DNA of 64,000 nucleotides, taken from NCBI GenBank assembly GCA_963714085.1, contig OY970229.1, positions 96,001-160,000 on the forward strand, in the 5' to 3' direction. This document shows positions 1 through 64,000 of this stretch, piece after piece. Made by a program: the position numbers and the translations under genes. A model generated the notes under the pieces. The model was not told the DNA's origin. It worked only from the letters and a program-made list of their open reading frames with translations, and did no database searches. The DNA comes from an uncultured Candidatus Micrarchaeota archaeon. GTDB lineage: Archaea > Micrarchaeota > Micrarchaeia > Anstonellales > Bilamarchaeaceae. Each line of letters starts with the position of its first letter. Positions within the stretch are counted from its first letter, which is position 1.

Positions 1-1729
1 ATTCTATATCGAAGCCGATGTAGTTGTAGGACGAGGACGTATTCTTTATGACGGCATTATTGGTTTCATATACCAGGAAAGCGTCATTGTTGAGGGAGTC
101 GGAGCCGTTGACCCTGGTGTTCGTGACATTGGAGCCGGTCGCGTTGCAAAGCTCTATCTCTGCGGAGTTCAGGCCGTTCCATGAGACCGGCACATAGGAA
201 TAGTTGATCGGGCGGCCAGCAGAGCCGGTCGTGCTGGTGATGTTGTTCTGGCAGTCGGCCGGGATGTAAGGCTGCACGGCAAGGTCGTAATAGCCATTTT
301 CCGTTAGCGTGTTATTGTACAGGGTGTTGTTTCTCGCTGAACTCAGGGTTCCTGGAGAGAGGAGGATGCCGTACTGGCTGTTGTTGTAGGCGGTATTGTT
401 ATACAGGACATTCGAGTTTGCGCCCCCGAGCCAGATGCCCACCACGTCGTTGTCGACGGTATTGTTATACAAGGTATTGTTTATGGACTCCTCGGTAAGC
501 GCAATGCCCACGCCGTAGTAGGGGAGGCTGTTGTTGTTCGCGGTATTGTCATAGATGACATTCTCTTGCCCATCATACGCATAGATGCCGGCATAAAGGT
601 TGTTGTCGAAATGATTGTCGTGCACGGTATCAAATATCGCTATATCTAGCTCGATGCCATAACCATTGTAGTCCGCCGTGTTGTTGTATATATCCGCAAA
701 TCCCTCGTCTTCGATGCCGCCGAAACTGTTATGTTCGATGAAATTGTTGTAAATGTTGGCGTTATCAGCTTCGGTTAAGATGCCCGGGGCGTCCCTCTCG
801 ACGGTATTGTCATATATGTTGACTACGCCCGGGTCGTCGTTGACGTGGATGCCTGGACCGCTTTCATAGACGCTATTGTTATACACGTTAGCCGAGCTCG
901 CCCAATCGAGCCAGATGTCGTTGTCGGTTTCAGAGACGTTATTGTTCAGGATATACAAATTTAACGATCCTGCTCCGACATATATGCCGCTGGTATAATT
1001 GTGGATATTGCAGTTCTCCACCGTAACGTTATGGGGTGAACCTGAAACATTGATGGCGCTGAGGGCGGCGCCCCATGCGCTGCCGGCTATGGTAAAGCCG
1101 TTGCAGTTGAAAACCACGTTGGACGCGGTTATCATGACGCAGTTATCGCCGTTCGGCGCGCCGGAGTAATTCATCGGCATCACGTAGGTGCCGGGCGCGG
1201 ATATTACCGGGCAGTTGACGCTCGGGTCGTTGTCCATCACGCCATAGCCGGTCCCGGATCCGGACGATTCGCTGCTTTGGGCAGTGGGATTCCCGGAAGC
1301 GTTTGGAGGCGCCGGTGCCATACGGAGTTCAAAAAAAGTGCTGTTAGGAGGGAATTGACCTGGGGGTCCCACCCACCTTATTTTAAGGAAGTCAAGAGCA
1401 AAAGCATCAAAAGCAGCAGATTCGTTGAAGGTCTCAGGTGCACCGGGTCCCGGAGACGTTTGGAGACCGGTTCCGTTTTGAACGGATTGGTCCGACGATT
1501 CGGGCTCCGGAGAAGTTTGAAGCGCGCTTCCGTTTTGAACGGATTGGTTCGAAGACTCGTTTCCATCAAGCGTGCCGTTGCTGTCCGGGGACTGATTATC
1601 TGGAGCCGCAGCGGATATCTGCGTGCTTCCGTTTTCATCGGACTGGGCATGGTTCACAGACATGCATATGAACAGCGCGACCAAAACCAGCAGTAGTGCT
1701 GCAATCGCAGGGCTTACGCGTCTGTGCAT
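1..1729 (-). CDS. Secreted/surface parallel beta-helix (NosD/PbH1-like) protein, 3' end outside window
   Basis: Not in the ORF track because it runs off the edge. Hand translation from ATG at 1729 gives MHRRVSPAIAALLLVLVALFICMSVNHA (signal peptide), a S/P/Q-rich linker, then NCPVISAPGTYVMPMNYSGAPNGDNCVMITASNVVFNCNG and Asn-rich beta-helix repeats. This module also occurs three times in the adjacent giant protein. Confidence 0.85.
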   Translation of the reverse strand, partial: MHRRVSPAIAALLLVLVALFICMSVNHAQSDENGSTQISAAAPDNQSPDSNGTLDGNESSNQSVQNGSALQTSPEPESSDQSVQNGTGLQTSPGPGAPETFNESAAFDAFALDFLKIRWVGPPGQFPPNSTFFELRMAPAPPNASGNPTAQSSESSGSGTGYGVMDNDPSVNCPVISAPGTYVMPMNYSGAPNGDNCVMITASNVVFNCNGFTIAGSAWGAALSAINVSGSPHNVTVENCNIHNYTSGIYVGAGSLNLYILNNNVSETDNDIWLDWASSANVYNNSVYESGPGIHVNDDPGVVNIYDNTVERDAPGILTEADNANIYNNFIEHNSFGGIEDEGFADIYNNTADYNGYGIELDIAIFDTVHDNHFDNNLYAGIYAYDGQENVIYDNTANNNSLPYYGVGIALTEESINNTLYNNTVDNDVVGIWLGGANSNVLYNNTAYNNSQYGILLSPGTLSSARNNTLYNNTLTENGYYDLAVQPYIPADCQNNITSTTGSAGRPINYSYVPVSWNGLNSAEIELCNATGSNVTNTRVNGSDSLNNDAFLVYETNNAVIKNTSSSYNYIGFDIE

Positions 1730-1918
1730 GTGTGTGTTTCATAGATGATATTTAAAAGGTTAATCGCTCGGTTAACGGGATTGGGTTTTGCCGCGAGCGG
1801 CGCGAAACCGCGGCATTTCGATCATCGTTGCAGAGAATGCTGGTTTCGCATATGATGCTGCCCGGAGGGCATGGATTTCATTAGCCGATGGTCTTCCGCG
1901 TATCGGACTGCGCCCAGG

Positions 1919-4900
1919 TCAAGTCCGCTTCGGGCCCTTGCTCCCATAGGAGCCTTTTGGCTTGCTCCTGAGCATCCAGTAGGCTATCGCCGCAATGATT
2001 ATGACCAGGACCAGCAGCAGGAGGGGCCATATGACCAAGCCCGCATTGAACCCTGCGGTCGTACTCGGGTGCGGCGGCTGCTGCACCGGAGCCGCACCGG
2101 GGAGCGCCTCTATCTGCAGCGTCCTCACCACGGTGCCGTTCTCGATGTATGAGACGTCGTAGGCACCCGCGTACACCAGCTGCAAGGAGAAGTCGCCGGC
2201 CGAATCGGTCTTCCCGCTTATCACGTTGCCGGTGGGATCGGTTATCCTGATGTCGCAGTCCATGCAGACGGAGTTGTCCTTCATTGCCTGCACGCTCGTG
2301 TTCTCCCCTACGAAACCCGAGCTTGGGCCTGTCAGGTCGAAGCTCCTGCATATGTTGGCCATGCACATCTGGCCATAGCCGCATTGCGGGCAATTGGAGC
2401 CAGAGCCGCATTGGTACGGGACCAGGACGTGGTTCGCTGCCTTTCCGCAGCCTGTTATGTTCTGGCAGTTGCCCATGTTCGCTCCGGGCGGTATGTTGCA
2501 CAATTGGTTGTCTGCGCAATCCGCGTCAGAAGTGCAGTTGAGCGTTTGGTTCACCGGGGCCACCGGCGTTATCGGAGGCGTTATGTTCGCAGTAGCGGCC
2601 GGGCAGGTGGTGAATGCGAATGTGATGCTTGTCGGCCTGTAGCCTGAGCGCGAGGCGTCAGCCTCGTATGTCCCGTTCGCCGCCAGCGAGAAGGTCGCAG
2701 TTCCGTCGCTTCCGGTGGTTTGCTGTTCCACCAGACCTCCGTACGGGCTGGTGAGCAGCAGCCTTATGTTGGCACCTTCTCCGCTCGAGGAGGTTATGGT
2801 CACCTGGTTGGCCGGGCACGGAGCTATAGAATAGGAGAGCGACATCGCGGCTAAGGACACCCCGCCGGACGGGGGTGAAGATGGGGCTACGCTCAGGATT
2901 TCCGTCACGTTGAATGACGCATTGGCCGTATTGCTGTAGGCGTCTGTCGCGGTGCAGTTCACCTGGGTCGTTCCTATTGGGAAGAGTGAACCGGATACCG
3001 GGGTGCAGGACACGTTGACCAGCTGGCCGTACTCATCGGTTGCCGTCGGCGTGTAAATCTCAGTAGCGCCTAACGGATTCGCGGTGGTATCGGTTATGTT
3101 TGAGATCCCTGAGATGGTCGGCGGGGTCGTGCCTGGGTTCTCTGTCACCCTGAAGGATGCATTGGCCGTATTGCCGTAGATGTCCGTCGCATTGCAGTTG
3201 ACCGTGGTGTTACCTATCGGGAACAATGAACCGGATACTGGGGTGCATAAGACCGGTACTGATACGTTGTACTCGTCCTTTGCCGTCGGGCTGTAGGTCA
3301 CGTTGTTCGTCAGGTTGGTTGCTGTCTGGGTGATGTTGGAGATGCCGCTGATTGTTGGCGGGGTCGTGCCTGGGTTCTCTGTCACCCTGAAGGATGCATT
3401 GGCCGTATTGCCGTAGATGTCCGTCGCATTGCAGTTGACCGTGGTGTTACCTATCGGGAACAATGAACCGGATACTGGGGTGCATAAGACCGGTACTGAT
3501 ACGTTGTACTCGTCCGTTGCAGTCGGGCTGTAGGTCACGTTGTTCGTCAGGTTGGTCGCGGTCTGGGTGATGTTGGAGATGCCGCTGATCGTTGGCGGGG
3601 TCGTGCCTGGGTTCTCTGTCACCCTGAAGGATGCATTGGCCGTATTGCCGTAGATGTCCGTCGCATTGCAGTTGACCGTGGTGTTACCTATCGGGAACAA
3701 TGAACCGGATACTGGGGTGCATAAGACCGGTACTGATACGTTGTACTCGTCCTTTGCCGTCGGGCTGTAGGTCACGTTGTTCGTCAGGTTGGTTGCTGTC
3801 TGGGTGATGTTGGAGATGCCGCTGATTGTTGGCGGGGTCGTGCCTGGGTTCTCTGTCACCCTGAAGGATGCATTGGCCGTATTGCCGTAGATGTCCGTCG
3901 CATTGCAGTTGACCGTGGTGTTACCTATCGGGAACATAGAGCCTGACACCGGGTTGCATATCACAGGCACTGAGACATTGTATTCATCCTTTGCAGTCGG
4001 GCTGTAGGTCACGTTGTTCGTCAGGTTGGTTGCGGTATTAGTTATATTGGAGATCCCTGAGATGGTCGGCGGGGTCGTGCCTGGGTTCTCTGTCACCCTG
4101 AAGGATGCGTTGGCCGTATTGCCGTAGATGTCCGTCGCATTGCAGTTGACCGTGGTGTTACCTATCGGGAACATCGAGCCTGACACCGGGTTGCATATCA
4201 CAGGCACTGATACGTTGTACTCGTCCTTTGCCGTCGGGCTGTAGGTCACGTTGTTCGTCAGGTTGGTTGCTGTCTGGGTGATGTTGGAGATGCCGCTGAT
4301 TGTTGGCGGGGTCGTGCCTGGGTTCTCTGTCACCCTGAAGGATGCATTGGCCGTATTGCCGTAGATGTCCGTCGCATTGCAGTTGACCGTGGTGTTACCT
4401 ATCGGGAACATAGAGCCTGACACCGGGTTGCATATCACAGGCACTGAGACATTGTATTCATCCTTTGCAGTCGGGCTGTAGGTCACGTTGTTCGTCAGGT
4501 TGGTTGCGGTATTAGTTATATTGGAGATCCCTGAGATGGTTGGCGGGATTGGAGGTACTGCGACCACGGTGAGCGTGCCGGTGCTGATTACGGACGGGTT
4601 TCCGGTCCCATTACCAGAGGTATAGAATGAAACGGTCAAACCGTATGTGCCTATGCTCGTGGTTGGGAACGATGTGCTTACCAGGCAGGTTATATTGTCC
4701 AATGCGCCACCCGGATAGCCCGGAGGGGTGAATTGCGCGCTGCCAAAAGGACAATCGACCAGCACTATTCCATTGCCCAGGCTGGTATTGCTGGCTTCGA
4801 GGAGGGAAAGAGCCGGGATCGGAGCGGTCGTTAGCAGCGGACTAGAATTGTAGGTGGTGGAGATTATTACAGAACCGAATGGACTGATTGGTGCGAGTCC

Positions 4901-7900
4901 TGTGATGGTGCCGTTAAGGGATTGCCCTTGTGCGACGGAGGATGGTGAGAGGGTGAGCGGAGCTATGATAGGATTCACTGTCACGTTGAATGACGCATTG
5001 GCTGTGTTACCGTAGGGGTCCGTAGCGCTGCAGTTGACCGGGGTGGTCCCTATCGGGAACATTGAGCCGGATGGAGGCACGCATGAGACGTTGATAGATA
5101 CGTTGTACTCGTCCTTTGCCGTTGGAGCGTATGTCTCGATTGTACCGTTTGAGGTCGCTGTTGTTACGTTTATGTTGGAGATGCCGCTGATCGTTGGCGG
5201 GGTCGTGCCTGGGTTCTCTGTCACCCTGAAGGATGCATTGGCCGTATTGCCGTAGATGTCCGTCGCATTGCAGTTGACCGTGGTGTTACCTATCGGGAAC
5301 AATGAACCGGATACTGGGGTGCATAAGACCGGTACTGATACGTTGTACTCGTCCTTTGCCGTCGGGCTGTAGGTCACGTTGTTCGTCAGGTTGGTTGCGG
5401 TATTAGTTATATTGGAGATCCCTGAGATGGTCGGCGGGGTCGTGCCTGGGTTCTCTGTCACCCTGAAGGATGCATTGGCCGTATTGCCGTAGATGTCCGT
5501 CGCATTGCAGTTGACCGTGGTGTTACCTATCGGGAACAATGAACCGGATACTGGGGTGCATAAGACCGGTACTGATACGTTGTACTCGTCCTTTGCCGTC
5601 GGGCTGTAGGTCACGTTGTTCGTCAGATTGGTTGCTGTCTGGGTGATGTTGGAGATGCCGCTGATCGTTGGCGGGGTCGTGCCTGGATTCTCTGTCACTC
5701 TGAAGGATGCATTGGCCGTATTGCCGTAGATGTCCGTCGCATTGCAGTTGACCGTGGTGTTACCTATCGGGAACAATGAACCGGATACTGGGGTGCATAA
5801 GACCGGTACTGATACGTTGTACTCGTCCTTTGCCGTCGGGCTGTAGGTCTCGGTGGAGCCGGTGTAATTCGTTGCGGTGTCGTTTATGTTAGAGATCCCT
5901 GAGATAATCGGTGCCACTGTACCTGGGTTCTCAGTCACGTTGAATGATTCATTGGCCTGGTTTCCGTAGATGTCGGTTGCGGTGCAGTTCACCGTGGTGT
6001 TTCCTATGGGGAACATCGAGCCTGACACCGGGTTGCATATCACAGGCACCGACACGTTGTACTCGTCCGTTGCAGTCGGGCTGTAGGTCACGTTGTTCGT
6101 CAGGTTGGTCGCGGTCTGGGTGATGTTGGAGATGCCGCTGATCGTTGGCGGGGTCGTGCCTGGGTTCTCTGTCACCCTGAAGGATGCATTGGCCGTATTG
6201 CCGTAGATGTCCGTCGCATTGCAGTTGACCGTGGTGTTTCCTATGGGGAACATCGAGCCTGACACCGGGTTGCATATCACAGGCACCGACACGTTGTACT
6301 CGTCCGTTGCAGTCGGGCTGTAGGTCACGTTGTTCGTCAGGTTGGTTGCTGTCTGGGTGATGTTGGAGATGCCGCTGATTGTTGGCGGGGTCGTGCCTGG
6401 ATTCTCTGTCACTCTGAAGGATGCATTGGCCGTATTGCCGTAGATGTCCGTCGCATTGCAGTTGACCGTGGTGTTACCTATCGGGAACAATGAACCGGAT
6501 ACTGGGGTGCATAAGACCGGTACTGATACGTTGTACTCGTCCTTTGCCGTCGGGCTGTAGGTCTCGGTGGAGCCGGTGTAATTCGTTGCGGTGTCGTTTA
6601 TGTTAGAGATCCCTGAGAAGGTCGGCGGGGTGGTGCCCGGGTTCTCAGTCACGTTGAATGATTCATTGGCCTGGTTTCCGTAGATGTCGGTTGCGGTGCA
6701 GTTCACCGTGGTGTTTCCTATGGGGAACATCGAGCCTGACACCGGGTTGCATATCACAGGCACTGAGACATTGTATTCATCCTTTGCAGTCGGGCTGTAG
6801 GTCTCGGTGGAGCCGGTGTAATTCGTTGCGGTGTCGTTTATGTTAGAGATCCCTGAGATAATCGGTGCCACTGTACCTGGGTTCTCAGTCACGTTGAATG
6901 ATTCATTGGCCTGGTTTCCGTAGATGTCGGTTGCGGTGCAGTTCACCGTGGTGTTTCCTATGGGGAACATAGAGCCTGACACCGGGTTGCATATCACAGG
7001 CACCGACACGTTGTACTCGTCCGTTGCAGTCGGGCTGTAGGTCTCGGTGGAGCCGGTGTAATTCGTTGCGGTGTCGTTTATGTTAGAGATCCCTGAGATG
7101 GTCGGCGGGGTCGTGCCTGGATTCTCTGTCACCCTGAAGGATGCATTGGCCGTATTGCCGTAGATGTCCGTCGCATTGCAGTTGACCGTTGTGTTACCTA
7201 TCGGGAACATCGAGCCTGACACCGGGTTGCATATCACAGGCACTGATACGTTGTACTCGTCCTTTGCCGTCGGGCTGTAGGTCACGTTGTTCGTCAGGTT
7301 GGTTGCTGTCTGGGTGATGTTGGAGATGCCTGAGATTACTGGTGGAATTGTGTCCACCGTGAAGCTCCTTGTTTCTGAGAAGTTGGTTTCGTTTGCAAGG
7401 TCGGTGCAGTTTATGAACCAGTTGTGATAGCCGTCTGCGATGCCTAAAAGCGGGAAGTCGGTTGCCGTGCTGTTCTGGGTAGTCGCATTCGTCTGGTTCA
7501 GGTTCCCGTCCAGGTATAACGAGCAGCTCAGGGTTGGATAATAGTCGTCGCTCGCATTGAATGCGAAGTCGATCGAACCCGAGTTCGTGATATAGGCATC
7601 TGGCGGGAACATGAGGTTGATCGTCGGTATGGTTGTGACATTGTTTTGCAGTATACCATAGGTGCTTGACGGGATCAGGCCCGTGAAGCCGAGCGTGTCC
7701 GCGACGGTGTCGGGGGTGTTGTTCAGCCTGGTCCAGCCTGAGGCGTCGGACTCCCAGAGCTCGAATTTGGTGTCGTTGTATCCGCTAAGCTCGGAATCCT
7801 GCCAGCTCCAGGTAACGGAATCGATGGAAACGCCCGCGCTCTGGTTTTTTATGTCGACGAATTTGTTGAAACTGATGGGAGCGCTGGCAGGCAGCGCGGT

Positions 7901-10900
7901 GGAGTTCCTGCTCCAGTTTATCGTGTAGGACTCCCCGCCTGCCGCGAGGGAATCGTTTATTGATAGCGAGGTGTTGGCCATGGAGCCGGACGGGTCCAGG
8001 AAGGTCGTGTTTGCCATGTTGTAGGTGACGCCGTTGTTGCTGTAGGCATAGAAGTCGTAGTCGTTCCGGAAGAGCGTGGTGTTCCAGAACTGGTTCCCGG
8101 CCGAGCCGCCGAACTGGCTTATTATCGCCATGCCATATGCGGGATTGCCTGGAGAACCGGTATTGTTGTACGCGCTGTTCCCGATGAACGTATTGCCGTT
8201 GGCGTCGAAAAGCCGGAAGCCGTACTGCGTGTTGTTGTACGCGTTGTTGTAGAGGTAGGTGTCATTGGTGCAGCTGATGGCGAAGCCGTACAGCGTGTTG
8301 TTGTACGCGTTGTTCCCGGTGAAGGTGTTGTTCTCGCATGAGATGAGATGGAAGCCCTCGCTGCCGCCGGAGACGTTGTTCCCGCTGAAGGAGTTGTTGT
8401 TCGCGAGCCCGCCCAGGTAGAAGCCGTAGTCCGCGTTCCCCAAGACGACGTTGTCCGTGAACGTGTTGTCGGAGGCGCCGGATTCGATGCGGAATCCGGC
8501 ATAGGAATCGTTATACACCGTGTTGCCGCTGAAGATGCTGGCCGAAGCGCCAGAGGCGTAGAAGCCGTTGAAGCACTGGGATACGGAATTGTTGGAATAG
8601 ACGTTTCCGGTCCCGAGCGAGGCGATGCAGGTATCGGTGTCGTTGTACACGCTATTGTTGGAGATGTCGCCTCCTGAGAGGGAACCCGTGTAAATGCCGT
8701 AGTAATAGCCGCTGATTCCTGCGCAGTTCTCCACCGTGACGTTGGTGAGCGAGCCGTTGATGGCTATGCCGAAGGTCGTCCCTGCGGTGCCGTTGTTGGC
8801 TATGCTGTAGCCGTTGCAGTCGAAGACCACGTCGGATGCGGCTATTTTCACGCAGACCGTGCCGCTCAGCTCCGGAGCGCCGTTCGGCGCCCCGGTGTAG
8901 TTCATGTCCTGGGTGTATGTTCCGCTCTCGTTGATGACCGGGCAGTTGATGGTGCTGTTCCCGAATATGCCATAGTCGCTTCCAGGAGAGAGATCAGTCA
9001 AGGCTAAGGTATCCGAAGAGAGGTCGGGGGTGACGTTCAGCGGGGTCCAGCCGCTGGAGTTGTACACCCACAGCTGGAAAGTGCTCTGGTCGTATCCGTT
9101 GGCTTCCCCATCGGTCCAGCTCCAGACGATGCTGTCGATGGACACCGGGGGGCTTAACGCGGAGATGTTCACGAACGTCTGGGCGAAGGGCTGGTAGGGG
9201 GGCGCGGTCTCGTTGGCCGTCCAGTTTATGGCGTATTCCTCGCCGTTGTTGACGATGTCGTTGATGCTCAGGTTGGTGAAGTTCTCCATCGAGCCGGTCG
9301 GGTTGTCGAAGACGATGCCGGAGAGGTTGATCGTGATAGGGGGGCCGGAATAATCCGCCACGTCCAGGTCATAGCCGTTGTTGGACAGGTATTGGCCCGT
9401 CACAGAGGTCTGGTCGGAGCCCATGGACAAGCCGACATGTGAGTTGTTGGTAGCGCGGTTGTCATCCATGGAATTATTGGTCCCGGATATCGTGATGCCG
9501 GTGTGACCGTTGTTGTCGGCGCTGTTGTTGGACAGGCTGTTGTTGCCGCCATAGAGCCCGATGCCGTCCCATGCGTTGTTGTCAGCGCTGTTGCCGTACA
9601 GGGTGTTGTTGTCGCCACCGAGCCCGATGCCGTCATCCCCGTTGTTGTCGGCGCTGTTGTTGGACAGGGTGTTGTTGCCGCCACTGAGCCCGATGCCCTC
9701 GTAAGACTCGTTGTCGCAGCTGTTGTTCGTGATGTTGTTATTGGAACCTGTGATCTCAATTCCGAGGTTATTGCCGTCCAAGTCATTATTATATATGGCA
9801 GTATTGTCCGTTGGAGGAGAACTGGAGTGGATGCCACCATAACTGTTATTGTTGACGCGATTGCCGGATATCGTCTCCTGGCTCGAATTATCGAGCGCGA
9901 TGGCGTCTTCGTTGTTGTATATGCTGTTGTCATCAAGCGTATTCTGGTCCGATGAGGAATAGAGGGCGATGGCCGAGTAGCCGCCGTTGGTGAACGTGTT
10001 GTTGGCGATGGTATTGTTGCTCGAGGTATCGAGCACGAGGCCGATGTTGCTGTCGTTGCTCACGCTGTTGTTATACAAGGTATTGTTGTTGCTCCCGAAA
10101 CCGAAGAAGATGCCGTAATCGTTGTTGTGGTCGATGCTATTGTCGTATATGACATTGTTGCTCGATGAATCGGTGTCGTTATTGTAACCGCCCAGGCCGA
10201 TGCTGTAATCACTGTCGTAGTCGAGATGGTTGTCGTATATGCGGTTGTTGTTGGATTTGTTGAGGTATATGCCGTTCGCGTTCGAGAAGCTGTTGTTGGA
10301 GAAATCATTGCCATGCAGGGCGTTACTGTCCGATGAATCGAGCACGATGCCGGCACCGCGGTTGTAGTACGCGTTGATGTTCGTGAATTCGCTGCCGTCG
10401 GACTGGTTGGCGTAGATGCCGTCTTCGTATCTGGATATCCAGGGGCAGTTCTCCACCGTGACGTCTGTGAGGGGCCCGACCAGCAGGATGCCGTAGGTGG
10501 GGCCGCCGGTGCCGCCATTGGTGATGCTGTGGCCGTTGCAGTTGTAGACGACGTCGGAGGCCGTGATCTCCACGCAGGCCGAGCCGGCGAGCGGAGACGC
10601 ATCGTTCGGTTCACCGACGTAGTCCATGCCCTGGGTATAGGTGCCGCCCGAGCTGATGACCGGGCAGCCAACGGAGATTATGCCGCCCTGGAGTATGCCG
10701 TACTCGCCCGCCGGAGTGAAGTTCGTCAAGGCCAAAGTGTGCGAAGATGTGTCCGGGGTCTCGTTCACCACGTACCAATACCCTCCGTAGAGACCGTTCC
10801 AGAGGCTGAGGTTGCTCTCGTTGTATCCTAAGGCTTCCGTGGCGGTCCAGCTCCATACTGCGCTGTCGATCGTCAGCGGGGGGGAGGCGTACAAATCGAT

Positions 10901-11563
10901 GCGCACGAACTTCTGGATGAAAGACTCGCGGGGAGTCGGGGTATCATTGGCCATCCAGCTGATGGAGAAGCCTCCGACGTCGTTCAAGGTGTCGTTGACG
11001 CTCAGATTCGTGTAGTTCTCCATGGTGCCTGAAGGATTATCGAAGATCATGCCGGATAGGCTGACCGAGAACGGGTTGCCGATATCGTCATGGACTATCA
11101 GGTCGTTGGTGTTGTTGGAGAAGTACTGGCCCTGCACCACGGTCTGGTCGGAGTCCTGTATATACAATCCGGTATTGGAATTGTTCATTGCTGCGTCATT
11201 GATCAGGCTGATGATTGCTGACTGGTAGACGAAGATGCCATTGGAGTAGCCGGAAATCCCCGGGCAGTTCTGTATCGTGACGTTGCTGACCTCCGAGGGG
11301 ACCGCGATGCCGTAGGTGGTGCCGCCCGTGCCGTCATTTATTATGTAGTGGCCGTCGCAGTCTAAGACGACGTCAGAAGCCAAGATCTTCACGCAGGCCA
11401 AGCCGCCATCGGGCATCTCTGAAGCGCTGTTGGGGGCTCCGGTCAGGTCCGCCGTCAGCGTGTAAGAGTCAGAGGCGCTTATCACCTGGCAGCTTCCGAT
11501 TCCGGTCGGGTACGATACGCCCATCAGGAGCAGGAACACCACGAGGACAAAAATGGATTTCAT
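1919..11563 (-). CDS. Giant cell-surface adhesin-like glycoprotein: 3 beta-helix modules, 17 HYR-like repeats, Cys-rich region, C-terminal TM anchor
   Basis: Likely start MKSIFVLVVFLLLMG (signal peptide) at 11563. NN-rich PbH1 repeats; ~79-80 aa repeats PPTISG...D.....C.P.SGS.FPIG.T.V.C.ATD.YGN; C-terminal hydrophobic helix plus basic tail; very many N-x-S/T sequons. Confidence 0.9.
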   Translation of the reverse strand: MKSIFVLVVFLLLMGVSYPTGIGSCQVISASDSYTLTADLTGAPNSASEMPDGGLACVKILASDVVLDCDGHYIINDGTGGTTYGIAVPSEVSNVTIQNCPGISGYSNGIFVYQSAIISLINDAAMNNSNTGLYIQDSDQTVVQGQYFSNNTNDLIVHDDIGNPFSVSLSGMIFDNPSGTMENYTNLSVNDTLNDVGGFSISWMANDTPTPRESFIQKFVRIDLYASPPLTIDSAVWSWTATEALGYNESNLSLWNGLYGGYWYVVNETPDTSSHTLALTNFTPAGEYGILQGGIISVGCPVISSGGTYTQGMDYVGEPNDASPLAGSACVEITASDVVYNCNGHSITNGGTGGPTYGILLVGPLTDVTVENCPWISRYEDGIYANQSDGSEFTNINAYYNRGAGIVLDSSDSNALHGNDFSNNSFSNANGIYLNKSNNNRIYDNHLDYDSDYSIGLGGYNNDTDSSSNNVIYDNSIDHNNDYGIFFGFGSNNNTLYNNSVSNDSNIGLVLDTSSNNTIANNTFTNGGYSAIALYSSSDQNTLDDNSIYNNEDAIALDNSSQETISGNRVNNNSYGGIHSSSPPTDNTAIYNNDLDGNNLGIEITGSNNNITNNSCDNESYEGIGLSGGNNTLSNNSADNNGDDGIGLGGDNNTLYGNSADNNAWDGIGLYGGNNSLSNNSADNNGHTGITISGTNNSMDDNRATNNSHVGLSMGSDQTSVTGQYLSNNGYDLDVADYSGPPITINLSGIVFDNPTGSMENFTNLSINDIVNNGEEYAINWTANETAPPYQPFAQTFVNISALSPPVSIDSIVWSWTDGEANGYDQSTFQLWVYNSSGWTPLNVTPDLSSDTLALTDLSPGSDYGIFGNSTINCPVINESGTYTQDMNYTGAPNGAPELSGTVCVKIAASDVVFDCNGYSIANNGTAGTTFGIAINGSLTNVTVENCAGISGYYYGIYTGSLSGGDISNNSVYNDTDTCIASLGTGNVYSNNSVSQCFNGFYASGASASIFSGNTVYNDSYAGFRIESGASDNTFTDNVVLGNADYGFYLGGLANNNSFSGNNVSGGSEGFHLISCENNTFTGNNAYNNTLYGFAISCTNDTYLYNNAYNNTQYGFRLFDANGNTFIGNSAYNNTGSPGNPAYGMAIISQFGGSAGNQFWNTTLFRNDYDFYAYSNNGVTYNMANTTFLDPSGSMANTSLSINDSLAAGGESYTINWSRNSTALPASAPISFNKFVDIKNQSAGVSIDSVTWSWQDSELSGYNDTKFELWESDASGWTRLNNTPDTVADTLGFTGLIPSSTYGILQNNVTTIPTINLMFPPDAYITNSGSIDFAFNASDDYYPTLSCSLYLDGNLNQTNATTQNSTATDFPLLGIADGYHNWFINCTDLANETNFSETRSFTVDTIPPVISGISNITQTATNLTNNVTYSPTAKDEYNVSVPVICNPVSGSMFPIGNTTVNCNATDIYGNTANASFRVTENPGTTPPTISGISNINDTATNYTGSTETYSPTATDEYNVSVPVICNPVSGSMFPIGNTTVNCTATDIYGNQANESFNVTENPGTVAPIISGISNINDTATNYTGSTETYSPTAKDEYNVSVPVICNPVSGSMFPIGNTTVNCTATDIYGNQANESFNVTENPGTTPPTFSGISNINDTATNYTGSTETYSPTAKDEYNVSVPVLCTPVSGSLFPIGNTTVNCNATDIYGNTANASFRVTENPGTTPPTISGISNITQTATNLTNNVTYSPTATDEYNVSVPVICNPVSGSMFPIGNTTVNCNATDIYGNTANASFRVTENPGTTPPTISGISNITQTATNLTNNVTYSPTATDEYNVSVPVICNPVSGSMFPIGNTTVNCTATDIYGNQANESFNVTENPGTVAPIISGISNINDTATNYTGSTETYSPTAKDEYNVSVPVLCTPVSGSLFPIGNTTVNCNATDIYGNTANASFRVTENPGTTPPTISGISNITQTATNLTNNVTYSPTAKDEYNVSVPVLCTPVSGSLFPIGNTTVNCNATDIYGNTANASFRVTENPGTTPPTISGISNITNTATNLTNNVTYSPTAKDEYNVSVPVLCTPVSGSLFPIGNTTVNCNATDIYGNTANASFRVTENPGTTPPTISGISNINVTTATSNGTIETYAPTAKDEYNVSINVSCVPPSGSMFPIGTTPVNCSATDPYGNTANASFNVTVNPIIAPLTLSPSSVAQGQSLNGTITGLAPISPFGSVIISTTYNSSPLLTTAPIPALSLLEASNTSLGNGIVLVDCPFGSAQFTPPGYPGGALDNITCLVSTSFPTTSIGTYGLTVSFYTSGNGTGNPSVISTGTLTVVAVPPIPPTISGISNITNTATNLTNNVTYSPTAKDEYNVSVPVICNPVSGSMFPIGNTTVNCNATDIYGNTANASFRVTENPGTTPPTISGISNITQTATNLTNNVTYSPTAKDEYNVSVPVICNPVSGSMFPIGNTTVNCNATDIYGNTANASFRVTENPGTTPPTISGISNITNTATNLTNNVTYSPTAKDEYNVSVPVICNPVSGSMFPIGNTTVNCNATDIYGNTANASFRVTENPGTTPPTISGISNITQTATNLTNNVTYSPTAKDEYNVSVPVLCTPVSGSLFPIGNTTVNCNATDIYGNTANASFRVTENPGTTPPTISGISNITQTATNLTNNVTYSPTATDEYNVSVPVLCTPVSGSLFPIGNTTVNCNATDIYGNTANASFRVTENPGTTPPTISGISNITQTATNLTNNVTYSPTAKDEYNVSVPVLCTPVSGSLFPIGNTTVNCNATDIYGNTANASFRVTENPGTTPPTISGISNITDTTANPLGATEIYTPTATDEYGQLVNVSCTPVSGSLFPIGTTQVNCTATDAYSNTANASFNVTEILSVAPSSPPSGGVSLAAMSLSYSIAPCPANQVTITSSSGEGANIRLLLTSPYGGLVEQQTTGSDGTATFSLAANGTYEADASRSGYRPTSITFAFTTCPAATANITPPITPVAPVNQTLNCTSDADCADNQLCNIPPGANMGNCQNITGCGKAANHVLVPYQCGSGSNCPQCGYGQMCMANICRSFDLTGPSSGFVGENTSVQAMKDNSVCMDCDIRITDPTGNVISGKTDSAGDFSLQLVYAGAYDVSYIENGTVVRTLQIEALPGAAPVQQPPHPSTTAGFNAGLVIWPLLLLVLVIIIAAIAYWMLRSKPKGSYGSKGPKRT
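2900..7354 (-). repeat. Coding tandem repeat array, 237/240-nt units (10 + 7 HYR-like domains) split by a unique ~140-aa Ig-like insert at ~4555-4972
   Basis: Near-identical DNA units recur every 237 or 240 nt; 17 copies counted in the translation. Confidence 0.95.
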
Positions 11564-11628
11564 ATTGCCCCTATCGGAATTAACTTTATTAATGTTGCTC
11601 ATCGAGCACCCGGCATCGCGACGCAGCC

Positions 11629-12336
11629 CTAGAGCTTCAAATCCTTGGCCAATCGCACGACCTGGAAGAGCTCGTTGAGCTTCTCGTAGTCGGATATCCT
11701 GCCGATGTCGAACCATACGTCGTCGAAGACGTAGGGCGCGATGCGCTCGCCCTTCTCGAGCATGCGGGGGAAGACGCTCTTCGCGAAGTCCTCCTTCTCG
11801 CGGATGTAGCCGAAGACCTCGGGCTCGAACACGTACATGGCCACGTTGTAGTTCTCCTGCAGCAGGGGCTTCTCCTTGAACGATTTTATGCCGTGAGCGT
11901 CGACCTCCGCGACCCCGTACTCTATTGGGAGCATGTGCTTGAGCAGCGCGATGGTCGCGACCGCCTTCTCTTTCTTATGGTGCTCCACCATGGCCTTGAG
12001 GTCTATGTTCGTGATATGGTCGCCCATGACCACCAGGAAGGTCTCGCTGATCTTCCCCCTGCATGGCAGTATGGAGCCCGCGGTGCTGAGCGGCTCCTTC
12101 TCCACCGAGTACTCTATCTTGACGCCGGAGTCCTTCCCGTCCCCGAAATAACCCTCTATCTGCTCGTGCTTGTAGCCGACCGTGAGCACCAGGTCCTTGA
12201 AGCCGTTCCTCTTCAGGTTCTCTATCACGTACCAGAGTATCGGCTTCCCCCCGACCATGAGCATCGGTTTCGGCGTGTAATATGTGTACGGCTTGAGCCG
12301 GGTGCCTTCCCCACCGCAGAGTACGAATGCCTTCAT
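11629..12336 (-). CDS. Sugar-phosphate nucleotidyltransferase family protein
   Basis: MKAFVLCGGEGTRLKPYTYYTPKPML signature, STAGS, GD, EKP, WFDIG. Alternative GTG start at 12345. Confidence 0.9.
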   Translation of the reverse strand: MKAFVLCGGEGTRLKPYTYYTPKPMLMVGGKPILWYVIENLKRNGFKDLVLTVGYKHEQIEGYFGDGKDSGVKIEYSVEKEPLSTAGSILPCRGKISETFLVVMGDHITNIDLKAMVEHHKKEKAVATIALLKHMLPIEYGVAEVDAHGIKSFKEKPLLQENYNVAMYVFEPEVFGYIREKEDFAKSVFPRMLEKGERIAPYVFDDVWFDIGRISDYEKLNELFQVVRLAKDLKL

Positions 12337-12349
12337 TTCAATCACCTTG

Positions 12350-12967
12350 TCATCTTAGCAGGAAAAAACCTATTAATGCTCCGGTGAGCGAGCACACGAA
12401 GTTCGTGGTGCCCTTGGTGCCCAGCCCCCTCTCCTCCAGGACCCCGAATAGGCTGTCCACCAGGGAGCCGGCGAACCCGGCGAGCCCTATGAATAGCGCG
12501 ACGCTCGCGTTTATGTCGAACACGTACATGGCGCAGAACCCTATGGCGGTCGCCCCGGCCAGCGATGCGACGGTCCCCATGAGCGTGATCGCGCCGCTCC
12601 GGCCGGGCTTGGCGGGCTTCATGGTCGCCAGGTCCACGGGGTTCCCGCCCAGCACGCCGATCTCGGATGCGAACTTGTCCGCGGTCACGGCCGCCACGCA
12701 GCAGAGGTACGGCATCGGACCGATGGCCGGGTTGATCAGCGCGAGCACGGTCGGCAGGAAGCCGTTCGAGAGCACGTTCTCCCAGCCGCGCTCGTGCTCG
12801 TAGATGCCCATTTCGCGCTTTGATTCGTGCTCGTAGCCGGTAACCGCGAGCGCGAGCACGAAGAAGACGAGCATGAGCGCCAGGTACGGCGCGCCCCCGC
12901 TCCAGAATATGAGGATGCCCATGGCCACCGCGAGGATTATGCCCTCCTTGTCAAGCGGCCTGGCCAC
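12350..12967 (-). CDS. DUF92/TMEM19 family membrane protein
   Basis: RGWENVLSNG, ADKFASEIG, SGAITLMGT, GSLVDSLFG and TNF motifs typical of DUF92. Confidence 0.85.
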   Translation of the reverse strand: MARPLDKEGIILAVAMGILIFWSGGAPYLALMLVFFVLALAVTGYEHESKREMGIYEHERGWENVLSNGFLPTVLALINPAIGPMPYLCCVAAVTADKFASEIGVLGGNPVDLATMKPAKPGRSGAITLMGTVASLAGATAIGFCAMYVFDINASVALFIGLAGFAGSLVDSLFGVLEERGLGTKGTTNFVCSLTGALIGFFLLR

Positions 12968-12995
12968 CCGTTCACCTTTTGGGACTAAGAAAAGA

Positions 12996-13304
12996 TCATT
13001 TGACCAGCGTTATCTCGATGGCCGAGACCTTGGACAGCGAGCCGTCCTCGGAGGTCAGCTCCTCGGTCGAGATGTTGATGCCCTTGAGCTGGGCGTTCGG
13101 CATGAACCTGTGCCTCACGATCTCCGCGACGTCCACGGCCCTGGAGATCAGCTTGCCCCTGGCCTTGACCGAGACCTCGTTCGCGCCGTTGTTGAACTGG
13201 GTCACGACCGCCAGCACGTAGCCCATCGCGCTTTTCTTCCCGACGTAGACTATGTTGTCGTCCCTTCTCCGTTCTGGCAATTCTTCCTGCGCTTCGGTTT
13301 CCAT
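12996..13304 (-). CDS. alba: DNA/RNA-binding chromatin protein Alba
   Basis: [19 protein letters not shown]...[19 protein letters not shown]...VSAIEITL. True start at METEAQ; the track ORF is over-extended into rli. Confidence 0.95.
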
Positions 13305-13389
13305 TGAAATACCCCCCTGCTCGTTGATGAAGTCGTAGAACTTAGCTAAGACAAGTAATTTAAAGGTTTGTCCGGTCCAATCCACTCTT

Positions 13390-15156
13390 ATGCCTACGAG
13401 AATCGCAGTGATAGACAGGAACATCTGCATCAGGGCCAAGTGCGGGTACCTCTGTGCCAAGGTCTGCCCGCCGAACAGGATGGGGGAGGAATGCATCACC
13501 GTGGAGAAGGAGAGCGACTTCCCGGTCATATCCGAGGAGCTCTGCATAGGCTGCGGGCTCTGCGTGAAGAAGTGCCCTGTCAGCTGCATCACCATCATAA
13601 ACCTCGCCGGCGAGCTGGAGGACCCGATATACCAGTACGGCATCAACGCCTTCAGGCTCTACGGGCTCCCGCTGCCCAAGGAGGGCGGCGCGGTGTCGCT
13701 CGTGGGCAAGAACGGCATAGGGAAGACGACCGCGATCAGGCTGCTGAGCAGGCAGCTGAGGCCGAATTTCGCGTCCTTCGGAACCGAACTCACGGACGCC
13801 CAGATGCTGGGGAAGCTGTCCATGGAGGTGCGCCGCTATTTCGAGGGGCTGACCGGCGAGCTGAGGATAAGCTCCAAGCCGCAGTACATAGACAGGATAA
13901 GGGAGCTCTCCAAGGGGACCGTGCGCACCCTGCTCAAGAGCTCCAAGGCCGGCGATGCGAAGATAGAGGAGGCGGTGAGGACATTCGCACTTGACGAGAT
14001 ACTCTCGCGCCGCATCTCCCAGCTGAGCGGCGGGGAGCTGCAGAAGGCCGCCATCGCGACCGCCTGGCTCAAGGACGCGGACATCTACTATTTCGACGAG
14101 GTGACCAATTACCTCGACATAGAGGAGCGCCTGCGCATGGCGGTGATACTCCGGGACCTTGCCGAGCGCAAGAGCGTGCTCATGGCGGAGCACGACCTCA
14201 CGATACTGGATTATGTCAGCACCTACGTATATCTCTTGTATGGCGAGGAGAACACCTACGGTGTGGTCTCCCACGTGAAGAACGCCCGCTCCGGGATAAA
14301 CGAGTACCTGGGCGGCTTCCTCAAAGACGAGAACGTCAGGTTCCGCGACATCGAGATAGAGTTCAGCAGGCACAGCGAGTCCGAGATAAAGACCGCCGCG
14401 GTGCTCAAGTACGAGCCGCTCTCCAAGTCCTTCGGCAGCGGAGGCGGGTTCTCATTCACGTCGGATGCGGGCGAGCTGAGGAAGGGGGAGATACTCGGCC
14501 TGGTGGGCAAGAACGCCTTGGGGAAATCGCTCTTCGTCAAGATGCTCGCGGGCGTGGAGAAGCCGGATTCCGGCCTGGCGATAAGCAAGAAGGTCTCCTA
14601 CAAGCCGCAGTACATATCCGCGGAGGAGGTCCAGGTGCAGGAGATGTTCGCGTCGCGGAAGATAGAAGGCGCGGTGTTCGAGGAGGCCAAGAGGAGGCTG
14701 AAGCTCGGCCCGCTCATGGAGAAGAAACTGACCGAGCTCTCCGGAGGGGAGTTGCAGCGGGTCGCGTGCACGCTCGCGCTCAGCCAGGAGGCGGACATCT
14801 ATCTTTTCGACGAGCCGAGCGCGTTCCTTGACATCGAGCAGAGGTTCGAGTTCGCGAAGCTGCTCCGCAGCGTGATAAGCGAGTCGGAGAAAGCCGCGTT
14901 CGTGGTCGACCACGACATCGTGTTCGTGGACGCGATCGCGAACAGATTGGTTGTTTTCGACGGCCACAGCTCTGTGAAAGGACATGCGTCCAAGCCCATG
15001 GACAAGCGCGAGGGCATGAACGGGTTCCTGAAAGTCGCGGGCGTGACCATGAGGCGCGACAAGGACACGAACCGGCCGAGGATAAACAAGCCCGGGAGCC
15101 AGCTGGACGCCGAGCAGAAGGCCGCTGGCGAGTACTTCTATTTCGAGAGGAAATGA
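13390..15156 (+). CDS. rli: Ribosome recycling ATPase ABCE1/RLI
   Basis: N-terminal 2x[4Fe-4S] Cys motifs ([12 protein letters not shown]), two ABC domains with LSGGELQ, C-terminal RPRINKPGS. Confidence 0.97.
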
Positions 15157-15163
15157 GCCGGGT

Positions 15164-16006
15164 TCAATAGAAGCGTATGTCGGTCAAAAGTGTATTGCCC
15201 ATCTGCCCGAGGGATACGGTCACCCTGCCATCGCCAAGGCCGAACTCCCTCTGTTCGCCGACATGCAGGCCGAAATGCCTCGCGTAGGGGACGTCCGGGG
15301 TCGGGTGCCCGAAACAAAGGCAGAAACCCCTGTCTTCCTTATGCGCTTGGGGATCCACGTAGAACAGTATGTATCCCTGGCCCGCATTCGTGACCGCTCT
15401 GTTCTCGATGCGGAACATGGCGCCGCCCTGCATGATGAAGAACCCGTGGCCAAGGTCGCCAAGCCTGACATTGGAGGGGCTTTCCACGAGCAGCTGGTTT
15501 GAAAGGACGGCGCTGCGCCTTGCCGCCGCATCGTCCGTTTTCACCGGCGTCGCTTCGCGGGACGAGAATCTAGGGATCACGGTTGCTGCCGGTTCCCCCA
15601 CCTCGGCCTCCATGAGGCCGTGTTTTCCGGAAACCTTTATCAGCAGCCCCTCGTCGGAAACAAACGAGAAACTCCCCCCGCCGAGGCTCACTCCGCCGCA
15701 CTCCTGGGTGGTGCCTGAGGCAGTATGCTGGATCCTGAACTGCGGATGGCCATGCAAGCTATTGAGGACGATGGAGCATGAGGGGATTATCCCCATGACA
15801 TCCCCTTCCCGGGAGGCCGACGTGAACAGGCTGACCTTGCGTCCGACCAGATGCGCCGCATCCTCAGTGGCGGCGGGGACCGGGGCGGCCTGCGGATCGC
15901 TGCGCCCGAATGTCCTCACGCTGGATCGGAGTGCGGCTCCAAGTCTGGCGACGGCGTCGCCATCACTGTGCGGGGTCGGGACGGTTTTCTGGGTTGGGTT
16001 GACCAT
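15164..16006 (-). CDS. Hypothetical protein (orphan)
   Basis: 280-aa ORF filling the gap between genes; TTTTTATATA box ~30 nt upstream of its ATG; no recognised motif. Confidence 0.65.
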   Translation of the reverse strand: MVNPTQKTVPTPHSDGDAVARLGAALRSSVRTFGRSDPQAAPVPAATEDAAHLVGRKVSLFTSASREGDVMGIIPSCSIVLNSLHGHPQFRIQHTASGTTQECGGVSLGGGSFSFVSDEGLLIKVSGKHGLMEAEVGEPAATVIPRFSSREATPVKTDDAAARRSAVLSNQLLVESPSNVRLGDLGHGFFIMQGGAMFRIENRAVTNAGQGYILFYVDPQAHKEDRGFCLCFGHPTPDVPYARHFGLHVGEQREFGLGDGRVTVSLGQMGNTLLTDIRFY

Positions 16007-16111
16007 AGATCATCGTATTGATTGTGTTCCAAAGTATATAAAAAAGTATCTTTTGTGGGAATCGTGACTTCGAAATATAAATGTTACTACTTATGATATA
16101 TCTTGATTACT

Positions 16112-17146
16112 ATGCGGAGAAACACACCTGTTACAATATCCAAGACATCCATGATAGCCTTGTCCGTCGCCGCGCTCACGGTTTTCGGGGCCTGGAAGGC
16201 CGGCGCCGATCCCGATCATGCCAAGAAGCCGGACCCGGTCCAGAAAGCGGCGGATGTCCCTGCCGCAACGCTCACCCCGGAGCACTGCACCGTCCATCCC
16301 GAGCTCGAGCTCTACGCGGGCAAGCGGAAGCTGGACCCGAAGCTCGTGCGCGCCGTGGCCATAGCGGAGAGCAACCTGGACGCATGCGCGGCCGCACGCG
16401 CAGGAAGCAGCTGGGGCCCGAACTGCTATTCGCTCGGCTATGATTATGTGCCTGACCCGGAGTCCAGATGCAACAACGCCTCCGAGAGCCCGGGACAGGC
16501 CGGCTCGCCCCTCTGGCGCTACTGCGGCCTGGGGCTCATGCAGACCCTGGAGCCCCCTTACACTTTCTGGCCCGCACTAGTTCCGGACGGGAAATACGGC
16601 CCGTACAGCTCCGGCGGCCAGAAGCAGCTCTTCCAGGAGGCGCAGCTCAGAGGCAGGATGAGCTTCCTGCTGGACGCGAAGGCGTGCTCGCCAGCGTTCA
16701 ATCCGTTCAATCCGGAGCACTCCGCCTGCCTGGGGACCCACAAGCTCGCGGCAGCCATGGACGGGGCGGGGAAGCTGGCTGAGTCCAGCACGCAGGAGCT
16801 CGGGAATCCTGGCCTGGCGGCAACGAAAGCGATAACGGCGTATCTCGCGCTGCACTACTACTACGGCGACGGCGGCTATGCCCAGGGCTGGATAGCCGAG
16901 TTCGGAAGGCGCCGCGCGCAGACAAAGGAGTTCTGCGACAGGAAAGCTAGGAAGAAGGACCCGGTATGCGTGGAGCGGAAAATCTCCGCGCGCCCGGAAT
17001 GCTACGGCATGGACGATTTCATCGCGTTCGTGCGGGAGTGCAGGTTCCGGGACGGCCCGGGGCAGAGCGAAGCGCCGTTCTACGGGGACTACGGCTCTAA
17101 GGTCCTCTCCGTGGCCAGGGGATTGGAGAACACCTGCGGGAAATAG
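16112..17146 (+). CDS. Secreted lytic transglycosylase (SLT/GH23)-like protein, Cys-rich
   Basis: Signal/TM segment (MIALSVAALTVFGAWKAGA); LDPKLVRAVAIAES (motif I with catalytic Glu), GLGLMQ (motif II), FNPEHSACLGTHKL, ALHYYYGDG (AYNxG-like). Confidence 0.75.
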   Translation: MRRNTPVTISKTSMIALSVAALTVFGAWKAGADPDHAKKPDPVQKAADVPAATLTPEHCTVHPELELYAGKRKLDPKLVRAVAIAESNLDACAAARAGSSWGPNCYSLGYDYVPDPESRCNNASESPGQAGSPLWRYCGLGLMQTLEPPYTFWPALVPDGKYGPYSSGGQKQLFQEAQLRGRMSFLLDAKACSPAFNPFNPEHSACLGTHKLAAAMDGAGKLAESSTQELGNPGLAATKAITAYLALHYYYGDGGYAQGWIAEFGRRRAQTKEFCDRKARKKDPVCVERKISARPECYGMDDFIAFVRECRFRDGPGQSEAPFYGDYGSKVLSVARGLENTCGK

Positions 17147-17244
17147 GAGCGGGAGGCTGCTTTTTAGTTTGTGCTCTTTATGTGTAAATTAGTGGAAAGG
17201 AAGGTTTATAATATGTTTATGCCTTACCTATAAATGGCGCAGTC

Positions 17245-19068
17245 ATGGGATCCAAACTCAGAAGTGATGCTAGAGGCAACGACACCAGGCCTAGCGCCAG
17301 CCCGGACATCTCAGCTGCGATAAGGGCATCAAAAAGAGGACCTGATAGGAACAGCGCCGCATTCAATGACGATTCCAGATTGGTAGTCAACGCAGGCAAG
17401 ATAACGACCTTGATCACGGACCTCGACCGTACACTCTGGGAGGGTGTTCTCGCAGAGAAGCAGAAGGTGAGGGTAAACGACGAGTACTACGACTTTTTGA
17501 GATCGTTGCATAGAAAAGGGATAACTGTATTTGCCGTATCGAAGAACGACGAAGAGGAGGTAAATGCGGCATTTGACAGGCTGGCGATAGACAAGGGATT
17601 GTTCACTGCGGTCATCGCGAACTGGGATCCGAAATATTTAACGATAGAGAGGCTTGTCCAGTGCACCGGATTAAGGCCTGAAACCGTCGTATTGGTAGAT
17701 GATAATCCATTGGAAAGGACCGAGGTGAAGGCCCGGACTCCGCAGATATACTGCATTGATAGTTCCAATTGGGATGTGTTACGCGGAGTCCCGTATATCA
17801 TGCGGCGCAGGAACCAGGCATCGAGCGAGATACGGTCCAGGGCCAACCGCTACAAAACCGCCATCTATGCCTCGGATTCGAGACTCCGGGCTGCTGATGA
17901 CGCCGAATTTTACCGGGGATTGAAAAGAGAGATCAGCATCGGCCAGATAGGCGTGGATGATATCGGCCGTTATACCCGCCTGCTGGTGGAGACGCATCGC
18001 ATCAACTTCAATCCAGGGAAATTCGCTGAGTACGGCGCAGCGCTGGAATATCTGCACGAAAGGTTGAACGCGGGGGACAGGTTATTCGCGATTTCCACCA
18101 AAGAGCGCGGCATGTCATTGGGGCTCACCGGGGCCCTGGTCGTGCATCACGAAAACGGCCGGGCCCGGATTACCGACGGGACCTTTTCCTGCGGCATAAT
18201 CGGCAGGGATTTCGAGCAGAGGTCCATCCTTGCGTTGATTGAGATCCTGAAACGGGAGGCCGTAGCCACGCTCGAGGTCTGCGTGACCCCCACAGGGACG
18301 AACAAGCGGATGAAAGACATACTGGTCAGCCTTGGTTTTTCGGAAGAAAGACAAGAAGATGGCAAAATCATATACTCGATGGATATCACGCACTACGCAC
18401 CCAAAGAGACTTATGGCTGGATCGCATTGAGCACCGAAGCTCCGGAATTGGACTATGAGGGTCATCCTGCGGTAATCGGATTTTTCGATGCGCACGTCAA
18501 GCCGCTGATCCGGGAAAGATCCAACCTGGTGAACATCGGTTCAAGCCGCGGGGAGGTCCTGGGTTTCCTTCAAGATGACGTCCGGGAGGAGTTTGACCGG
18601 TTTTTAGCTGCCAGAAAGGCGAATTATCTGAAGATAGACAAAATCGCATACCCGGGCGAGGATAACATTGTCGCTGACGCAGAGGATCTCAAGGGAATCG
18701 TACCCAACAGAAGCCAGGACCTGGTGATGGCAGTCGAATTGCTCGAGCACACGGAGCATTTCTGGCTGGTGATAAACGAGATGAACAGGATTGCCAAACA
18801 GGACGGCCTCATATTCCTGACCGTGCCCTCGTTCAACTATCCGAAACATGAATACCCTATTGATCTCTGGCGTATCGGCCCCGAAACAATCTCCAAATTT
18901 TTCCCTCCCGCATATTTCGAGACCTTGCGTCTTGAGACCGAAGGGATGGAAAAGAGCCCGAGGAGAACGATGATCCTCGTGAGAAAATTAAAGGACGGGT
19001 CCCCGGAGCAAGGCATGCCTGAAGGGGGAAGAACAAACTGGAAAACGGGATTGACTCTTTTCCCCTGA
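17245..19068 (+). CDS. FkbH-like HAD-IIIC phosphatase fused to acyltransferase-like and class I methyltransferase-like domains
   Basis: ITDLDRTLWEG (DxDxT), VSKND, VLVDDNPLER, FSCGIIGR; C-terminal DLVMAVELLEH...GLIFLTVP...HEYPIDLWR. Confidence 0.8.
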   Translation: MGSKLRSDARGNDTRPSASPDISAAIRASKRGPDRNSAAFNDDSRLVVNAGKITTLITDLDRTLWEGVLAEKQKVRVNDEYYDFLRSLHRKGITVFAVSKNDEEEVNAAFDRLAIDKGLFTAVIANWDPKYLTIERLVQCTGLRPETVVLVDDNPLERTEVKARTPQIYCIDSSNWDVLRGVPYIMRRRNQASSEIRSRANRYKTAIYASDSRLRAADDAEFYRGLKREISIGQIGVDDIGRYTRLLVETHRINFNPGKFAEYGAALEYLHERLNAGDRLFAISTKERGMSLGLTGALVVHHENGRARITDGTFSCGIIGRDFEQRSILALIEILKREAVATLEVCVTPTGTNKRMKDILVSLGFSEERQEDGKIIYSMDITHYAPKETYGWIALSTEAPELDYEGHPAVIGFFDAHVKPLIRERSNLVNIGSSRGEVLGFLQDDVREEFDRFLAARKANYLKIDKIAYPGEDNIVADAEDLKGIVPNRSQDLVMAVELLEHTEHFWLVINEMNRIAKQDGLIFLTVPSFNYPKHEYPIDLWRIGPETISKFFPPAYFETLRLETEGMEKSPRRTMILVRKLKDGSPEQGMPEGGRTNWKTGLTLFP

Positions 19069-19237
19069 TACGGCATCTTGGCATGCGGAACCGCGCCGCC
19101 GGACGGCATATTCAAGAATCAACGCAACACATACTTTTCTATAATTTACGTTGATCCGAGAAAAAGGCGTTTAGCGCCCCTTCCGCGCTCCTGCCACGAA
19201 AAAAAAGCTTATAAAACTAGTCTGAGTAAGCCCCCCA

Positions 19238-19948
19238 ATGGCCGGAATAACGCTCATCCTCGCTTTCATCGCGGGCGTCGTCTCGTTCCTCAGCCCGTGC
19301 GTCCTGCCGCTCATACCGGCATACCTCACCTTCCTGGCAGGCACTACGGTGCAGAAGACGTATTCCCCGAAGATACGGACCGAGATATTCCTGAGCAGCG
19401 TCTCGTTCGTGCTCGGCTTCTCGGTCTTGTTCTCCATCCTGGGCATATTGCTCCAGAGCGTCCTGTCCAAGTTCGCGTACTCCGTGCTCACCTACCTGAG
19501 CTACATCGGCGGCGCCGTGATAATCTTCTTCGGCCTGATGATGATAGGCTTGATAGAGATACCCGCGCTGTCCATCGAGCACAAGGTCAAGGTGGAGCGG
19601 ACGAACATATCTTACATCACGTCATTCATCTTCGGGGCCGCATTCGCGGTGGGCTGGACCCCGTGCGTGGGCGCGGTGCTGGGCAGCATCCTCACGCTGG
19701 CGATAACCCAGCCAGGGTCCTCGTTCCCGCTCATGCTCAGCTACTCCGTAGGGTTGGGCGTTCCGTTCCTGCTGGTCGGGCTTTTCGTGTCCCAGGCGTC
19801 CAGGGCCATACAGTACATCGGCCCGTACCTGAAGTGGCTCAACCTGATCTTCGGGATCGTACTCATAATACTCGGGATCCTCGTCTTCACCCAGACCCTG
19901 CCCCTGGTGGCTAACATAGGGTTCCTCAACGACTGGCTCCTCAAGTGA
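19238..19948 (+). CDS. ccdA: CcdA/DsbD-type transmembrane electron transfer protein
   Basis: SFLSPCVLPLIP and GWTPCVG Pro-Cys motifs; about six TM helices. Confidence 0.92.
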   Translation: MAGITLILAFIAGVVSFLSPCVLPLIPAYLTFLAGTTVQKTYSPKIRTEIFLSSVSFVLGFSVLFSILGILLQSVLSKFAYSVLTYLSYIGGAVIIFFGLMMIGLIEIPALSIEHKVKVERTNISYITSFIFGAAFAVGWTPCVGAVLGSILTLAITQPGSSFPLMLSYSVGLGVPFLLVGLFVSQASRAIQYIGPYLKWLNLIFGIVLIILGILVFTQTLPLVANIGFLNDWLLK

Positions 19949-19952
19949 TTCT

Positions 19953-21077
19953 ATGAAAGCCAACGACCCGGTGACAATAGTAATAGCGATCCTGATCATC
20001 ATCGCCGCCATACTGTTCATCAGGTGGACCGGCGCAGGCGCGGTGGTGACCACGCCGGTGGTGAACACGGTGGCTAACGGCATCGGCAACGCCCTGAACG
20101 TGACTTCCAACCAAAGCGCGGTCGGCGAGGGCTCCCTGTTCCAGAAGGCGCCGGAGCTCACGGGGATATCCGGCTACATAAACGCTCCGAGCAATCTCAC
20201 CATCGCGAGCCTCGGGGGCGACGTGGTGCTCGTGGATTTCTGGACCTACTCGTGCATAAACTGCATACGCACCCTCCCCTACCTGGAGGCGTGGGAGCAG
20301 AAGTACGGCCCCATGGGCTTCGTCATAATAGGCGTGCAGTCCCCTGAATTCGAGTTCGAGAAGGATTTCAACAACGTCCAGGCGGCGGTCACGAAGTACA
20401 ACATCACCTATCCGGTCGTGCTGGACAACGACCACGCGACCTGGAACGCGTACCAGAACCTCTACTGGCCCGAGGATTACCTGGTGGACGCCGACGGCTA
20501 CATAAGATACACCCACATCGGCGAGGGCGACTATGACACCACGGAGTCGGAGATCCAGCAGCTGCTCATGGAGAGGAACCAGAACGCGTCGCCGGGCGGG
20601 ATCGTGGCGAGCAACATCAGCGCGAACTACGACCTCTCTAAAATCGGCACCCCGGAGATATATCTGGGCTATTCCTTCGCAAGGCAGCCCATCGGCAACC
20701 CGCAGGGCTTCGTGCGGGACCAGGTCGTGGACTATTCCATCCCCCAGGCCATGCAGACCAATGTCGTCTATTTCTCCGGGTCCTGGCTGAACAACCCGGA
20801 CAACATGGAGCTCTCTTCGGACACCGGCAAGATAATCCTGACATACTACGCGAAGAACGTGAACATCGTGGCCGGAGGGAACGGCACACTCAACCTCCTG
20901 CTGGACGACGCCGCGCCGTCCCCTGACCAGTACGGCCTGGACGATGCGAATGGGACCGTGACCGTGAACCAGGAGCGGCTCTACAGTTTGATAGACGACA
21001 CGGGCTACAACCAGAGGACGCTGGAGATAGATGCCACTGGGAAAGGATTCAGGATTTACACATTCACGTTCGGCTAG
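19953..21077 (+). CDS. Membrane-anchored thioredoxin-like protein (DipZ C-terminal-type redoxin plus beta-sandwich domain)
   Basis: DFWTYSCINC, SPEFEFEK, YWP, GEGDY, TPEIYLG, C-terminal YTFTFG. Confidence 0.9.
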   Translation: MKANDPVTIVIAILIIIAAILFIRWTGAGAVVTTPVVNTVANGIGNALNVTSNQSAVGEGSLFQKAPELTGISGYINAPSNLTIASLGGDVVLVDFWTYSCINCIRTLPYLEAWEQKYGPMGFVIIGVQSPEFEFEKDFNNVQAAVTKYNITYPVVLDNDHATWNAYQNLYWPEDYLVDADGYIRYTHIGEGDYDTTESEIQQLLMERNQNASPGGIVASNISANYDLSKIGTPEIYLGYSFARQPIGNPQGFVRDQVVDYSIPQAMQTNVVYFSGSWLNNPDNMELSSDTGKIILTYYAKNVNIVAGGNGTLNLLLDDAAPSPDQYGLDDANGTVTVNQERLYSLIDDTGYNQRTLEIDATGKGFRIYTFTFG

Positions 21078-21113
21078 GCCGCGGATCGGGCCCGTCTTTT
21101 TGCCTTCGATGCG

Positions 21114-22037
21114 TCAAACCGACAGCCTATCCAGCGTATCGCAGATTATCTCGAGCGACTCCTTGAAGGTTTCTTCGTTCAGGATGGAACCGGGCAGTAT
21201 GTAGGCCGCCCGTTCGTTGGTTATATTGAATAACGCCCATTGTCCGTCAAAACGCGTGCTTCTCCAAAGAATCGAGTACATCCCGAGCTTGTCGATGCGC
21301 TGGTAGATGTCCTCCAGGCCGGCGGCCACCATCCGCTCTTTGCTGTCGAAGATCATCTTCGGATCCCTTCCCGATCTGTTCGGGGTCTTGATGCTCAATC
21401 CGACGCTTTGGCCCAAGCCGCTCGGGGTGAACAGCTGGATATTGAAATCCCGTCCCCTGTAAGCGCCATCCCATCCGGTCGCGACCTTGGCAAAACCGTT
21501 TTTTTGCAGGACCGGTTCTATCGAAGACGCCGCGGTATCTTTTGATTTTTTAGCCTCGGCGCTGAGAACGAAGAATAGCAAGACCGCTATCGGGATTATG
21601 AATCCGATGAGGATGTAACCGGATTGGGTGGTGAAGAGGGTGGAAGCGAGCCGTGATTGGTCCGGTGCATCGGGATTCACGAGGATTCCGATTTCGGACT
21701 CTCCGGTGTTCGCATTCGTTGTGCCTCCGACCTCGCCTACGAACTGGATGGTGGACGGTGCGACATCGCTTGAGCAGCAATGGCCCGAATACTGGTTTTC
21801 GTTATAGGGATAAGCGTAGGTCATATTGACTATGTGCGAGCAGGATCCGTGCGTATCGCAGTTTGAAATCGCGTTTTCATCGAAGTGGGTGACCGTCGCA
21901 TTGACTGGTCTCCAGGTGCTGAGGATGACATAGTCGGAATACAGCGACTGTACGCCGATGAAGATGAAGCAGAGGCCTATGAGCACCGCGAGACAGATTA
22001 CGTACTTTGCGTAGTACGGCATTGCCATGGCCAGCAT
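21114..22037 (-). CDS. DUF3592-like membrane protein
   Basis: TM helix, WRPVNATV, YAYPY, VNPDAPDQSRL, second TM helix. Confidence 0.65.
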   Translation of the reverse strand: MLAMAMPYYAKYVICLAVLIGLCFIFIGVQSLYSDYVILSTWRPVNATVTHFDENAISNCDTHGSCSHIVNMTYAYPYNENQYSGHCCSSDVAPSTIQFVGEVGGTTNANTGESEIGILVNPDAPDQSRLASTLFTTQSGYILIGFIIPIAVLLFFVLSAEAKKSKDTAASSIEPVLQKNGFAKVATGWDGAYRGRDFNIQLFTPSGLGQSVGLSIKTPNRSGRDPKMIFDSKERMVAAGLEDIYQRIDKLGMYSILWRSTRFDGQWALFNITNERAAYILPGSILNEETFKESLEIICDTLDRLSV

Positions 22038-22099
22038 AGGGACTGGTTATTATTTTAAGGTTTGGCACGCCACCGGGATTGAGCCGGCCATGCCAAGCT

Positions 22100-23014
22100 C
22101 TACCGCTTCTTCTGCAGCCACTCGTACGCGCAATACGAGGCCAGCACCGCCTCCCCTGCGCCCACTATCGCCTGCTTGAACACCGTGTCCGCGACGTCGC
22201 CGCACGCGTACACGCCAGGGACGCTCGTCTCCGCGCGCCTGTTGATCATGATCTCTCCTTTTTCGTTGAGCTTGGCACCCAGCTGCTTCGCGAGCTCGGA
22301 GTTCGGAGTCCTCCCGATCTCCACGAACACGCCGTCCACCTTGAAGTCATGAGAGCCGTTGTACGGCTTGTCCAGGACGAGATTCTCGAGCCGCCCCTTC
22401 CCAGCGAACTCCTTCACGTTCGTCTTGTTCATTATCTCTATCTTGCTGTTCGCCATCGCGCGCTCGAGGTTGACCGGCTCCGCGCGCACCTTCTCGCCCC
22501 TGTAGATGATGTAGACCTTCTTCGCCCATTGCGTGAGCAATAAAGCCTCCTTGACCGCGGAGTCGCTCCCGCCTATCACCGCTATGCTCTTGTCCCTGTA
22601 GAAGACCCCGTCGCAGAGCGCGCAGGTGTGCACGCCCTTGTTCTCCAGCTCGGTCTCGCCCGGGATGCCCATCTTGCGCGTGGCGCTGCCTGTCGCGAGT
22701 ATGAGCGCCCTGGAGGAGTATGTTTTGCCCTCGGCGTCCGTGACCGTGAACCCGTCCTTGGTCTTCTCGGCCTTGACCGCCTTCGCATCCACGATCTCCG
22801 GCTTGTACTCGTTGGCGTGCTGCTCTATGTTATTGGCCAGGTCCATGCCGTTGATGGACTTTATGCCGGGCCAGTTCGTGACGTGGTTGGTGAGGATTAT
22901 CGTGCCGCCACGGCTCTCCGCTATGACGAGCGTGCTCAGCTTCAGCCTGCCGCAGTACATGGCCGCGGAGAAACCCGCGACCCCGCCCCCGATGATGGCG
23001 ATGTCGTATTCCAT
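22100..23014 (-). CDS. trxB: Thioredoxin reductase
   Basis: IIGGGVAG, ILATG, GVHTCALCDG, VIGGSDSA, GVYACGD. Confidence 0.95.
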   Translation of the reverse strand: MEYDIAIIGGGVAGFSAAMYCGRLKLSTLVIAESRGGTIILTNHVTNWPGIKSINGMDLANNIEQHANEYKPEIVDAKAVKAEKTKDGFTVTDAEGKTYSSRALILATGSATRKMGIPGETELENKGVHTCALCDGVFYRDKSIAVIGGSDSAVKEALLLTQWAKKVYIIYRGEKVRAEPVNLERAMANSKIEIMNKTNVKEFAGKGRLENLVLDKPYNGSHDFKVDGVFVEIGRTPNSELAKQLGAKLNEKGEIMINRRAETSVPGVYACGDVADTVFKQAIVGAGEAVLASYCAYEWLQKKR

Positions 23015-23018
23015 GCGC

Positions 23019-23276
23019 TCACGCAAGGCCGAGCGCCTTCTTTATCGCCGGCTGGTTGAAGCCGATTATCACGTCCTTGTCTATCAGGATGACCGGGATG
23101 CCGGTCTGGCCGGAGACCTGCTGGACCTCGGCCGCGTACTTCTGGTTCACGCCCACGTCCCTCATCTCGAACTTTATCTTGTTCGCGTTGAGGAAATCCA
23201 TGGCCTTGTGGCACCAGGGGCACCATTCCGCCGAATAGACGATCACCTTTTTCTCCGCAGCTTTTTTTTCCGCCAT
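23019..23276 (-). CDS. Glutaredoxin/NrdH-like redoxin
   Basis: WCPWC active site, SGQTGIPV, IIGF. Confidence 0.92.
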   Translation of the reverse strand: MAEKKAAEKKVIVYSAEWCPWCHKAMDFLNANKIKFEMRDVGVNQKYAAEVQQVSGQTGIPVILIDKDVIIGFNQPAIKKALGLA

Positions 23277-23392
23277 AAACACTACCTCTCTGTCCGTGTT
23301 TAGGCTAGCTATATTTTAAAACCTGTTACTGAGGTTCGTTCCGACTGGCGGCGAAAAATCGCGGAATAAAAAAAATGAAGAAATGCCTGGCC

Positions 23393-24160
23393 TCAGGCAA
23401 AAGACGTTGCGTATATGTCCCTCCTCGAGTTCAGGTAGGCCAGCAGCGCGCTCGTTTTGGCCGGGTTGTTCTTGAACAGAGCGAGATATGCGTTCGCCTT
23501 GTTCTGGAAATCGTTCGCATACGCATCTCCGCCGTTTATCGCCTTTCCGACCGACCAGTAGCTCTTGGATTGCGCCAGGGATACCAGTCCCTTCCCCTTA
23601 TAATACGCCACGAATATCTTCGCTGCGTAATTCGGCTGCAGGGCCTTGATCTGGGGGCACACCGCCGCGTTGGTCGCAGTGCACTTCCACTGGTTTTTGC
23701 ATCCACATACGTTGGTCTGTGGCGTCGAGGTGCCGATACAGTCAGAGCCGCAGTACGTCTGATAATTGTACTTGTGCGTTATCTGTATGTAGCCCCTGCC
23801 TTTGTAATCAACGCCTCCGTCATAGGGCGTCGATCTGCACGCGCCGTTGATCTTGTAGGTGCATCCCGGCCCCATGCCGTAATCCCCGTTCTCCTCGCCA
23901 GGCACATAGCCTATCCCTCCAACCTCCTTATCCAGCGTCGCCATGGTCGCGGCAAGCAGTTCTGGAGTCATGCTCATCCCGTTGTCGTTGAACGACAGGG
24001 AGATTGACCGCAACGCGGTTTGCAAATTCGCGTTCGAGGTCGAGCCATGATTGAACAGCGCAGGGAAGTCGCTGCTTCCCGTGTACGCAAATGCCGCCCC
24101 CGCCATCTGGCATAAGACCAGGATGGCAAACACCAGTCCGAATCTTTTCATGGTTTTCAT
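23393..24160 (-). CDS. Secreted GH19-like (chitinase/endolysin, lysozyme fold) glycoside hydrolase
   Basis: Signal peptide MKTMKRFGLVFAILVLCQMAGAAFA; AATMATLDKEVG, YKGRGYIQITHKYNY and AINGG motifs. Confidence 0.8.
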   Translation of the reverse strand: MKTMKRFGLVFAILVLCQMAGAAFAYTGSSDFPALFNHGSTSNANLQTALRSISLSFNDNGMSMTPELLAATMATLDKEVGGIGYVPGEENGDYGMGPGCTYKINGACRSTPYDGGVDYKGRGYIQITHKYNYQTYCGSDCIGTSTPQTNVCGCKNQWKCTATNAAVCPQIKALQPNYAAKIFVAYYKGKGLVSLAQSKSYWSVGKAINGGDAYANDFQNKANAYLALFKNNPAKTSALLAYLNSRRDIYATSFA

Positions 24161-24183
24161 AGATACCACGTAATCATCTGGGA

Positions 24184-24858
24184 GTGCCGGGTGCATTAGG
24201 CTGGCGCCGCTGTCGGACGGCCCCAGACCGCTTCCTGGCCGCTGTGGAGCGGTGGCAGGATGATATTCTTGCGTGCCATCAGCATATCATGGCAAGGGGC
24301 GAGGCGGCGGGCGCAAGGCTCATGGAGGTGTCGGACCGGCTCGTCGGGATACGCGCCGGCATCCGGAGGCCGAACGTGGAATCCAAGATACGCGTGCTTA
24401 GGGAGAAGGTGCGCAGGATCGCGTCCGGGCGCTGCACCGCGGAGCAGGCGGACAGGTTGATTGAGATACTCTGCCTTCCGGTGGACCTGGATTTCCGCCA
24501 GAGGATGGAACTCGAGTCGTTCGACGCCGCGAGCCTGGCGAAGAAGAGCCTGGCTCTCGCGGAGCTGATGGCCTGCACCCCGGAGCTCGGGGCGCTCCAG
24601 TTCTGGCGGCCCGGCCTTGGCCCGGCGGCCCTGGGGGGCGCGGACGCGAAAAAGAGGATGTCCAGGCTGAGGCTCATGCCAGAGGTAAGGCGAAGGAAGA
24701 AGGATCGCATATTCCGCATGTTGAAGATCCCGGCATCCGTGGAGACGCTAGTCCATGACATAGAGCGCGATTACATGGTCCTTGACGAATGCCGGAAGCT
24801 CGAGGAGAAAATCGACCATTGCCTTTCGAAGATAAAGGAAAACCTGGCGCGGCTTTAA
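24184..24858 (+). CDS. Hypothetical helical protein (start uncertain)
   Basis: Only long ORF on the + strand between the flanking genes; coiled-coil-like composition. Confidence 0.5.
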   Translation: MPGALGWRRCRTAPDRFLAAVERWQDDILACHQHIMARGEAAGARLMEVSDRLVGIRAGIRRPNVESKIRVLREKVRRIASGRCTAEQADRLIEILCLPVDLDFRQRMELESFDAASLAKKSLALAELMACTPELGALQFWRPGLGPAALGGADAKKRMSRLRLMPEVRRRKKDRIFRMLKIPASVETLVHDIERDYMVLDECRKLEEKIDHCLSKIKENLARL

Positions 24859-24903
24859 GCCTTCAGGGCGCTTTTTAAACTGTATTACTAAAAATGTTAA
24901 AGT

Positions 24904-26226
24904 ATGGCTGCAACGCCTAGGTGCGGGCTTCAGATACCGAAAAGATGCCCCGAATGGCTCCACATCCCCAGCGATACCGCGGCATGGCATAGCAAGAGGC
25001 CGTGGGTCGACCGGCCGGAATGCGACTATTACGACTGGGCCAGGGGCGTGCGCTCCGCCGACGCCGCACACCAGCTGGCGCACAGGAGCTTCGAATCGCT
25101 TTTCAGCCTCAGCCTCCGCGAGGTTGCGGACAGGCACGCCCAGGTGGCAGAAGAAGTGCGGGGAAAGATCTGCAGCGCGTTCAACAGGAACCCGGCGAAC
25201 AGCGTCAGGCCCGAGCACGTCGTTCTGGGGCAAAGCATCTCCGAGCTGTCCAATCTGGCCGCGTATCTGCTGTTCTTGAGCTTCCAGAAATTCTGCATTC
25301 CGGAGGAAGGCAGGTACACGTATCAGCAGTTTTTCAACGCATTATACCTTCCAGCCGAGGTGGCGAGAAAAAAGGCCACGCAACAGGTTTTCCGCGTCAA
25401 TGCCGGTTATCCGTTCTATGAGTACAAACCTGAAAAAATCGAAGCATGCGGAGGCAATCCTTACGACTGCTATTGCGACTTCAGCCGTATGGCGGCTGGC
25501 AGGGAACTGCCCATAAGCGCATGGGAACTCGCTACCCGGGAGGTTTCCCATGACGGTTTTTGTTCGTGCGTCCATCACAAGCGAATGCCACGCATCGATA
25601 AAGAACCGGAAGGCATTTTTAGATTTGGCGACGGGGCGCATGTGAGCAATTTTTCCGAGATTGACCTCGCGCGATGGGACGCGTTATTCGGCAGTTTCGG
25701 AAAGTTTTTGGGCGGGGAACCGCTTGCCTTTGCGATAATGAGCGACCGGATGCTCGATCATCTGGAAAAATCCGGGCACGGGCTCAGAAAAATCGCAGGC
25801 CAATTCGCACCAGAAGCAGGTTTAGGTGCGGATTGCACCGAAACCGCCCATTGGATATCTTTGCCGGAATTGGAGGCTGCGAATGCCGTTTTGGGCCATT
25901 ATCTGTCTTTGCCGCAACTGCCCATGCATTATGCATATTCTCATTGCGCCACGTCTGGCAGTTACTATGAAGGTTACGCGCGGCTGCTCAGGGTCGTTTC
26001 GGAATCATTCGCCGAATACAAGGGCCTCGGAATAGGCTATATCGAAAATGCATGTGACAATCCAGTTTGTTGGTCCTACAGGTTCCGGGTGTCATTTTCA
26101 CAGTACCAGGCTGTGGACCCCGAACGGGCCAGGAAGATGCTCGATGACGCCAATCAGGTCTATCAGCATTTGAGGACCCGGGAAGCGTTGGAGAGGAAAG
26201 TGCTATGGGTTCCGAAATCCGAATAG
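24904..26226 (+). CDS. Divergent class V PLP-dependent aminotransferase/desulfurase-fold protein
   Basis: EEVRGKICSAF...PEHVVLGQSISE, GDGAH, SFGKFLGGEP (PLP Lys position), HWISLPEL shared with 26955-28646. Confidence 0.6.
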   Translation: MAATPRCGLQIPKRCPEWLHIPSDTAAWHSKRPWVDRPECDYYDWARGVRSADAAHQLAHRSFESLFSLSLREVADRHAQVAEEVRGKICSAFNRNPANSVRPEHVVLGQSISELSNLAAYLLFLSFQKFCIPEEGRYTYQQFFNALYLPAEVARKKATQQVFRVNAGYPFYEYKPEKIEACGGNPYDCYCDFSRMAAGRELPISAWELATREVSHDGFCSCVHHKRMPRIDKEPEGIFRFGDGAHVSNFSEIDLARWDALFGSFGKFLGGEPLAFAIMSDRMLDHLEKSGHGLRKIAGQFAPEAGLGADCTETAHWISLPELEAANAVLGHYLSLPQLPMHYAYSHCATSGSYYEGYARLLRVVSESFAEYKGLGIGYIENACDNPVCWSYRFRVSFSQYQAVDPERARKMLDDANQVYQHLRTREALERKVLWVPKSE

Positions 26227-26958
26227 CTACCTCATCACCCTCATTATGTCGCTCATTATCGGCATGAGCTTTCGCTCCGACTTCCTGAGCAGCTCCGCGG
26301 CAGTGCTTTCGCTTATGCCGAGCTTCGCGCCCAGCTCCTGGAGGCTTACCTTCTTCGGTTCCTCATAATATCCGTACCTGCACGCAAGGTCGAACAGCTC
26401 GTACTGGCGCGGCGTGAGGAGCTCTGACGCGGATTTGAGCTGGAGGTAGCCGCTGGAAGAGAATATGTCGAAATTGACCTTCTCCTTCGTAGTTATGAAC
26501 CTCTTGGACTTGAGCCTTATGTCGTAGTTGCCCTCCACAATCTCCAGGAATTTCCGGTAGTTATGGTAGCTCGGCGCGAAGAGCGTGACCACGTCCGTGC
26601 CGTTCTGGCTGTAGGTCGGCTGGAGCCATGCAACCCCCGAGCTTGCGAGCTTTGGGGCAGTGGATATGCAGTTGTCCGCTCGTATCGCGACCCAGCTCGT
26701 CCGCTCGCCCTTCTGGACCACCCGCACCTCCCTTACCTCCTTCAATGACCTGGACCGCTCCAGCATCCCCGCAAGCTCGTCGCTGCCTATCTCGAACAGG
26801 TTGGTTACGGTGTTCCTGTCGCTGGACAGCGTCATCAGCCACCGTATCTTGATGCCGTGGAGCCTTTCGCTGGCGTCGCAGCTGACGCACTTATGGACCT
26901 GCTCCAGTTCCACGATCAGAGGCGATTCCCCCATGACCCTGTTTTCGTCTTTTTTCAT
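26227..26958 (-). CDS. HTH-10 (bacterio-opsin activator-like) transcription regulator
   Basis: LTPRQYELFDLACRYGYYEEPKKVSLQELGAKLGISESTAAELLRKSERKL. Confidence 0.9.
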   Translation of the reverse strand: MKKDENRVMGESPLIVELEQVHKCVSCDASERLHGIKIRWLMTLSSDRNTVTNLFEIGSDELAGMLERSRSLKEVREVRVVQKGERTSWVAIRADNCISTAPKLASSGVAWLQPTYSQNGTDVVTLFAPSYHNYRKFLEIVEGNYDIRLKSKRFITTKEKVNFDIFSSSGYLQLKSASELLTPRQYELFDLACRYGYYEEPKKVSLQELGAKLGISESTAAELLRKSERKLMPIMSDIMRVMR

Positions 26959-28646
26959 TTATTAACCTTCCCCCGCTCTGGAGCGATGCGCGCCTCGGCT
27001 GCATTCCGTATGGCCTGGTCGCCATGATAGCCGGCTACTGCCCGCAACAGCCACTCGTCCTGCGTGGATTGGACCAGTGCCATCGCCCGGCTCGGCTCTG
27101 CGAAGAAAATCGCATCGAGCTTCTCGAGATTTTTCATGATTCTGCCGTCATTTTTTCTATTCACGGAGGCGTCTTCGATCAGGCCCCTCTCTAGGGAATA
27201 TGCAAGCCTGCTTGCCAAACCCCTCACATGCTCGATGCTGTGCTCCGGGGACAAGCTTATCCTGATAGCATACGCCACGTACAAGAAACCTGTGAGCACG
27301 GGCCTGCCCGAAATGTCGTGCTCGGACAGGTTCTCGAATGTTATCGCGTATGGTGCCATGTCCTTCCTGAACGTGATTTTCAGCTCGAAATCCATCGATT
27401 GGTATCCGGGGTCGTTCTTCATGATCGCGAAACTGACGAAATGGGGCGCTGAATCCACCGAAGGAAGCCGGATGCCCGACCAGGCAGCATTGAACGAAAA
27501 CACCGCCGCGCAGAGATAGTCCTTGAGCTTCTTCATCTGCCTAGCCCGCTCTTCCACATCCAGGCTTTCTATCGTAGCATACAGGGAAAACAACTCGGGC
27601 AACGATACCCAGTGCGCGCATCCTGCCGCGTCCTTCGGTCCCACTGCCAGGCTGGTTTCAGGGCTGAACTGGAACGCGATCCTCGGCCAGGATGTCCTCG
27701 GCAGCTCCTTCTCCATGATGCCGAGTACCTCGTCGCTGACATAGCACATGCCGACGGTGGGCTCTCCGCCGAGTGCTTTCGATGAGTTCATCACCACCAC
27801 ATCGCCTAATTCAGCGGCCTTGAACCTCAATGCTCCGACAGAATGGCTGGCATCGACGATATGCAGCCACACGGGCCCGATCCTTTCTATCTCCTGCCAA
27901 ATCGCCCGGAGGTCTTTCTCACCGCTAATTCGGTTGACGTGCGAGCAGTACGCCACGTTCGGCCCGCCACCGAGTTTTCCAGCCGCAGGTCTGCCACTCG
28001 GGGGCATGGGGCTCCGATGCAGGTCGGCATCCGAAACATACTCGAATTCCCCCGTTATTTCAGACGAACCGGTATTCGTGACGAATTTCAAACCAAACCG
28101 CTCTCTGAAGTGACGCATTTCTGCGATATCGTCGAAACTCCGCAACAGCTGGTCCTTTGCCCCGAAATTCTGGAAGGTCAGCCTGTCCGCGGTCCGGCGA
28201 TTCTCCGTTACAAATATCTCAAGAGCATTGAATTCGCTGCGATCAGCAACAAGGTTGTATCTTCTTTGCCGCCCCAGGCTCAACAGTACGGGTATCAATG
28301 TCCGCATCGCAGAATTCCCGAAAAAGATATTCCTGGGTTCGCATTCCAAAAGCTCTGCCATTCGTTTCCGCGCTGCTTCCGCAAGATTAAATCCGCCGCT
28401 TGCAACCGCCGCGGCCCCCTTTTCACTAAGCAGCCTGGGTGTTATGTCATTGTAATATTCAAGAGCCGCCTCATGGCCCGCGTCGCTTCCCCGTATGCCG
28501 GAAGCAACATCGAAATACCATTTCATCGGTATGTCATTTGGATCGCGGCCGTGTTTTTGTGTTCTGTCGAGAAGGGGCGTTTCGCTCGCCGTTGCGCTAT
28601 GCTGCCAGCGCTCTTTGTGTTTCCACAGCCCCTGACTCTTAAACAT
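26955..28646 (-). CDS. Divergent class V PLP-dependent aminotransferase/desulfurase-fold protein
   Basis: EAARKRMAELLECEPRNIFFGNS, SHVNRISG, IVDASHSVG, NSSKALGGEP, IRISL. Confidence 0.7.
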   Translation of the reverse strand: MFKSQGLWKHKERWQHSATASETPLLDRTQKHGRDPNDIPMKWYFDVASGIRGSDAGHEAALEYYNDITPRLLSEKGAAAVASGGFNLAEAARKRMAELLECEPRNIFFGNSAMRTLIPVLLSLGRQRRYNLVADRSEFNALEIFVTENRRTADRLTFQNFGAKDQLLRSFDDIAEMRHFRERFGLKFVTNTGSSEITGEFEYVSDADLHRSPMPPSGRPAAGKLGGGPNVAYCSHVNRISGEKDLRAIWQEIERIGPVWLHIVDASHSVGALRFKAAELGDVVVMNSSKALGGEPTVGMCYVSDEVLGIMEKELPRTSWPRIAFQFSPETSLAVGPKDAAGCAHWVSLPELFSLYATIESLDVEERARQMKKLKDYLCAAVFSFNAAWSGIRLPSVDSAPHFVSFAIMKNDPGYQSMDFELKITFRKDMAPYAITFENLSEHDISGRPVLTGFLYVAYAIRISLSPEHSIEHVRGLASRLAYSLERGLIEDASVNRKNDGRIMKNLEKLDAIFFAEPSRAMALVQSTQDEWLLRAVAGYHGDQAIRNAAEARIAPERGKVNK

Positions 28647-28699
28647 GTTTTAATTTATGTCAACAAAAGCTTAAAAACTCGCTTGAAGATAGTCTAACC

Positions 28700-29281
28700 A
28701 TGATAGCCGGGCTCGACCTTGCGGGAAGCGGAATGCGCGATACCGGGTACTGCCTGCTTGATGGCAGGAAAGCGAAGGTAGCGATACTGCACAGCGACAG
28801 GGACATACTCGCCGCGCTCAGGAGCGACAGGCCGGACATCGTGGCGATAGACGCCCCGCTCTCGCTCCCCAAAGGCAGGAGGAGCATAGACGTGCGCGAC
28901 GCTCACCATTTCCGCGGATGCGACCTGGAGCTGCGCAAGCTGGGCATACGCTTTTTCCCCATCACATTGGGACCCATGCGCATGCTCACCAAAAGGGGCA
29001 TGTCGCTGAAAAAGAAGATCGCCCGCGCGCTTCCGAAGGCCCGCGTGATCGAGGCGTATCCCGGGGCGGCCTACGACCTGCTCGGAGCGGAGCGCAAAAA
29101 CAAGAAGGCGATACGCTCGCTTTTCCGAAAATACGCGCTCACGCTTCCTGGACGCCCGCTTTCGCAGGACGAGCTGGACGGAGTCTGCTGCGCGCTGGTC
29201 GGGAGGATGTTCGCGGAAGGGGATGCGGTCGAGATAGGCGACAAGAAGGAGGGGACCATCATAATACCGAAAGCCAAATGA
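28700..29281 (+). CDS. DUF429 family RNase H-fold nuclease-like protein
   Basis: AGLDLAG, VAIDAPLSLP, IEAYP, DELDG motifs. Confidence 0.85.
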   Translation: MIAGLDLAGSGMRDTGYCLLDGRKAKVAILHSDRDILAALRSDRPDIVAIDAPLSLPKGRRSIDVRDAHHFRGCDLELRKLGIRFFPITLGPMRMLTKRGMSLKKKIARALPKARVIEAYPGAAYDLLGAERKNKKAIRSLFRKYALTLPGRPLSQDELDGVCCALVGRMFAEGDAVEIGDKKEGTIIIPKAK

Positions 29282-29305
29282 ATGCCTTCGCGATGCAGAA
29301 TCGCT

Positions 29306-30547
29306 TCATCGCGAATATTTTTCCCGTATCTCATTGACCGCGGTCTCGAAGTGGCTCACATGGACCGGCCCGTGGCGGTACGCCTTTCCGGAATAGGTCT
29401 CGCGCGTGTCGCTCCAGCCGCCCAGGTGCCCGTTGCTGTTGAACGCCAGGAGGTCCAATGCGTTATTGAACATGCGGAGGGACGCTGGCGAGGCCATCAT
29501 TCTCATATAAGCGGCCGCATCCGGGAAGTACACGAGCGCGCCGCCCGTGCTGAAGTCCGGGCAGCCGTAATCCCCAGGCACTCCCTGGATCCCCTGCCCG
29601 TCCCCTGGGAAGATATCGTACACGGACATGGGATGGCGTCCGGCCAGGGCGTGCGCCACGTCCTCGTTGATGACGACCTTGGGCTTTCCAGATGCCGCGG
29701 CGTAGATCCCTCCGAAGGCGAACGCTTCCAGGTCGCAGTACTCCCTGGGGTAGCATCCGTCCATGGAGTCGTGCATGAAGAATATGTCGGTTTTCAATGC
29801 GATGCCATGGGGGACGTGGAGCGGAAGCGCGTCGTTCTTTTCCACGAACACGTATCTCACGGTCGCGGGTTTCCCGAAGACCTCGAGTTCGAAAACAGCG
29901 CCGCCGTCGCTCTTGTGGAAATCCTTTTGCACTATGTACGGCGCGATGAGGAGCTTCGCGAATTCCTCGGCAAACTCTTCCGCGTGGGCTTTGAGCTCGG
30001 TGAAAGTGTACGAAACCCTGACATCCGCTATCCGCTGCAGCATGAGCCCGAATTGTAGCACCGCGATGTGCGTCCCTGCCGCGGGATACGTTATATCGAC
30101 CGTGTCCCCGCTTTTGAGGCCGAGGAAGCGCACCATGTCGGCATAGGGGAGCCTGGAGATGGTCTCGAGCGAGTTCATGGGCGCGCCATCCATCCTTATG
30201 CGGCTGAAATGCTTCAGGAAATCCGGGTTCTCCAGGGAACAGATGTCCGTGCTTCCGGACGATCCTTTCTTGCATTTTTCCATCTGCCCGCCCGCGGGTC
30301 TTTCCGCGGCCAGAGCCTGGGAAGACGGGGTTTTTTGCTCCTGATGCCGCTTGTTTCCTTTCGACATCAATTTGAAGAAGGCCGAACTCAGCGGGCCATG
30401 GTCACGTGTTCCGTCCGAGGCTGGTTTGAGCGAGCACGCGCCCGATGCAAGGGCGCCTCCCAGAGCGAGGAGCGGAAGATATCTAGCCAGCTTGCGCTGC
30501 AGGCGCCCGGTTCGGGCTCTCTCTGGCTGCATCTGGCGGACAGGCAT
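29306..30547 (-). CDS. Hypothetical exported protein, possible lipoprotein (orphan)
   Basis: Arg-rich N-terminus, hydrophobic LPLLALGGALASGAC; TATA-like TTTTTAAA upstream. Confidence 0.7.
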   Translation of the reverse strand: MPVRQMQPERARTGRLQRKLARYLPLLALGGALASGACSLKPASDGTRDHGPLSSAFFKLMSKGNKRHQEQKTPSSQALAAERPAGGQMEKCKKGSSGSTDICSLENPDFLKHFSRIRMDGAPMNSLETISRLPYADMVRFLGLKSGDTVDITYPAAGTHIAVLQFGLMLQRIADVRVSYTFTELKAHAEEFAEEFAKLLIAPYIVQKDFHKSDGGAVFELEVFGKPATVRYVFVEKNDALPLHVPHGIALKTDIFFMHDSMDGCYPREYCDLEAFAFGGIYAAASGKPKVVINEDVAHALAGRHPMSVYDIFPGDGQGIQGVPGDYGCPDFSTGGALVYFPDAAAYMRMMASPASLRMFNNALDLLAFNSNGHLGGWSDTRETYSGKAYRHGPVHVSHFETAVNEIREKYSR

Positions 30548-30707
30548 ATAGTATAATATGGTTAGAAGTGTTTAAAAATAAGACTTTGTGGCCATATCTC
30601 CGGGCAGGTACGCGATCCGGATCCGGACGGACTAAATCGGCTCGCTTAGCTAAAGATTATAAAAAGATTCAATTCATGTATGAGCAACATATAATGGGAG
30701 TGAGCAT

Positions 30708-31655
30708 ATGGCAAACGCAATTGGAGGCATGCCTCTTCAGCACAGTACGCGCAAGGACGTGATAAGCGTCGGATGGAGACCGGCAGTGGAACGCCGATTT
30801 GACGCGAACCGGTACAGGCCGATCACCGGATGCATCGAAAAGCTGGACCGCGGCAAGTCGTTGGTAGTGAAGGCCGCGTTCGAGATGGACCCGAATGGAT
30901 GGACGGGTTATGACTATCACCTGGGCACAGCAATAAACCGCACCGAGCGCCACTCGGGCGGAGGCTTCATGCAGCTGGAGTGCATGGAAGACGGGATAAA
31001 GGCCGTTGATTTGCTGCAGCAGGTCTACGACCTGTGCGCCCTTCTCTCCCATCCGCGGATCTGGTACGACCAGTCCTGGTTCAGGGCCTCGCGCGGGGAA
31101 TACGCCATCGAAGAGGCCAGGGCCGTGCTCAGCATCGAGAAATCCGATCCGGTCTTCGGCAGGCGTGATAGGACATTCGCCGGAGCCTATTATCCGAGCC
31201 GTGCCAAGATCCTGAGGATCATAGAAAGGCTTACGACGCCCGAGGCGCAGGATGACATAACCGCCATGGTGGACATGAGGCGCATGATAAACTTCGACTC
31301 GTTCTGCATCTCCACGCACCCTGGAAGGACCGACGATGGCAAGAATTGGGAGCTCGCGCATGAGAAGATGGCCGCGAGGGCGATCTGGTACATGAGGAAC
31401 AACCCCTGGCTGGAGACCTGCTGGGAGCACTGGATGGACGTATCCGGGCCGCTCGATATGCCGAGACCCTACGCCTCCATCAATGAGCTCGGCATGCTGG
31501 ATAGGACCGACAGGCTCAAACTCCTCGTCCCATTGCTGAGCCTGCTGAAAAAGGACCAGAGCATACACCTGGTCAAGGCGAATACGTCGGTGCAGTCGTA
31601 CCTGGTTGACATCACGGGCAAAGACAGGCTGGATGGAGACCATCAGCGAAAGTGA
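30708..31655 (+). CDS. Hypothetical protein, paralogue A of tandem orphan pair
   Basis: Collinear similarity to 31660-32556 (MINFDSFCISTHPGRTD.GKNWELA.EKMAAR.IWYM). Confidence 0.8.
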   Translation: MANAIGGMPLQHSTRKDVISVGWRPAVERRFDANRYRPITGCIEKLDRGKSLVVKAAFEMDPNGWTGYDYHLGTAINRTERHSGGGFMQLECMEDGIKAVDLLQQVYDLCALLSHPRIWYDQSWFRASRGEYAIEEARAVLSIEKSDPVFGRRDRTFAGAYYPSRAKILRIIERLTTPEAQDDITAMVDMRRMINFDSFCISTHPGRTDDGKNWELAHEKMAARAIWYMRNNPWLETCWEHWMDVSGPLDMPRPYASINELGMLDRTDRLKLLVPLLSLLKKDQSIHLVKANTSVQSYLVDITGKDRLDGDHQRK

Positions 31656-31659
31656 CGCT

Positions 31660-32556
31660 ATGAAAAACACGGCTGAAAGGGAGTTTCTCGGATGCAGCAA
31701 GCGCGGGGATGCGATAAGCATCGGATGGAGAGCGAAGGACCGTGAGCCCATCATCGAATTCATCAAAAGCCCGGGCACCCCCCTGGAAGTGAAGATGGCG
31801 TTCGAGGTGGACGGCCGGAGCAAGAAAAGACATGATTATCGCTCGGCCAAAACAACGGACTGCCCGGATGCCCACTTGGGCGGCGGGTTCATGAGGCTCA
31901 AGTGCGTGGAAGGCGGGATAACGGCCGCGGAACTGCTACGGCCGGTCTACGACCTGTGCGCCTGGCTCCCCCATCCGCGGATCTGGTACGAGCGGTACAT
32001 CTGGCCCGAGCCAATGCGCTCCCGCGGGGAATACGCCATCGAAGAGGCCAGGGCCGTGCTCGGTCATGGGCAATCGAAAGCGATCTTCGGCAGCCGGGAA
32101 TTCGCCGGGGTGTTTTACCCCAGCTACGCCAAGGTCCTGGGCATCCTGGAAGAGTTTACCACGCCCGGGGAAGAAGCGAATGATGAAATAACGAGGATGA
32201 TCAACTTCGACTCGTTCTGCATCTCCACGCACCCCGGAAGGACCGACGCTGGCAAGAACTGGGAGCTCGCGCAGGAGAAGATGGCCGCGAGGGTCATCTG
32301 GTACATGAAAAACAATCCTTTCGCGAACAGCGGCTTTGACCGCTGGCTGGACATAGTGGGGCCGCTGGAGATGCCAGACGGCTTCCATTCCATCGATGAG
32401 CTGGGCAAGCTGGATGGGGCCGACAGGTTCCACCTCCTCGTCTCAGTGCTGAGCATGCTGAAGGGGGACGACAGGCTGCACCTAGTCAGGACAGGGATAC
32501 CGGTGGAGCTCTACCTCAACGGCGTGATAACCAGGCACAGGCCGGGCGACGACTGA
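31660..32556 (+). CDS. Hypothetical protein, paralogue B of tandem orphan pair
   Basis: ATG 4 nt after the stop of paralogue A; shares its motifs throughout. Confidence 0.8.
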   Translation: MKNTAEREFLGCSKRGDAISIGWRAKDREPIIEFIKSPGTPLEVKMAFEVDGRSKKRHDYRSAKTTDCPDAHLGGGFMRLKCVEGGITAAELLRPVYDLCAWLPHPRIWYERYIWPEPMRSRGEYAIEEARAVLGHGQSKAIFGSREFAGVFYPSYAKVLGILEEFTTPGEEANDEITRMINFDSFCISTHPGRTDAGKNWELAQEKMAARVIWYMKNNPFANSGFDRWLDIVGPLEMPDGFHSIDELGKLDGADRFHLLVSVLSMLKGDDRLHLVRTGIPVELYLNGVITRHRPGDD

Positions 32557-32599
32557 TCCTGCGTGGAGGATCAGGCCCGAAGTGAATGTGTCAAAAGAA

Positions 32600-32626
32600 G
32601 GTAAGACATAATTTTATAAAAGGTTT
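32600..32626 (+). promoter_or_regulatory. Archaeal TATA promoter block, identical copy at 33935-33961
   Basis: GGTAAGACATAATTTTATAAAAGGTTT present before both methyltransferase-like paralogues. Confidence 0.8.
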
Positions 32627-32642
32627 TCAGCAATAGATAACG

Positions 32643-33884
32643 ATGGCAGAAGGACCAGTTCATTCACCTCCAATCGCAAGGCCGGCTGCGCCCAGGACGC
32701 TGTTGGATGTCGTCAAACGCCACGCGCCAGAGATCCACGAGCGCATCGCAGGGCCGAGAAATCCGGAACTTGATGCGCTCTCCTATATCGTGAAACGGGC
32801 CATGGCCTCCCAAAGCGAGGACGACCCCGCGCTGAGGTCGCAGATACACTCGCTGCCGCCGGAATCCATCGCGACGATACTGCTCAAAGCATACCGGCCC
32901 AAAGAGAGCTACGCCATAATGATGAGCGGCCCGGAGATCATCGAGTTCATCGCCCGCTGGAAAGGGGACGCGGAGAGCATCCCATCGCCCTGGCCCGCGT
33001 GGTTTATCCCGAGCCGGCCAGCTTGCGGGGAAACAAGACCCGGTTCTTTGCAGTCATTCGCGGAATTTGTGGAGAGATGGCATGCTGAACCGAAGCCCGG
33101 ATGCGACGCGGACCCCGAGGTGGCGTCCTCCGAGTTTTCGGCTGTTTTCGCCAATGTCCTGAAAGGCGTGGAAAGCCTGGCCGCCAGGAACTCCGGACTG
33201 CTCGCGGGGCTGGCCGCGGACGCGTGCGAGTTCATCGCCTGCCTCCTGGCCACGCAGCCGGAAGCCGCGGCCGCACGTTTCGTGATTACGGACATGTTGA
33301 TCGCGGATAAGCGCACCATCTCGGATATGCAGCCCGAGGGAACGTATGCCGACATCGGTTGCGGAATGAGCGGCGTCGCCTGCATGCATGCGCTGGACAG
33401 GCGGCTTGTGCTGGTCGACAATGACGCGCTGATGACCGGGATCCTCGCGTCATACGCGCGGAGGACGGGCAGGGGGAATGCGGAGGTCAGGAACACGGAC
33501 ATCACCTCGGGCACCTGCGATGAGGGCTCGTTGGGATTGGCGAACGTGGAATACGTGCTCCATTACCTGTCCGAGGGGCAGATAGTCGATGCGATACGCA
33601 ATCTGGCCCCTGCGCTCGCGGACAACGGGCTGATGCACATATGGGAACCCGAGGAAGGATGCTGCAGATTCGAGAGCCCGGAGAAGATAAACGCGATAAG
33701 AATGGGGCTGGCGGGGAGCGGCCTTTTTTTCTTTGAGAGGAGGATAGAACTGCGTTCCATCTGGTCGCCCTTGGTCAGGTCGAAATGGGACGTCGAGTTC
33801 GTCGCCGCGAGGAGAAGGGAGGAGCTTGAGAGGGCGATGGCTGTGCGGGATTCGGCGTTGCAGTCGCAGGATCCGGATCCTTAG
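32643..33884 (+). CDS. Class I SAM methyltransferase-domain protein, paralogue A
   Basis: YADIGCG, LVLVD, VLHYL, LAPALADNGLMHIWE in the C-terminal half; unknown N-terminal half. Confidence 0.8.
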   Translation: MAEGPVHSPPIARPAAPRTLLDVVKRHAPEIHERIAGPRNPELDALSYIVKRAMASQSEDDPALRSQIHSLPPESIATILLKAYRPKESYAIMMSGPEIIEFIARWKGDAESIPSPWPAWFIPSRPACGETRPGSLQSFAEFVERWHAEPKPGCDADPEVASSEFSAVFANVLKGVESLAARNSGLLAGLAADACEFIACLLATQPEAAAARFVITDMLIADKRTISDMQPEGTYADIGCGMSGVACMHALDRRLVLVDNDALMTGILASYARRTGRGNAEVRNTDITSGTCDEGSLGLANVEYVLHYLSEGQIVDAIRNLAPALADNGLMHIWEPEEGCCRFESPEKINAIRMGLAGSGLFFFERRIELRSIWSPLVRSKWDVEFVAARRREELERAMAVRDSALQSQDPDP

Positions 33885-33934
33885 CCGCGCGCCGGAGAAT
33901 TCAAAACCAACCCGGACGATATGTGTCCAAAAAC

Positions 33935-33961
33935 GGTAAGACATAATTTTATAAAAGGTTT
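33935..33961 (+). promoter_or_regulatory. Second copy of TATA promoter block
   Basis: 27-nt exact match to 32600-32626. Confidence 0.8.
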
Positions 33962-33971
33962 CCGCCAATAG

Positions 33972-35135
33972 ATGATAATGGCGATCATACGCACTGCCCA
34001 TTCCACTCCAGGCCCAGCGCAATCCAAGCCGGAAGCCGTCCGCGCACCGGGGATACTCGAGCCCATCATCGGGCAGAGGAGGCGGGGGCTGGACGAACTC
34101 TCCAGCGCGGTGAAGAGCGCCATCGCTTCCCAGCGCGGGGTGGATTCCACACTGAGGGAGCAGATAGACTCGCTGTCTCCGGCATGCGTCGCAATGATCC
34201 TGCTCGGCACATACCGGCCCAGGGAGACTCATGAGCTTGGCATCAAAGACCCGGAAGTCATGGCGTTCGTGGCTCGCTGGAAATGGGGCGGGGAGAGCGT
34301 CCAGCTGCCTCTGCCCCGGCTCGATGAGACTTCCGGTGAAGGGGACATAGGAAAAGTTTTGGATTTCATCAAGGTCATGGCGGCAAAATCGGCTTTTTTC
34401 AACGAGGTCGTGGAAAGGATCGGAAAGCTGACCGCGAGGAACACCGGACTCCTGAGGAGGATAGCCGCGGACGCTGGCGAGTTCCTCTCCTGTTTCCTGA
34501 CAGAGCAGCCCGAAGCCGCTGGCTCGCAGTTCAGTTTCGAGGAGGTGTCGTTCGTGAACAAGCTGCGGATATCCTCCATACAGCCGGAAGGGGTTTTCGC
34601 GGACATCGGCTGCGGCGAGGACGGCCTCATCTGCGTGGACGTATTGGACAGGCCGCTCCTGCTCACGGACAAGAACGCGCTGGTGACCGGGATGCTCGCG
34701 TCCTATTCGTCGAGACAGGGCAGGGAGGACGTGGACGTCAGGACCGACGACATCGTTTCAACGTCGTACGAACCCGGCTCCCTGGGACTGATCAACATGC
34801 AGCTCGTGCTGCATTACCTTTCCGAAAGGCGGATAGCGCGTGCGATAGGCAACCTGGCCCCCGCGCTCGCGTACAACGGGCTGATGCACATAGTGGAACC
34901 GGAAGCGGGATGCTGCGGCTTTGACAGCCCTGGGAAGATAAGCGTGATAAGGAGGGAGCTCAGAAGGCACGGCCTTTTCGTGGCTGAGGGGCTGATGGAA
35001 GAGAGGAACCACCCTTCGTGCCGGTTGGAAAAGCGGTCCATCGTGGAGATCGTCGCCGCGAGGAGGGAGGAGGACTTCGGGAGAACCTCGGCCACCAGGG
35101 ATCCGGACGGGTCCTGGAAGCTTGGCGAAAGTTAA
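33972..35135 (+). CDS. Class I SAM methyltransferase-domain protein, paralogue B
   Basis: FADIGCG, VLHYL, LAPALAYNGLMHIVE; collinear with 32643-33884. Confidence 0.8.
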   Translation: MIMAIIRTAHSTPGPAQSKPEAVRAPGILEPIIGQRRRGLDELSSAVKSAIASQRGVDSTLREQIDSLSPACVAMILLGTYRPRETHELGIKDPEVMAFVARWKWGGESVQLPLPRLDETSGEGDIGKVLDFIKVMAAKSAFFNEVVERIGKLTARNTGLLRRIAADAGEFLSCFLTEQPEAAGSQFSFEEVSFVNKLRISSIQPEGVFADIGCGEDGLICVDVLDRPLLLTDKNALVTGMLASYSSRQGREDVDVRTDDIVSTSYEPGSLGLINMQLVLHYLSERRIARAIGNLAPALAYNGLMHIVEPEAGCCGFDSPGKISVIRRELRRHGLFVAEGLMEERNHPSCRLEKRSIVEIVAARREEDFGRTSATRDPDGSWKLGES

Positions 35136-35154
35136 AAAAGCATGACGGGGTTAG

Positions 35155-36084
35155 GTGAGCAGTGGTGAAATGCCCCCTGCCAAAAAAATCTGGATGAACG
35201 GTAAGTTTGTGAACTGGAAGGACGCTCATGTCCACGTGCTCACCCACGCGCTCAACTACGGGACCGCGATATTCGAGGGCATACGATGCTACGACACGCC
35301 CGACGGACCGGCCGTGTTCAGGCTGAAAGACCATCTTCATCGGCTGCACGACGGCATAAAGTCGTACGAGTTCGAGTTCGACTTATCGATAGATAAGATG
35401 TCCGCCAACGTGAAGAAGCTGATACGCATCAACAAGCTCAGGTCCTGCTACATCAGGCCGATATGCTATGTGTCCAGGGTCGGCATCGGGCTCGACACTA
35501 GGGGCTCGTCCTACGGATTCGCGGTCACCGCGATCCCCTTCGGCAAGTACTACGGAACCAAGTCCGACAATGGCATCACAGCAATGGTCTCGAGCTGGAG
35601 GAGGATAAAGGCCACGATACTCTCCCCGCACGTGAAGGCGAGCGCGAACTACATGAACTCCGTGCTCGCGAAAAAAGAGGCCATGGAAGAAGGTTTCGAC
35701 GAGGCGGTGATGCTCAGCGACGAGGGCCACGTGTCCGAGGGCACGGGCGAGAACATCTTCGTGGTCAAGGACGGCGCGCTCTACACCCCGCCGCTCTACG
35801 ACGCGGTCCTGGCCGGCATAACCAGGGACTCGCTGATGAAGGTCGCGAGGGACATGGGGATAGCGGTCTACGAGCAGTCCATGCTCAGGGACGAGCTTTA
35901 CACCGCGGACGAGGTCTTCCTGAGCGGCACCGCGGCGGAGATAACCCCGGTCAACCAGGTGGACCACCGGAGGATATCCAAGGGCCCGGGCCCCATGACG
36001 AAAAAGCTCAAGGACACGTTCTTCAATATAGTGAACGGCAAGGACGAGAGATACATGAACTGGCTGGACTACGTGGGGAAGTAG
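35155..36084 (+). CDS. ilvE: Branched-chain amino acid aminotransferase
   Basis: HALNYGTAIFEGIRCY, YIRP, KASANY, EGTGENIF, LAGITR, GTAAEITP. Confidence 0.95.
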   Translation: MSSGEMPPAKKIWMNGKFVNWKDAHVHVLTHALNYGTAIFEGIRCYDTPDGPAVFRLKDHLHRLHDGIKSYEFEFDLSIDKMSANVKKLIRINKLRSCYIRPICYVSRVGIGLDTRGSSYGFAVTAIPFGKYYGTKSDNGITAMVSSWRRIKATILSPHVKASANYMNSVLAKKEAMEEGFDEAVMLSDEGHVSEGTGENIFVVKDGALYTPPLYDAVLAGITRDSLMKVARDMGIAVYEQSMLRDELYTADEVFLSGTAAEITPVNQVDHRRISKGPGPMTKKLKDTFFNIVNGKDERYMNWLDYVGK

Positions 36085-36113
36085 GCCGGTTCCAAGCCAG
36101 AATGATCCGCGAG

Positions 36114-37112
36114 TCAGTCCGGCTGTGTGTTATTCAATGTGACCAGTATCGTCCTGACCGCCGTGACGTTGTTGGCGTTGTCATTGATATACAGGGTCAC
36201 TTCCGAAGGCATCTGTGCGGCCCCCAGGTCGAATAGGGCAGTGCCCTTGACCTCGGCTTCGGGTTCGATGATTCCGCTCTGGAAAGTGCCGCCGTCGACA
36301 GCGTACTGGTTGTTGTTATAGTCCACTATCCTCATGTCGGAATCGAAGAGGTACGTCGGCTGGCTTCCGCGGTTCGTGACCTGCAGGTCGAGCCGGATGT
36401 ACCGCTCGGTGGCCGCGGGCTGCACCTCCTGGTAATACCCTGCCCGGACGACCGTGAAATCCAGGCCGAGGTTGGTCAGCTCCACATACCTGTTCTGGAG
36501 GACCGAGGCGTTCAGGTAGGTGTCCTCGGGCGTCAGCACATAGACCGCGCAGGCGGAGCCGTTGAGCACGTATCCGCTCGGGCAGCCGCAGGCCCCTGGG
36601 TTGTCCGTCAGCGTGCCGTTGTGGCATTGCTCGGGCTTGGTGATGCTGCACTGGCCGGAGAGCGTGCCGTCGGAGCACCTGAGCAGGCACGTGTCCTCGT
36701 AGGCATCAGAATTCGCCGGGCATCCGCACCTGCTGGCCTTCTCCACGAGATTGAGGTTGAGATCGCAGAACATGGGCTTGTCCGTGGCGCACGCGAGCTG
36801 CTTGGTCCCGTCGCTGCACGTACCGCTGGATACGTTGGCTGCCTTCACCGGGGGGCATTCGGACGGGTTGTCCACGGTCGAATTGTCCGGGCACACGTAT
36901 TTAGTCACGCTGGCGTTCTGCGCTGGCGCCTGCGGAGGACAGTTGGCCAGGTTCGTGACGATCGTCCCGTCCGGGCACGCATACGTCTGCACCGGCGCCT
37001 GGGGCTGGACCGTCTGGTTAGCCGGAGCCTGGCTTTGCATCGTGCAGCCAGAGACGAGGATCCCCATAAGGAGCAATACGCACACCACGAGGTTCGATGT
37101 TGTCGGTTTCAT
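36114..37112 (-). CDS. Cys-rich surface/lipoprotein with C-terminal DUF4352-like Ig domain
   Basis: LVSGC lipobox-like signal; repeated C(P/S)DGT motifs; LQVTNRG...IVDYNNNQY...IEPEAEVKGTALFD. Confidence 0.75.
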   Translation of the reverse strand: MKPTTSNLVVCVLLLMGILVSGCTMQSQAPANQTVQPQAPVQTYACPDGTIVTNLANCPPQAPAQNASVTKYVCPDNSTVDNPSECPPVKAANVSSGTCSDGTKQLACATDKPMFCDLNLNLVEKASRCGCPANSDAYEDTCLLRCSDGTLSGQCSITKPEQCHNGTLTDNPGACGCPSGYVLNGSACAVYVLTPEDTYLNASVLQNRYVELTNLGLDFTVVRAGYYQEVQPAATERYIRLDLQVTNRGSQPTYLFDSDMRIVDYNNNQYAVDGGTFQSGIIEPEAEVKGTALFDLGAAQMPSEVTLYINDNANNVTAVRTILVTLNNTQPD

Positions 37113-37219
37113 GATACCATAAAGAAGTCAAGCGATTTAAATGTAACGTACGCCCTTTCCGGGCCCGCAGCACCGCCACTTTTTAAAACCCAACTAACCT
37201 AACCCCATAACTTAGCGAT

Positions 37220-37333
37220 GGGGTCATGGGCTAACCTGGTAGACTGAAGCCTTCGGGTGGAGCTTCTGACTTGCAAAAAAAGTCCGAGCTTCAGTAAAAG
37301 GCTTTGATCTGTGTTCAAATCACAGTGACCCCA
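37220..37333 (+). tRNA. tRNA-Pro(CGG) with 41-nt intron at canonical 37/38 position (intron 37258-37298)
   Basis: Acceptor GGGGTCA/TGACCCC, anticodon stem AAGCC/GGCTT with loop TT-CGG-G|A, T-arm CTGTG-TTCAAAT-CACAG; intron folds as a hairpin (GGAGCT/AGCTTC, GACTT/AAGTC). Confidence 0.9.
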
Positions 37334-37390
37334 ATTCCTATTTCTCTCCGTCCGCACCCAAAAGCTATTTTAACCAGTTTCAAGCCTAAT

Positions 37391-38614
37391 ATGCGCATGC
37401 AGCTCACCCCGAAGATATCGAAACTGAGCCCCGAGCTCATGGAAAGCTTCATCGAACTGGGCAGGAAGCTCGGCATGGAAGTCACCACCAATACGTCGAT
37501 CGCGTTCTTCGAGCTGGAGGACATAGAGAACGCGAAGGTCCGCAAGCACGCGGAGAAGCTGCTCAAGAAGGCCGAGGAGGAGGTCAACGCGCTCTCGGCC
37601 TCGAGGCTGTCCGGGATGCAGGAGGAGCGCGTGCCGGCCATGCGGCAGGACAAGCTGCGGCGGGTCCTTCCGGGAGTGCGCGAGGAGCCGGCCAGGCCGT
37701 CCAGGCAGGCCGAGATCGTGGAGGAGTCGAGGATGCGCCTGCTGCAGGGGAACAGAAAATTCGTCTCCGAGTCCGGCGCGTTCCGCGCAGCCCCGGAGCC
37801 CACGGAATACAACGCCATAGTAATAACATGCAGCGATGCGAGGTGCGAGATAACCAGGGTCGAGGACTACGGCAGCGGCATGCTGGTGCTCCAGGTCGCT
37901 GGGAACGTGGTTTGCGACGAGGTCAAGGACGCGCTCTCGAAACTCGCCAAGGGGGGCGAGATCATAGTGTGCGGCCATGAGGACTGCGGCGCGTGCAAGG
38001 CCAAGAAGGACAAGCCTGCTGCGAGCGACGGGCTGCTCGGCAGCGTGAGGATAGAGCGCAAGGGCACGGACGACATATTCGGTGCCAACGCGCTCAACCA
38101 GGCGGACATCATCGCGGCACTTCCGGAGGTCCGGGCGAAGAACGCCAAGGTCAGCACCGTCCTTCTGGACAGCAGGAGGCTCTCGCTCCTCTCCGGGGAC
38201 CCCCACGGTTTCGTGGAGCAGCTGCAGACCAGCTCCATGGCGCTCATGCGCGAGGACAGGGCGGCCGGCAAGAAGCTCTCGCACCAGAGAGCGCACACGA
38301 TAGTCATCGCGGACCCGCTGGACCTTGGCAGGTTCACCAATCCGCGCAGGATATTCGGCGCGGGCAAGAACGAAATCTTCGTAGTGAGCGCGGTGAATGG
38401 GAAGTTCAGCCCCGAGGCCATCGGCAGCATAGAATACGCGCTCTCCCACGTGGAGGGCCTGAAGGATACGCCGCACATCGTGATACTGCACACGAACAAG
38501 GAGATAGCGGACGAGATGGAGAGGGTGCTCAGGAGGAAGCTAGGCACCAGGTGGCTGGGCATGACCATCATGGTGTACAATCCGAAGAGCGGCGAGGCCA
38601 ACATAGCGATTTAA
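37391..38614 (+). CDS. Beta-carbonic anhydrase-fold protein with N-terminal extension and degenerate second CA domain
   Basis: VITCSDAR, VAGNV, CGHEDCGA in domain 1; IFGAGKNEIFVV and AIGSIEYAL...IVILH without the Cys ligands in domain 2. Confidence 0.75.
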   Translation: MRMQLTPKISKLSPELMESFIELGRKLGMEVTTNTSIAFFELEDIENAKVRKHAEKLLKKAEEEVNALSASRLSGMQEERVPAMRQDKLRRVLPGVREEPARPSRQAEIVEESRMRLLQGNRKFVSESGAFRAAPEPTEYNAIVITCSDARCEITRVEDYGSGMLVLQVAGNVVCDEVKDALSKLAKGGEIIVCGHEDCGACKAKKDKPAASDGLLGSVRIERKGTDDIFGANALNQADIIAALPEVRAKNAKVSTVLLDSRRLSLLSGDPHGFVEQLQTSSMALMREDRAAGKKLSHQRAHTIVIADPLDLGRFTNPRRIFGAGKNEIFVVSAVNGKFSPEAIGSIEYALSHVEGLKDTPHIVILHTNKEIADEMERVLRRKLGTRWLGMTIMVYNPKSGEANIAI

Positions 38615-38647
38615 ATACAGTTCGCCACGTAATATAACTATATACAA

Positions 38648-39394
38648 GTGATTCTTATGGTCCCAAACCCGAATAGCGGACGCGCTTACGCGTTCATCAA
38701 CTGCACGAAGCCCAAGAGCGACGTCGAGTGGATAGCGAACGACATAAGGGGAATGTTCGCGCAGGAGATACCGCTGCTAGAGCGCATGACCCTGAAAGTG
38801 AACCGGGGCCTCACGTTCCTGAGCGCCAGGGGGCGGATGGTCGAGGCGAAGTCCGAGCTGCTCAAGGTCGTGCGCGATGCCGAGGCCAGGTGCGCGCTGT
38901 TCACGAAGAGGGAAGAGGACGAGCTGATAAAACCCGTGCGCGCCTGTGACCCTGCGATGGCATTGGTCGAACCCCAGGGCCCCATGGCGATAGACGCGAG
39001 GGTCTTCGCAAGCATCCGTCGCCGTGCCGCCTCAGACCTCTACGCGATCCGCGCCTCGCTGCCGAACACGCCGAACAAGACCGTGGCCGACGAGCTAGCG
39101 GCGATAGTGAACCAGATGTACCAATCCCCGTTATACTCGGAAGGCGAGAGGTTCTGGGGGATAATAGCGTATCTCGATGAGGGATCGTTCACAGTTCCTA
39201 TCAAGTCATTGATCGACGGGCCGGTGTCTGAATTCGATTCCCTCCTTCTCCGCGCCATTAACGCCGGGAAGGGAGCTGCAAACGTGGAGGAGAGGGGCGC
39301 ATTCGCTGGTAAGGATGGCAGGGAGTACTCGTTCGAAAAACAAGGCGACGATCTGATCATCTGCAAGAAGAGGGCGTACGTGCTCCGCGAGTGA
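38648..39394 (+). CDS. Hypothetical protein
   Basis: 248-aa ORF with AT-rich promoter-like region upstream; no motif recognised. Confidence 0.7.
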   Translation: MILMVPNPNSGRAYAFINCTKPKSDVEWIANDIRGMFAQEIPLLERMTLKVNRGLTFLSARGRMVEAKSELLKVVRDAEARCALFTKREEDELIKPVRACDPAMALVEPQGPMAIDARVFASIRRRAASDLYAIRASLPNTPNKTVADELAAIVNQMYQSPLYSEGERFWGIIAYLDEGSFTVPIKSLIDGPVSEFDSLLLRAINAGKGAANVEERGAFAGKDGREYSFEKQGDDLIICKKRAYVLRE

Positions 39395-39426
39395 AGATTT
39401 TTAATCGCCAGCGCTGATTCTTGACC

Positions 39427-39639
39427 ATGGACAGGCCAATCCTCGGTCCCGGGACGCAGATGCGCATGGTCGGCAGGACCAACAGCATCGAAGAAGCCAA
39501 TTTAATCGCCGAGCGCTACGAGGCCGAGGGCTACGAGACGCAGATAGTGAAGAAAAAGCAGGCCTCGCTTACGATATACGAGGTCTGGGCCGGGAAGAAG
39601 CCGGACGTTTTCACGGGCGCGCCGAATCAGCGTATGTAG
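39427..39639 (+). CDS. Small hypothetical protein
   Basis: TTTTAA box ~30 nt upstream; beta-alpha-beta-beta pattern (EEANLIAERYEAEGYETQIV...YEVW). Confidence 0.6.
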   Translation: MDRPILGPGTQMRMVGRTNSIEEANLIAERYEAEGYETQIVKKKQASLTIYEVWAGKKPDVFTGAPNQRM

Positions 39640-39974
39640 GGCATCGGCATGGGCGCCAGCTGCGGCGCGGATTCCGCCTTGCTCTTCCTCTTGCTGTATT
39701 CCTTGCCGAATTCGTCCCATATCTGTTTGCCCAGTTCCCCGCGCACGATCTTGGTCACCACCATGCGCCTCTGGGGCGAGTTGGGCGCCAGGGGCGAATA
39801 GTCCGCGATGATGTAGTCCTTCTCCCGGATGTCCTTGGCTATCCTCCTGTCCACTTCGAGGAGGAGCAGGTTCTCGTCCCACATCTTCACCATGGCCTGG
39901 ACGGACTTGTCCGCGCTGATTATGCCCTTGCCCTTGGGCAGCACTATTTTCATGACCTTGCCTATATGGAACAT
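39627..39974 (-). CDS. Hypothetical protein (OB-fold-like)
   Basis: Start MFHIGKV at 39974 with TTTAAATA upstream; housekeeping-like codon usage. Confidence 0.7.
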   Translation of the reverse strand: MFHIGKVMKIVLPKGKGIISADKSVQAMVKMWDENLLLLEVDRRIAKDIREKDYIIADYSPLAPNSPQRRMVVTKIVRGELGKQIWDEFGKEYSKRKSKAESAPQLAPMPMPYIR

Positions 39975-40102
39975 TCTCGCACCTCGTAGAAGAAACGGAG
40001 ATAGGGTATTTAAACAAATGTCTTGCAGGAAAGAAGCTCCCCTTCTCCTCCAGCCGAAGCATTCCGCAAGCAATTTAAACCTGAAGAGGGCTAGCCATAG
40101 CG

Positions 40103-40756
40103 ATGGACCAGGACAGGATCGTGCTCGACAAGAAGGCGTTCGGCGCCCTGGCGGTCGACTCAAGGGTGAAGCTGCTCAAGGCGCTCACCTTGCGCAGGAA
40201 GATGCTGACGGAACTCGCGGCAGAGCTCAAGCTCTCCGCATCGGCCACCAAGGAGCACCTGGACACGCTGGTGGAGGCCGGCCTGATCGAGAAATTCGAC
40301 GAGGGCCACAAGTGGAAGTACTACGCGCTCACAAGGAAAGGCGCGGGCATAGTCACGCCTGACAGGGAGATAAAGGTCTGGGTGATACTCGGCATCTCCA
40401 TAATCGGGCTCATCCTCTCGTCCTTGCTCATGCTCAACTCGCTGCCCGCCAGCGCGACGATGCAAGCGCCGCAGGTCGCGACGGCAGCGGTGCCGGCTCC
40501 CGCGGCCGTAGAGGCGCCCGGGACCAATGCGCAGGCCGGGCCGAGCCTTGGGACCACTGCCATAGAGATCACCAACACGAGCGTCGGGGCGGCCGAGGCA
40601 GCTGCGAACAACGTGTCCGCGGAGGTCGTCCCAGAGGGCCTCGCGGCGCCGCTCGAAGGCAATCCGCCGTTTTCGCCCTACATGGCGCTGTCCGCGCTCT
40701 GCGCGCTCGTCGCGGCCGTGTGCGTGGTCTACCTCGTCATAGACAGGATGCGCTGA
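40103..40756 (+). CDS. Membrane-anchored ArsR-type winged-helix regulator
   Basis: ALAVDSRVKLLKAL...LTELAAELKLSASATKEHLDTLVEAGLI...YYALTRKG followed by two TM helices flanking an Ala/Pro-rich loop. Confidence 0.85.
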   Translation: MDQDRIVLDKKAFGALAVDSRVKLLKALTLRRKMLTELAAELKLSASATKEHLDTLVEAGLIEKFDEGHKWKYYALTRKGAGIVTPDREIKVWVILGISIIGLILSSLLMLNSLPASATMQAPQVATAAVPAPAAVEAPGTNAQAGPSLGTTAIEITNTSVGAAEAAANNVSAEVVPEGLAAPLEGNPPFSPYMALSALCALVAAVCVVYLVIDRMR

Positions 40757-40795
40757 AACGAATATTTTTATATGTGCGCTGCGTTAGCCCTGATT

Positions 40796-41584
40796 ATGGC
40801 GGGCGAAGATCTCTGTTGCATGGGCATATTCCTGGCAGGCATAGTGGTCTTCGTGATCATCCCCGCGTTCGTGCGGATAATCTACGACTACCAGAAGGGC
40901 CTCGTGCTGACATTGGGCAAATTCTCCGGCATGCGCAACAGCGGGGTCCAGATCATAATCCCGCTGCTCCAGAGCCTGCGCGTCGTGGACCTGCGGATAC
41001 AGACCATAGACATCCCCAAGCAGGAGGTCCTCTCCAAGGACAACGTGAGCGCGTTCATAAACGCGGTCGTCTATTTCAAGATAGTGAACCCCGAGGTCGC
41101 GGTCTTCAACGTCCAGGACTACCGGGCCGCGGTGTACCAGCACAGCCAGACCGCGATAAGGGACGTGGTCGGGAGCAGGACGCTGGACCAGCTCCTCATG
41201 GACCGCAAGTCCATATCAGACTCCATCTCGACCGCGGTGGACAAGGACGCCCAGGGCTGGGGTGTGGACATAACCGGCATCAAGATACAGGACATCGTGC
41301 TCCCTGACACCATGAAGCGCGCAATGGCCAGGCAGGCGCAGGCTGAGAGGGAGAAGCGCGCGTCCATCATAGTGGCCGAGGGAGAGAACATGGCCGCCGA
41401 GAAGCTGGCTCTCGCGGCGAAGATACTGAGCGAATCGCCGGGCGCCATGCACCTGCGCACGCTGCAGATGGTGTCCAGCATCTCCGCGGACAAGACCAAT
41501 GTGATGAACTTCGTGCTACCGATAGAAGGGGTGCAGATCCCGGACCGGCCCGAGCCGAAGGTGGAGGCCAAGCCCAAGAAGTGA
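40796..41584 (+). CDS. SPFH/stomatin (slipin) family protein
   Basis: VDLRIQTIDIPKQEVLSKDNV, AMARQAQAEREKRA, HLRTLQ. Confidence 0.93.
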   Translation: MAGEDLCCMGIFLAGIVVFVIIPAFVRIIYDYQKGLVLTLGKFSGMRNSGVQIIIPLLQSLRVVDLRIQTIDIPKQEVLSKDNVSAFINAVVYFKIVNPEVAVFNVQDYRAAVYQHSQTAIRDVVGSRTLDQLLMDRKSISDSISTAVDKDAQGWGVDITGIKIQDIVLPDTMKRAMARQAQAEREKRASIIVAEGENMAAEKLALAAKILSESPGAMHLRTLQMVSSISADKTNVMNFVLPIEGVQIPDRPEPKVEAKPKK

Positions 41585-41588
41585 TGCT

Positions 41589-42290
41589 ATGGTATTCACG
41601 ATCATAAACCAGTACGAGAAGGGCGTCCGGTTCATGCTGGGCAAGTACGACAAGGTGCTCGAGCCGGGATTCGCCTGGAACATCCCGTTCTTCCACAGCG
41701 TCCGCACGCTGGACATGCGCGTGAAAACCATTCCCATACAGCCGCAGGAGGCCATGACCAAGGACAACGTGCCGGTCAAGATCGCCGCCGTGGTCTACTA
41801 CAAGATAGTGGACCCGCTCAAAGTCGTCATGGCCATCTACGACTACAACTTCGCGATCGCGCAGTACGCCCAGACCGCGGTCCGGGACGTCATAGGCAAC
41901 AACGAGCTGGACTTCGTCCTGGCCGACCGCGACAAGATAGCCGACGAGATAGAGAAGCTCGTGGACGTGGAGACCACTGCCTGGGGGGTGGACGTGTCCG
42001 CGATAAAGCTCCAGGACATAGAGCTCCCTGAGGACATGAAGCGCGCCATGGCCAAGCAGGCCGAAGCGGAAAGGGAGAAGCGCGCGACCATAATCCTGAG
42101 CGAGGGGGAGTTCCAGTCCGCGAACAACTACGCCGAGGCGGCGAGGAAGCTCTCCTCCATACACGGGGCGCTCCACCTGAGGACGCTCCAGACGCTCGCG
42201 ACCAACGTGTCGTCCGAGGATTCGCCCACGCACCTGTGGCTGCTGCCCACCCAGATAATGAAGTTCTTCGAGAGCTGGGGAAGGAAGTAG
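41589..42290 (+). CDS. SPFH/stomatin family protein lacking N-terminal TM
   Basis: LDMRVKT, TKDNV, AMAKQAEAEREKRA, HLRTLQ. Confidence 0.93.
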   Translation: MVFTIINQYEKGVRFMLGKYDKVLEPGFAWNIPFFHSVRTLDMRVKTIPIQPQEAMTKDNVPVKIAAVVYYKIVDPLKVVMAIYDYNFAIAQYAQTAVRDVIGNNELDFVLADRDKIADEIEKLVDVETTAWGVDVSAIKLQDIELPEDMKRAMAKQAEAEREKRATIILSEGEFQSANNYAEAARKLSSIHGALHLRTLQTLATNVSSEDSPTHLWLLPTQIMKFFESWGRK

Positions 42291-42392
42291 GTTCCTGGTT
42301 CTTCCAATTTTTTCTTCTATCCAGTCCGTTCCAATCCGGATATTGTCGCTATTTACGGTAAAAAGGTAAGGTTTAAATAGATGGAATGAGTA

Positions 42393-42821
42393 ATGAATCC
42401 GGTAATGCTCATGGCAAAAAAGACTTTAGAATACCAAAACCAGAGGACCCGGAGGGACGGCGCGACCGTGCATTCAAGCCTGACCGGGCGGTTTTTCAAG
42501 ACTGCAGACGTCCGGGTCGACTACCCCCGGAACCTTTCGGTCCATGCGGTATTGACGAAAAGCCCTCTTCACCGCGAAATGATCGCGGCCGTCGCCACGG
42601 TATCGGGCAAATCCGCGGCCAATGGAACTGCTGTGGTGGGCGAGATACAAAAAACCAAGTGGCCGCGTTCACCAGACGGCTATCATGCTCTAGCGTATGA
42701 GATCGCCATCCCCGATATAGCCGGTAAAAAAATCAACGGCCAGGCGGTGAGACGGGCGATAATGACGGCGGTCAGCGAATTGATAGAAGCGTATCTGGAA
42801 TTCGAAACGCACGCTGAATGA
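42393..42821 (+). CDS. Hypothetical protein (orphan)
   Basis: ORF downstream of AAAAGGTAAGGTTTAAATA promoter-like motif. Confidence 0.55.
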   Translation: MNPVMLMAKKTLEYQNQRTRRDGATVHSSLTGRFFKTADVRVDYPRNLSVHAVLTKSPLHREMIAAVATVSGKSAANGTAVVGEIQKTKWPRSPDGYHALAYEIAIPDIAGKKINGQAVRRAIMTAVSELIEAYLEFETHAE

Positions 42822-42882
42822 ATCATTCAGAAAACCCCATTCTTTCATCGGGATTAAATTGTTTTTGCATCATCATACCTAC

Positions 42883-43500
42883 ATGGATCAAGTGCGGGTC
42901 CGGCTCGTCTATCCGGGTTTCCTCTCAGAGAGGTACGTGAGGGCCGCCCAGGAGGGGCTCCGGTCATTCGAGAAATTCGGCGCCCTGGTGGAAAACAGGT
43001 GCGCGATGGATGGGGCCGCGTTCAGGGGGCTCAGATACCCGGGCCTGGTGCGCAGGATAGCACTGGCGGAGCACGACATACATTTCAGCCGCCTGAAGAG
43101 GCCGCATGACCATCCCTGGAACGCCTTCGGTATCGCGATCACGCCCCATTTCCTGTTACTGTCAGACGACACCATGGACAGGTTCTCCGGATTCGCAGGA
43201 TACCAGACGCTGGGGGTCGTTTCGCTCGCAGTGCCGCTGCGGCTCGAGGAGCCGGGCCCTGCCATCACCGCCATGGTCAAGTGCCAGGCGGGCAGGCTGC
43301 TGATCCCGTTGCCGGACGAAAAAGAACCTCCTGGGCCCGACAACAAACCTGCGGGCTGCCATGATGATTGCCTGATGCAGCCAATCGGCGGTTTTTTCGA
43401 TTTCGTAGACCGGGTCGTGGCCCGCGACCTGGATTTCTGCGAAGCGTGCAAAGGCGCCATAAGCAGGACGATAGTGCGGCTGAGCCATGGCATGAACTGA
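42883..43500 (+). CDS. Archaemetzincin-like protein lacking the HExxH zinc motif
   Basis: GFAGYQTLGVVSL, then CQAGR at the HELGH position, C..DCLM (Met-turn) and DFCEAC. Confidence 0.6.
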   Translation: MDQVRVRLVYPGFLSERYVRAAQEGLRSFEKFGALVENRCAMDGAAFRGLRYPGLVRRIALAEHDIHFSRLKRPHDHPWNAFGIAITPHFLLLSDDTMDRFSGFAGYQTLGVVSLAVPLRLEEPGPAITAMVKCQAGRLLIPLPDEKEPPGPDNKPAGCHDDCLMQPIGGFFDFVDRVVARDLDFCEACKGAISRTIVRLSHGMN

Positions 43501-43506
43501 TTTCCG

Positions 43507-44481
43507 CTAGGCCCTCAGGTACATCGCGAGCATCACTACGGCGACGAGCGCCTCGAGCCCCATGAAGAAGAACACCAGGTTGCGCTCGGTTATGCCGTTG
43601 AACGCCTTCATGACGAGCTGGCAGAAGCCGCGGACCTTGCCTTCGAGCGGGTAGAGCTTCCCGTCACGGTATTCGCCCCACCACTTGCTCGAGGGGAACC
43701 GGTTGTACGCCTTGATGAAGAAGTCGATGACATACGGGATCATGAGTATGGCGCCCGCGGTGTCGAAGTTCCCGATTATCACGGCGGCCGCGAGCGCCGC
43801 GCCTATCGTGAGGTTGCCCACGTCGCCTGGGAACACGCTGGAGGGGTTCTTGTTGAACACCATGAACGCGGCCAGGGCCGCCATCATGGATATTGATATG
43901 AGCGCCATGTCGGTCGAGCCGTGCGCCACTGCGAGTATGGTCATTGCCCCGAATACCACGATGCCCATGCCGGCCTCCAGGCCGTTGAAACCTGCGAGCA
44001 TGTTCGTGAGGTTGGACGCGACCGCCACGCCGACCGGTATGAGCACCAGGATGTAGAAGACGCCGAAATTCACCACCCCGATGAGCGGGATGAGCAGCGT
44101 GGTCTTTCCCGTGGCCTTTACCGCGACCAGCGGGATGGCGGCGAACAGCGGGAGGAACGCCTTGTACTTCTGGGGTATGTCTATGAGGTCGTCCACCACG
44201 CCTATGAACGCGACCGAGTGTATCGTTATGAGAGCGGCGAGGAGCTTGATAAGGTCGAACTGGAAACCGAGGAAGGTGTTGAAGCATATGGCGAGCAGGA
44301 TGCCGCCCGTGAACCCGGCGACTATCGATATGCCGCCCATCTCAGCCACTTCCGGCCTGTCAGGCTTGTTCACGTCCCTGCCAGTGATGCCGAAGCGTTT
44401 CAGGCGCGGTATCAGGAAGTGCGAGAGCACGAGCGTGGCGAGGAAGGATACGACGGCGATGGCGAGGTAGTATAGGAGCAT
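43507..44481 (-). CDS. aglH: Polyprenyl-phosphate GlcNAc-1-phosphate transferase (GT4, AglH/GPT-like)
   Basis: GRDVNK...EMGG, GVVDD, SNLTNMLAGFNGLEAG, VFPGDVG. Confidence 0.85.
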   Translation of the reverse strand: MLLYYLAIAVVSFLATLVLSHFLIPRLKRFGITGRDVNKPDRPEVAEMGGISIVAGFTGGILLAICFNTFLGFQFDLIKLLAALITIHSVAFIGVVDDLIDIPQKYKAFLPLFAAIPLVAVKATGKTTLLIPLIGVVNFGVFYILVLIPVGVAVASNLTNMLAGFNGLEAGMGIVVFGAMTILAVAHGSTDMALISISMMAALAAFMVFNKNPSSVFPGDVGNLTIGAALAAAVIIGNFDTAGAILMIPYVIDFFIKAYNRFPSSKWWGEYRDGKLYPLEGKVRGFCQLVMKAFNGITERNLVFFFMGLEALVAVVMLAMYLRA

Positions 44482-44485
44482 CGGA

Positions 44486-45742
44486 TCACTTCTTCGAGCG
44501 TATCCCCTCAAGGACCTCCTTGGCGAAGTCCGAGCCGAAGTTCTTCTTCTCAGCGAGCTCCGCGGCGACCGCGTCTATCTCCTGGGGGGTCTGCGCCCCG
44601 GCTATCACCGCGACGTTCTTCGCATGGAGCTTCATGTGGCCGGCCTGTATGCCGACGCTGCTCAATGCGGCCAGCGCGGCGAAGTTGTTCGCGAGGCCGA
44701 CGCACGCGCACGCCATGGCCAGTTCCTTGGACGTCTTTATCCCGGCTATCTTGAGCGCGATCCTGGCTGTCGGGCTGGAGTTCACCGCGCCTCCGACCGT
44801 GGCGACCGCCATCGGCAATTCGATGCTTCCGAGCAGGTCGCCCTTCTCCGTCGCCTCGTAGCGCGTCAGCGGATGGTACTCGCCCATGGACGCGTAGGCG
44901 TGCGCCCCGGCCTCCACGGCGCGCCAGTCGTTGCCGGTCGCGAGCACGACCGCGTCTATCCCGTTCATCACGCCCTTGTTGTGGGTCGCGCAGCGGTAGA
45001 TGTCGGCTTTCGCGAGCTCGTAGCCGTCCAGGATGCCCTCGACGACCTTGTCGCCGATGACGCCCTTCTTCCAGACCGCGGACGCGCGGACCTTGCGCTT
45101 CACCGCGAGGTTCGTGATTATGCGCAGGCACACCCTGCCGTTCGTGAGCGTCGCGAGGGTCGGGGCCACGCCCTCGAGAGTGGTGTTCACCATGTTCGCG
45201 CCCATCGCGTCGCTCACGTTTATGTCGAACTCCACGAGCAGCATCTTCCCCCTCCGGGTCTCGAGCGCCCTCTCGCGGAAGCCGAGCACCTTGCCTCCCC
45301 ACCTCTCGTGGGGCTTCATGTACTCGGCGGCTATCTTGATTATCTCGTGCCTGTTCGTGTCCAGGTTCCTGATCGCCAGGTCCATGTCAGGCACGTCCAT
45401 GAGCTGCACCTGGCCTGTCATCACCGGCTCCTCGGCCTCTGCCTTGAACCCCTCGGGCAGGCAGAGCTTGGCCGCCCTGCACGCCGCTGCTATCACCGAG
45501 GGCTCCTCCAGAGCCATGGGGATGACCAAAGACTTGCCGTTTATCTTGAAATTAGTAGCCATGCCGAGCGGCAGGTGGACCGCGCCTATCACGTTCTCCA
45601 CCATCCGGTCCGCTAATTCCGGCTTGAGCGCGCCCATGTCGCTGAGCGCTGCCATCTCCTCGTCCGAGACGCCGGAATTCTCCTTTATCAGCTTCCGCCT
45701 CTCCGGAATAGTGAGCTTGTAAAAGCCTGAAAAGTCAGCCAT
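44486..45742 (-). CDS. mvaA: HMG-CoA reductase, class II
   Basis: SGFYKL, MVENVIG, EEPSVIAA, DAMGANMVNT, THNKGVMNGIDA, ATGNDWRA, GIQAGHMKLH. The track ORF is over-extended. Confidence 0.95.
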   Translation of the reverse strand: MADFSGFYKLTIPERRKLIKENSGVSDEEMAALSDMGALKPELADRMVENVIGAVHLPLGMATNFKINGKSLVIPMALEEPSVIAAACRAAKLCLPEGFKAEAEEPVMTGQVQLMDVPDMDLAIRNLDTNRHEIIKIAAEYMKPHERWGGKVLGFRERALETRRGKMLLVEFDINVSDAMGANMVNTTLEGVAPTLATLTNGRVCLRIITNLAVKRKVRASAVWKKGVIGDKVVEGILDGYELAKADIYRCATHNKGVMNGIDAVVLATGNDWRAVEAGAHAYASMGEYHPLTRYEATEKGDLLGSIELPMAVATVGGAVNSSPTARIALKIAGIKTSKELAMACACVGLANNFAALAALSSVGIQAGHMKLHAKNVAVIAGAQTPQEIDAVAAELAEKKNFGSDFAKEVLEGIRSKK

Positions 45743-45765
45743 GGTGCGATTCATCTCCAAAGAAG

Positions 45766-46221
45766 TTATAAACTGTAGCTGTCCTCGAGTTTTTTCAGCG
45801 CTGCGTCTATGTTCCCGAACGCGGAATCCGCCTTGCGGAAGTAGAAATCGCGGAACAGGGAGTTGAGGCTCTTGCCCTCGTCCTCCGAAAGCGCGTAGCG
45901 CCCCTTCTTCCTTGTGAGCATGCCCGCGTTCTTGAGCCTCAGCAGGTGGTAGTACACCGCCTTGGCGTTCGGCTTGGCGCGCGTCTCTGCCTCCAGCCGG
46001 TCGAGTATGTCCTTGGTGGTCGGCGACTCCTTCCTCACGTGGAAATACAGCAACGCGTCGAACACGTCGAGGAGCAGCGTCCTGGACTCGTTTGGCAGTA
46101 TGAGCCCCAGCGAGAGCGCGACCCAGCGCACCAGCGACTTCCGCGCGAGCAGCACGTCCTGGGGGAGCGCCATGTCCCGCAGCACGAGCTCCGACCTTAT
46201 GAGCCTTGATTCTGGAATCAT
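45766..46221 (-). CDS. Winged-helix protein, putative regulator upstream of HMG-CoA reductase
   Basis: PTTKDILDRL...KAVYYHLLRLKNAGMLTRKKGRYAL. Confidence 0.75.
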   Translation of the reverse strand: MIPESRLIRSELVLRDMALPQDVLLARKSLVRWVALSLGLILPNESRTLLLDVFDALLYFHVRKESPTTKDILDRLEAETRAKPNAKAVYYHLLRLKNAGMLTRKKGRYALSEDEGKSLNSLFRDFYFRKADSAFGNIDAALKKLEDSYSL

Positions 46222-46297
46222 GTTTGAATCTCCATGCCATACAATAAAAACCTTATCAATCACGTTAGTAACCAGATGGAAGGCGGGTTTTGAGAAA

Positions 46298-46669
46298 ATG
46301 GTCAACTTCGACGTTGTGACGCATCCGGACGTGGTGTTCGCCTATTCCCCTAATTATGTCGAGAGCACGATAAAGGTGAGCAACCCGGTCGGCGAGGCGT
46401 CCTGGGCAGAGGCCGACGTCTACGTCCCGAGCAAATTGTCCCTCAGCCCTGACAGCATGCTCAGGAAGGGGAGGATACGCGTCGGCGTGGTGGAGAAGAG
46501 CGAGACCAGGGAGAAGGCCGTGCGCATATACGCGAACCCGTATACCAGCCCCCAGGTCTACAGGTGCAAGATCGTGCTCTACATCTACAGCAAGGACGGC
46601 GTCATCGCCTCGCGGCTGGAGAAGGCGATGGACATACGGTGCGAGATGAAGAAGGCCGACACGATCTGA
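46298..46669 (+). CDS. Hypothetical Ig-like beta-sandwich protein
   Basis: Start MVNFDVV at 46298; beta-rich; codon usage like housekeeping genes. Confidence 0.7.
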   Translation: MVNFDVVTHPDVVFAYSPNYVESTIKVSNPVGEASWAEADVYVPSKLSLSPDSMLRKGRIRVGVVEKSETREKAVRIYANPYTSPQVYRCKIVLYIYSKDGVIASRLEKAMDIRCEMKKADTI

Positions 46670-46672
46670 TCC

Positions 46673-47176
46673 TCACTTAGCCGGGCGCCTGGAGCGGCGT
46701 GCGTAGCTCTTCGCGTAATCCTTCTTCGTGTTGAACTGTATCAATGATTCCGTCTGGGCCACGGTGTCGAACGTCCTCAGGTATCCGAATATGAAGTCGC
46801 TCAGCTCGTCGTTGTCCCGCACGCGCACCTTTATCAGGAAGTCGAACTGGCCCCCGGTCACGGCCATGTCCTCCACTGCCTCCTGCTTCGGCGCGTCCTC
46901 GAGCAGCTCGTTGTAGTCGGTGCCCGCCTTGCACCGGATCAGGATGTATGCGATCGTCTTCTTCCCCAGTTTCTCGTAGTCCAGGACCGTGACGAACTTC
47001 TTGATTATGCCCTCCTTGATGAGCTTCTTGAGGCGCCGGTTCACGGTCGCGACGGGTATGCCGGTCTTGCGCCCGATCTGCCTGCTGGATAATCTCGCGT
47101 TGTCCTTTATCGCATCTATTATCTCCAGGTCTATCCGGTCGGGTTCCATAATTTGATTCATTTGTACCATACGCAT
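46673..47176 (-). CDS. Lrp/AsnC family regulator (start may be a downstream Met)
   Basis: DRIDLEIIDAIKDNARLSSRQIG...TVNRRLKKLIKEGII, VTGGQFDFLIKV. Confidence 0.93.
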   Translation of the reverse strand: MRMVQMNQIMEPDRIDLEIIDAIKDNARLSSRQIGRKTGIPVATVNRRLKKLIKEGIIKKFVTVLDYEKLGKKTIAYILIRCKAGTDYNELLEDAPKQEAVEDMAVTGGQFDFLIKVRVRDNDELSDFIFGYLRTFDTVAQTESLIQFNTKKDYAKSYARRSRRPAK

Positions 47177-47279
47177 TATAAAATATGCTGCTTTTGCGCC
47201 TTTTGAGCCATTTTCGTGAGGAATAATTTATATAACTCATCCAAAGCATGAGTTGGATTATGAAAAAGGAGGTGGGGAT

Positions 47280-48833
47280 ATGGTTTTGCTGAGCGAACTG
47301 AAAAAAAAGCGGGGATCCAACGATACGGGATCGCAGAGCCGGGTTCCGCCGGGAAACTCCCTGGAGCGCGATCGGAATTATGTTAGATTCGTCAAATTGC
47401 CCACGAGCCTGCTCAACGAACCTGCGACTGGAAGCGCTGCGAAACCGACGAAGGAGACGCTTAACGCAGAGCTCCTGGATGCCGTCGAGGCGAGGAATCT
47501 CAATGCCGTGAAAAGGGCGCTGGACGGCGGGGCGGATCCCAACACGAAGGGCTTCATGGGGCGTTCGGTATGGAATATCGCCGATGGCAACGGCTACGGA
47601 GAGATCGCAGACGAATTGAAGAGCCGCGGGGCCATCACCGCTCCAGACGAGCCAGGACGTGAGATCCCGGACTCCACGGTCCAGCAGCTTTGCATAAAGA
47701 GCCTGTTGCAAACGCCGCAACCTCCGGCTGCACCGTCCCTTGCTGCGGAACCGCCGATGTGCCTGACTCCTGCGCCGGTGGGCGCGGTGAGCGAGGACGG
47801 GGACGACGAAGCCGGCATATACAGGTTCGGGGCGCTCCGCAGAACGCTCAGAGAACTGGCATCGAGCAGGATGACGGCACTTTATACTGGACTGATGGCT
47901 GGGATACTCGGCTTGGCTGCCGCCCATGGAATCTCGAACAAGATCGACGAACACCGCTCCGCGAAAGCCGAGATGGTGGGCCGGAAGGCCCCGGAAGCGT
48001 CTGCCCGGGCCGAGAAACCAAAGGCTCCGATAACTGAGCAGGAACTGAGGGCGAACAACAAAAAGCTCATCGATGCGGTGCGGGGAGGCGATGAGGGTTC
48101 CGCATGGGGCGCTTACCAAGACGGGGTGAGCAGGGAAGCGGTGAACGAAGCACGGCGGCTCGCTGCGTTGGGTAAGAACGAGAAGATGCTGAAATTAACA
48201 TATGATATACGCGAGCGTATGCGCGTCCTGGATCCGGACCAGGCCAAACCGCAGTACGATGGGAAAAATGAGAACAACGCAGACCTCATCAGGGCCGCGC
48301 ATCCGGTGCTAATCCCCAGGGATACCTACTGGGACTGGAAGACCGGCCCCATAAAGCGCGCTCTGAGTAAGGGAACGAGCAAGGAAGCGTTGTCCGACGC
48401 ACTGCTGACGGTTACGGCGTACAATCCACCAGACAGGTTGAAGCCCGCCAGGATGGAGATCGCGTACCTGATCGCGCAGCGCATGGAGCCGATGGCCGAA
48501 CCCGGAGCCAAGGCGGAAGGGAAACCGAAGGACCCGCAGCAGGCTGAGCCGAAGGAGGCTTCTCGTGCCCAGCCGGTTCCAAAAACCCCAGGGGCATCGC
48601 TCGCGCCCGGAGAGAAACAGGAGCTGCGCGGATCTTACGGCATCAACATGCCCGGGGGGAAGGCAGCCGAGAGCCAGCATGCGGCGACGGCCCGGGGCAG
48701 GGCGCTCACGCCCGGAGAGAAGCAGAAGCTGCGCGAAGAGCTCGGCGATGCCATGAAACGGGACGATGGGGAGGCAGTTAATAGGATACTGAAAAAAGCC
48801 GGTTTGGGTTCCCGGATACCTACGGCTGAGTAG
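47280..48833 (+). CDS. Ankyrin-like repeat membrane protein (orphan)
   Basis: ELLDAVEARNLNAVKRALDGGADPN...GYGEIADELKSRGA, central TM, further degenerate ankyrin-like units, repeated L.PGEKQ.LR. Confidence 0.75.
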   Translation: MVLLSELKKKRGSNDTGSQSRVPPGNSLERDRNYVRFVKLPTSLLNEPATGSAAKPTKETLNAELLDAVEARNLNAVKRALDGGADPNTKGFMGRSVWNIADGNGYGEIADELKSRGAITAPDEPGREIPDSTVQQLCIKSLLQTPQPPAAPSLAAEPPMCLTPAPVGAVSEDGDDEAGIYRFGALRRTLRELASSRMTALYTGLMAGILGLAAAHGISNKIDEHRSAKAEMVGRKAPEASARAEKPKAPITEQELRANNKKLIDAVRGGDEGSAWGAYQDGVSREAVNEARRLAALGKNEKMLKLTYDIRERMRVLDPDQAKPQYDGKNENNADLIRAAHPVLIPRDTYWDWKTGPIKRALSKGTSKEALSDALLTVTAYNPPDRLKPARMEIAYLIAQRMEPMAEPGAKAEGKPKDPQQAEPKEASRAQPVPKTPGASLAPGEKQELRGSYGINMPGGKAAESQHAATARGRALTPGEKQKLREELGDAMKRDDGEAVNRILKKAGLGSRIPTAE

Positions 48834-48852
48834 CCGCGCGGGGTTTACGGAT

Positions 48853-50457
48853 ATGGCCAGGCATAAGGCCGGAAGGCTCGGCTTCCAGCAATCACGCATG
48901 GTTACGCCCCCTGCAGGCGCTTTCAGTCCGTATCTGGCAGGGCCGGACACGGGGATGCGGACCGGCGCGCCTCACGGATCCGTGCCGGCGAAGCGCTTGT
49001 GGAGGCGCCGCATGCTCGGCCCGGTCGCCGGCCTCATGCTGGGCGCGCTTTTTGTTTGCGGGATACAGGGCGGGGCGCAGGGGCGCACGCACCATGGGAT
49101 GCGCGCGGACGGCCTGCTTTCCGAGGCTCTTGTCATGGCGGTAATGGACAAACATGCCGCCATAGCGGAGATGCTCCTCAAGCGCGGGGCGGATGCGAAC
49201 GCAACCGGTCCTTTCAACAAGACCGTCCTGATGTGGGCTGCGGAAAACGGGGATGTAGAGACGGTGAACCTGCTCTTGGACCGCAATGTCGACGTGAACC
49301 TCAAGGACACCTGGTTCAGCGGCACCGCGCTGATGCGGGCCGCGGAGAGGGGCCACGGCGAGATCGTGGACCTGCTGCTGAGCAACTATGCGGATGTCAA
49401 TGCCAGGAACAAGAACGGCGATACCGCGCTGACCTTGGCGGTCAGAAGCGGGAGTCCGAGGGTGGTGAACAGCCTGATCGTCGGAGGGGCAGAGATAGAC
49501 GCCAAGAACGCCAACTGGGACACCGCACTGGGCCTGGCGGTGAAGAAGCCGGACGAGGCCCTCGTAGACCTGCTGCTGAGGAAGGGGGCAGACCCCAACG
49601 TGAGGGACAGATCCGGCGTCAGCCTGCTTGAGATCGCCTCTGCGACCGGGGACAGGAGGGATGTCACGCTGCTGATACGGAACGGGGCCCGCGTAGATCC
49701 GAATCTGAAGGACACGGTCACCATGTGGAACGCCTACCAGAAGAGGAGGACGGCGATAGAGCGGTCCGAGAAGCCTGGACTGGGCGAGAAAGACGACGGG
49801 GAGACCGCGCTCAAGCGCGCGTACGGAGAGCTGGTCATAGGCGAGAAAGAGGCGCTGGAATTGCACGAGAGGTTCGGGATAGAGGAGTTCGACAGGTATC
49901 CCAAAGGGGTGCTCGAGAGCATGTACGCTAACCTCGGCAGGCAGGCCGCCAGGCCGCCCATCCTCCACGTAGTCGCGAGATCGGATTACAGCGGCGCGGT
50001 CTATGACTACATCGGCTGGGTGTTCAAGCTGGACCATTACAAGGCGTTCATAGCCGAAGCGGAAAGCGTGGTGGACCTACGGTCCCGGGTGAGGTATACC
50101 GCAGAGACCTACGGCAGGATCGAGTCGATGGTGCTTGGGGGCCATGGCGAGAAGGACAGGATACAGCTCGGATACAAGGAGAATGGAGGAATCCTCACGC
50201 TGCGCGATGAGAACGACATCGCGCAGCTGAAGCCGTATTTCGTGAGCAATCCGACCATCGTGATCGACGCGTGTTCGACCGGGGAAGACGAGATGGCCAT
50301 AGCCGCCATGTTCTCGAGGGCGCTCGATGCGACCGCGTTCGCACCGGTCGCGGTCGCGGAGTTCCGTGGATGCGAAGTGGACGACCAGGGAAGGATAACC
50401 GGGGCGCGCTTCGACGTGCCGACCGCCAAGTTCGTGAGCGGCAAGCTGGTGAAGTGA
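48853..50457 (+). CDS. Ankyrin repeat protein with C-terminal His/Cys (clan CD/DUF4347-like) domain
   Basis: TM segment, ~6 ankyrin repeats (TALMRAAERGHGEIVDLLL), then MVLGGHG...IVIDACSTG. Confidence 0.85.
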   Translation: MARHKAGRLGFQQSRMVTPPAGAFSPYLAGPDTGMRTGAPHGSVPAKRLWRRRMLGPVAGLMLGALFVCGIQGGAQGRTHHGMRADGLLSEALVMAVMDKHAAIAEMLLKRGADANATGPFNKTVLMWAAENGDVETVNLLLDRNVDVNLKDTWFSGTALMRAAERGHGEIVDLLLSNYADVNARNKNGDTALTLAVRSGSPRVVNSLIVGGAEIDAKNANWDTALGLAVKKPDEALVDLLLRKGADPNVRDRSGVSLLEIASATGDRRDVTLLIRNGARVDPNLKDTVTMWNAYQKRRTAIERSEKPGLGEKDDGETALKRAYGELVIGEKEALELHERFGIEEFDRYPKGVLESMYANLGRQAARPPILHVVARSDYSGAVYDYIGWVFKLDHYKAFIAEAESVVDLRSRVRYTAETYGRIESMVLGGHGEKDRIQLGYKENGGILTLRDENDIAQLKPYFVSNPTIVIDACSTGEDEMAIAAMFSRALDATAFAPVAVAEFRGCEVDDQGRITGARFDVPTAKFVSGKLVK

Positions 50458-50490
50458 TTCTTCGGATATCCGAACGTTGATGCCACGGAA

Positions 50491-50742
50491 GTGACCATCA
50501 TGGGAACTGGGGCGGGTGGACGGCGGGGCAGGTACATCGGGATAATGCGGCGGCTGGAAGAGGGATACGGCGCCGTGAAAACCATGGAGGGCTACGAGGC
50601 GGTCTTCAGGGAGCAGCTGGGTGCGGTGAGGCGCATGAGGGACAGGAAGGCGCTGAGAAGGCTGGATGCCTGCATCAATTCCGTCCTGAACGCCAGGAAG
50701 GAGGCGCTGGACAGGGTGTCGCAGAGGGCCAAAAAACCGTGA
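50491..50742 (+). CDS. Small basic hypothetical protein
   Basis: 83-aa ORF in the gap after the ankyrin gene. Confidence 0.45.
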   Translation: MTIMGTGAGGRRGRYIGIMRRLEEGYGAVKTMEGYEAVFREQLGAVRRMRDRKALRRLDACINSVLNARKEALDRVSQRAKKP

Positions 50743-50987
50743 CCCGGACCGGTTTTTTCGGCGTTGGAAGTGTCCCTGATACAAACATTTATATATTTCG
50801 CGTTTGTTACCAACCATCCCCATGTGAAAAGTTGTGCAGGTGACCAGTATGTTCGGTTGGATATTGAAGACGAATTGGGATATAGGAAGGATAATGAGGT
50901 ACTACAGGCAGCACAGGCGCATGCGCTCCTGAATCTGCCGATCTTCATTCTTTTTTCCGTTCTTCCAGCCTTGCCCTTACGCGATTT

Positions 50988-51728
50988 TCACGCCGTGGTC
51001 CTGCGGTCTCCGGTGAGCCTCAGTTTCTCCGCCAGCAGCGGGACGCGGAGCGTCTTCACGCCCCTCGGATGGCTGCGGCAATTGGTGTCCGTATCCACGA
51101 TTGCGCCGTGCTGTATATGGTCCAGCGCATCGAGAAGCTTCGCTTTCGCGGGCTTGTCGTGCCCCAGCCTCTCCATATTCCTCTGCAGCGCAGGGACCGC
51201 GATGGCATCGAACCTCTCCTCGCGGGAATCGAGCTCGGAGCGGGGCCAGTCCAGACGCACGGCCCTCACCAGCTCGGCGCATCTCTGCGCGATGATCGGC
51301 TCGTCCGAGAGGCCGTTTATGACCACTTCCATCTCGCCATCGGTCCTGCGCAATCCCCTCTGCAACGCGGTCTCCAGCGCGCCCAGCGCCGCCAGCCTCA
51401 ATCCCGCTTCATCCGGAGCCGTCTTTTCCCCGGCGTAGCGCACGACCGTCCGCATCACCCCGGCGGATTCAAGGAGGCTCATCGCCGGCAGGTAGTCCCG
51501 GGCGGAATCGATGCTTTCCATCTCTCCGGTCGGCGCGTCCATCTGCCCGATCCGCGTGTCCATCTCCCTGAGGACGAAGGCCTTGCCGGAAGCGTCCAGG
51601 GCCAGCTCGGACAGCGCCTTGAGGAGCTGCGTGGCCGAAGCGCTGCGGACCGCGAGCTCGAAATCGCCCTCGAAATAGGGTCTGACCGTTTCCCATGGAT
51701 GTTTGTAAAAATTCTTCAGATATTCCAT
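50988..51728 (-). CDS. Hypothetical protein (orphan)
   Basis: 246-aa ORF with AT-rich upstream region containing TTATAA. Confidence 0.65.
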   Translation of the reverse strand: MEYLKNFYKHPWETVRPYFEGDFELAVRSASATQLLKALSELALDASGKAFVLREMDTRIGQMDAPTGEMESIDSARDYLPAMSLLESAGVMRTVVRYAGEKTAPDEAGLRLAALGALETALQRGLRRTDGEMEVVINGLSDEPIIAQRCAELVRAVRLDWPRSELDSREERFDAIAVPALQRNMERLGHDKPAKAKLLDALDHIQHGAIVDTDTNCRSHPRGVKTLRVPLLAEKLRLTGDRRTTA

Positions 51729-51815
51729 AATCTGACCTCGTTGAAATAATCATTATAACGATGGTATTAAAAATGCAATCTTGTGACGAGCTGCGGCGGA
51801 TTTCAACCCGGGTTT

Positions 51816-52211
51816 TCACGCTTCTATCCTTCCCTTGTCGGCGTCCACTTCGACCCGCATCCCGTCCTTGAGTTCCTTGAAGACGTCCTTCTCGGGCTTG
51901 TCCACCATGGGTATCTTCGAGATTATGGCGCCCACCGCGATTATCGGCTCGGCCGAGACGTTTATTATGGCCGCCGGAGCCTTGCCGTTCTTCGCGAGCT
52001 GGAGCATGACGTACGAGCCGACCGTGGAGCCCTTGCCGTTCGGGAAGACCAGCACCTTGCCTGCGACGTTCTTCCCTTCCAGGGGATGGCCCTTCTCGAT
52101 GATGACGCCGGTCTCCGGGTCCACGCCGCCGAGGAATCCTATCGGCGCGTGGCTGATGAGCGCCTCGCCCGAGGCCTTGCCGCGCGATATGCTCCTGGCC
52201 TTGATGTCCAT
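51816..52211 (-). CDS. Phosphomevalonate dehydratase small subunit (AcnX swivel, DUF126)
   Basis: MDIKARSISRG, FLGGVDPETG, GKGSTVGSY. Confidence 0.92.
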   Translation of the reverse strand: MDIKARSISRGKASGEALISHAPIGFLGGVDPETGVIIEKGHPLEGKNVAGKVLVFPNGKGSTVGSYVMLQLAKNGKAPAAIINVSAEPIIAVGAIISKIPMVDKPEKDVFKELKDGMRVEVDADKGRIEA

Positions 52212-52771
52212 CAGTATCCCCTTAGCGCCTTCAGCGCCATCAGGAGCGGGTTGATGGCGAAGATTATGTTGAGCACGACCCATATCGCCGCCACGTCGTG
52301 CTTGTCGTAGTAGTAATCCACGAACGAATACAATGCGATGACCAGACTGCCCACGCCGAGTAACAGCCCGAAGTACAACGGATGCGCGGTGGCATCCGTC
52401 GCGAAACCGGCCCCTACGAGGAGCAGCCCCGCGCTGGACACGATGCCCCATGCGCCGCTATCATATTTTTTGGTCAATCGCAGATAGATTATCCCCACCA
52501 GGGCCGCGCCCAGGAGCACGGCGTATTTGACCACGTCGCTGATCGCCAGGAAGGCGAACATGGAGCCGAGGCTGATGACGATCTCCAGGACGAACAGGGT
52601 CCCCTGCCTGCCCAGGTACGCGCATAGGGTCAGCATGAGCGCCCCGATGACGAACAGTGACCGCTGCAGCAGCGATGCCGGCTCGGAGACCACCCCGATC
52701 AGCAGCAGTATCATCGCGCTTATCCCGATATAAAGAACCAGGATGTCCGTCCCTTTTGGTGTTGGCCTCAT
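52211..52771 (-). CDS. Hypothetical multi-pass membrane protein within the mevalonate operon
   Basis: Six to seven hydrophobic segments; TGATG overlap with the downstream gene. Confidence 0.8.
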   Translation of the reverse strand: MRPTPKGTDILVLYIGISAMILLLIGVVSEPASLLQRSLFVIGALMLTLCAYLGRQGTLFVLEIVISLGSMFAFLAISDVVKYAVLLGAALVGIIYLRLTKKYDSGAWGIVSSAGLLLVGAGFATDATAHPLYFGLLLGVGSLVIALYSFVDYYYDKHDVAAIWVVLNIIFAINPLLMALKALRGY

Positions 52772-52775
52772 AGAA

Positions 52776-53948
52776 TCACCTGAACAGTATGTCTTCCAGA
52801 TCGCCGAACGCGACCTTCTGCTTGCAGAGGTTCGGGAGGTAGGCGGCCGCCTTGCCGGAGTTCGTGCCGGTCACGACGTGGCCCATCTCCTCCAGCGGGC
52901 AGACCACCATGCAGGTGTCCGCGACTATCAGGCCGCCCGCGCCTTCTATCGCCTTCCTGTAGCCGAGCCTGTCAGCCTCCTTCCTGAGCTTCCCGGACGT
53001 GCACACCCAGAACTCGCAGGTGGGCTTCCTTTCGGAGACGAGCTCCGCGACCTCTTTGATCTCTTCGAGCGATGCGTGCGGGCATCCTATGGTCACCAGA
53101 TCCGGCTTGAGGCCGCTGTCCAGCCCCTTCCTGGAAGCGGACAGGTCCGCCTCCGTGAATTCGATGCGCTGCGCGTCCTGCGCAACGCTCCATTCAGGAG
53201 TGATGCCTTCCATGAAGAACAGCGGCACGGAGCCCGTGGCTGCCATGGACGCGCCCAGGACTTTCAGCATGTGCTCGCCCGCTCTCTTTATCCCGCGGAA
53301 CGCGGGATACTTGTTCTTCGCCATCTTGCCCACTGCGGAACCTATGGCGCCGAAATCCGCCATGGACTTGAGCTCGCAGCGCACGTCAATGAGTACGTCC
53401 GCCACGCGGTTCTCCTCCATATGGAGGCCGTAATACGGCGTCACTCCGCATATGGCCGCAGCCAATGCGCTCGGCCCGCCCTCGCGGTTCGTCCTCGCCC
53501 CGAGCACGGAGTTCGCGAACGCTATGGCGCTGGATTCTGACCATGCCACGTGCTCGCCCTTCCCCGGGCGTATGCCTATGAAATACGGCGCGCAGGTGCA
53601 GGTCTTCATTATGCCCATGCTGGAGTACGCGTCCAGTATGGCTATCTGTTTTTTCGCGAAATCCTCCGGTATCTTCATCTCCCTCCACTGCTCCCTGTCC
53701 ATTCCGGCGGGATTCAGGAACGATGGAACAACGGTCTTCGCGCCCTTGGAGGAGAGATCCTGGAGGTATTCCAATCCAGCGTCTCCGATCGTCTTGTACG
53801 ATACTCCGGCTATCTGGGCGCTGGTGACCGGGATCATTTTTTGCGCGCCGTATATGTTGCCCAGTGCGACGAGGATCTCCATGGACTGCCGTGCGGCCTC
53901 GCCCAGTTCACCGTCATACATCTTCTGCTCTTGCTTCTTTAGGAGCAT
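52776..53948 (-). CDS. Phosphomevalonate dehydratase large subunit (AcnX, DUF521)
   Basis: AGVSYKTIGDAG, TCTCAPY, AWSESSA, NSVLGARTNREGG, IGCPH, DTCMVV, TNSGKAA. Confidence 0.93.
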   Translation of the reverse strand: MLLKKQEQKMYDGELGEAARQSMEILVALGNIYGAQKMIPVTSAQIAGVSYKTIGDAGLEYLQDLSSKGAKTVVPSFLNPAGMDREQWREMKIPEDFAKKQIAILDAYSSMGIMKTCTCAPYFIGIRPGKGEHVAWSESSAIAFANSVLGARTNREGGPSALAAAICGVTPYYGLHMEENRVADVLIDVRCELKSMADFGAIGSAVGKMAKNKYPAFRGIKRAGEHMLKVLGASMAATGSVPLFFMEGITPEWSVAQDAQRIEFTEADLSASRKGLDSGLKPDLVTIGCPHASLEEIKEVAELVSERKPTCEFWVCTSGKLRKEADRLGYRKAIEGAGGLIVADTCMVVCPLEEMGHVVTGTNSGKAAAYLPNLCKQKVAFGDLEDILFR

Positions 53949-53958
53949 CGGGTCCACA

Positions 53959-55257
53959 TCAGATATAGCGGCTGGGGTCGACGGCCATCCACCCCGCCTT
54001 GTCGAAGTTCTTGCCGTGCGCCACCAGCGGCTTCGTGGCGTCCACGCCCATCTTCGTGGTCGCGTAGGTGTGCGGGTCCGCGCTCGGGTCCAGCGACGAG
54101 CCCTTCTCGTTCCTCTTTATGAGCAGGGACTTGTCCGCTTGCACCCTTGTCGCGATCGCCCATTCCACGGACGAGGGGTCGTAGATGTCTATGTCTTCGT
54201 CCACTATCACCACGTGCTTGAGGGACTTGTGGCCGTGGAACGCGGCCTCTATGGCCTTCCTGCCGTCGTCGTCGCCCCTCTTCCTTATGGAGACCACAGC
54301 GTGGAGCCAGGAGCACCCGCCCGGGGTGATGTTGACGCCCCTGCAGTCGCAGACCTTGCCCACTTCGTTGAATATCGTCGGCTCCCTCGGCATGCCCATG
54401 AGGAGCTTGTGCTCCAGGGCGCCGGGAAGCAATGCGTGGAATATCGGGTCCTTGCGGTGATGCATCTTCGTTATCTTCATGACCTGCTGCTTGCGCACTA
54501 TGTCATAGGTCTCCGTGAGGTCTATGAACGGCCCCTCGTCCGCCAGCTCGTTCGTTATCCTCCCCTCGAACGCGAACTCCGCATCGGCCGGGACCTCTAT
54601 GCCGTTGCCCAGGCGCACTGTGCTCACCGGCGCGAGCGAGTTTGCGACCTGGAGCTCGTCCTTCCCCAGCTCCGTGGACGTCGCCCCTGCGAGGAGCACG
54701 TTTATCGGAGCGCCCACCACGAACGCGACGTCGAGCTCGCCGCCCGACCTTTTCAGGTATTCAGCCAGGTGCCTGGGCAGTATCCTCATGACGACCCTGT
54801 CCTTCCCTATCACCATCATCCTGTGGAAGGAGCAGTTCCTGCCCAGCCCGCTGTCGTTGGCGATCACGACCGCGGACGCGAAATACGGGCCGCCGTCCTT
54901 TTCGGCATGGAACGGAATCGGGAGCTTGCCCAGATCGACCTCTTTCTCGGTCACTTCGAGCACCGGGCCGGTGGAGACGACTTTCGGATTCGTCGGATTT
55001 TTTATCGCTTCCGCGAGCCTTGGCATGAGCTCCTTCTCCTTTATGCCCAGGTATCTGCACACCAGCGCGCGCGTGGAGAATAAATTCCCCGCGACCCTCG
55101 CGCCGGGATTCTCGGCTATCTTGTCGGTGTAGACCGGCCTTCCGTCCAGGGCCTTGAGCACGCCTGCGAGCTCCAGCCGCTTCGACACCGGTTTTTTTAG
55201 CTCCACGAGCGTCTTCTCCTTCCTCAGGAGGTCTATGAAATCGCGGAACGACATCAT
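53959..55257 (-). CDS. ubiD: UbiD family decarboxylase (anhydromevalonate phosphate decarboxylase by context)
   Basis: DGGPY, NCSFHR, EGPF, EHKLLMG, VDEDIDIYD, WAIATR, GSSLDPS, KMGVDATK. Confidence 0.92.
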   Translation of the reverse strand: MMSFRDFIDLLRKEKTLVELKKPVSKRLELAGVLKALDGRPVYTDKIAENPGARVAGNLFSTRALVCRYLGIKEKELMPRLAEAIKNPTNPKVVSTGPVLEVTEKEVDLGKLPIPFHAEKDGGPYFASAVVIANDSGLGRNCSFHRMMVIGKDRVVMRILPRHLAEYLKRSGGELDVAFVVGAPINVLLAGATSTELGKDELQVANSLAPVSTVRLGNGIEVPADAEFAFEGRITNELADEGPFIDLTETYDIVRKQQVMKITKMHHRKDPIFHALLPGALEHKLLMGMPREPTIFNEVGKVCDCRGVNITPGGCSWLHAVVSIRKRGDDDGRKAIEAAFHGHKSLKHVVIVDEDIDIYDPSSVEWAIATRVQADKSLLIKRNEKGSSLDPSADPHTYATTKMGVDATKPLVAHGKNFDKAGWMAVDPSRYI

Positions 55258-55787
55258 GCTTTCCACCTCTTTCCGATGCTGTGCTTGATACCGAGCTGGT
55301 CCAGCACGCGCGCCACCATGAAATCGAGCAGGTCATCTACATCCTTCGGCTTGCCGTAGAAGCCCGGCGACGCGGGCATTATGACCCCGCCTGCGAGCGT
55401 GACTGTCTCCATGTTCCTTATGGTTATGAGCGAATAAGGCGTGTCCCTCACCACGAGTATGAGCTTCCTCCGCTCCTTGAGGCAGACCTCGGCCGCGCGG
55501 GTTATCAGCGAGTTGCCCACTCCGTTCGCGATCTCGCCCAGGGTCTTGAGCGAGCACGGGCAGACCACCATGGCGTCCGGCGGGTTGGAGCCGGAGGCGT
55601 AGGGGCAGCTGAAATCCCTTTCCCCATAATCCGCCCTGGGGAGGGCCACGCCTTCGGCCTTGGCGACCTCCTTCGCCCCTGAGCTGACCACGACCGAAAC
55701 GTCCTGCTTCAGGGCTTTCAACGACCCGAGCAGCGACACCCCGTAAGGAAGGCCTGACGCTCCCGTGATTGCGAGAAGTATCTTCAT
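55254..55787 (-). CDS. ubiX: Flavin prenyltransferase
   Basis: AITGASG, ASGS, PCS, RAAEVCLKERR, PASPGFY. Confidence 0.95.
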   Translation of the reverse strand: MKILLAITGASGLPYGVSLLGSLKALKQDVSVVVSSGAKEVAKAEGVALPRADYGERDFSCPYASGSNPPDAMVVCPCSLKTLGEIANGVGNSLITRAAEVCLKERRKLILVVRDTPYSLITIRNMETVTLAGGVIMPASPGFYGKPKDVDDLLDFMVARVLDQLGIKHSIGKRWKA

Positions 55788-55840
55788 GACTGTTTTCTGC
55801 CTCAGAAGGCTTAAAAAAACCCCTTTTGCATGCTTATTCC

Positions 55841-56596
55841 ATGAAACTGCTCAAACTGGGGGGCTCTGTGATAACCCGGAAGTCGGGATGGCGCGAGGCG
55901 GACCTCAAGGCGATAGAGGCGCTGGCGGACGTCGTGGCCTCGGCATGGAAGAAGTCCGAGCGCGACTGGGTGCTCGTGCACGGGGCAGGCTCGTTCGGCC
56001 ACCCGCTGGTCGTCAAGTACGGCATCAACGACGGCGTGAAGAACGCTGCGCAGAAGCTCGGGTTCGCGATGACGCACGAGGCATGCTCGGAATTGTCCGT
56101 GCTCGTCGTCGGAACGCTCAACAGCGCCGGAATGCCCGCGGTGCCGGTTCCGCCCGCCATGGTGATAACCTCCAAGAACAGGCGCATACACTCATTCAAC
56201 ACGAAAGTGGTCGACGATTACCTGAAATCCGGGTACGTGCCAGTGCTTTTCGGGGACATGGTCCCCGACATAGAGCTCGGCGGCTCGGTGTGCTCCGGGG
56301 ACCAGATAATATCCTACCTGGGCAAGGCTGCGGAGCGCATACTCCTAGCCACGAACGTGGACGGGGTGCTCGACGACAAGGGAAAGGTCATTGAGCAGAT
56401 AACGGGCAGGAACTTCGCGGACGTCTCGCGGCATTTCAAGTCCGCGGAAGGCGACGTCACCGGGGCAATGGCAGGCAAGATAAAGGAATTGCTCGAGCTT
56501 GATACTCCTTCTTACGTGGTCAACGGGCTGAAGCCTGAGCGCGTGGAGGCGCTCATGCTCGGGAAGAGGGCGGTCTGCACCGAGATAAGGAAATGA
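55841..56596 (+). CDS. ipk: Isopentenyl phosphate kinase
   Basis: KLGGSVIT, VHGAGSFGH (IPK His), FGD, SGD, DVTGAMAGK. Confidence 0.93.
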   Translation: MKLLKLGGSVITRKSGWREADLKAIEALADVVASAWKKSERDWVLVHGAGSFGHPLVVKYGINDGVKNAAQKLGFAMTHEACSELSVLVVGTLNSAGMPAVPVPPAMVITSKNRRIHSFNTKVVDDYLKSGYVPVLFGDMVPDIELGGSVCSGDQIISYLGKAAERILLATNVDGVLDDKGKVIEQITGRNFADVSRHFKSAEGDVTGAMAGKIKELLELDTPSYVVNGLKPERVEALMLGKRAVCTEIRK

Positions 56597-56635
56597 TGAA
56601 CACAAAATGTAATCATTTATAAGATAATCCCATCA
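56553..56635 (+). repeat. 83-nt direct repeat copy 1 (ipk 3' end plus TATA promoter of sigma-like gene A)
   Basis: Four mismatches versus 57989-58071; contains TTTATAAG at 56616-56623. Confidence 0.95.
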
Positions 56636-56646
56636 TAACTTTTTTC

Positions 56647-57981
56647 ATGCCAGAGACAGCAACCGCCAGGGTTATTTTTGCGCCTAAGGCCAGCCGCGCT
56701 GTCCCGCCCAGGCGCTGCAAGCCGCATTTCTTCGCATGCCAGACAGAGGGCATACGCAAGCAGCCAAGGGGCGCCGGCAAAACCCGCAGGAAAGCCCTTC
56801 TGAACAGCGAGCTGGCAGGCCTCTGGGAGTTCGCTAAGAAGAGAAAGGCGACCATCTCGAAGAAAGAGGAGGCGGAGATGTTCGGGATATACCTGCGCGT
56901 GGTCAGGCGCATGCAGGAGCTGAAGCATCTGCGGGAAAGGTGGAACGGACCCGTGAAACAGGAGCTCGTGCGCCTTTCCGAGGCGAAGGAGCTTGCGGAG
57001 AGGGTGGTCGCGAGCAGAGGGGACATGAGATACCTCAGGGAACTCGCTGCAGAGAAGAGGCGGTCGCTCGAGAAAGAGGAGGAATACGCCGTCTTCCGGA
57101 TTTATAGGCGGGTGCTCCCCCGCATGATGAACCTCGGGAAGGGAGGCATTGCAGCGAACGCGGAACACGGACTCGTGGCTCAGGAGATGGAGCGGCTTTC
57201 CGAGGCGAAAAGGCTTGCCGAGACCATAATCATCCAGACCATGGAAAAGCAGTTCTGGATGACAGCCAAATACGTGATCCACCCCTCGGTCATAGAAAAA
57301 TCAGACCTCGTTCAGGAGGCCTGCATGGCTGTAGTAAGAAGAGCTATGCGCACCTTTGACCCTGACCAGGACTGCAGAATCTCCACGTACTGCCAGTTAG
57401 GGATAACGCGGGCCATGAAACGCGCGGTTCAGAATCAGGGGAAGACCATCAGGATCCCGTGCAATACGTACACCATAAGCGCCAAGGTCAACAGAGCTTA
57501 CATGGAATGCCGCAAATCTGGCTACGAGCCGACCGCGCAGGAGATAGCTGATCTTGCCGGACTCGACCTGAAGAAGGTCGTGAGATGCCTCGAAATGCCG
57601 GATACGCTCAGCATGGACGTTAGGCCAGAGGACAGGCTTGCATTAATCGATACGATTCCGGACAATGGCATGGATCCGCTGGAGACGCTTGTCAACGCTG
57701 AGGTGGGAAGCGTGGTGGAGACGCTCCTTGGGAAACTGAGGCCCGACCAGCGCAGGATATTGTGCATGAGGCAGGGCCTGGGCTGCAAAGAGCACACGTT
57801 GAAGGAGATCGCAGAAGTAGATGGATGCAGCGGCGAGAACATAAGGCAGAAGCTGTTCAAGATAGCGAGAAGGATACGCAATGCGAACAAGGCGCTGCTG
57901 CGCGAGTACCAGGGCTATGGCCCCGATGACGAAGCGCCATCCCATGAACCCGGAGAGCAGGCCAGCGCCGGGCAGCGGTAG
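56647..57981 (+). CDS. Divergent sigma70-family (RpoD/RpoS-like) protein A
   Basis: DLVQEA, FDPDQDCRISTY, QGKTIRIP, EPTAQEIA, LSMD, LIDTIPD, LRPDQRRILCMRQGL, TLKEIA...ENIRQ; collinear with sigma regions 2, 3 and 4. Confidence 0.88.
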   Translation: MPETATARVIFAPKASRAVPPRRCKPHFFACQTEGIRKQPRGAGKTRRKALLNSELAGLWEFAKKRKATISKKEEAEMFGIYLRVVRRMQELKHLRERWNGPVKQELVRLSEAKELAERVVASRGDMRYLRELAAEKRRSLEKEEEYAVFRIYRRVLPRMMNLGKGGIAANAEHGLVAQEMERLSEAKRLAETIIIQTMEKQFWMTAKYVIHPSVIEKSDLVQEACMAVVRRAMRTFDPDQDCRISTYCQLGITRAMKRAVQNQGKTIRIPCNTYTISAKVNRAYMECRKSGYEPTAQEIADLAGLDLKKVVRCLEMPDTLSMDVRPEDRLALIDTIPDNGMDPLETLVNAEVGSVVETLLGKLRPDQRRILCMRQGLGCKEHTLKEIAEVDGCSGENIRQKLFKIARRIRNANKALLREYQGYGPDDEAPSHEPGEQASAGQR

Positions 57982-57988
57982 CCTGCCA

Positions 57989-58071
57989 TCATGCCCGGGA
58001 AGAAGGCGGTCTGCACCGGGATAAGGAAATGACGAACACAAAATGTAATCATTTATAAGATAATCCCATCA
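57989..58071 (+). repeat. 83-nt direct repeat copy 2 (ipk 3' remnant plus TATA promoter of sigma-like gene B)
   Basis: Encodes remnant MPGKKAVCTGIRK* versus MLGKRAVCTEIRK* in ipk; TTTATAAG at 58052-58059. Confidence 0.95.
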
Positions 58072-58082
58072 AATGAATTCTC

Positions 58083-59426
58083 ATGCTCGCAGCAGAAACG
58101 GCCAGGCGCACTCATATCCAATCAGCCGGCACGGCCCGTCCTGGACGCAAAGCATTGAGGCTCGTCGCGTGCGAGACGGAGACGATCCGCAAGCATCCAG
58201 CCAACATCAACGGGGCCCGCGGGAAGCCGCTGTCTGCGAAGGAGATGAGATACCTCGAAAGGCTCGCTGCAGAAAGGAAGGAGGTCATCGGGAAAAAGGA
58301 TGAGGCCGAGGTATCCGCGATATACCTGCGCGTGGTCTGGCGCATGGAGGAGCTGCAGGCGAAGCGGGCCACCAGGGCCGTGAGACTCGAACTCGAGCAG
58401 CTCTCCAATGCCAAGGGGCTTGCCGAGGGAATGGTCGTGAACGAGGCCGAGCTGCGGCAGCTCCGGGAAATCGCGGCGGAGAGGGCCAAGACGCTCGAGC
58501 CAGGAGTGGAACGGTACATCTGCACCATCTATCGGCGCGTGCACCCCCGCCTCATGAGTCTCAAGGAGGTCAACGAGGCGCAGAAAAAGATACCCGGGCA
58601 GCAGGGCTGCAAGGCCGAAAAGGAGCCCGGGCTCATCGAACGGGAGATCAAACGGCTCGCAGAGCCGAAGAGGCTTGTCGAGGATATAGTCACCACCGGG
58701 TTGAACGCGTTATTCTATGACAGGGCCCGGCGCATCTTAAGGTACCCTGATTCCATAGAGCGGTGCGATCTCGTCAATGAAACCAAGATTGCTGTCATAA
58801 ATAACGTCATGCCCCGTTTTGATCCGACCCTCGGTTACAGGCTGTCCACGTACTGCAACTTGCCGATGAACCGGGTCATGGTACGCTACGTACAGACTCA
58901 TAAGAGGGATATCAGGTGGCCGGTCTACATATGCGAGGCGATAGGCAGGTTGAGCAAGGCTTCGCAACTGCGCCGGAACCTGGAAGGCAGGGAACAGAGC
59001 ATCGAAGAAATAAGGAAAACCACGGATCTCCCCCCGAGCGTGATCGCAGCGTGCATGAGAGCGCCGCAAACGGTCAGCCTGAGCGAAAAGCTGCGCCACG
59101 GTGAAGGGAAGAAGCGGATCGACCGTATCGAGGATACAAGCAGCGTGAATCCGCTGGACGCGGTTTTCGATAGCAAAGCGAAGGATCTGGTGAACGAGTG
59201 CCTCGACGTACTCAGCCCGAGGTATGCGAGGATAATGCGCATGAGATACGGCCAGGACCAGACGCTCGACGCGATCGCTGACCGGGAGGGCATATCAAGA
59301 GAGAGGGTGAGGCAGATACTGGCCAAAGCCTTGAGGACGCTGCGCAGGAAGAATAGGATGAAGCTGTGCGATTTCTACGGGGGCAAACCGCCCTGTTACG
59401 ACCAGCAGGCTAATCTTGAGATGTAG
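58083..59426 (+). CDS. Divergent sigma70-family (RpoD/RpoS-like) protein B
   Basis: DLVNE, RFDPTLGYRLSTY, DIRWPV, GREQSIEEI, VSLS, IEDTSSVNP, LSPRYARIMRMRYG, QTLDAIADREGISRERVRQILAKALRTLR. Confidence 0.9.
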   Translation: MLAAETARRTHIQSAGTARPGRKALRLVACETETIRKHPANINGARGKPLSAKEMRYLERLAAERKEVIGKKDEAEVSAIYLRVVWRMEELQAKRATRAVRLELEQLSNAKGLAEGMVVNEAELRQLREIAAERAKTLEPGVERYICTIYRRVHPRLMSLKEVNEAQKKIPGQQGCKAEKEPGLIEREIKRLAEPKRLVEDIVTTGLNALFYDRARRILRYPDSIERCDLVNETKIAVINNVMPRFDPTLGYRLSTYCNLPMNRVMVRYVQTHKRDIRWPVYICEAIGRLSKASQLRRNLEGREQSIEEIRKTTDLPPSVIAACMRAPQTVSLSEKLRHGEGKKRIDRIEDTSSVNPLDAVFDSKAKDLVNECLDVLSPRYARIMRMRYGQDQTLDAIADREGISRERVRQILAKALRTLRRKNRMKLCDFYGGKPPCYDQQANLEM

Positions 59427-59488
59427 GCGGGCGCTGGAGAGCAGGGCCTGAACCAAAACCATAAATATCACCAGCCAGATAACCGCTC

Positions 59489-60154
59489 ATGAACAAAAAG
59501 GCGCTCGCGTCCATGGGCTGGATAATCCGGACCATGAGCACCGAAGCCGGAAAAAGAAATCCTCCGGTCAACAAGGTGGACAGGATAACCCGCAGCAGCC
59601 CGTTCCGCGCGCTCGTCTTCACGATCCTTTCAGCGAGGACGAAGGACGCGAACACCATCGCCGCGGCGGGAAGGCTGCTCGAAAAAGCACCGACCCCGAA
59701 AGCGCTCGCGCGCATGCAGATAAAGAAAATAGAAAAACTCGTGCATTCTTCCGGATTCTACAGGATGAAGGCCAGGAACCTCTCCGCCATGGCGAAGATG
59801 CTTCTGACGGATTTCAACGGCAAGGTCCCGTCCGATATCGAGAGCCTGGTGCGCCTGCCGGGCGTAGGAAGGAAGACCGCTAACATCTTATTGGTCTATT
59901 CCTTCGGCAAGGACGCCATTCCGGTGGACACCCACGTGCACAGGATAAGCAATAGGCTGGGCATAGTGAGAACGAAGACGCCGGAGAAAACGGAGAAGGC
60001 GCTCATGTCCGCGGTCCCGAAGAGGCTCTGGAAACCGCTAAACCACGCGTTCGTGTCCTACGGCCAGACCATATGCCTGCCCAGGAACCCGAAGTGCAGG
60101 GAGTGCAAACTGAACAGGGTATGCTGGAGAATCGGCGTGCGCTCCGGTATATAA
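59489..60154 (+). CDS. nth: Endonuclease III
   Basis: ILSARTKD, LPGVGRKTA, IPVDTHVHRI, C-x6-C-x2-C-x5-C Fe-S motif. Confidence 0.95.
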   Translation: MNKKALASMGWIIRTMSTEAGKRNPPVNKVDRITRSSPFRALVFTILSARTKDANTIAAAGRLLEKAPTPKALARMQIKKIEKLVHSSGFYRMKARNLSAMAKMLLTDFNGKVPSDIESLVRLPGVGRKTANILLVYSFGKDAIPVDTHVHRISNRLGIVRTKTPEKTEKALMSAVPKRLWKPLNHAFVSYGQTICLPRNPKCRECKLNRVCWRIGVRSGI

Positions 60155-60187
60155 CGGTTTATGCTGAAATCAGACCAGGTGTATAAG

Positions 60188-60304
60188 ATGAAAGTGCCTG
60201 CCAGCCACATAAAGCACATGAAAGACAAAAGGAAGTTCAACGAGAGCAAGGCTTATCTTGAGACGAAGAGGGACATGAACAAGCGCAGGAAGCGCAGGGA
60301 CTGA
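60188..60304 (+). CDS. Small highly basic protein (38 aa; alternative start 60161)
   Basis: Hand translation MKVPASHIKHMKDKRKFNESKAYLETKRDMNKRRKRRD*; fills the gap between nth and a convergent gene. Confidence 0.55.
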   Translation: MKVPASHIKHMKDKRKFNESKAYLETKRDMNKRRKRRD

Positions 60305-60308
60305 GCAG

Positions 60309-61418
60309 TCACGGAAGGCAGTTTATCGGCGGCATCTTTCGCGCCGGCTCGAACGAGTCCCCGATCAAGCCTGCGAACACCCGGGCACCTTTGATTTCGA
60401 CGCTACGGAGAACCGAAACCAATGGCGCATCGGCCGGGTTCTTCGGATTCTCCGCGATCCGCTCTATGCCGCGGGCGAAGAGCTCGTTCTCGTATATCCC
60501 GTTCAGCTGGGCCCGCAGGGACGCGAGCTCCTCCAGAGGCAGCTCAGGCACGGAGACCTCGGAGCCGAGGGAGCCGATCAGCCGCTTGAATTCCCGGAGG
60601 CCGCCCAGGACGCCATCGATATTCCCCATGGTGGAATCGACGTATCCCTTGAAATCCACCGAAGGGTCCGGCTTGTCGATCTCGGCGTCGAGGGCCTTGG
60701 TGGATTCGTTCCAGGCCATCAGAAGGTTGCCGGTCCGGACCAGGACCACGGCGCAGGATCGCAATGTTCTGGCATCCATGGACTCGCCACCGGAGTCGTC
60801 TATGGCGTCCATGCGCTCTTTTACCTTATCGTGCGAATCGAAGAAGGCGCGGATCAGCCGGCCTTCGATTTCCATGGAGCTCTTCATGAACACGGAGAAC
60901 GTGTCGAACAGATACCCTTCGAAGACCAGCTCAGACGTGGCGCTGGGCGTGGTCCTGTCCAGGGCTTGGGCAGCACGCTTCCGGTCGTCGCATCCCATGC
61001 GCTCCCAGAGGTAGTGACCCACCTCATGGTCCACGGCGCTGTTTAAGATGCGTTGGTCGTAGGTTATCTCGAAAGACGCGACCCGGCCGTCATCCTTGAA
61101 GCTGATCCGTCCCTCTAAAGACTGGAGCTTTCTGAGGTAAGCGGCCTCGGGCTCAGGCATGCGTCTCAAAATGGAGTCCGAAACCGCCCTCGGGACCAGG
61201 GAGACGGCGGGTATGGCGTCCGCCACCGGCTGGGGCCATCGCCCAAGCTCGCGCTCCACCGAGCCGCCGCGGCGTATGCCCTCGCACCGGGCATGCAGGG
61301 TCCCGAGCTCCTCCCTGATGGACCTTCTCTCCGCCATTATCGAAAGGCATTCGCGGGTCGCGGTAGCGGTAAGCGCCGTGATGGCGACTGCTGCGATGAT
61401 GCGATTGCGCGGCTTCAT
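60309..61418 (-). CDS. Exported hypothetical protein with HExxH zincin motif
   Basis: N-terminal MKPRNRIIAAVAITALTA signal; AVDHEVGHYLW and distal NELFAR; TTATAAATA box upstream. Confidence 0.65.
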   Translation of the reverse strand: MKPRNRIIAAVAITALTATATRECLSIMAERRSIREELGTLHARCEGIRRGGSVERELGRWPQPVADAIPAVSLVPRAVSDSILRRMPEPEAAYLRKLQSLEGRISFKDDGRVASFEITYDQRILNSAVDHEVGHYLWERMGCDDRKRAAQALDRTTPSATSELVFEGYLFDTFSVFMKSSMEIEGRLIRAFFDSHDKVKERMDAIDDSGGESMDARTLRSCAVVLVRTGNLLMAWNESTKALDAEIDKPDPSVDFKGYVDSTMGNIDGVLGGLREFKRLIGSLGSEVSVPELPLEELASLRAQLNGIYENELFARGIERIAENPKNPADAPLVSVLRSVEIKGARVFAGLIGDSFEPARKMPPINCLP

Positions 61419-61456
61419 GCGCTTATATTAATCACGACTATTTATAACTCACGCGG

Positions 61457-62356
61457 CTAGACCACGGTTGTGTAGAACGCATCGTAGCCGATCTTCTTTA
61501 TCGCCCGGATTATCTGCTCCGCGTGCTCCTGGTCCTTGGCCAGCGCGATGCAGCATCCACCGCCGCCCCCGCCCGTCAGTTTGGCGCCGAGCGCGCCGGC
61601 GTCCAGCGCGGCCCTGTTTATCCTGTCGTTGTCCTCGATGGAGACGCCCAGCTCCGAGAGGAGCGACTGGTTCTGGTTCATTATCTTGCCGAACGCCTCG
61701 AGCTTCCCCCTCTCCAGGTCCGCCTTGGCGTTGTGGCAGAGCTCGCGCGCCTCGTCGAGAAGCTGCTGGAACCCGTCCTCGTCCTTCTCCTTGAACTCGT
61801 TGACAAACGCGACCATCTTCGCGGTCGCGCCGAACTTGCCCGTCATGCCCACGGCCAGGTGCAGGGGCAGGCCGAGCTGGAAGCGGTCCAGCACGTTGTC
61901 CGAGTAGGACTTGCCCTTCGTGAACATGATCACTCCCCCGTAGGTCGCCATGGCGTTGTCTATGCCGCTCGGGTTCCCGTGGAACACCTTCTCGCCCTCG
62001 TACGCGAAGCGGTTGACCTGCGCGTCGTTAAGGTCCAGGTGGTGGACATAGGACATGTAGCGGACCAGCGCAACGGAGAACGCCGCGGACGAGCCCAGGC
62101 CCCCGTAGGTCGGCAGGTCGCTCTCCATGAAGACCTTGTACTTCTGCTTTATCCCCATGGCGTCGAGGATCGCGGCTATGGCGCGCCTGCTGATCTCCGG
62201 TACAACGTGGACGTCCGTGGATATGTCGTTGACCTGCGCCTCCTCGGCCCAGACGATCGCGCTGTTGGATATGCCCGCGGCTATCGCCGGGCTTCCGTGC
62301 ACCACGAAGTGCTCCCCGCAGAGTATGATCTTCCCGTAGCCTATGCCTTTGACCAT
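61457..62356 (-). CDS. mvk: Mevalonate kinase
   Basis: GKIILCGEHFVVHG, PTYGGLGSSAA, HGNPSGID, GAKLTGGGGGGC. Confidence 0.95.
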   Translation of the reverse strand: MVKGIGYGKIILCGEHFVVHGSPAIAAGISNSAIVWAEEAQVNDISTDVHVVPEISRRAIAAILDAMGIKQKYKVFMESDLPTYGGLGSSAAFSVALVRYMSYVHHLDLNDAQVNRFAYEGEKVFHGNPSGIDNAMATYGGVIMFTKGKSYSDNVLDRFQLGLPLHLAVGMTGKFGATAKMVAFVNEFKEKDEDGFQQLLDEARELCHNAKADLERGKLEAFGKIMNQNQSLLSELGVSIEDNDRINRAALDAGALGAKLTGGGGGGCCIALAKDQEHAEQIIRAIKKIGYDAFYTTVV

Positions 62357-62361
62357 TGTAA

Positions 62362-63222
62362 TCACGCCTTCGCTTTCCTTCCCCTCACCTTCGGGGGCTT
62401 TATGTCCGGATACGCGGACGAGAGCATCTCCGGGCTCGCGTAGGGCTTGAACCCCACTGTTTCGAACGTCTTGCAGATAACGTACGCGTCTGAGAGCCGC
62501 TCGCCCTTGAGCTCGGGCAGTATCACGCCCAAAGCTTCCACGAGGTTGCCGTAGGCCCTCCTTTTGCCGGACGCGGCCTTCGCGACCAGTGCGTCGTCCT
62601 TGACGGTCCCGCTCAGATCGAACGCCTTGTTCGCGGCGGTGTGGACCGCGCTCGCGAGCAGCGCGGAGACCTCGTAGTCCTTCACGTTATCCAGCCCGAG
62701 CTTCTTGATGCTTATCCAGCTCTTGTACTTGCCTACGAACATGATGACGTCCCCGGCCTCCTCCTTGCTCGGGACGATGGACGTCTTGGCTATGGAATCG
62801 CCCATGCGGAAGCTCACCTTCGCCTCCGTGAGCAGCAGGTTGAAGAAGCAGGATTCGGCTGCAGGGAGTAATTGGATACGACCGGCATAAGCATTAAAAC
62901 TCTTATCCTGGGCGATATTTATCGTCCCCCCATAGACAGGGCCTTGGCAGAATTTTTTCAGTTCCTCCTTGATTTGGCTCTGCGGACGGGATTTCAGGAA
63001 CGCGATGACCGCCTTCAATCCTGTGCCGGACGGCTTGGCGTACGCCCTTATCCCCGCGACGTCTATGCCCGAGAGCGCGAACGCGTAAGGTTCGGCCGCG
63101 TCGCACACCGCGCCCAGCACCTTCGCGACCTCCGAGTCGTCAGCGGACGCGAGCCCGTAGCGCAGCTCCTTCCGAAAATCCTTGTACGCCCCGGAGAGTA
63201 TTATCTCGTCTTCGCCTTCCAT
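62362..63222 (-). CDS. Conserved archaeal hypothetical protein (possibly DUF2666-like, internal duplication)
   Basis: MFVGKYKSWISIKKL...EVSALLAS echoes the N-terminal ILSGAYKDFRKEL...EVAKVL. Family name is tentative. Confidence 0.6.
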   Translation of the reverse strand: MEGEDEIILSGAYKDFRKELRYGLASADDSEVAKVLGAVCDAAEPYAFALSGIDVAGIRAYAKPSGTGLKAVIAFLKSRPQSQIKEELKKFCQGPVYGGTINIAQDKSFNAYAGRIQLLPAAESCFFNLLLTEAKVSFRMGDSIAKTSIVPSKEEAGDVIMFVGKYKSWISIKKLGLDNVKDYEVSALLASAVHTAANKAFDLSGTVKDDALVAKAASGKRRAYGNLVEALGVILPELKGERLSDAYVICKTFETVGFKPYASPEMLSSAYPDIKPPKVRGRKAKA

Positions 63223-63331
63223 CTTCCTGCCTCCGAATATGGATAGGAAGATGCCACGCACAATAATAAAAATCTACCCTTATAACAAAGACTGAAACAG
63301 CAGTCCACAGCGAGTGATGGGTTTTATTCAG

Positions 63332-63403
63332 GCCCTCGTAGCGCAGTGGTAGCGCGCGTCCTTGGTAAGGACGAGGTCACGAGTTCAAATCTCGTCGAGG
63401 GCT
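63332..63403 (+). tRNA. tRNA-Thr(GGT), intronless, no encoded CCA
   Basis: GCCCTCG/CGAGGGC acceptor, GCGC D-stem, CGTCC-TTGGTAA-GGACG anticodon arm, ACGAG-TTCAAAT-CTCGT T-arm. Confidence 0.97.
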
Positions 63404-63479
63404 TACTCCAGAACCAAACATGGGATGTTTTTGTTGGACGGCAGAGAGAAATTAAATATCTTTAGCAAGTAAGGAAAGT

Positions 63480-63839
63480 GTGGAAGAAAAAATTGAAGTG
63501 GCTGCGTTTCTGAAGTTACTCAAGCAGAAAACGAGAGATATAGTGTATACCAGGCACTCAATAGTCCAGGCCAGAAAAAGGAATCTGATCGGGGCAGAAT
63601 TGGATAAGATAGATACGTTTGAATCAGACATCCAGAACACCCCGTATCTTGTTGTTGAGCAAGTCTCTGAACATCCCGATGAGCGCAAGTTTAAGGTCTT
63701 CTATCGGTCGCCAGTCGGGGGATTCTTATGCTATGTGTTTGCGTTGGACGGGCAGATACGCGTTATAACTGCGCGCAGGGAAACGAAAAGCCTGCAAAAG
63801 AAGATTTTTAAAATAGAAAAGGAGAAAGGATATAGATGA
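63480..63839 (+). CDS. Putative BrnT/DUF4258-like ribonuclease toxin
   Basis: IVYTRHSIVQARKR at the N-terminus and IRVITA at the C-terminus; ATGA overlap with a DUF2283-like gene. Confidence 0.6.
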   Translation: MEEKIEVAAFLKLLKQKTRDIVYTRHSIVQARKRNLIGAELDKIDTFESDIQNTPYLVVEQVSEHPDERKFKVFYRSPVGGFLCYVFALDGQIRVITARRETKSLQKKIFKIEKEKGYR

Positions 63840-64000
63840 TGAAAAACATAGAGTATGATTCCGATGCTGATGCGATCGCAGTACACGTAAGAAGGGAAAA
63901 ATCAGACATAACCGCAGAGCTAACTGAGCACATCTCAATAGATATGACTAACGGCGGGAAGGTTGTTGGTCTTGAGATACTGGATGCAAGTGAAGAGATT
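63836..64000 (+). CDS. DUF2283-like putative antitoxin, truncated by window end
   Basis: Hand translation MMKNIEYDSDADAIAVHV...ISIDMTNGGKVVGLEILDASEEI (YD..AD / GLEILDAS pattern). Confidence 0.8.
   Translation, partial: MMKNIEYDSDADAIAVHVRREKSDITAELTEHISIDMTNGGKVVGLEILDASEEI

Follow-up and report, generated by a model that had tools for sequence, protein, structure and literature searches.

Murein-like lytic transglycosylases (fam00969; Pacearchaeota and Woesearchaeota) and sigma-70 genes (fam00359) have been described in DPANN archaea, and in the available part of that source (Castelle et al. 2021, PMC8204110) the transglycosylases are taken to indicate bacterial-wall attachment and possible bacterial hosts. 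There, the SLT and sigma genes of DPANN had already led to the proposal of bacterial hosts, and Table S3 of Castelle et al. and the S2 Table of Strock et al. may hold an earlier listing of Micrarchaeota SLT or sigma families. Modular peptidoglycan hydrolases comprise a catalytic and a cell-wall-binding domain (Strock et al. 2025). The described hosts of Micrarchaeota are Thermoplasmatales and Sulfolobales, and Anstonellales show broad biosynthesis (PMC12892359). The T4SS of Patescibacteria and the archaeal Ced/Ted systems are described in the accessible portion of PMC12102498. The life of any DPANN archaeon on bacteria is an open question in the available part of PMC8204110, to which the present results add handles: an order-wide lipoprotein of wall-cutting type, which was not detected in the family known from archaeal hosts, and another signal-peptide class, gained repeatedly by spare SLT copies.

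The window, a stretch of 64,000 nucleotides, belongs to the genome of a Micrarchaeota archaeon of the order Anstonellales (G000). A preliminary description had combined its orphan genes into one coherent arsenal directed at bacteria; this is not supported, as the basic shift at the protein starts does not differ between accessory genes that match Pfam and those that do not. The window genes are best explained as a sample drawn from the archaeon's fast-evolving accessory gene pool, with no single arsenal. Our preferred reading, which is held tentatively, is that the archaeon, an organism working on bacterial walls, exports loose basic tails through its own Sec pathway.

Gene classes and promoters

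Genome-wide, an own promoter was scored for 239 of 393 accessory ATG genes and for 107 of 312 core genes. Accessory genes mostly possess their own promoter and evolve fast under purifying selection. All six N-termini quoted in the preliminary description are real ORF starts, and the own TATA box attributed to these genes is present in five of them as an AT-rich TATA-like box ~25-30 nt upstream; the MARHK gene (48853), which starts 19 nt after ank1, has none. The dispersed arrangement proposed for the accessory genes holds only partly, because they cluster (216 adjacent pairs vs 159 +/- 8 after shuffling). Among the assigned folds, sigma-70, ankyrin, beta-CA, methyltransferase and SLT were confirmed, while the PLP assignment is weak (PF00266, E 0.064). 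The Rfam search of the window returned one tRNA only, and the sequencing-run search gave no RNA run among the matches listed; the best DNA run may be the source sample itself, and the other DNA runs contribute small shares. As a side observation, ABCE1 gave no match at E 1e-100 in three genomes of families f15/f19.

The SLT-fold protein and its order-wide parent

The SLT/GH23 lytic-transglycosylase-fold protein of 344 aa (16112..17146, + strand) is a catalytic-domain-only duplicate of a barrel+SLT lipoprotein encoded at G000:C1:453161-455590. Its earlier classification as an orphan is wrong, with homologs in 90 of 99 family genomes. The parent (~800-950 aa), whose partner domain is a GH5/GH26-like (clan GH-A-like) barrel, is encoded at full length in 107 of the 111 genomes of the order. 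Conservation across the phylum was rejected: the lipoprotein occurs in 127 of 301 Micrarchaeota genomes and in 0/74 and 0/54 genomes of the two largest outside families, the former carrying the label Micrarchaeaceae, a family for which archaeal hosts have been described.

The catalytic Glu (ES motif) is retained in 28/28 and 123/127 alignment rows, and in the G-x-MQ motif the Gly is invariant and the Gln is conserved at >= 90%. The fold model (pLDDT 86) superimposes on MltF (5aa1) with Z 12.9 and rmsd 3.5 over 168 aligned residues; peptidoglycan lytic transglycosylases occupy ranks 1-4 and 6-8 of the best structural matches, and the top Foldseek rows are MltE, MltF and MltC, but at E >= 0.09. 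The protein thus resembles the family-1 lytic transglycosylases (GH23/PF01464; MltF, MltC, MltE, Slt70) in fold (Z 10.3-12.9), catalytic Glu-Ser and G-x-MQ, and differs from them in its many Cys-rich insertions. With PF01464 the window protein scores 16.8 bits, below the gathering cut-off of 21.3, and the long forms 14.1 and 19.4; a PDB sequence search with SLT profiles gave only matches at E > 0.1. In the peptide-pattern genome scan the alignment offered no conserved stretch, and the single protein gave 3 loci. An extracellular SLT domain in DPANN, and the same attachment inference, are shared with fam00969 as presented in the available part of PMC8204110; by description, the present proteins are set apart by their occurrence in Micrarchaeota, as a barrel+SLT lipoprotein with recurrent SLT-only copies that carry another signal class.

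The near-invariant Glu, the MltF-like fold and the presence in 107 of 111 order genomes support the wall-directed part of the preferred reading. The SLT protein, with its intact catalytic Glu, appears from sequence to be the one strong bacteria-directed part and to be ancient and conserved within the order. Judging from the fold and the catalytic Glu, both the lipoprotein and its extra SLT-only copy most probably cleave peptidoglycan on the archaeal cell surface, which would let the cell attach to bacteria, breach them or feed on them or on wall debris. Since the fold is common to GH23 chitinase (Z 8.4) and GH124 cellulase (Z 8.5), the peptidoglycan target is not certain. No PG-binding module was found in the SLT protein, PF01471 (PG_binding_1) was not found in G000, and a Pfam scan of 224 of 421 accessory proteins outside the window (best five families each) revealed no peptidoglycan-binding, amidase or M23 family.

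An archaeal partner, or no obligate host, would offer another explanation, in which the accessory genes would have come by horizontal transfer and be decaying in part, with glycan enzymes that target archaeal surface glycan, biofilm polysaccharide or dead walls. Both the missing PG_binding_1 and the GH5/GH26-like partner barrel would suit it, as would the archaeal hosts described for Micrarchaeota and the broad Anstonellales biosynthesis (PMC12892359), the mevalonate-pathway gene set read from translations within the window, and sigma copies devoid of the WW dyad. This explanation is nevertheless considered unlikely, though of appreciable weight, given that the best SLT structural matches are peptidoglycan lytic transglycosylases, that the Glu is invariant across the order and that the lipoprotein was not detected in the Micrarchaeaceae-labelled genomes.

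Basic N-terminal starts of accessory proteins

The leader enrichment that had been suspected in the orphans is confirmed as a difference in composition: accessory starts are more basic and acid-poor, with a net charge per residue over residues 2-25 of +0.068 (325 accessory proteins) vs +0.015 (266 core proteins; p 4.8e-13, AUC 0.67), and a strong basic start is found in 50/312 accessory and 21/257 core proteins. The typical accessory start spans 25-40 residues and is basic, acid-poor and hydrophobe-poor. The enrichment is a modest shift and not a motif, no shared leader motif being seen by eye among accessory starts. Four of the six quoted leaders are indeed basic (+6, +4, +5, +4), whereas the other two carry +1 and 0; a net charge of +1 to +2 at the start was found for beta-CA, 42883 and both PLP-like proteins. 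The shift is reproduced in two relatives of the same family and is not significant in another family. mRNA 5' end bias is ruled out, as strong-promoter core genes show no shift.

The shift has the same size in accessory genes with (AUC 0.65, n=83) and without (AUC 0.66, n=78) a Pfam match. This modest, motif-free behavior supports the preferred reading, according to which the basic start of soluble proteins would be a loosely constrained tail that carries no address. The same reading is supported by the start being the least conserved part of the protein (identity 0.51 vs 0.62, p 9e-5, 70 ortholog pairs; dN/dS 0.45 vs 0.35) and by the comparison of N-ends with C-ends, which is not significant in the 29 fast ortholog pairs whose starts agree (p 0.17). 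In no-Pfam proteins, low-complexity C-tails equal the N-starts (PRSQTH 0.326 vs 0.329). Conversely, in 3/3 family genomes the N-ends of accessory proteins exceed the C-ends of the same proteins in basicity (p 9e-5, 9e-4 and 2e-2), with core genes showing the reverse, and acid depletion is still present at 34% GC; both observations count against loose tails. Arg/Pro richness tracks GC and is not significant in G007 (34% GC). Pure drift to random sequence was rejected for its poor composition fit (excess of Lys, Thr, Gln and Ala; low Cys, Trp and His), which also weighs against the preferred reading.

A start-calling artefact, with upstream ATGs appending non-coding-like residues to atypical genes, might be suspected because the gene calls derive from a home-made caller, only 41/70 starts align exactly with G001 orthologs and codon class contributes to defining accessory genes. 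It is very improbable: the basic-shift AUC rises to 0.75 in the strong-promoter subset, the shift holds in homology-only classes (523 vs 266 proteins, p 1.6e-7) and between rate-defined fast and slow ortholog pairs whose starts agree (p 3e-4, AUC 0.71), and codons 1-15 have a dN/dS of 0.45.

The N-specific basic shift in three genomes would also be expected from a two-step effector delivery into a bacterial host, where the basic start acts as a loose signal for a VirB4/CedB-like-powered contact machine. Soluble cargo (sigma decoys, kinases, methyltransferases) would act in the host cytoplasm, and cargo with the second signal class described below would be carried onward by host Sec and lipoprotein machinery, the wall being reached from inside. 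We regard this delivery as improbable; the starts hold no motif, and ordinary enzymes share the shift. Effectors of type III secretion and contractile injection systems have loose, composition-coded N-terminal signals. The accessory starts are similar to such leaders in being motif-free, basic or disordered stretches on unrelated folds, but the enrichment here is weak. In G033, the SLT lipoprotein ortholog lacks the SLT motif and no significant basic shift is seen, a coincidence in one genome only that is consistent with delivery.

Two classes of signal peptides

Where a hydrophobic stretch follows, the basic start forms the long n-region in a signal peptide of the second class. The native class is short and Leu-rich, with a Gly-Cys end, whereas the second (accessory) class displays a long basic n-region, an Ala/Gly-rich h-region and often Ser/Ala/Thr-Cys. 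The bacterial lipobox accommodates Ser, Ala or Thr at -1. Among lipobox-like ends assigned by sequence, Gly precedes the Cys in 53/58 native-class and 11/22 second-class (long-n) cases (p 1.3e-4). Haloarchaeal lipobox signals have 98.8% Gly at -1 in the available part of Storf et al. 2010 (PMC2945643); the native class obeys this L-x-G-C rule, and the second class often departs from it. No earlier report of two signal-peptide classes in Micrarchaeota was found in the literature searched.

Tat signals combine a long basic n-region with a weakly hydrophobic Ala/Gly h-region, a layout shared by the second class, in which the twin Arg is irregular. TatC was found in 0/101 order genomes (the control search is positive in 11/14) and gave no match in G000; consequently, the long Arg-rich n-regions are not meant for an own Tat pathway, which is rejected. 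An own bacterial signal peptidase II is likewise rejected (PF01252 matches = 0).

According to the preferred reading, proteins with an h-region would be exported or anchored by the cell's own Sec pathway, in line with the 11 of 22 long-n lipoboxes that keep the -1 Gly. The drop in -1 Gly is in itself a point against this reading, as is the finding that SLT-only copies arose at least 3 times, each with the second signal class (quick tree). Such convergent gain hints at transfer of proteins to a bacterial partner and speaks for two-step delivery, as do the lack of TatC and the -1 residues that leave the haloarchaeal Gly rule and fit the bacterial lipobox; the N-end of the window SLT copy, with an 11-aa basic n-region and an Ala-rich h-region, has no lipobox Cys, which does not suit it. 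If host-directed, the second class marks candidate effectors across ~100 genomes; if not, it still shows the surface route of fast-evolving DPANN genes.

Candidate secretion machinery

The search for VirB4 and pilus genes suggested earlier was positive: the genome encodes VirB4-like ATPases as well as two loci for type IV pili. The VirB4-like clusters at C1:781.6k and 474.7k are conserved in G033, and a mobile copy lies at 293.8k; all score below NCBIfam cut-offs. The two chromosomal clusters are compatible with delivery into a host, and the likeness to Patescibacteria T4SS and archaeal Ced/Ted systems, as covered in the accessible portion of PMC12102498, is that a small lineage associated with hosts encodes a VirB4-like ATPase on its chromosome. 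Compared with T4SS-type effectors, the VirB4-like motor is present here, and of a shared signal only the compositional shift is known. Delivery is disfavored by the best score of the ATPase, to DNA-import CedB (far below cut-off), and by its occurrence in all 5 genomes tested from families without the SLT protein.

The sigma-70-like pair

The first sigma-70-like protein (56647..57981, + strand) has regions 2-4, a degenerate region 4.2, a leader of +5 and its own promoter; its tandem paralog (58083..59426, + strand) follows a duplicated promoter, keeps RERVRQ in region 4.2 and has a leader of +4. TIGR02937 exceeds its cut-off of 42.9 in both (59.3 and 79.2), and PF04542/04539/04545 are matched by the first. 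The proteins had been put forward as sigma-like manipulators of transcription: regions 2-4 are present, but the promoter-melting residues are lost, the WW dyad of region 2.3 being replaced in both copies (it is kept in one G001 copy), and no PF00140 (region 1.2) was found in the pair. With fam00359, as described in the available part of PMC8204110, the pair shares sigma regions 2-4 of bacterial group 1/2 type and archaeal promoters; the tandem arrangement, and a repeated helical N-domain in place of region 1.2, differ. From its sequence, the pair is best explained as a diverging bacterial acquisition.

Neither sigma-70 region 2 nor the SLT lipoprotein was found in the 74 Micrarchaeaceae-labelled genomes, as delivery would predict. 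Region 2 is, however, patchy (36/301 genomes), with none found in families f6 and f9, both of which carry SLT. It is quite improbable that Anstonellales are parasites or predators that inject basic-start proteins into bacteria, a subset with a host Sec/lipoprotein signal, and whose sigma decoys jam transcription; if true, this would be an archaeon-to-bacterium effector system.

The variable block and other window genes

An 11-gene variable block (23393..35135) holds the GH19-like gene, two PLP-like paralogs, an HTH_10 regulator, DUF429 and two paralog pairs; it has no match in the fetched part of same-genus G001, where its flanking genes adjoin. The GH19-like lysozyme-fold protein (23393..24160, - strand) is encoded in 2/301 Micrarchaeota genomes and is 61-69% identical to most matches. 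Its motif GRG-x-IQ-x-T and Glu line up with class II chitinase 1dxj (E 0.0015), and PF00182 gives E 0.17. Its two named relatives are Methanothrix proteins (66-69%), which favors an archaeal partner. Of the two lysozyme-fold hydrolases first proposed, SLT stands with an intact catalytic Glu, whereas the GH19-like enzyme has a native-type signal and archaeal named relatives. The block also contains a no-family protein of 413 aa (29306..30547, - strand) with a second-class signal (basic n-region of 22 aa, h-region rich in Ala/Gly, lipobox-like SGAC at its end), convergent PLP-enzyme-like paralogs (24904-26226, + strand; 26955-28646, - strand; 25% identical, weak fold assignment) and tandem methyltransferase-like paralogs (32643..35135, + strand) with duplicated promoters and Pro-rich, weakly charged starts (+1, +2).

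The ankyrin + protease-like protein (48853..50457, + strand) has a long basic leader, a hydrophobic anchor, ankyrin repeats and a His/Cys C-domain (GHG...DACS), for which the best ESM Atlas lead is DUF4347 (score 0.88); the leader of its G001 ortholog is likewise long but different in sequence. Ankyrin matches to Legionella effector models were rejected, being far below cut-off and explained by the repeat. The adjacent membrane-anchored protein (47280..48833, + strand) has degenerate ankyrin-like repeats by eye, no Pfam match and 40% identity to its G001 ortholog.

The remaining genes include a no-family orphan of 280 aa (15164..16006, - strand) with a Pro/Thr-rich start of net charge 0, a protein with FkbH-like HAD and methyltransferase-like domains (17245..19068, + strand) and a low-complexity start, and a beta-carbonic anhydrase (37391..38614, + strand) of typical codon class with a ~140-aa N-extension and no basic leader. 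Of two zincin candidates, the one at 60309..61418 (- strand) contains HExxH, behind a short basic start and an Ala/Thr-rich anchor; the assignment was not confirmed for the small protein at 42883..43500 (+ strand), which has three paralogs in the genome and neither HExxH nor a basic leader. The presumed giant adhesin, outside the region first described (1919..11563, - strand), is a HYR (17 stretches) + beta-helix surface protein, with a signal of native type.

Gene Classes and the Basic N-Terminal Shift

The source genome (G000) is a single contig (C1) of 1.57 Mb with a GC content of 57%, for which a custom two-class hexamer caller combined with an upstream promoter matrix gives 1421 genes. 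The window corresponds to C1:96001-160000. The organism is taken to belong to Anstonellales, a label borne by entries that cluster with a protein from another genome of its order. Core genes are those whose tblastn match to G033 spans more than half of the gene; G033 belongs to a different family, and 828 kb of it was compared. Accessory genes have atypical codons and no G033 match. The same classification was applied to a same-genus relative (G001, 590 kb) and a same-family relative (G007, 520 kb). Against G001, core genes (n = 176) have a median identity of 86% and accessory genes (n = 130) one of 52%. At an Alba gene (window 12996-13307 (-)) the caller erroneously placed a gene on the opposite strand.

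The preliminary description proposed, as a speculation, that dispersed orphan genes, many of them with basic leaders, form an effector arsenal directed at bacteria. The six N-termini quoted there are genuine ORF starts; four of them are basic and two are not. Accessory proteins as a class do start more basic than core proteins: in a comparison that left out proteins with hydrophobic N-ends, the net charge per residue at positions 2-25 is +0.068 in 325 accessory vs +0.015 in 266 core proteins (p = 4.8e-13, AUC 0.67). The shift reaches an AUC of 0.75 in the strong-promoter subset and is gradually lost by residues 30-50. It is replicated in G001 (AUC 0.65, p = 3e-4) and G007 (AUC 0.67, p = 2e-4), is not significant in G033 (AUC 0.55, p = 0.2), and persists when the gene classes rest on homology only (p = 1.6e-7) and when ortholog pairs with agreeing starts are grouped by rate (p = 3e-4). 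Relative to their own C-ends, accessory N-ends are more basic in G000, G001 and G007, whereas core genes tend to the opposite. Accessory proteins carry an N-terminal basic shift.

Several observations count against the leader being a signal: a strong basic start occurs in only 50/312 accessory and 21/257 core proteins of G000, the shift is equal in accessory genes with and without Pfam matches, the C-tails of the accessory proteins with no Pfam match are similar to their starts, and conservation is lowest at the start of the protein. The strong-start count in G001 (14/93 vs 10/105), the N-end vs C-end comparison in the 29 best-checked fast ortholog pairs, and the Arg/Pro enrichment at 34% GC are not significant. 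An injection signal is an improbable and speculative reading of these leaders.

Organization and Content of the Accessory Genes

An own promoter precedes 239 of 393 accessory and 107 of 312 core genes in G000. The accessory genes, first described as scattered, are in fact clustered (216 adjacent pairs vs 159 +/- 8 after shuffling). A variable block of 11 genes (window 23393-35135) has no match within the compared G001 DNA, and the glutaredoxin and IlvE genes that flank it are neighbours in G001. Outside the window lie 421 accessory genes; a Pfam scan covered 224 of them, and 116 of these 224 have no match. The matched genes encode ankyrin, HEAT and TPR repeats, kinases, methyltransferases, radical SAM proteins, restriction-modification systems and ordinary metabolic enzymes; amidase, M23 and wall-binding families are absent from the families listed for the 224 genes, and a search of the whole genome for PF01471 was negative.

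SLT Protein

The lytic-transglycosylase-fold (SLT) protein had been counted among the orphans, a description that does not hold, as 90 of the 99 family genomes have homologs, most of them within frames of 800-950 aa. Across the 111 genomes of the order, the SLT profile matches 97 and the full-length profile 107; neither matches any of 74 genomes of family group f15 or 54 of f19. A protein from f15 shares a cluster with an entry that bears the label Micrarchaeaceae, other cluster members being labelled differently; PMC8623467 describes Thermoplasmatales hosts for that family. The catalytic Glu is retained in 28/28 aligned SLT domains and 123/127 covered matches. The SLT model (pLDDT 86) resembles MltF, a Neisseria-type LT, MltC, MltE and Slt70 (Z 10.3-12.9), and also g-type lysozyme (Z 10.6), GH124 (8.5) and GH23 chitinase (8.4). 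The SLT domain is order-wide and intact-looking, and we infer that the organism acts with it on bacterial walls.

The long form of G000 (C1:453161-455590) lies behind a 1606-aa secreted protein. The N-terminal half of this protein forms a clan GH-A-like barrel, modelled at pLDDT 89, which matches GH26 (Foldseek E 1e-6) and GH5 (Z 17.5) and has a single near-invariant Glu. The G033 ortholog (L041:2826-4904) keeps the barrel and lacks the SLT motif, in a genome that is also without a significant basic N-terminal shift. The long form, the order-wide barrel+SLT lipoprotein, also adjoins topoisomerase VI genes; this gene order (G000 C1:453161-460511) recurs in L190 and L192, and the 1606-aa giant also in L191.

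Two Signal-Peptide Classes

Two signal classes exist. Long SLT forms (n = 64) have a median n-region of 3 residues, an h-region rich in Leu/Ile/Phe and Gly at -1 in 59/64. Short forms (n = 10, detected automatically with a pattern that admitted one fragment and missed four short forms) have an n-region of 14.5 residues, a net charge of +6.5 and an h-region rich in Ala/Gly/Ser/Thr (p about 1e-6). Of 13 short forms read by eye, 10 end in Gly/Ala/Ser/Thr-Cys, two of them with Gly; a lipobox Cys is missing both from the window copy (16112..17146 (+)) and from the G001 ortholog of that copy. Across four genomes, -1 Gly is found in 53/58 short-n vs 11/22 long-n signals (p = 1.3e-4), and 18/22 of the long-n signals fall in the atypical codon class. 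The bacterial lipobox permits Gly, Ala or Ser. Of haloarchaeal lipoboxes, 98.8% have Gly (PMC2945643). The non-Gly boxes could also be relaxed boxes or chance cysteines. TatC was found in none of 101 order genomes searched. In a quick tree of 89 SLT domains, one clade holds 9 of the 13 short forms, and four changes are needed, at least three of them forced by strong branches, which indicates that short copies arose repeatedly.

A tandem ankyrin-family set (G000 C1:182981-187450), part of some 16 ankyrin paralogs in the genome, bears second-class signals (long basic n-region) throughout.

Sigma-70 Pair

Both sigma proteins exceed the sigma-70 superfamily cut-off, and their closest outside matches are bacterial group 1/2 sigmas (22-35% over the C-half). 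Region 1.2 and the WW dyad are missing from both, the WW being retained in one G001 copy; the pair could be decoys, or decaying. Among 301 genomes of the phylum, 36 have region 2, which was not found in family groups f15, f19, f6 and f9. ABCE1/RLI at E 1e-100 was not found in G117, G127 and G122 (genomes of f15 and f19) and is strong in f6 and f9. In the window (56647-59426), the N-half of both sigmas consists of a helical unit repeated twice and absent from the bacterial matches, and the two genes have a duplicated upstream sequence in common. A third protein (G000 C1:1528371-1529693) has two Sigma70_r4-like matches without region 2.

Candidate Secretion Machinery and Possible Partner

The genome search for VirB4 and pilus genes recovered three VirB4/CedB-like clusters, two of them chromosomal and one carried by a mobile element, together with two type IV pilus loci. 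The chromosomal clusters (G000 C1:780822-783762 and 470821-477052), each with a membrane protein, an ATPase and a coiled-coil protein, are conserved in another family and are a candidate transfer machine; a VirB4-like ATPase is also present in 5/5 tested genomes from families without the SLT protein. An integrative element at G000 C1:286450-302311 carries VirB4, integrase and methylase.

The GH19-like protein bears a native-type signal (short n-region, Leu-rich, Gly-Cys), occurs in 2/301 genomes, and has Methanothrix as both of its named relatives; the giant protein is an HYR/beta-helix surface protein. The picture of one coherent arsenal is not supported. For the organism itself, a bacterial partner is about evenly balanced between likely and unlikely. 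Castelle 2021 (PMC8204110) describes DPANN sigma-70 genes and large Pace-/Woesearchaeota SLT proteins and considers bacterial hosts possible, Zhang 2024 restates the SLT point, and in Strock 2025 peptidoglycan hydrolases stand out in Nanoarchaeota. A term search of Rao 2025, on Micrarchaeota, and of the paper naming Anstonellales gave none of the words transglycosylase, peptidoglycan, sigma and secretion.

Additional Loci

Six related membrane genes and a 1533-aa lipoprotein (G000 C1:665302-677450) have matches in G033; the lipoprotein matches the barrel profile weakly (E 1e-3; 3e-11 for its G033 counterpart). About eight proteins of ~220 aa with similar starts form a family (window 42883-43500; G000 C1:31612-32973 and 1442750-1446554), whose window member is without HExxH. 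SPFH/band-7 genes (window 40820-42290) form a tandem pair downstream of an ArsR-type HTH membrane protein. Genes of the archaeal modified mevalonate pathway (window 51816-56596, 61457-62356 and 44486-45742) are interleaved with accessory genes and were named from their translations as HMG-CoA reductase, mevalonate kinase, an aconitase-X pair, UbiD, UbiX and IP kinase.

Follow-up and report, generated by a model that had tools for sequence, protein, structure and literature searches.

Two diverging sigma-70-family genes in tandem on the chromosome of a Micrarchaeota archaeon

Two adjacent genes on the chromosome of a Candidatus Micrarchaeota archaeon, here termed A and B, encode sigma-70-family proteins. 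As transcription initiation in archaea involves TBP and TFB, sigma factors should find nothing to bind there; nevertheless sigma-70 genes recur in DPANN genomes, a puzzle which the A/B locus renders testable. Tentatively, and with a probability held to lie just short of even, A and B are read as domesticated, autoregulated regulators which may bind DNA or associate with the polymerase inside the archaeon. The features of the locus lie on the plus strand of the window, i.e., the whole stretch of 64,000 nucleotides that was analysed:

55826..56596, +: ipk (isopentenyl phosphate kinase, AA_kinase; Pfam AA_kinase 108.6 bits), upstream anchor of the slot
56553-56596, +: last 44 nt of ipk, first copy of the repeated junction (direct repeat D2)
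56601..56637, +: promoter block of A; CACAAA at 56601-56606, TATA box TTTATAAG at 56616-56623
56647..57981, +: sigma-like gene A; 444 aa, ATG start, intact ORF
57989..58032, +: non-coding remnant of the ipk 3' tail directly past the A stop; 3 of 44 positions differ (D2)
58037..58073, +: promoter block of B; CACAAA at 58037-58042, TTTATAAG at 58052-58059
58083..59426, +: sigma-like gene B; 447 aa, ATG start, intact ORF
59489..60154, +: nth (endonuclease III, HhH-GPD; Pfam HhH-GPD 91.7 bits), downstream anchor of the slot

The preliminary description had placed two tandem sigma70 homologues between ipk and nth, which is borne out by the open reading frames, the Pfam matches, the structure models and the flanking genes alike.

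Identity and architecture of A and B

A and B share 36% identity over 437 residues (E 5e-70). Protein A exceeds the Pfam cut-offs for Sigma70_r2 (PF04542; 25.3 bits, cut-off 24), Sigma70_r3 (PF04539; 31.3 bits, cut-off 25.3) and Sigma70_r4 (PF04545; 37.7 bits, cut-off 24.1), the last of which is also exceeded by B (58.1 bits), with r4_2 being passed by B in addition (30.1 bits). The earlier expectation of matches to the Sigma70 profiles therefore held in part: it did not hold for regions 2 and 3 of B, which gave no Pfam match at E<=0.01, nor for Sigma70_r1_2 (PF00140), to which N-terminal segments from A, from B and from three relatives gave no match at E<=10. Domain 2 of B is supported by model alignment (Z of about 14) and its region 3 by structural alignment only. 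Both proteins lie above the cut-off of NCBIfam TIGR02937 (A 59.3 and B 79.2 bits, cut-off 42.9), and the family model matched all 10 bacterial control genomes and none of the 4 archaeal ones. Primary-sigma-type models were the best model matches of A and B, whereby both proteins stay far below all RpoD, RpoS and SigB equivalog or subfamily cut-offs; the best such score of B was obtained with TIGR02393 RpoD_Cterm (113.5 bits, with A reaching 92.1; cut-off 354) and that of A with TIGR02997 (95.8 bits, cut-off 384.5).

AlphaFold2 yielded confident models for both proteins (mean pLDDT 84.2 for A and 85.4 for B). When compared with experimental structures, the B model (residues 133-431) aligned with E. 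coli sigma70 106-611 (Z 13.8) and with T. thermophilus SigA 89-416 (Z 14.1, 267 aligned residues, rmsd 12.2), and the A model aligned with the same E. coli segment (residues 135-421, Z 14.1) and with M. smegmatis SigA (residues 137-422, Z 14.4, 274 aligned residues, rmsd 8.1). From these alignments both proteins are concluded to be collinear with sigma70 between the region-1.2 position and region 4.2. Collinearity from region 2.2 to region 4.2 had been claimed earlier, and the sequences quoted there are present in the translations, namely TIRIP in A, DIRWP in B and also ISRERVRQILAKALRTLR, a helix of B. The top Foldseek match of the B model was 6dcf_F (E 2.4e-11), and HrdB was the best of the PDB sequence matches (E 1.4e-25). 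The resulting layout is:

Protein A, residues 1-134: basic tail and an extra region-1.2-like repeat
Protein A, residues 135-422: region-1.2 position to region 4.2
Protein B, residues 1-132: N-terminal extension
Protein B, residues 133-431: region-1.2 position to region 4.2

The N-terminal extension is basic and holds a second copy of the region-1.2-like module, i.e., an internal repeat; MAFFT sets a YL..L motif onto bacterial region 1.2, and the basic tail of A contains a C-x-T-E-x-I-R-K motif. The first 50 residues are predicted to be disordered, and their net charge amounts to +11 in A and +7 in B. For residues 1-185, the best ESM Atlas score was 0.85, which is under the usable level. Region 1.1 (PF03979) gave no Pfam match in A or B, both of which are strongly basic and devoid of this acidic autoinhibitory region, with net charges of +21 and +26, respectively, as compared to a bacterial mean of -5. 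The net charge is positive in 19 of 19 archaeal members (median pI 9.8), the median pI of 49 bacterial relatives being 5.7.

At positions which are at least 90% invariant in these 49 bacterial relatives, A retains 30 and B 35 of 59 residues. The Trp-Trp dyad of regions 2.3-2.4 (E. coli numbering), which we take to be the conserved promoter-melting residues, is replaced by L-G in A and by L-P in B. As both copies in this genome have dropped the dyad, A and B are unlikely to be classical melting sigma factors. Among the long-form members of the family, 7 of 11 retain the dyad and likewise the STY...RQA motif.

Promoter block, origin of the tandem and evolutionary rate

As described previously, a box precedes each ATG at the same distance: TTTATAAG starts exactly 31 nt ahead of the start codon in both A and B, at 56616 and 58052. 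TATA-like boxes peak genome-wide at -32 to -29, the TATA boxes of A and B thus being located at the usual leaderless distance. Judged by sequence, A and B each carry a canonical leaderless archaeal promoter, and a leaderless transcript is expected from that of A. The block consists of CACAAA, followed after about 9 nt by TTTATAAG at -31, and alignment of the regions upstream of 10 family genes showed 24 columns to be invariant, of which about 20 fall within the promoter block and the remainder at the start codon, even though the same genes share only 30-58% protein identity and possess differing upstream genes. Hence the block is conserved across paralogues, slots and species, whereas the generic promoters of the genome hold almost no information beyond the TATA box. 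Being far better conserved than the proteins, the 37-nt block provides a ready-made candidate binding site.

Within the 1.57-Mb genome, the 20-nt block pattern, at up to 2 mismatches, was found at no site except the A and B promoters. At up to 1 mismatch, the upstream half of the pattern gave 5 matches versus 2 in the control; the downstream half gave 7 versus 0, whereby the 5 extra downstream-half sites have no convincing gene start at promoter distance. A regulon beyond autoregulation is consequently not visible in the genome by promoter-element search. A related element was identified in four short-form relatives, and the element is absent upstream of 21 further, more distant sigma-like genes of the phylum. 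As a separate observation, the region-4.2 recognition helix varies among the members while CACAAA stays constant, which is awkward for a reading of CACAAA by region 4. An RNA element in place of a promoter was rejected, as RNAalifold returned 0 pairs and the only Rfam match in the window was a tRNA. To read the block as a -35/-10 element is speculation: the spacing fits, but the site corresponding to the key -11 adenine is variable. A factor other than A or B could likewise bind at the promoter element.

The tandem is accompanied by direct repeat D2 (56553-56670 versus 57989-58106; 118 nt, 86% identity), and the ipk-tail remnant contained therein probably marks the event that made the tandem arrangement. 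In the tree, B groups with the gene of the related contig L067 (support 0.998) and, with the s1 gene of genome G001 added, at a support of 0.899, which identifies B as the resident orthologue of both. Low identity among B-type genes had raised non-orthologous allele replacement as an explanation, which was rejected for B versus L067 because dS is 0.52 for this pair, in agreement with 0.63 for the flanks. The tandem would not represent a simple recent duplication of B; divergent alleles may have given rise to it by recombining at the shared ipk-tail/promoter segment. Recent transfer from bacteria was rejected as well, considering a best bacterial identity of about 33-37% over about 200 residues, the host-like composition and the syntenic position. 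The best explanation is that the subfamily is of bacterial, ancient origin and has long been resident in Micrarchaeota.

The subfamily occupies two syntenic core-gene slots with one or two copies each. In the first, the sigma gene follows ipk (G000, G001, L067, and L069, truncated at the end of its contig); in the second it is located between PGM and PRS (L051, L068, L020). Contigs of relatives are labelled Candidatus Micrarchaeota archaeon, and the neighbourhood of A and B comprises mevalonate-pathway and DNA-repair genes. The ipk product is 89% identical to its G001 and L067 orthologues and that of nth 81% to G001 Nth; overall, flanking genes share 81-96% identity between genomes as compared to 41-58% for the sigma genes of the same slot. 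The dN/dS values of the sigma genes amount to 0.59 (CI 0.46-0.75), 0.38 and 0.31, those of the flanks to 0.10, 0.09 and 0.06 at comparable dS, so that the sigma proteins evolve in place 4-7 times as fast as their neighbours. A sister subfamily in the RtcB slot follows the same pattern (RtcB 80%, sigma 25% identity). Given this rate contrast, the sigma genes are not regarded as passive leftovers of gene transfer; a dN/dS of 0.3-0.6 would equally be expected of a weakly constrained, slowly decaying gene. All 9 of the 9 complete long-form genes are open (349-498 aa) despite a dN of 0.3-0.55. Region 2.2 shows the highest mean pairwise identity (0.52), and between L051 and L020 the dN/dS of regions 2.2-2.4 is 0.13-0.14. 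For B versus L067 it is about 1.0 in regions 2.3-2.4 and about 1 in regions 2.3-3.1; positive selection is not demonstrated by the values of about 1-1.5 obtained in windows, as fewer than 60 codons underlie them. The part of the earlier view that takes A and B as duplicated and diverging residents of the archaeal genome agrees with these data, namely with dN/dS below 1, the same slot in two other genomes or contigs, the neighbour-like GC3 and the leaderless TATA distance, as well as with an archaeal A', one TBP and two TFB genes in the genome.

The distribution is patchy, with sigma-70 matches in 49 of the 401 genomes scanned here for the phylum. A metagenome scan returned 3 loci with alignment A3 and nothing with protein B alone, and a genome-contig scan with a 5-row alignment returned 2 loci.

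Proposed role and competing explanations

That A and B are repurposed DNA-binding regulators, as had been considered in the preliminary description, appears to fit the evidence. It is suggested that TBP, TFB and the archaeal polymerase transcribe A and B, the products of which would act within the archaeon as DNA-binding transcription regulators. Here, the region-4 helix-turn-helix may read the CACAAA upstream of its own TATA box, and recognition of CACAAA in their own promoters would render A and B autoregulated. Region 2.2, the best-conserved segment, probably still contacts RNA polymerase; its conservation, together with -10-reading residues that are kept in most relatives, speaks rather for a true sigma-like role in contact with the polymerase than for DNA binding by a free protein. 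Complex prediction from alignments (A' 1-420 with B 120-345; score 0.01, mark 0.32) weighs neither way on binding.

Among the competing explanations, taken in descending order of probability, the first assumes a true sigma-like initiation or co-initiation factor of the archaeal RNA polymerase, whereby region 2.2 would bind to the A' clamp coiled-coil and particular promoters would be opened beside or instead of TFB. This is judged unlikely. It would account for region 2.2 being most conserved, for purifying selection on regions 2.2-2.4 (L051-L020) as strong as that on housekeeping genes and for the motifs retained in those 7 of 11 long-form members, and it is in line with a clamp coiled-coil that is invariant in 11 aligned relatives and with the archaeal RNA polymerase being the sole polymerase of the genome. 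However, A and B themselves lack the dyad and 24-29 of the 59 bacterial-invariant positions, the genome possesses a full TBP and two-TFB set, the A' clamp is identical in genomes with and without sigma-like genes, and sigma-type target promoters were not found.

Rather unlikely is a conflict protein, be it virus- or mobile-element-derived or antiviral, that would serve as a fast-evolving decoy or inhibitor of a viral, competitor or host-cell transcription machine. Core metabolic genes surround the slots, with no integrase, defence or viral genes among them, and 88 pattern matches in IMG/VR gave 0 confirmed relatives. Compared with bacterial sigma factors, those of phages show no closer relationship (identity at most 34%, coverage at most 64%), the 52 INPHARED phage records all being below 60% identity and none reaching 80% query coverage. 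Strain-level hypermutation is absent in the second study (X2), with 7 differences per 581 nt in the sigma genes and 5 per 699 nt in the flanks. What such a role would explain is the 4-7-fold rate at intact open reading frames and the turnover of the second copy and of a neighbouring orphan gene within the slot; also counted for it were 'rpoS' genes on DPANN viruses and one prophage (as described in PMC12647753) and the weak similarity to the sigma part of anti-phage MzaA, the low score of which (96 bits, cut-off 800) was counted against it.

A further reading, considered improbable, takes the canonical family members, in which the Trp dyad is preserved along with regions 2.2 and 4, as bacterial-type initiation factors rewired to the archaeal polymerase. 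These would dock on the universally conserved A' clamp coiled-coil and recognise a two-part sequence overlapping the TATA box, in which CACAAA is followed after about 16-17 nt by a hexamer containing A-A-T; they would thereby act as competitors or helpers of TBP/TFB, with A and B being melting-deficient regulators or antagonists of that system. If true, this would be the first sigma-type factor on a eukaryote-like polymerase.

Slowly decaying, functionless relics are held to be quite improbable. The high dN/dS (up to 0.59), its value of about 1 across regions 2.3-3.1 between B and L067, the canonical residues lost in A and B and the presence in only 49 of 401 genomes are what decay would leave behind; the uninterrupted frames of all 9 complete long-form genes at the dN given above, the upper confidence limit of 0.75, the strongly conserved promoter block and the confidence of both models speak against it.

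Still less credit is given to an effector that would be delivered to a bacterium, be it partner or prey, and bind bacterial core RNA polymerase there, a role which had been proposed at the outset and which the data disfavour. In its favour, the fold is that of a group-1/2 sigma factor, complete between the region-1.2 position and region 4.2, core-binding and -10-reading residues are kept in most relatives, and the genome itself encodes no bacterial polymerase. However, A and B possess neither a hydrophobic N-terminus, a signal peptide nor a membrane segment (highest 19-residue hydropathy 0.8), no secretion genes lie beside the pair, and the Trp dyad is missing in both. To our knowledge, cultivated Micrarchaeota have archaeal hosts, which also counts against delivery to bacteria.

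The host is a tiny symbiotic-type archaeon of the Micrarchaeota (DPANN). Its genome is a single contig of 1,571,539 bp with archaeal markers throughout, in place of the bacterial origin of the whole contig that had been named as a caveat; the archaeal RNA polymerase A' model scores over its cut-off (1107 bits), and bacterial beta' (TIGR02386) is absent from the genome, matching only the archaeal A'/A'' genes (299.7 bits, cut-off 963.5). Unitigs of run X1 at 100% match span ipk/A promoter and A promoter/A (two overlapping unitigs), and further ones span the A end/intergenic region and B/nth; 58064-58104, located within the 118-nt repeat, and 58697-59042 are left unbridged, and no sign of a chimera was found along the locus. 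Among the runs listed as containing the locus, none is recorded as RNA. An assembly chimera or bacterial contamination, in favour of which nothing was found, deserves practically no credence in view of this contig, the spanned junctions, the same arrangement in G001 and L067, pieces of both genes at 98-99% identity in X2 and a GC and GC3 resembling the surroundings.

Comparison with known systems

Bacterial RpoD/SigA/HrdB and RpoS share fold and domain order with A and B (Z of about 14 over 267-278 residues). Identity to group 1/2 sigma factors is about 33% over the C-terminal 200 or so residues, and region 2.2 and the region-4.2 helix are recognisable. Unlike these factors, A and B lack region 1.1 and the WW dyad, carry a basic N-terminal extension with a duplicated module and are encoded behind an archaeal TATA promoter in a genome without bacterial core polymerase. 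MzaA of the MZA anti-phage system (NF041931) aligns at model positions 500-710 with A 217-416 and B 225-429; however, the scores (65.6 and 95.8 bits) stay far from the cut-off of 800, its N-terminal part of about 500 residues is missing from A and B, and no MZA partner genes are located nearby. The 'rpoS' auxiliary genes that were reported in 2025 on DPANN viruses and one DPANN prophage from acid mine drainage (PMC12647753) are, compared by their description only, likewise divergent sigma-family genes tied to DPANN, whereas A and B reside among mevalonate-pathway and DNA-repair genes and not in a virus.

Sigma-70 genes have been published before for DPANN and, among these, for Micrarchaeota: Castelle et al. 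2021 (PMC8204110) reported them (fam00359, K03086) on DPANN contigs without an anti-sigma factor, and according to its Table S3 the fraction of genomes with fam00359 is 0.154 for Micrarchaeota (13 genomes), 0.39 for Woesearchaeota and 0.38 for Pacearchaeota. The novelty implied by the preliminary description was thus set too high, as 15% of those 13 Micrarchaeota already carry such genes. A and B are set beside fam00359 by annotation, the likeness being that of sigma-70-family genes on a bona fide DPANN chromosome. In the part of that work drawn on here, presence and absence are given only, and the long N-terminal form, the two slots, the rate contrast and the promoter block are not described; what seems to be new is therefore the rare long-form architecture, the two-slot position, the rate contrast and the family-specific promoter block. 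Beyond the known DPANN genes, the locus offers a defined subfamily, intact genes and a conserved polymerase-binding helix (region 2.2), whereby the natural 'melting-dead' variants A and B stand beside their canonical relatives.

Identity and archaeal setting of the sigma pair

The two tandem genes which the preliminary description had claimed between ipk and nth were both found in place with unchanged boundaries:

56647-57981, same strand as B: gene A, ORF of 444 aa
58083-59426, same strand as A: gene B, ORF of 447 aa

All protein motifs described for them, and the TTTATAAG boxes 31 nt before both ATGs, were found in the sequence, and the observation on the pair as a whole was correct. A and B share 36% identity across 437 residues. 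Searching Pfam for sigma domains, A was found to match Sigma70_r2, r3 and r4, each over cut-off, while B is over cut-off for r4 and r4_2 only; the top NCBIfam models for both are of the RpoD-, RpoS- and SigA-type (92-114 bits, cut-offs at least 354), with the superfamily model TIGR02937 being the only one passed. Both proteins were confidently modelled by AlphaFold2 (pLDDT 85.4 for B, 84.2 for A), and Foldseek with B ranked mycobacterial SigA in holoenzyme structures first (E 2.4e-11). VIA-align placed B 133-431 and A 135-422 on E. coli sigma70 106-611, T. thermophilus SigA 89-416/420 and M. smegmatis SigA (Z 13.8-14.4, 267-278 residues aligned), whereby for helical proteins a Z of about 14 is by itself not decisive. 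As the structural Z and the sequence E-values agree (HrdB is matched at E 1e-25), A and B both count as sigma-70 proteins over the whole stretch between the region-1.2 position and region 4.2; for regions 2.2 to 4.2, the structure models bear out the collinear sigma70 alignment initially proposed.

The window sits in one contig of 1,571,539 bp, and the genome encodes the archaeal polymerase subunit A' (1107 bits, over cut-off), one TBP and two TFB genes; the bacterial beta' model matched that same A' gene only, below cut-off, and no bacterial polymerase was found in the genome. The sigma pair is surrounded by an archaeal mevalonate cluster (AcnX large and swivel subunits, UbiD, UbiX, IPK and MVK), the AcnX large subunit being called by 88% identity to its counterpart in G001, a relative with two sigma copies (s1 and s2). 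Further genes of the window encode HMG-CoA reductase, an HTH_10 regulator and a Fer4+ABC protein of ABCE1 type. The contigs of two relatives are labelled uncultured Candidatus Micrarchaeota archaeon, and the base composition of A and B resembles that of the surroundings (GC 0.57-0.58, GC3 0.74 and 0.76). In a freshwater-sediment run, which may be the assembly's own sample and hence is not independent, short unitigs match the locus at 100%: two overlapping ones lead from ipk through the promoter into A, and further unitigs span the end of A with the adjoining intergenic region and the passage from B to nth. Pieces of A and of B were moreover identified at 98-99% in a peat run from a different study. 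Considering the single contig, the archaeal machinery, the matching GC and the reads across the junctions, a chimeric assembly or contamination is very unlikely, to the point of being negligible.

HMG-CoA reductase, AcnX swivel and large subunits, a UbiD-type decarboxylase, UbiX, IPK and mevalonate kinase form a near-complete archaeal-type mevalonate pathway in 18 kb (window 44486-46240, 51816-56596 and 61457-62365); between IPK and MVK come the sigma pair and nth. Further genes of note lie in the window. A 369-aa orphan with a hydrophobic N-terminus (60309-61418, minus strand) lies between nth and mvk; it matched no Pfam family and has no counterpart at that place in G001. A probable surface protein is encoded by a giant 3265-aa ORF (1919-11716, minus strand), which combines 17 HYR-domain stretches with a CarboxypepD_reg domain and right-handed beta-helix/NosD repeats, and an ankyrin-repeat protein is encoded at 48853-50457 (plus strand), as is another near a sigma-like gene of genome G314 (L059, 4825-5397, minus strand).

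The long-form subfamily, its slots and its rate of change

In an HMMER search of 1.84 billion representative proteins, just six scored E<=1e-30, and the N-terminal half was common to about ten proteins, beyond which the list consists of bacterial group-1/2 sigmas that are about 33% identical along the C-terminal 200 residues. The long form, to which A and B belong, comprises (i) a disordered basic tail with a conserved C-E-x-E-T-I-x-K motif at its end, (ii) an extra helical module (residues 51-118 in B), (iii) a second module, homologous to the extra one, at the structural position of region 1.2 and (iv) regions 2, 3 and 4. The internal module repeat is seen in DNA (repeat families D1 and D3) and in protein, and Pfam r1_2 recognised neither N-terminal module. 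Net charge is positive in 19/19 archaeal members examined (median pI 9.8, as compared to 5.7 for 49 bacterial relatives), the difference residing mainly in the N-terminal part. A FastTree (LG) phylogeny was computed from 97 rows and 240 core columns, comprising 35 archaeal ORFs (one further archaeal row was left out for short coverage), two metagenomic proteins and 60 bacterial rows picked at random (45/138 and 15/67). Herein, the long form and two relatives form a clade (support 0.948), within which B pairs with the gene of the related locus L067 (0.998), joined next by G001 s1 (0.899). Branch lengths of the archaeal rows are roughly double the bacterial ones, and five other Micrarchaeota sequences nest in the bacterial cluster (0.795); the root is unreliable and no donor was drawn from the tree.

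Long-form genes occupy, in one or two copies, two chromosomal slots.

Table. Slots of long-form genes.
Right after ipk: G000 (the genome of the window), G001, L067, L069 (cut by contig end)
Between PGM and PRPP synthetase: L051, L068, L020

Compared across genomes, the flanking genes keep 81-96% identity, and sigma genes of the same slot just 41-58%.

Table. Nei-Gojobori estimates for sigma genes and flanks.
B vs L067: dN/dS sigma 0.59 (95% bootstrap 0.46-0.75), flank 0.10; dS sigma 0.52, flank 0.63
B vs G001 s1: dN/dS sigma 0.38, flank 0.09; dS sigma 1.20, flank 0.88
L051 vs L020: dN/dS sigma 0.31, flank 0.06; dS sigma 0.97, flank 0.78

Since dS is unsaturated and flank-like, with the agreement being best for B vs L067, the low identity reflects rapid in-place change, and for B vs L067 old alleles are rejected as its cause. 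The sigma genes evolve neither neutrally nor ordinarily, and all complete long-form genes (9/9) are open. A sister short-form subfamily beside RtcB gave the same contrast (RtcB 80%, sigma 25% identity). At one locus of genome G250 (L052, C7, 9101-10073 and 3097-4146), RtcB is present as two short fragments beside the sigma pair, with a LAGLIDADG-like ORF nearby, and may be intein-bearing or broken.

The best-conserved segment of the long form is region 2.2 (mean pairwise identity 0.52), and for regions 2.2-2.4 the L051-L020 pair yielded a dN/dS of 0.13-0.14. For B-L067, values of about 1.0 (regions 2.3-2.4) and 1.46 (regions 3.0-3.1) were obtained from small, noisy windows. This pattern fits the residue losses in A and B: positions invariant in the bacterial rows (at least 90%, n=59) are kept at 46 sites in G001 s1, 35 in B and 30 in A, and the promoter-melting Trp-Trp dyad, kept in 7/11 long-form members, is lost in A, B and one other second copy.

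Promoter block and origin of the tandem

Upstream regions of ten long-form genes were aligned, which included both members of tandem pairs, two different upstream genes and proteins of 30-58% identity. This revealed 24 invariant columns, four at the start codon and about 20 in a 37-nt block that reads CACAAA, about 9 nt, TATA box, then A-A and A-CA-A. Genome-wide, TATA-like boxes peak at -32..-29 from start codons (233 vs about 10-30 in most further-upstream bins), so that A and B have their TATA boxes at the distance usual for this genome, and both would be transcribed leaderless from an archaeal promoter. By the same sharp peak, 29-32 nt before start codons, most mRNAs of this genome would be leaderless. 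TTTAWA occurs 28-35 nt upstream in 198/1269 crude gene calls (mode 29-30), and the consensus of these promoters holds almost no information outside the box; the conserved bases flanking the box in the sigma genes are, judged by sequence, family-specific. In the genome, the 20-nt core of the block is found at A and B alone, half-site searches gave no convincing further targets, and no RNA structure was predicted for the block. A related element was identified in four short-form relatives; it was not found upstream of 21 more distant sigma-like genes. As the block has stayed conserved while the proteins under its control diverged, it is most simply explained as a candidate operator, through which the sigma family would autoregulate; alternatively, another factor may bind it.

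Concerning the tandem itself, the following repeat was identified:

56553-56670 vs 57989-58106: 118-nt direct repeat, 86% identity

Within it, the final 44 nt of ipk recur as non-coding sequence right after the A stop codon. As this copy differs from the real tail at 3/44 positions, identity between A and B is 36%, and A is without orthologue in G001 or L067 (best match 39%), the remnant is taken to be much more recent than the divergence of A from B. The resident gene of the slot, by its behaviour, is B, and recombination at the shared ipk-tail/promoter segment would have put a divergent family member in front of it, with gene conversion of the repeat as the alternative. The second sigma copy varies by genome: G000 has A, G001 has s2 and L067 has none. 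The slot also varies in a 337-aa orphan, which in G001 and L067 comes after the sigma gene or genes (L018 5140-6150, minus strand; L067 5494-5844, plus strand) and is missing from the window; it has two internal repeats (K-I-Y-P-W-E ... A-A-V-[KR]-W) and gave no Pfam match.

Possible function and relation to known archaeal sigma-70 genes

Taken as observed were fold and identity, the archaeal setting, the archaeal-type promoter at standard distance, rapid in-place evolution with ORFs retained, the conserved promoter block, the basic charge, the loss of melting residues in A and B and the absence of a bacterial polymerase. On this basis it is tentatively suggested, at somewhat less than even confidence, that A and B are intracellular DNA-binding or polymerase-associated regulators, which would act at minimum on the promoters of A and B themselves. 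The foremost competing reading, in which they would serve the archaeal polymerase as genuine sigma-like factors, draws on the conservation of region 2.2, on that of regions 2.3-2.4 in canonical relatives and on the A' clamp coiled-coil, which is invariant in 11/11 relatives aligned; it is nevertheless considered unlikely. A conflict-related role of the rapidly changing pair is regarded as rather improbable, and its decay, set beside the reading frames that stayed open, as quite improbable. An effector acting on bacterial polymerase is judged highly improbable: from the preliminary interpretation the resident, diverging archaeal genes are retained, and export is not, as no hydrophobic segment was found in either protein. 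Regulation inside the cell stays the preferred reading.

Sigma-70 genes (fam00359) were reported in DPANN, commonest in Woesearchaeota, by Castelle et al. 2021 (PMC8204110), whose passages on this family mention that no anti-sigma factors were found and that the role is unclear, and whose Table S3 gives its frequency among 13 Micrarchaeota genomes as 0.154. A 2025 paper (PMC12647753) describes divergent 'rpoS' genes on DPANN viruses and one prophage. Among the papers covered by full-text literature searches, none was found to assign a function to archaeal sigma-70 genes. Scanning the phylum with the family profile (E<=1e-5) yielded matches in 49/401 genomes and 33/155 genera, many of which cover region 4 only, and ten sigma-like gene contexts were found to have archaeal core-gene neighbours (RtcB/archease, A-type ATPase, ribosomal proteins, GatD/GatE). 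In another genus, a three-gene array between GatE and GatD (L060 of genome G018, C1, 4261-11643) encodes a protein of 1661 aa in which Sigma70_r2 and r4 are embedded, one of 358 aa that resembles sigma weakly, and a sigma-like one of 410 aa. In G000 itself, beyond the window, a single 472-aa frame (C1:1528905-1529660) holds two separate Sigma70_r4-like matches.

The locus offers a practical starting point for asking how archaea use sigma factors. The presence of sigma-70 genes in these archaea is, as such, already known; what seems to be new is the architecture, the two fixed slots, a rate of change 4-7 times that of neighbouring genes, the family-specific promoter and the recombination scar.
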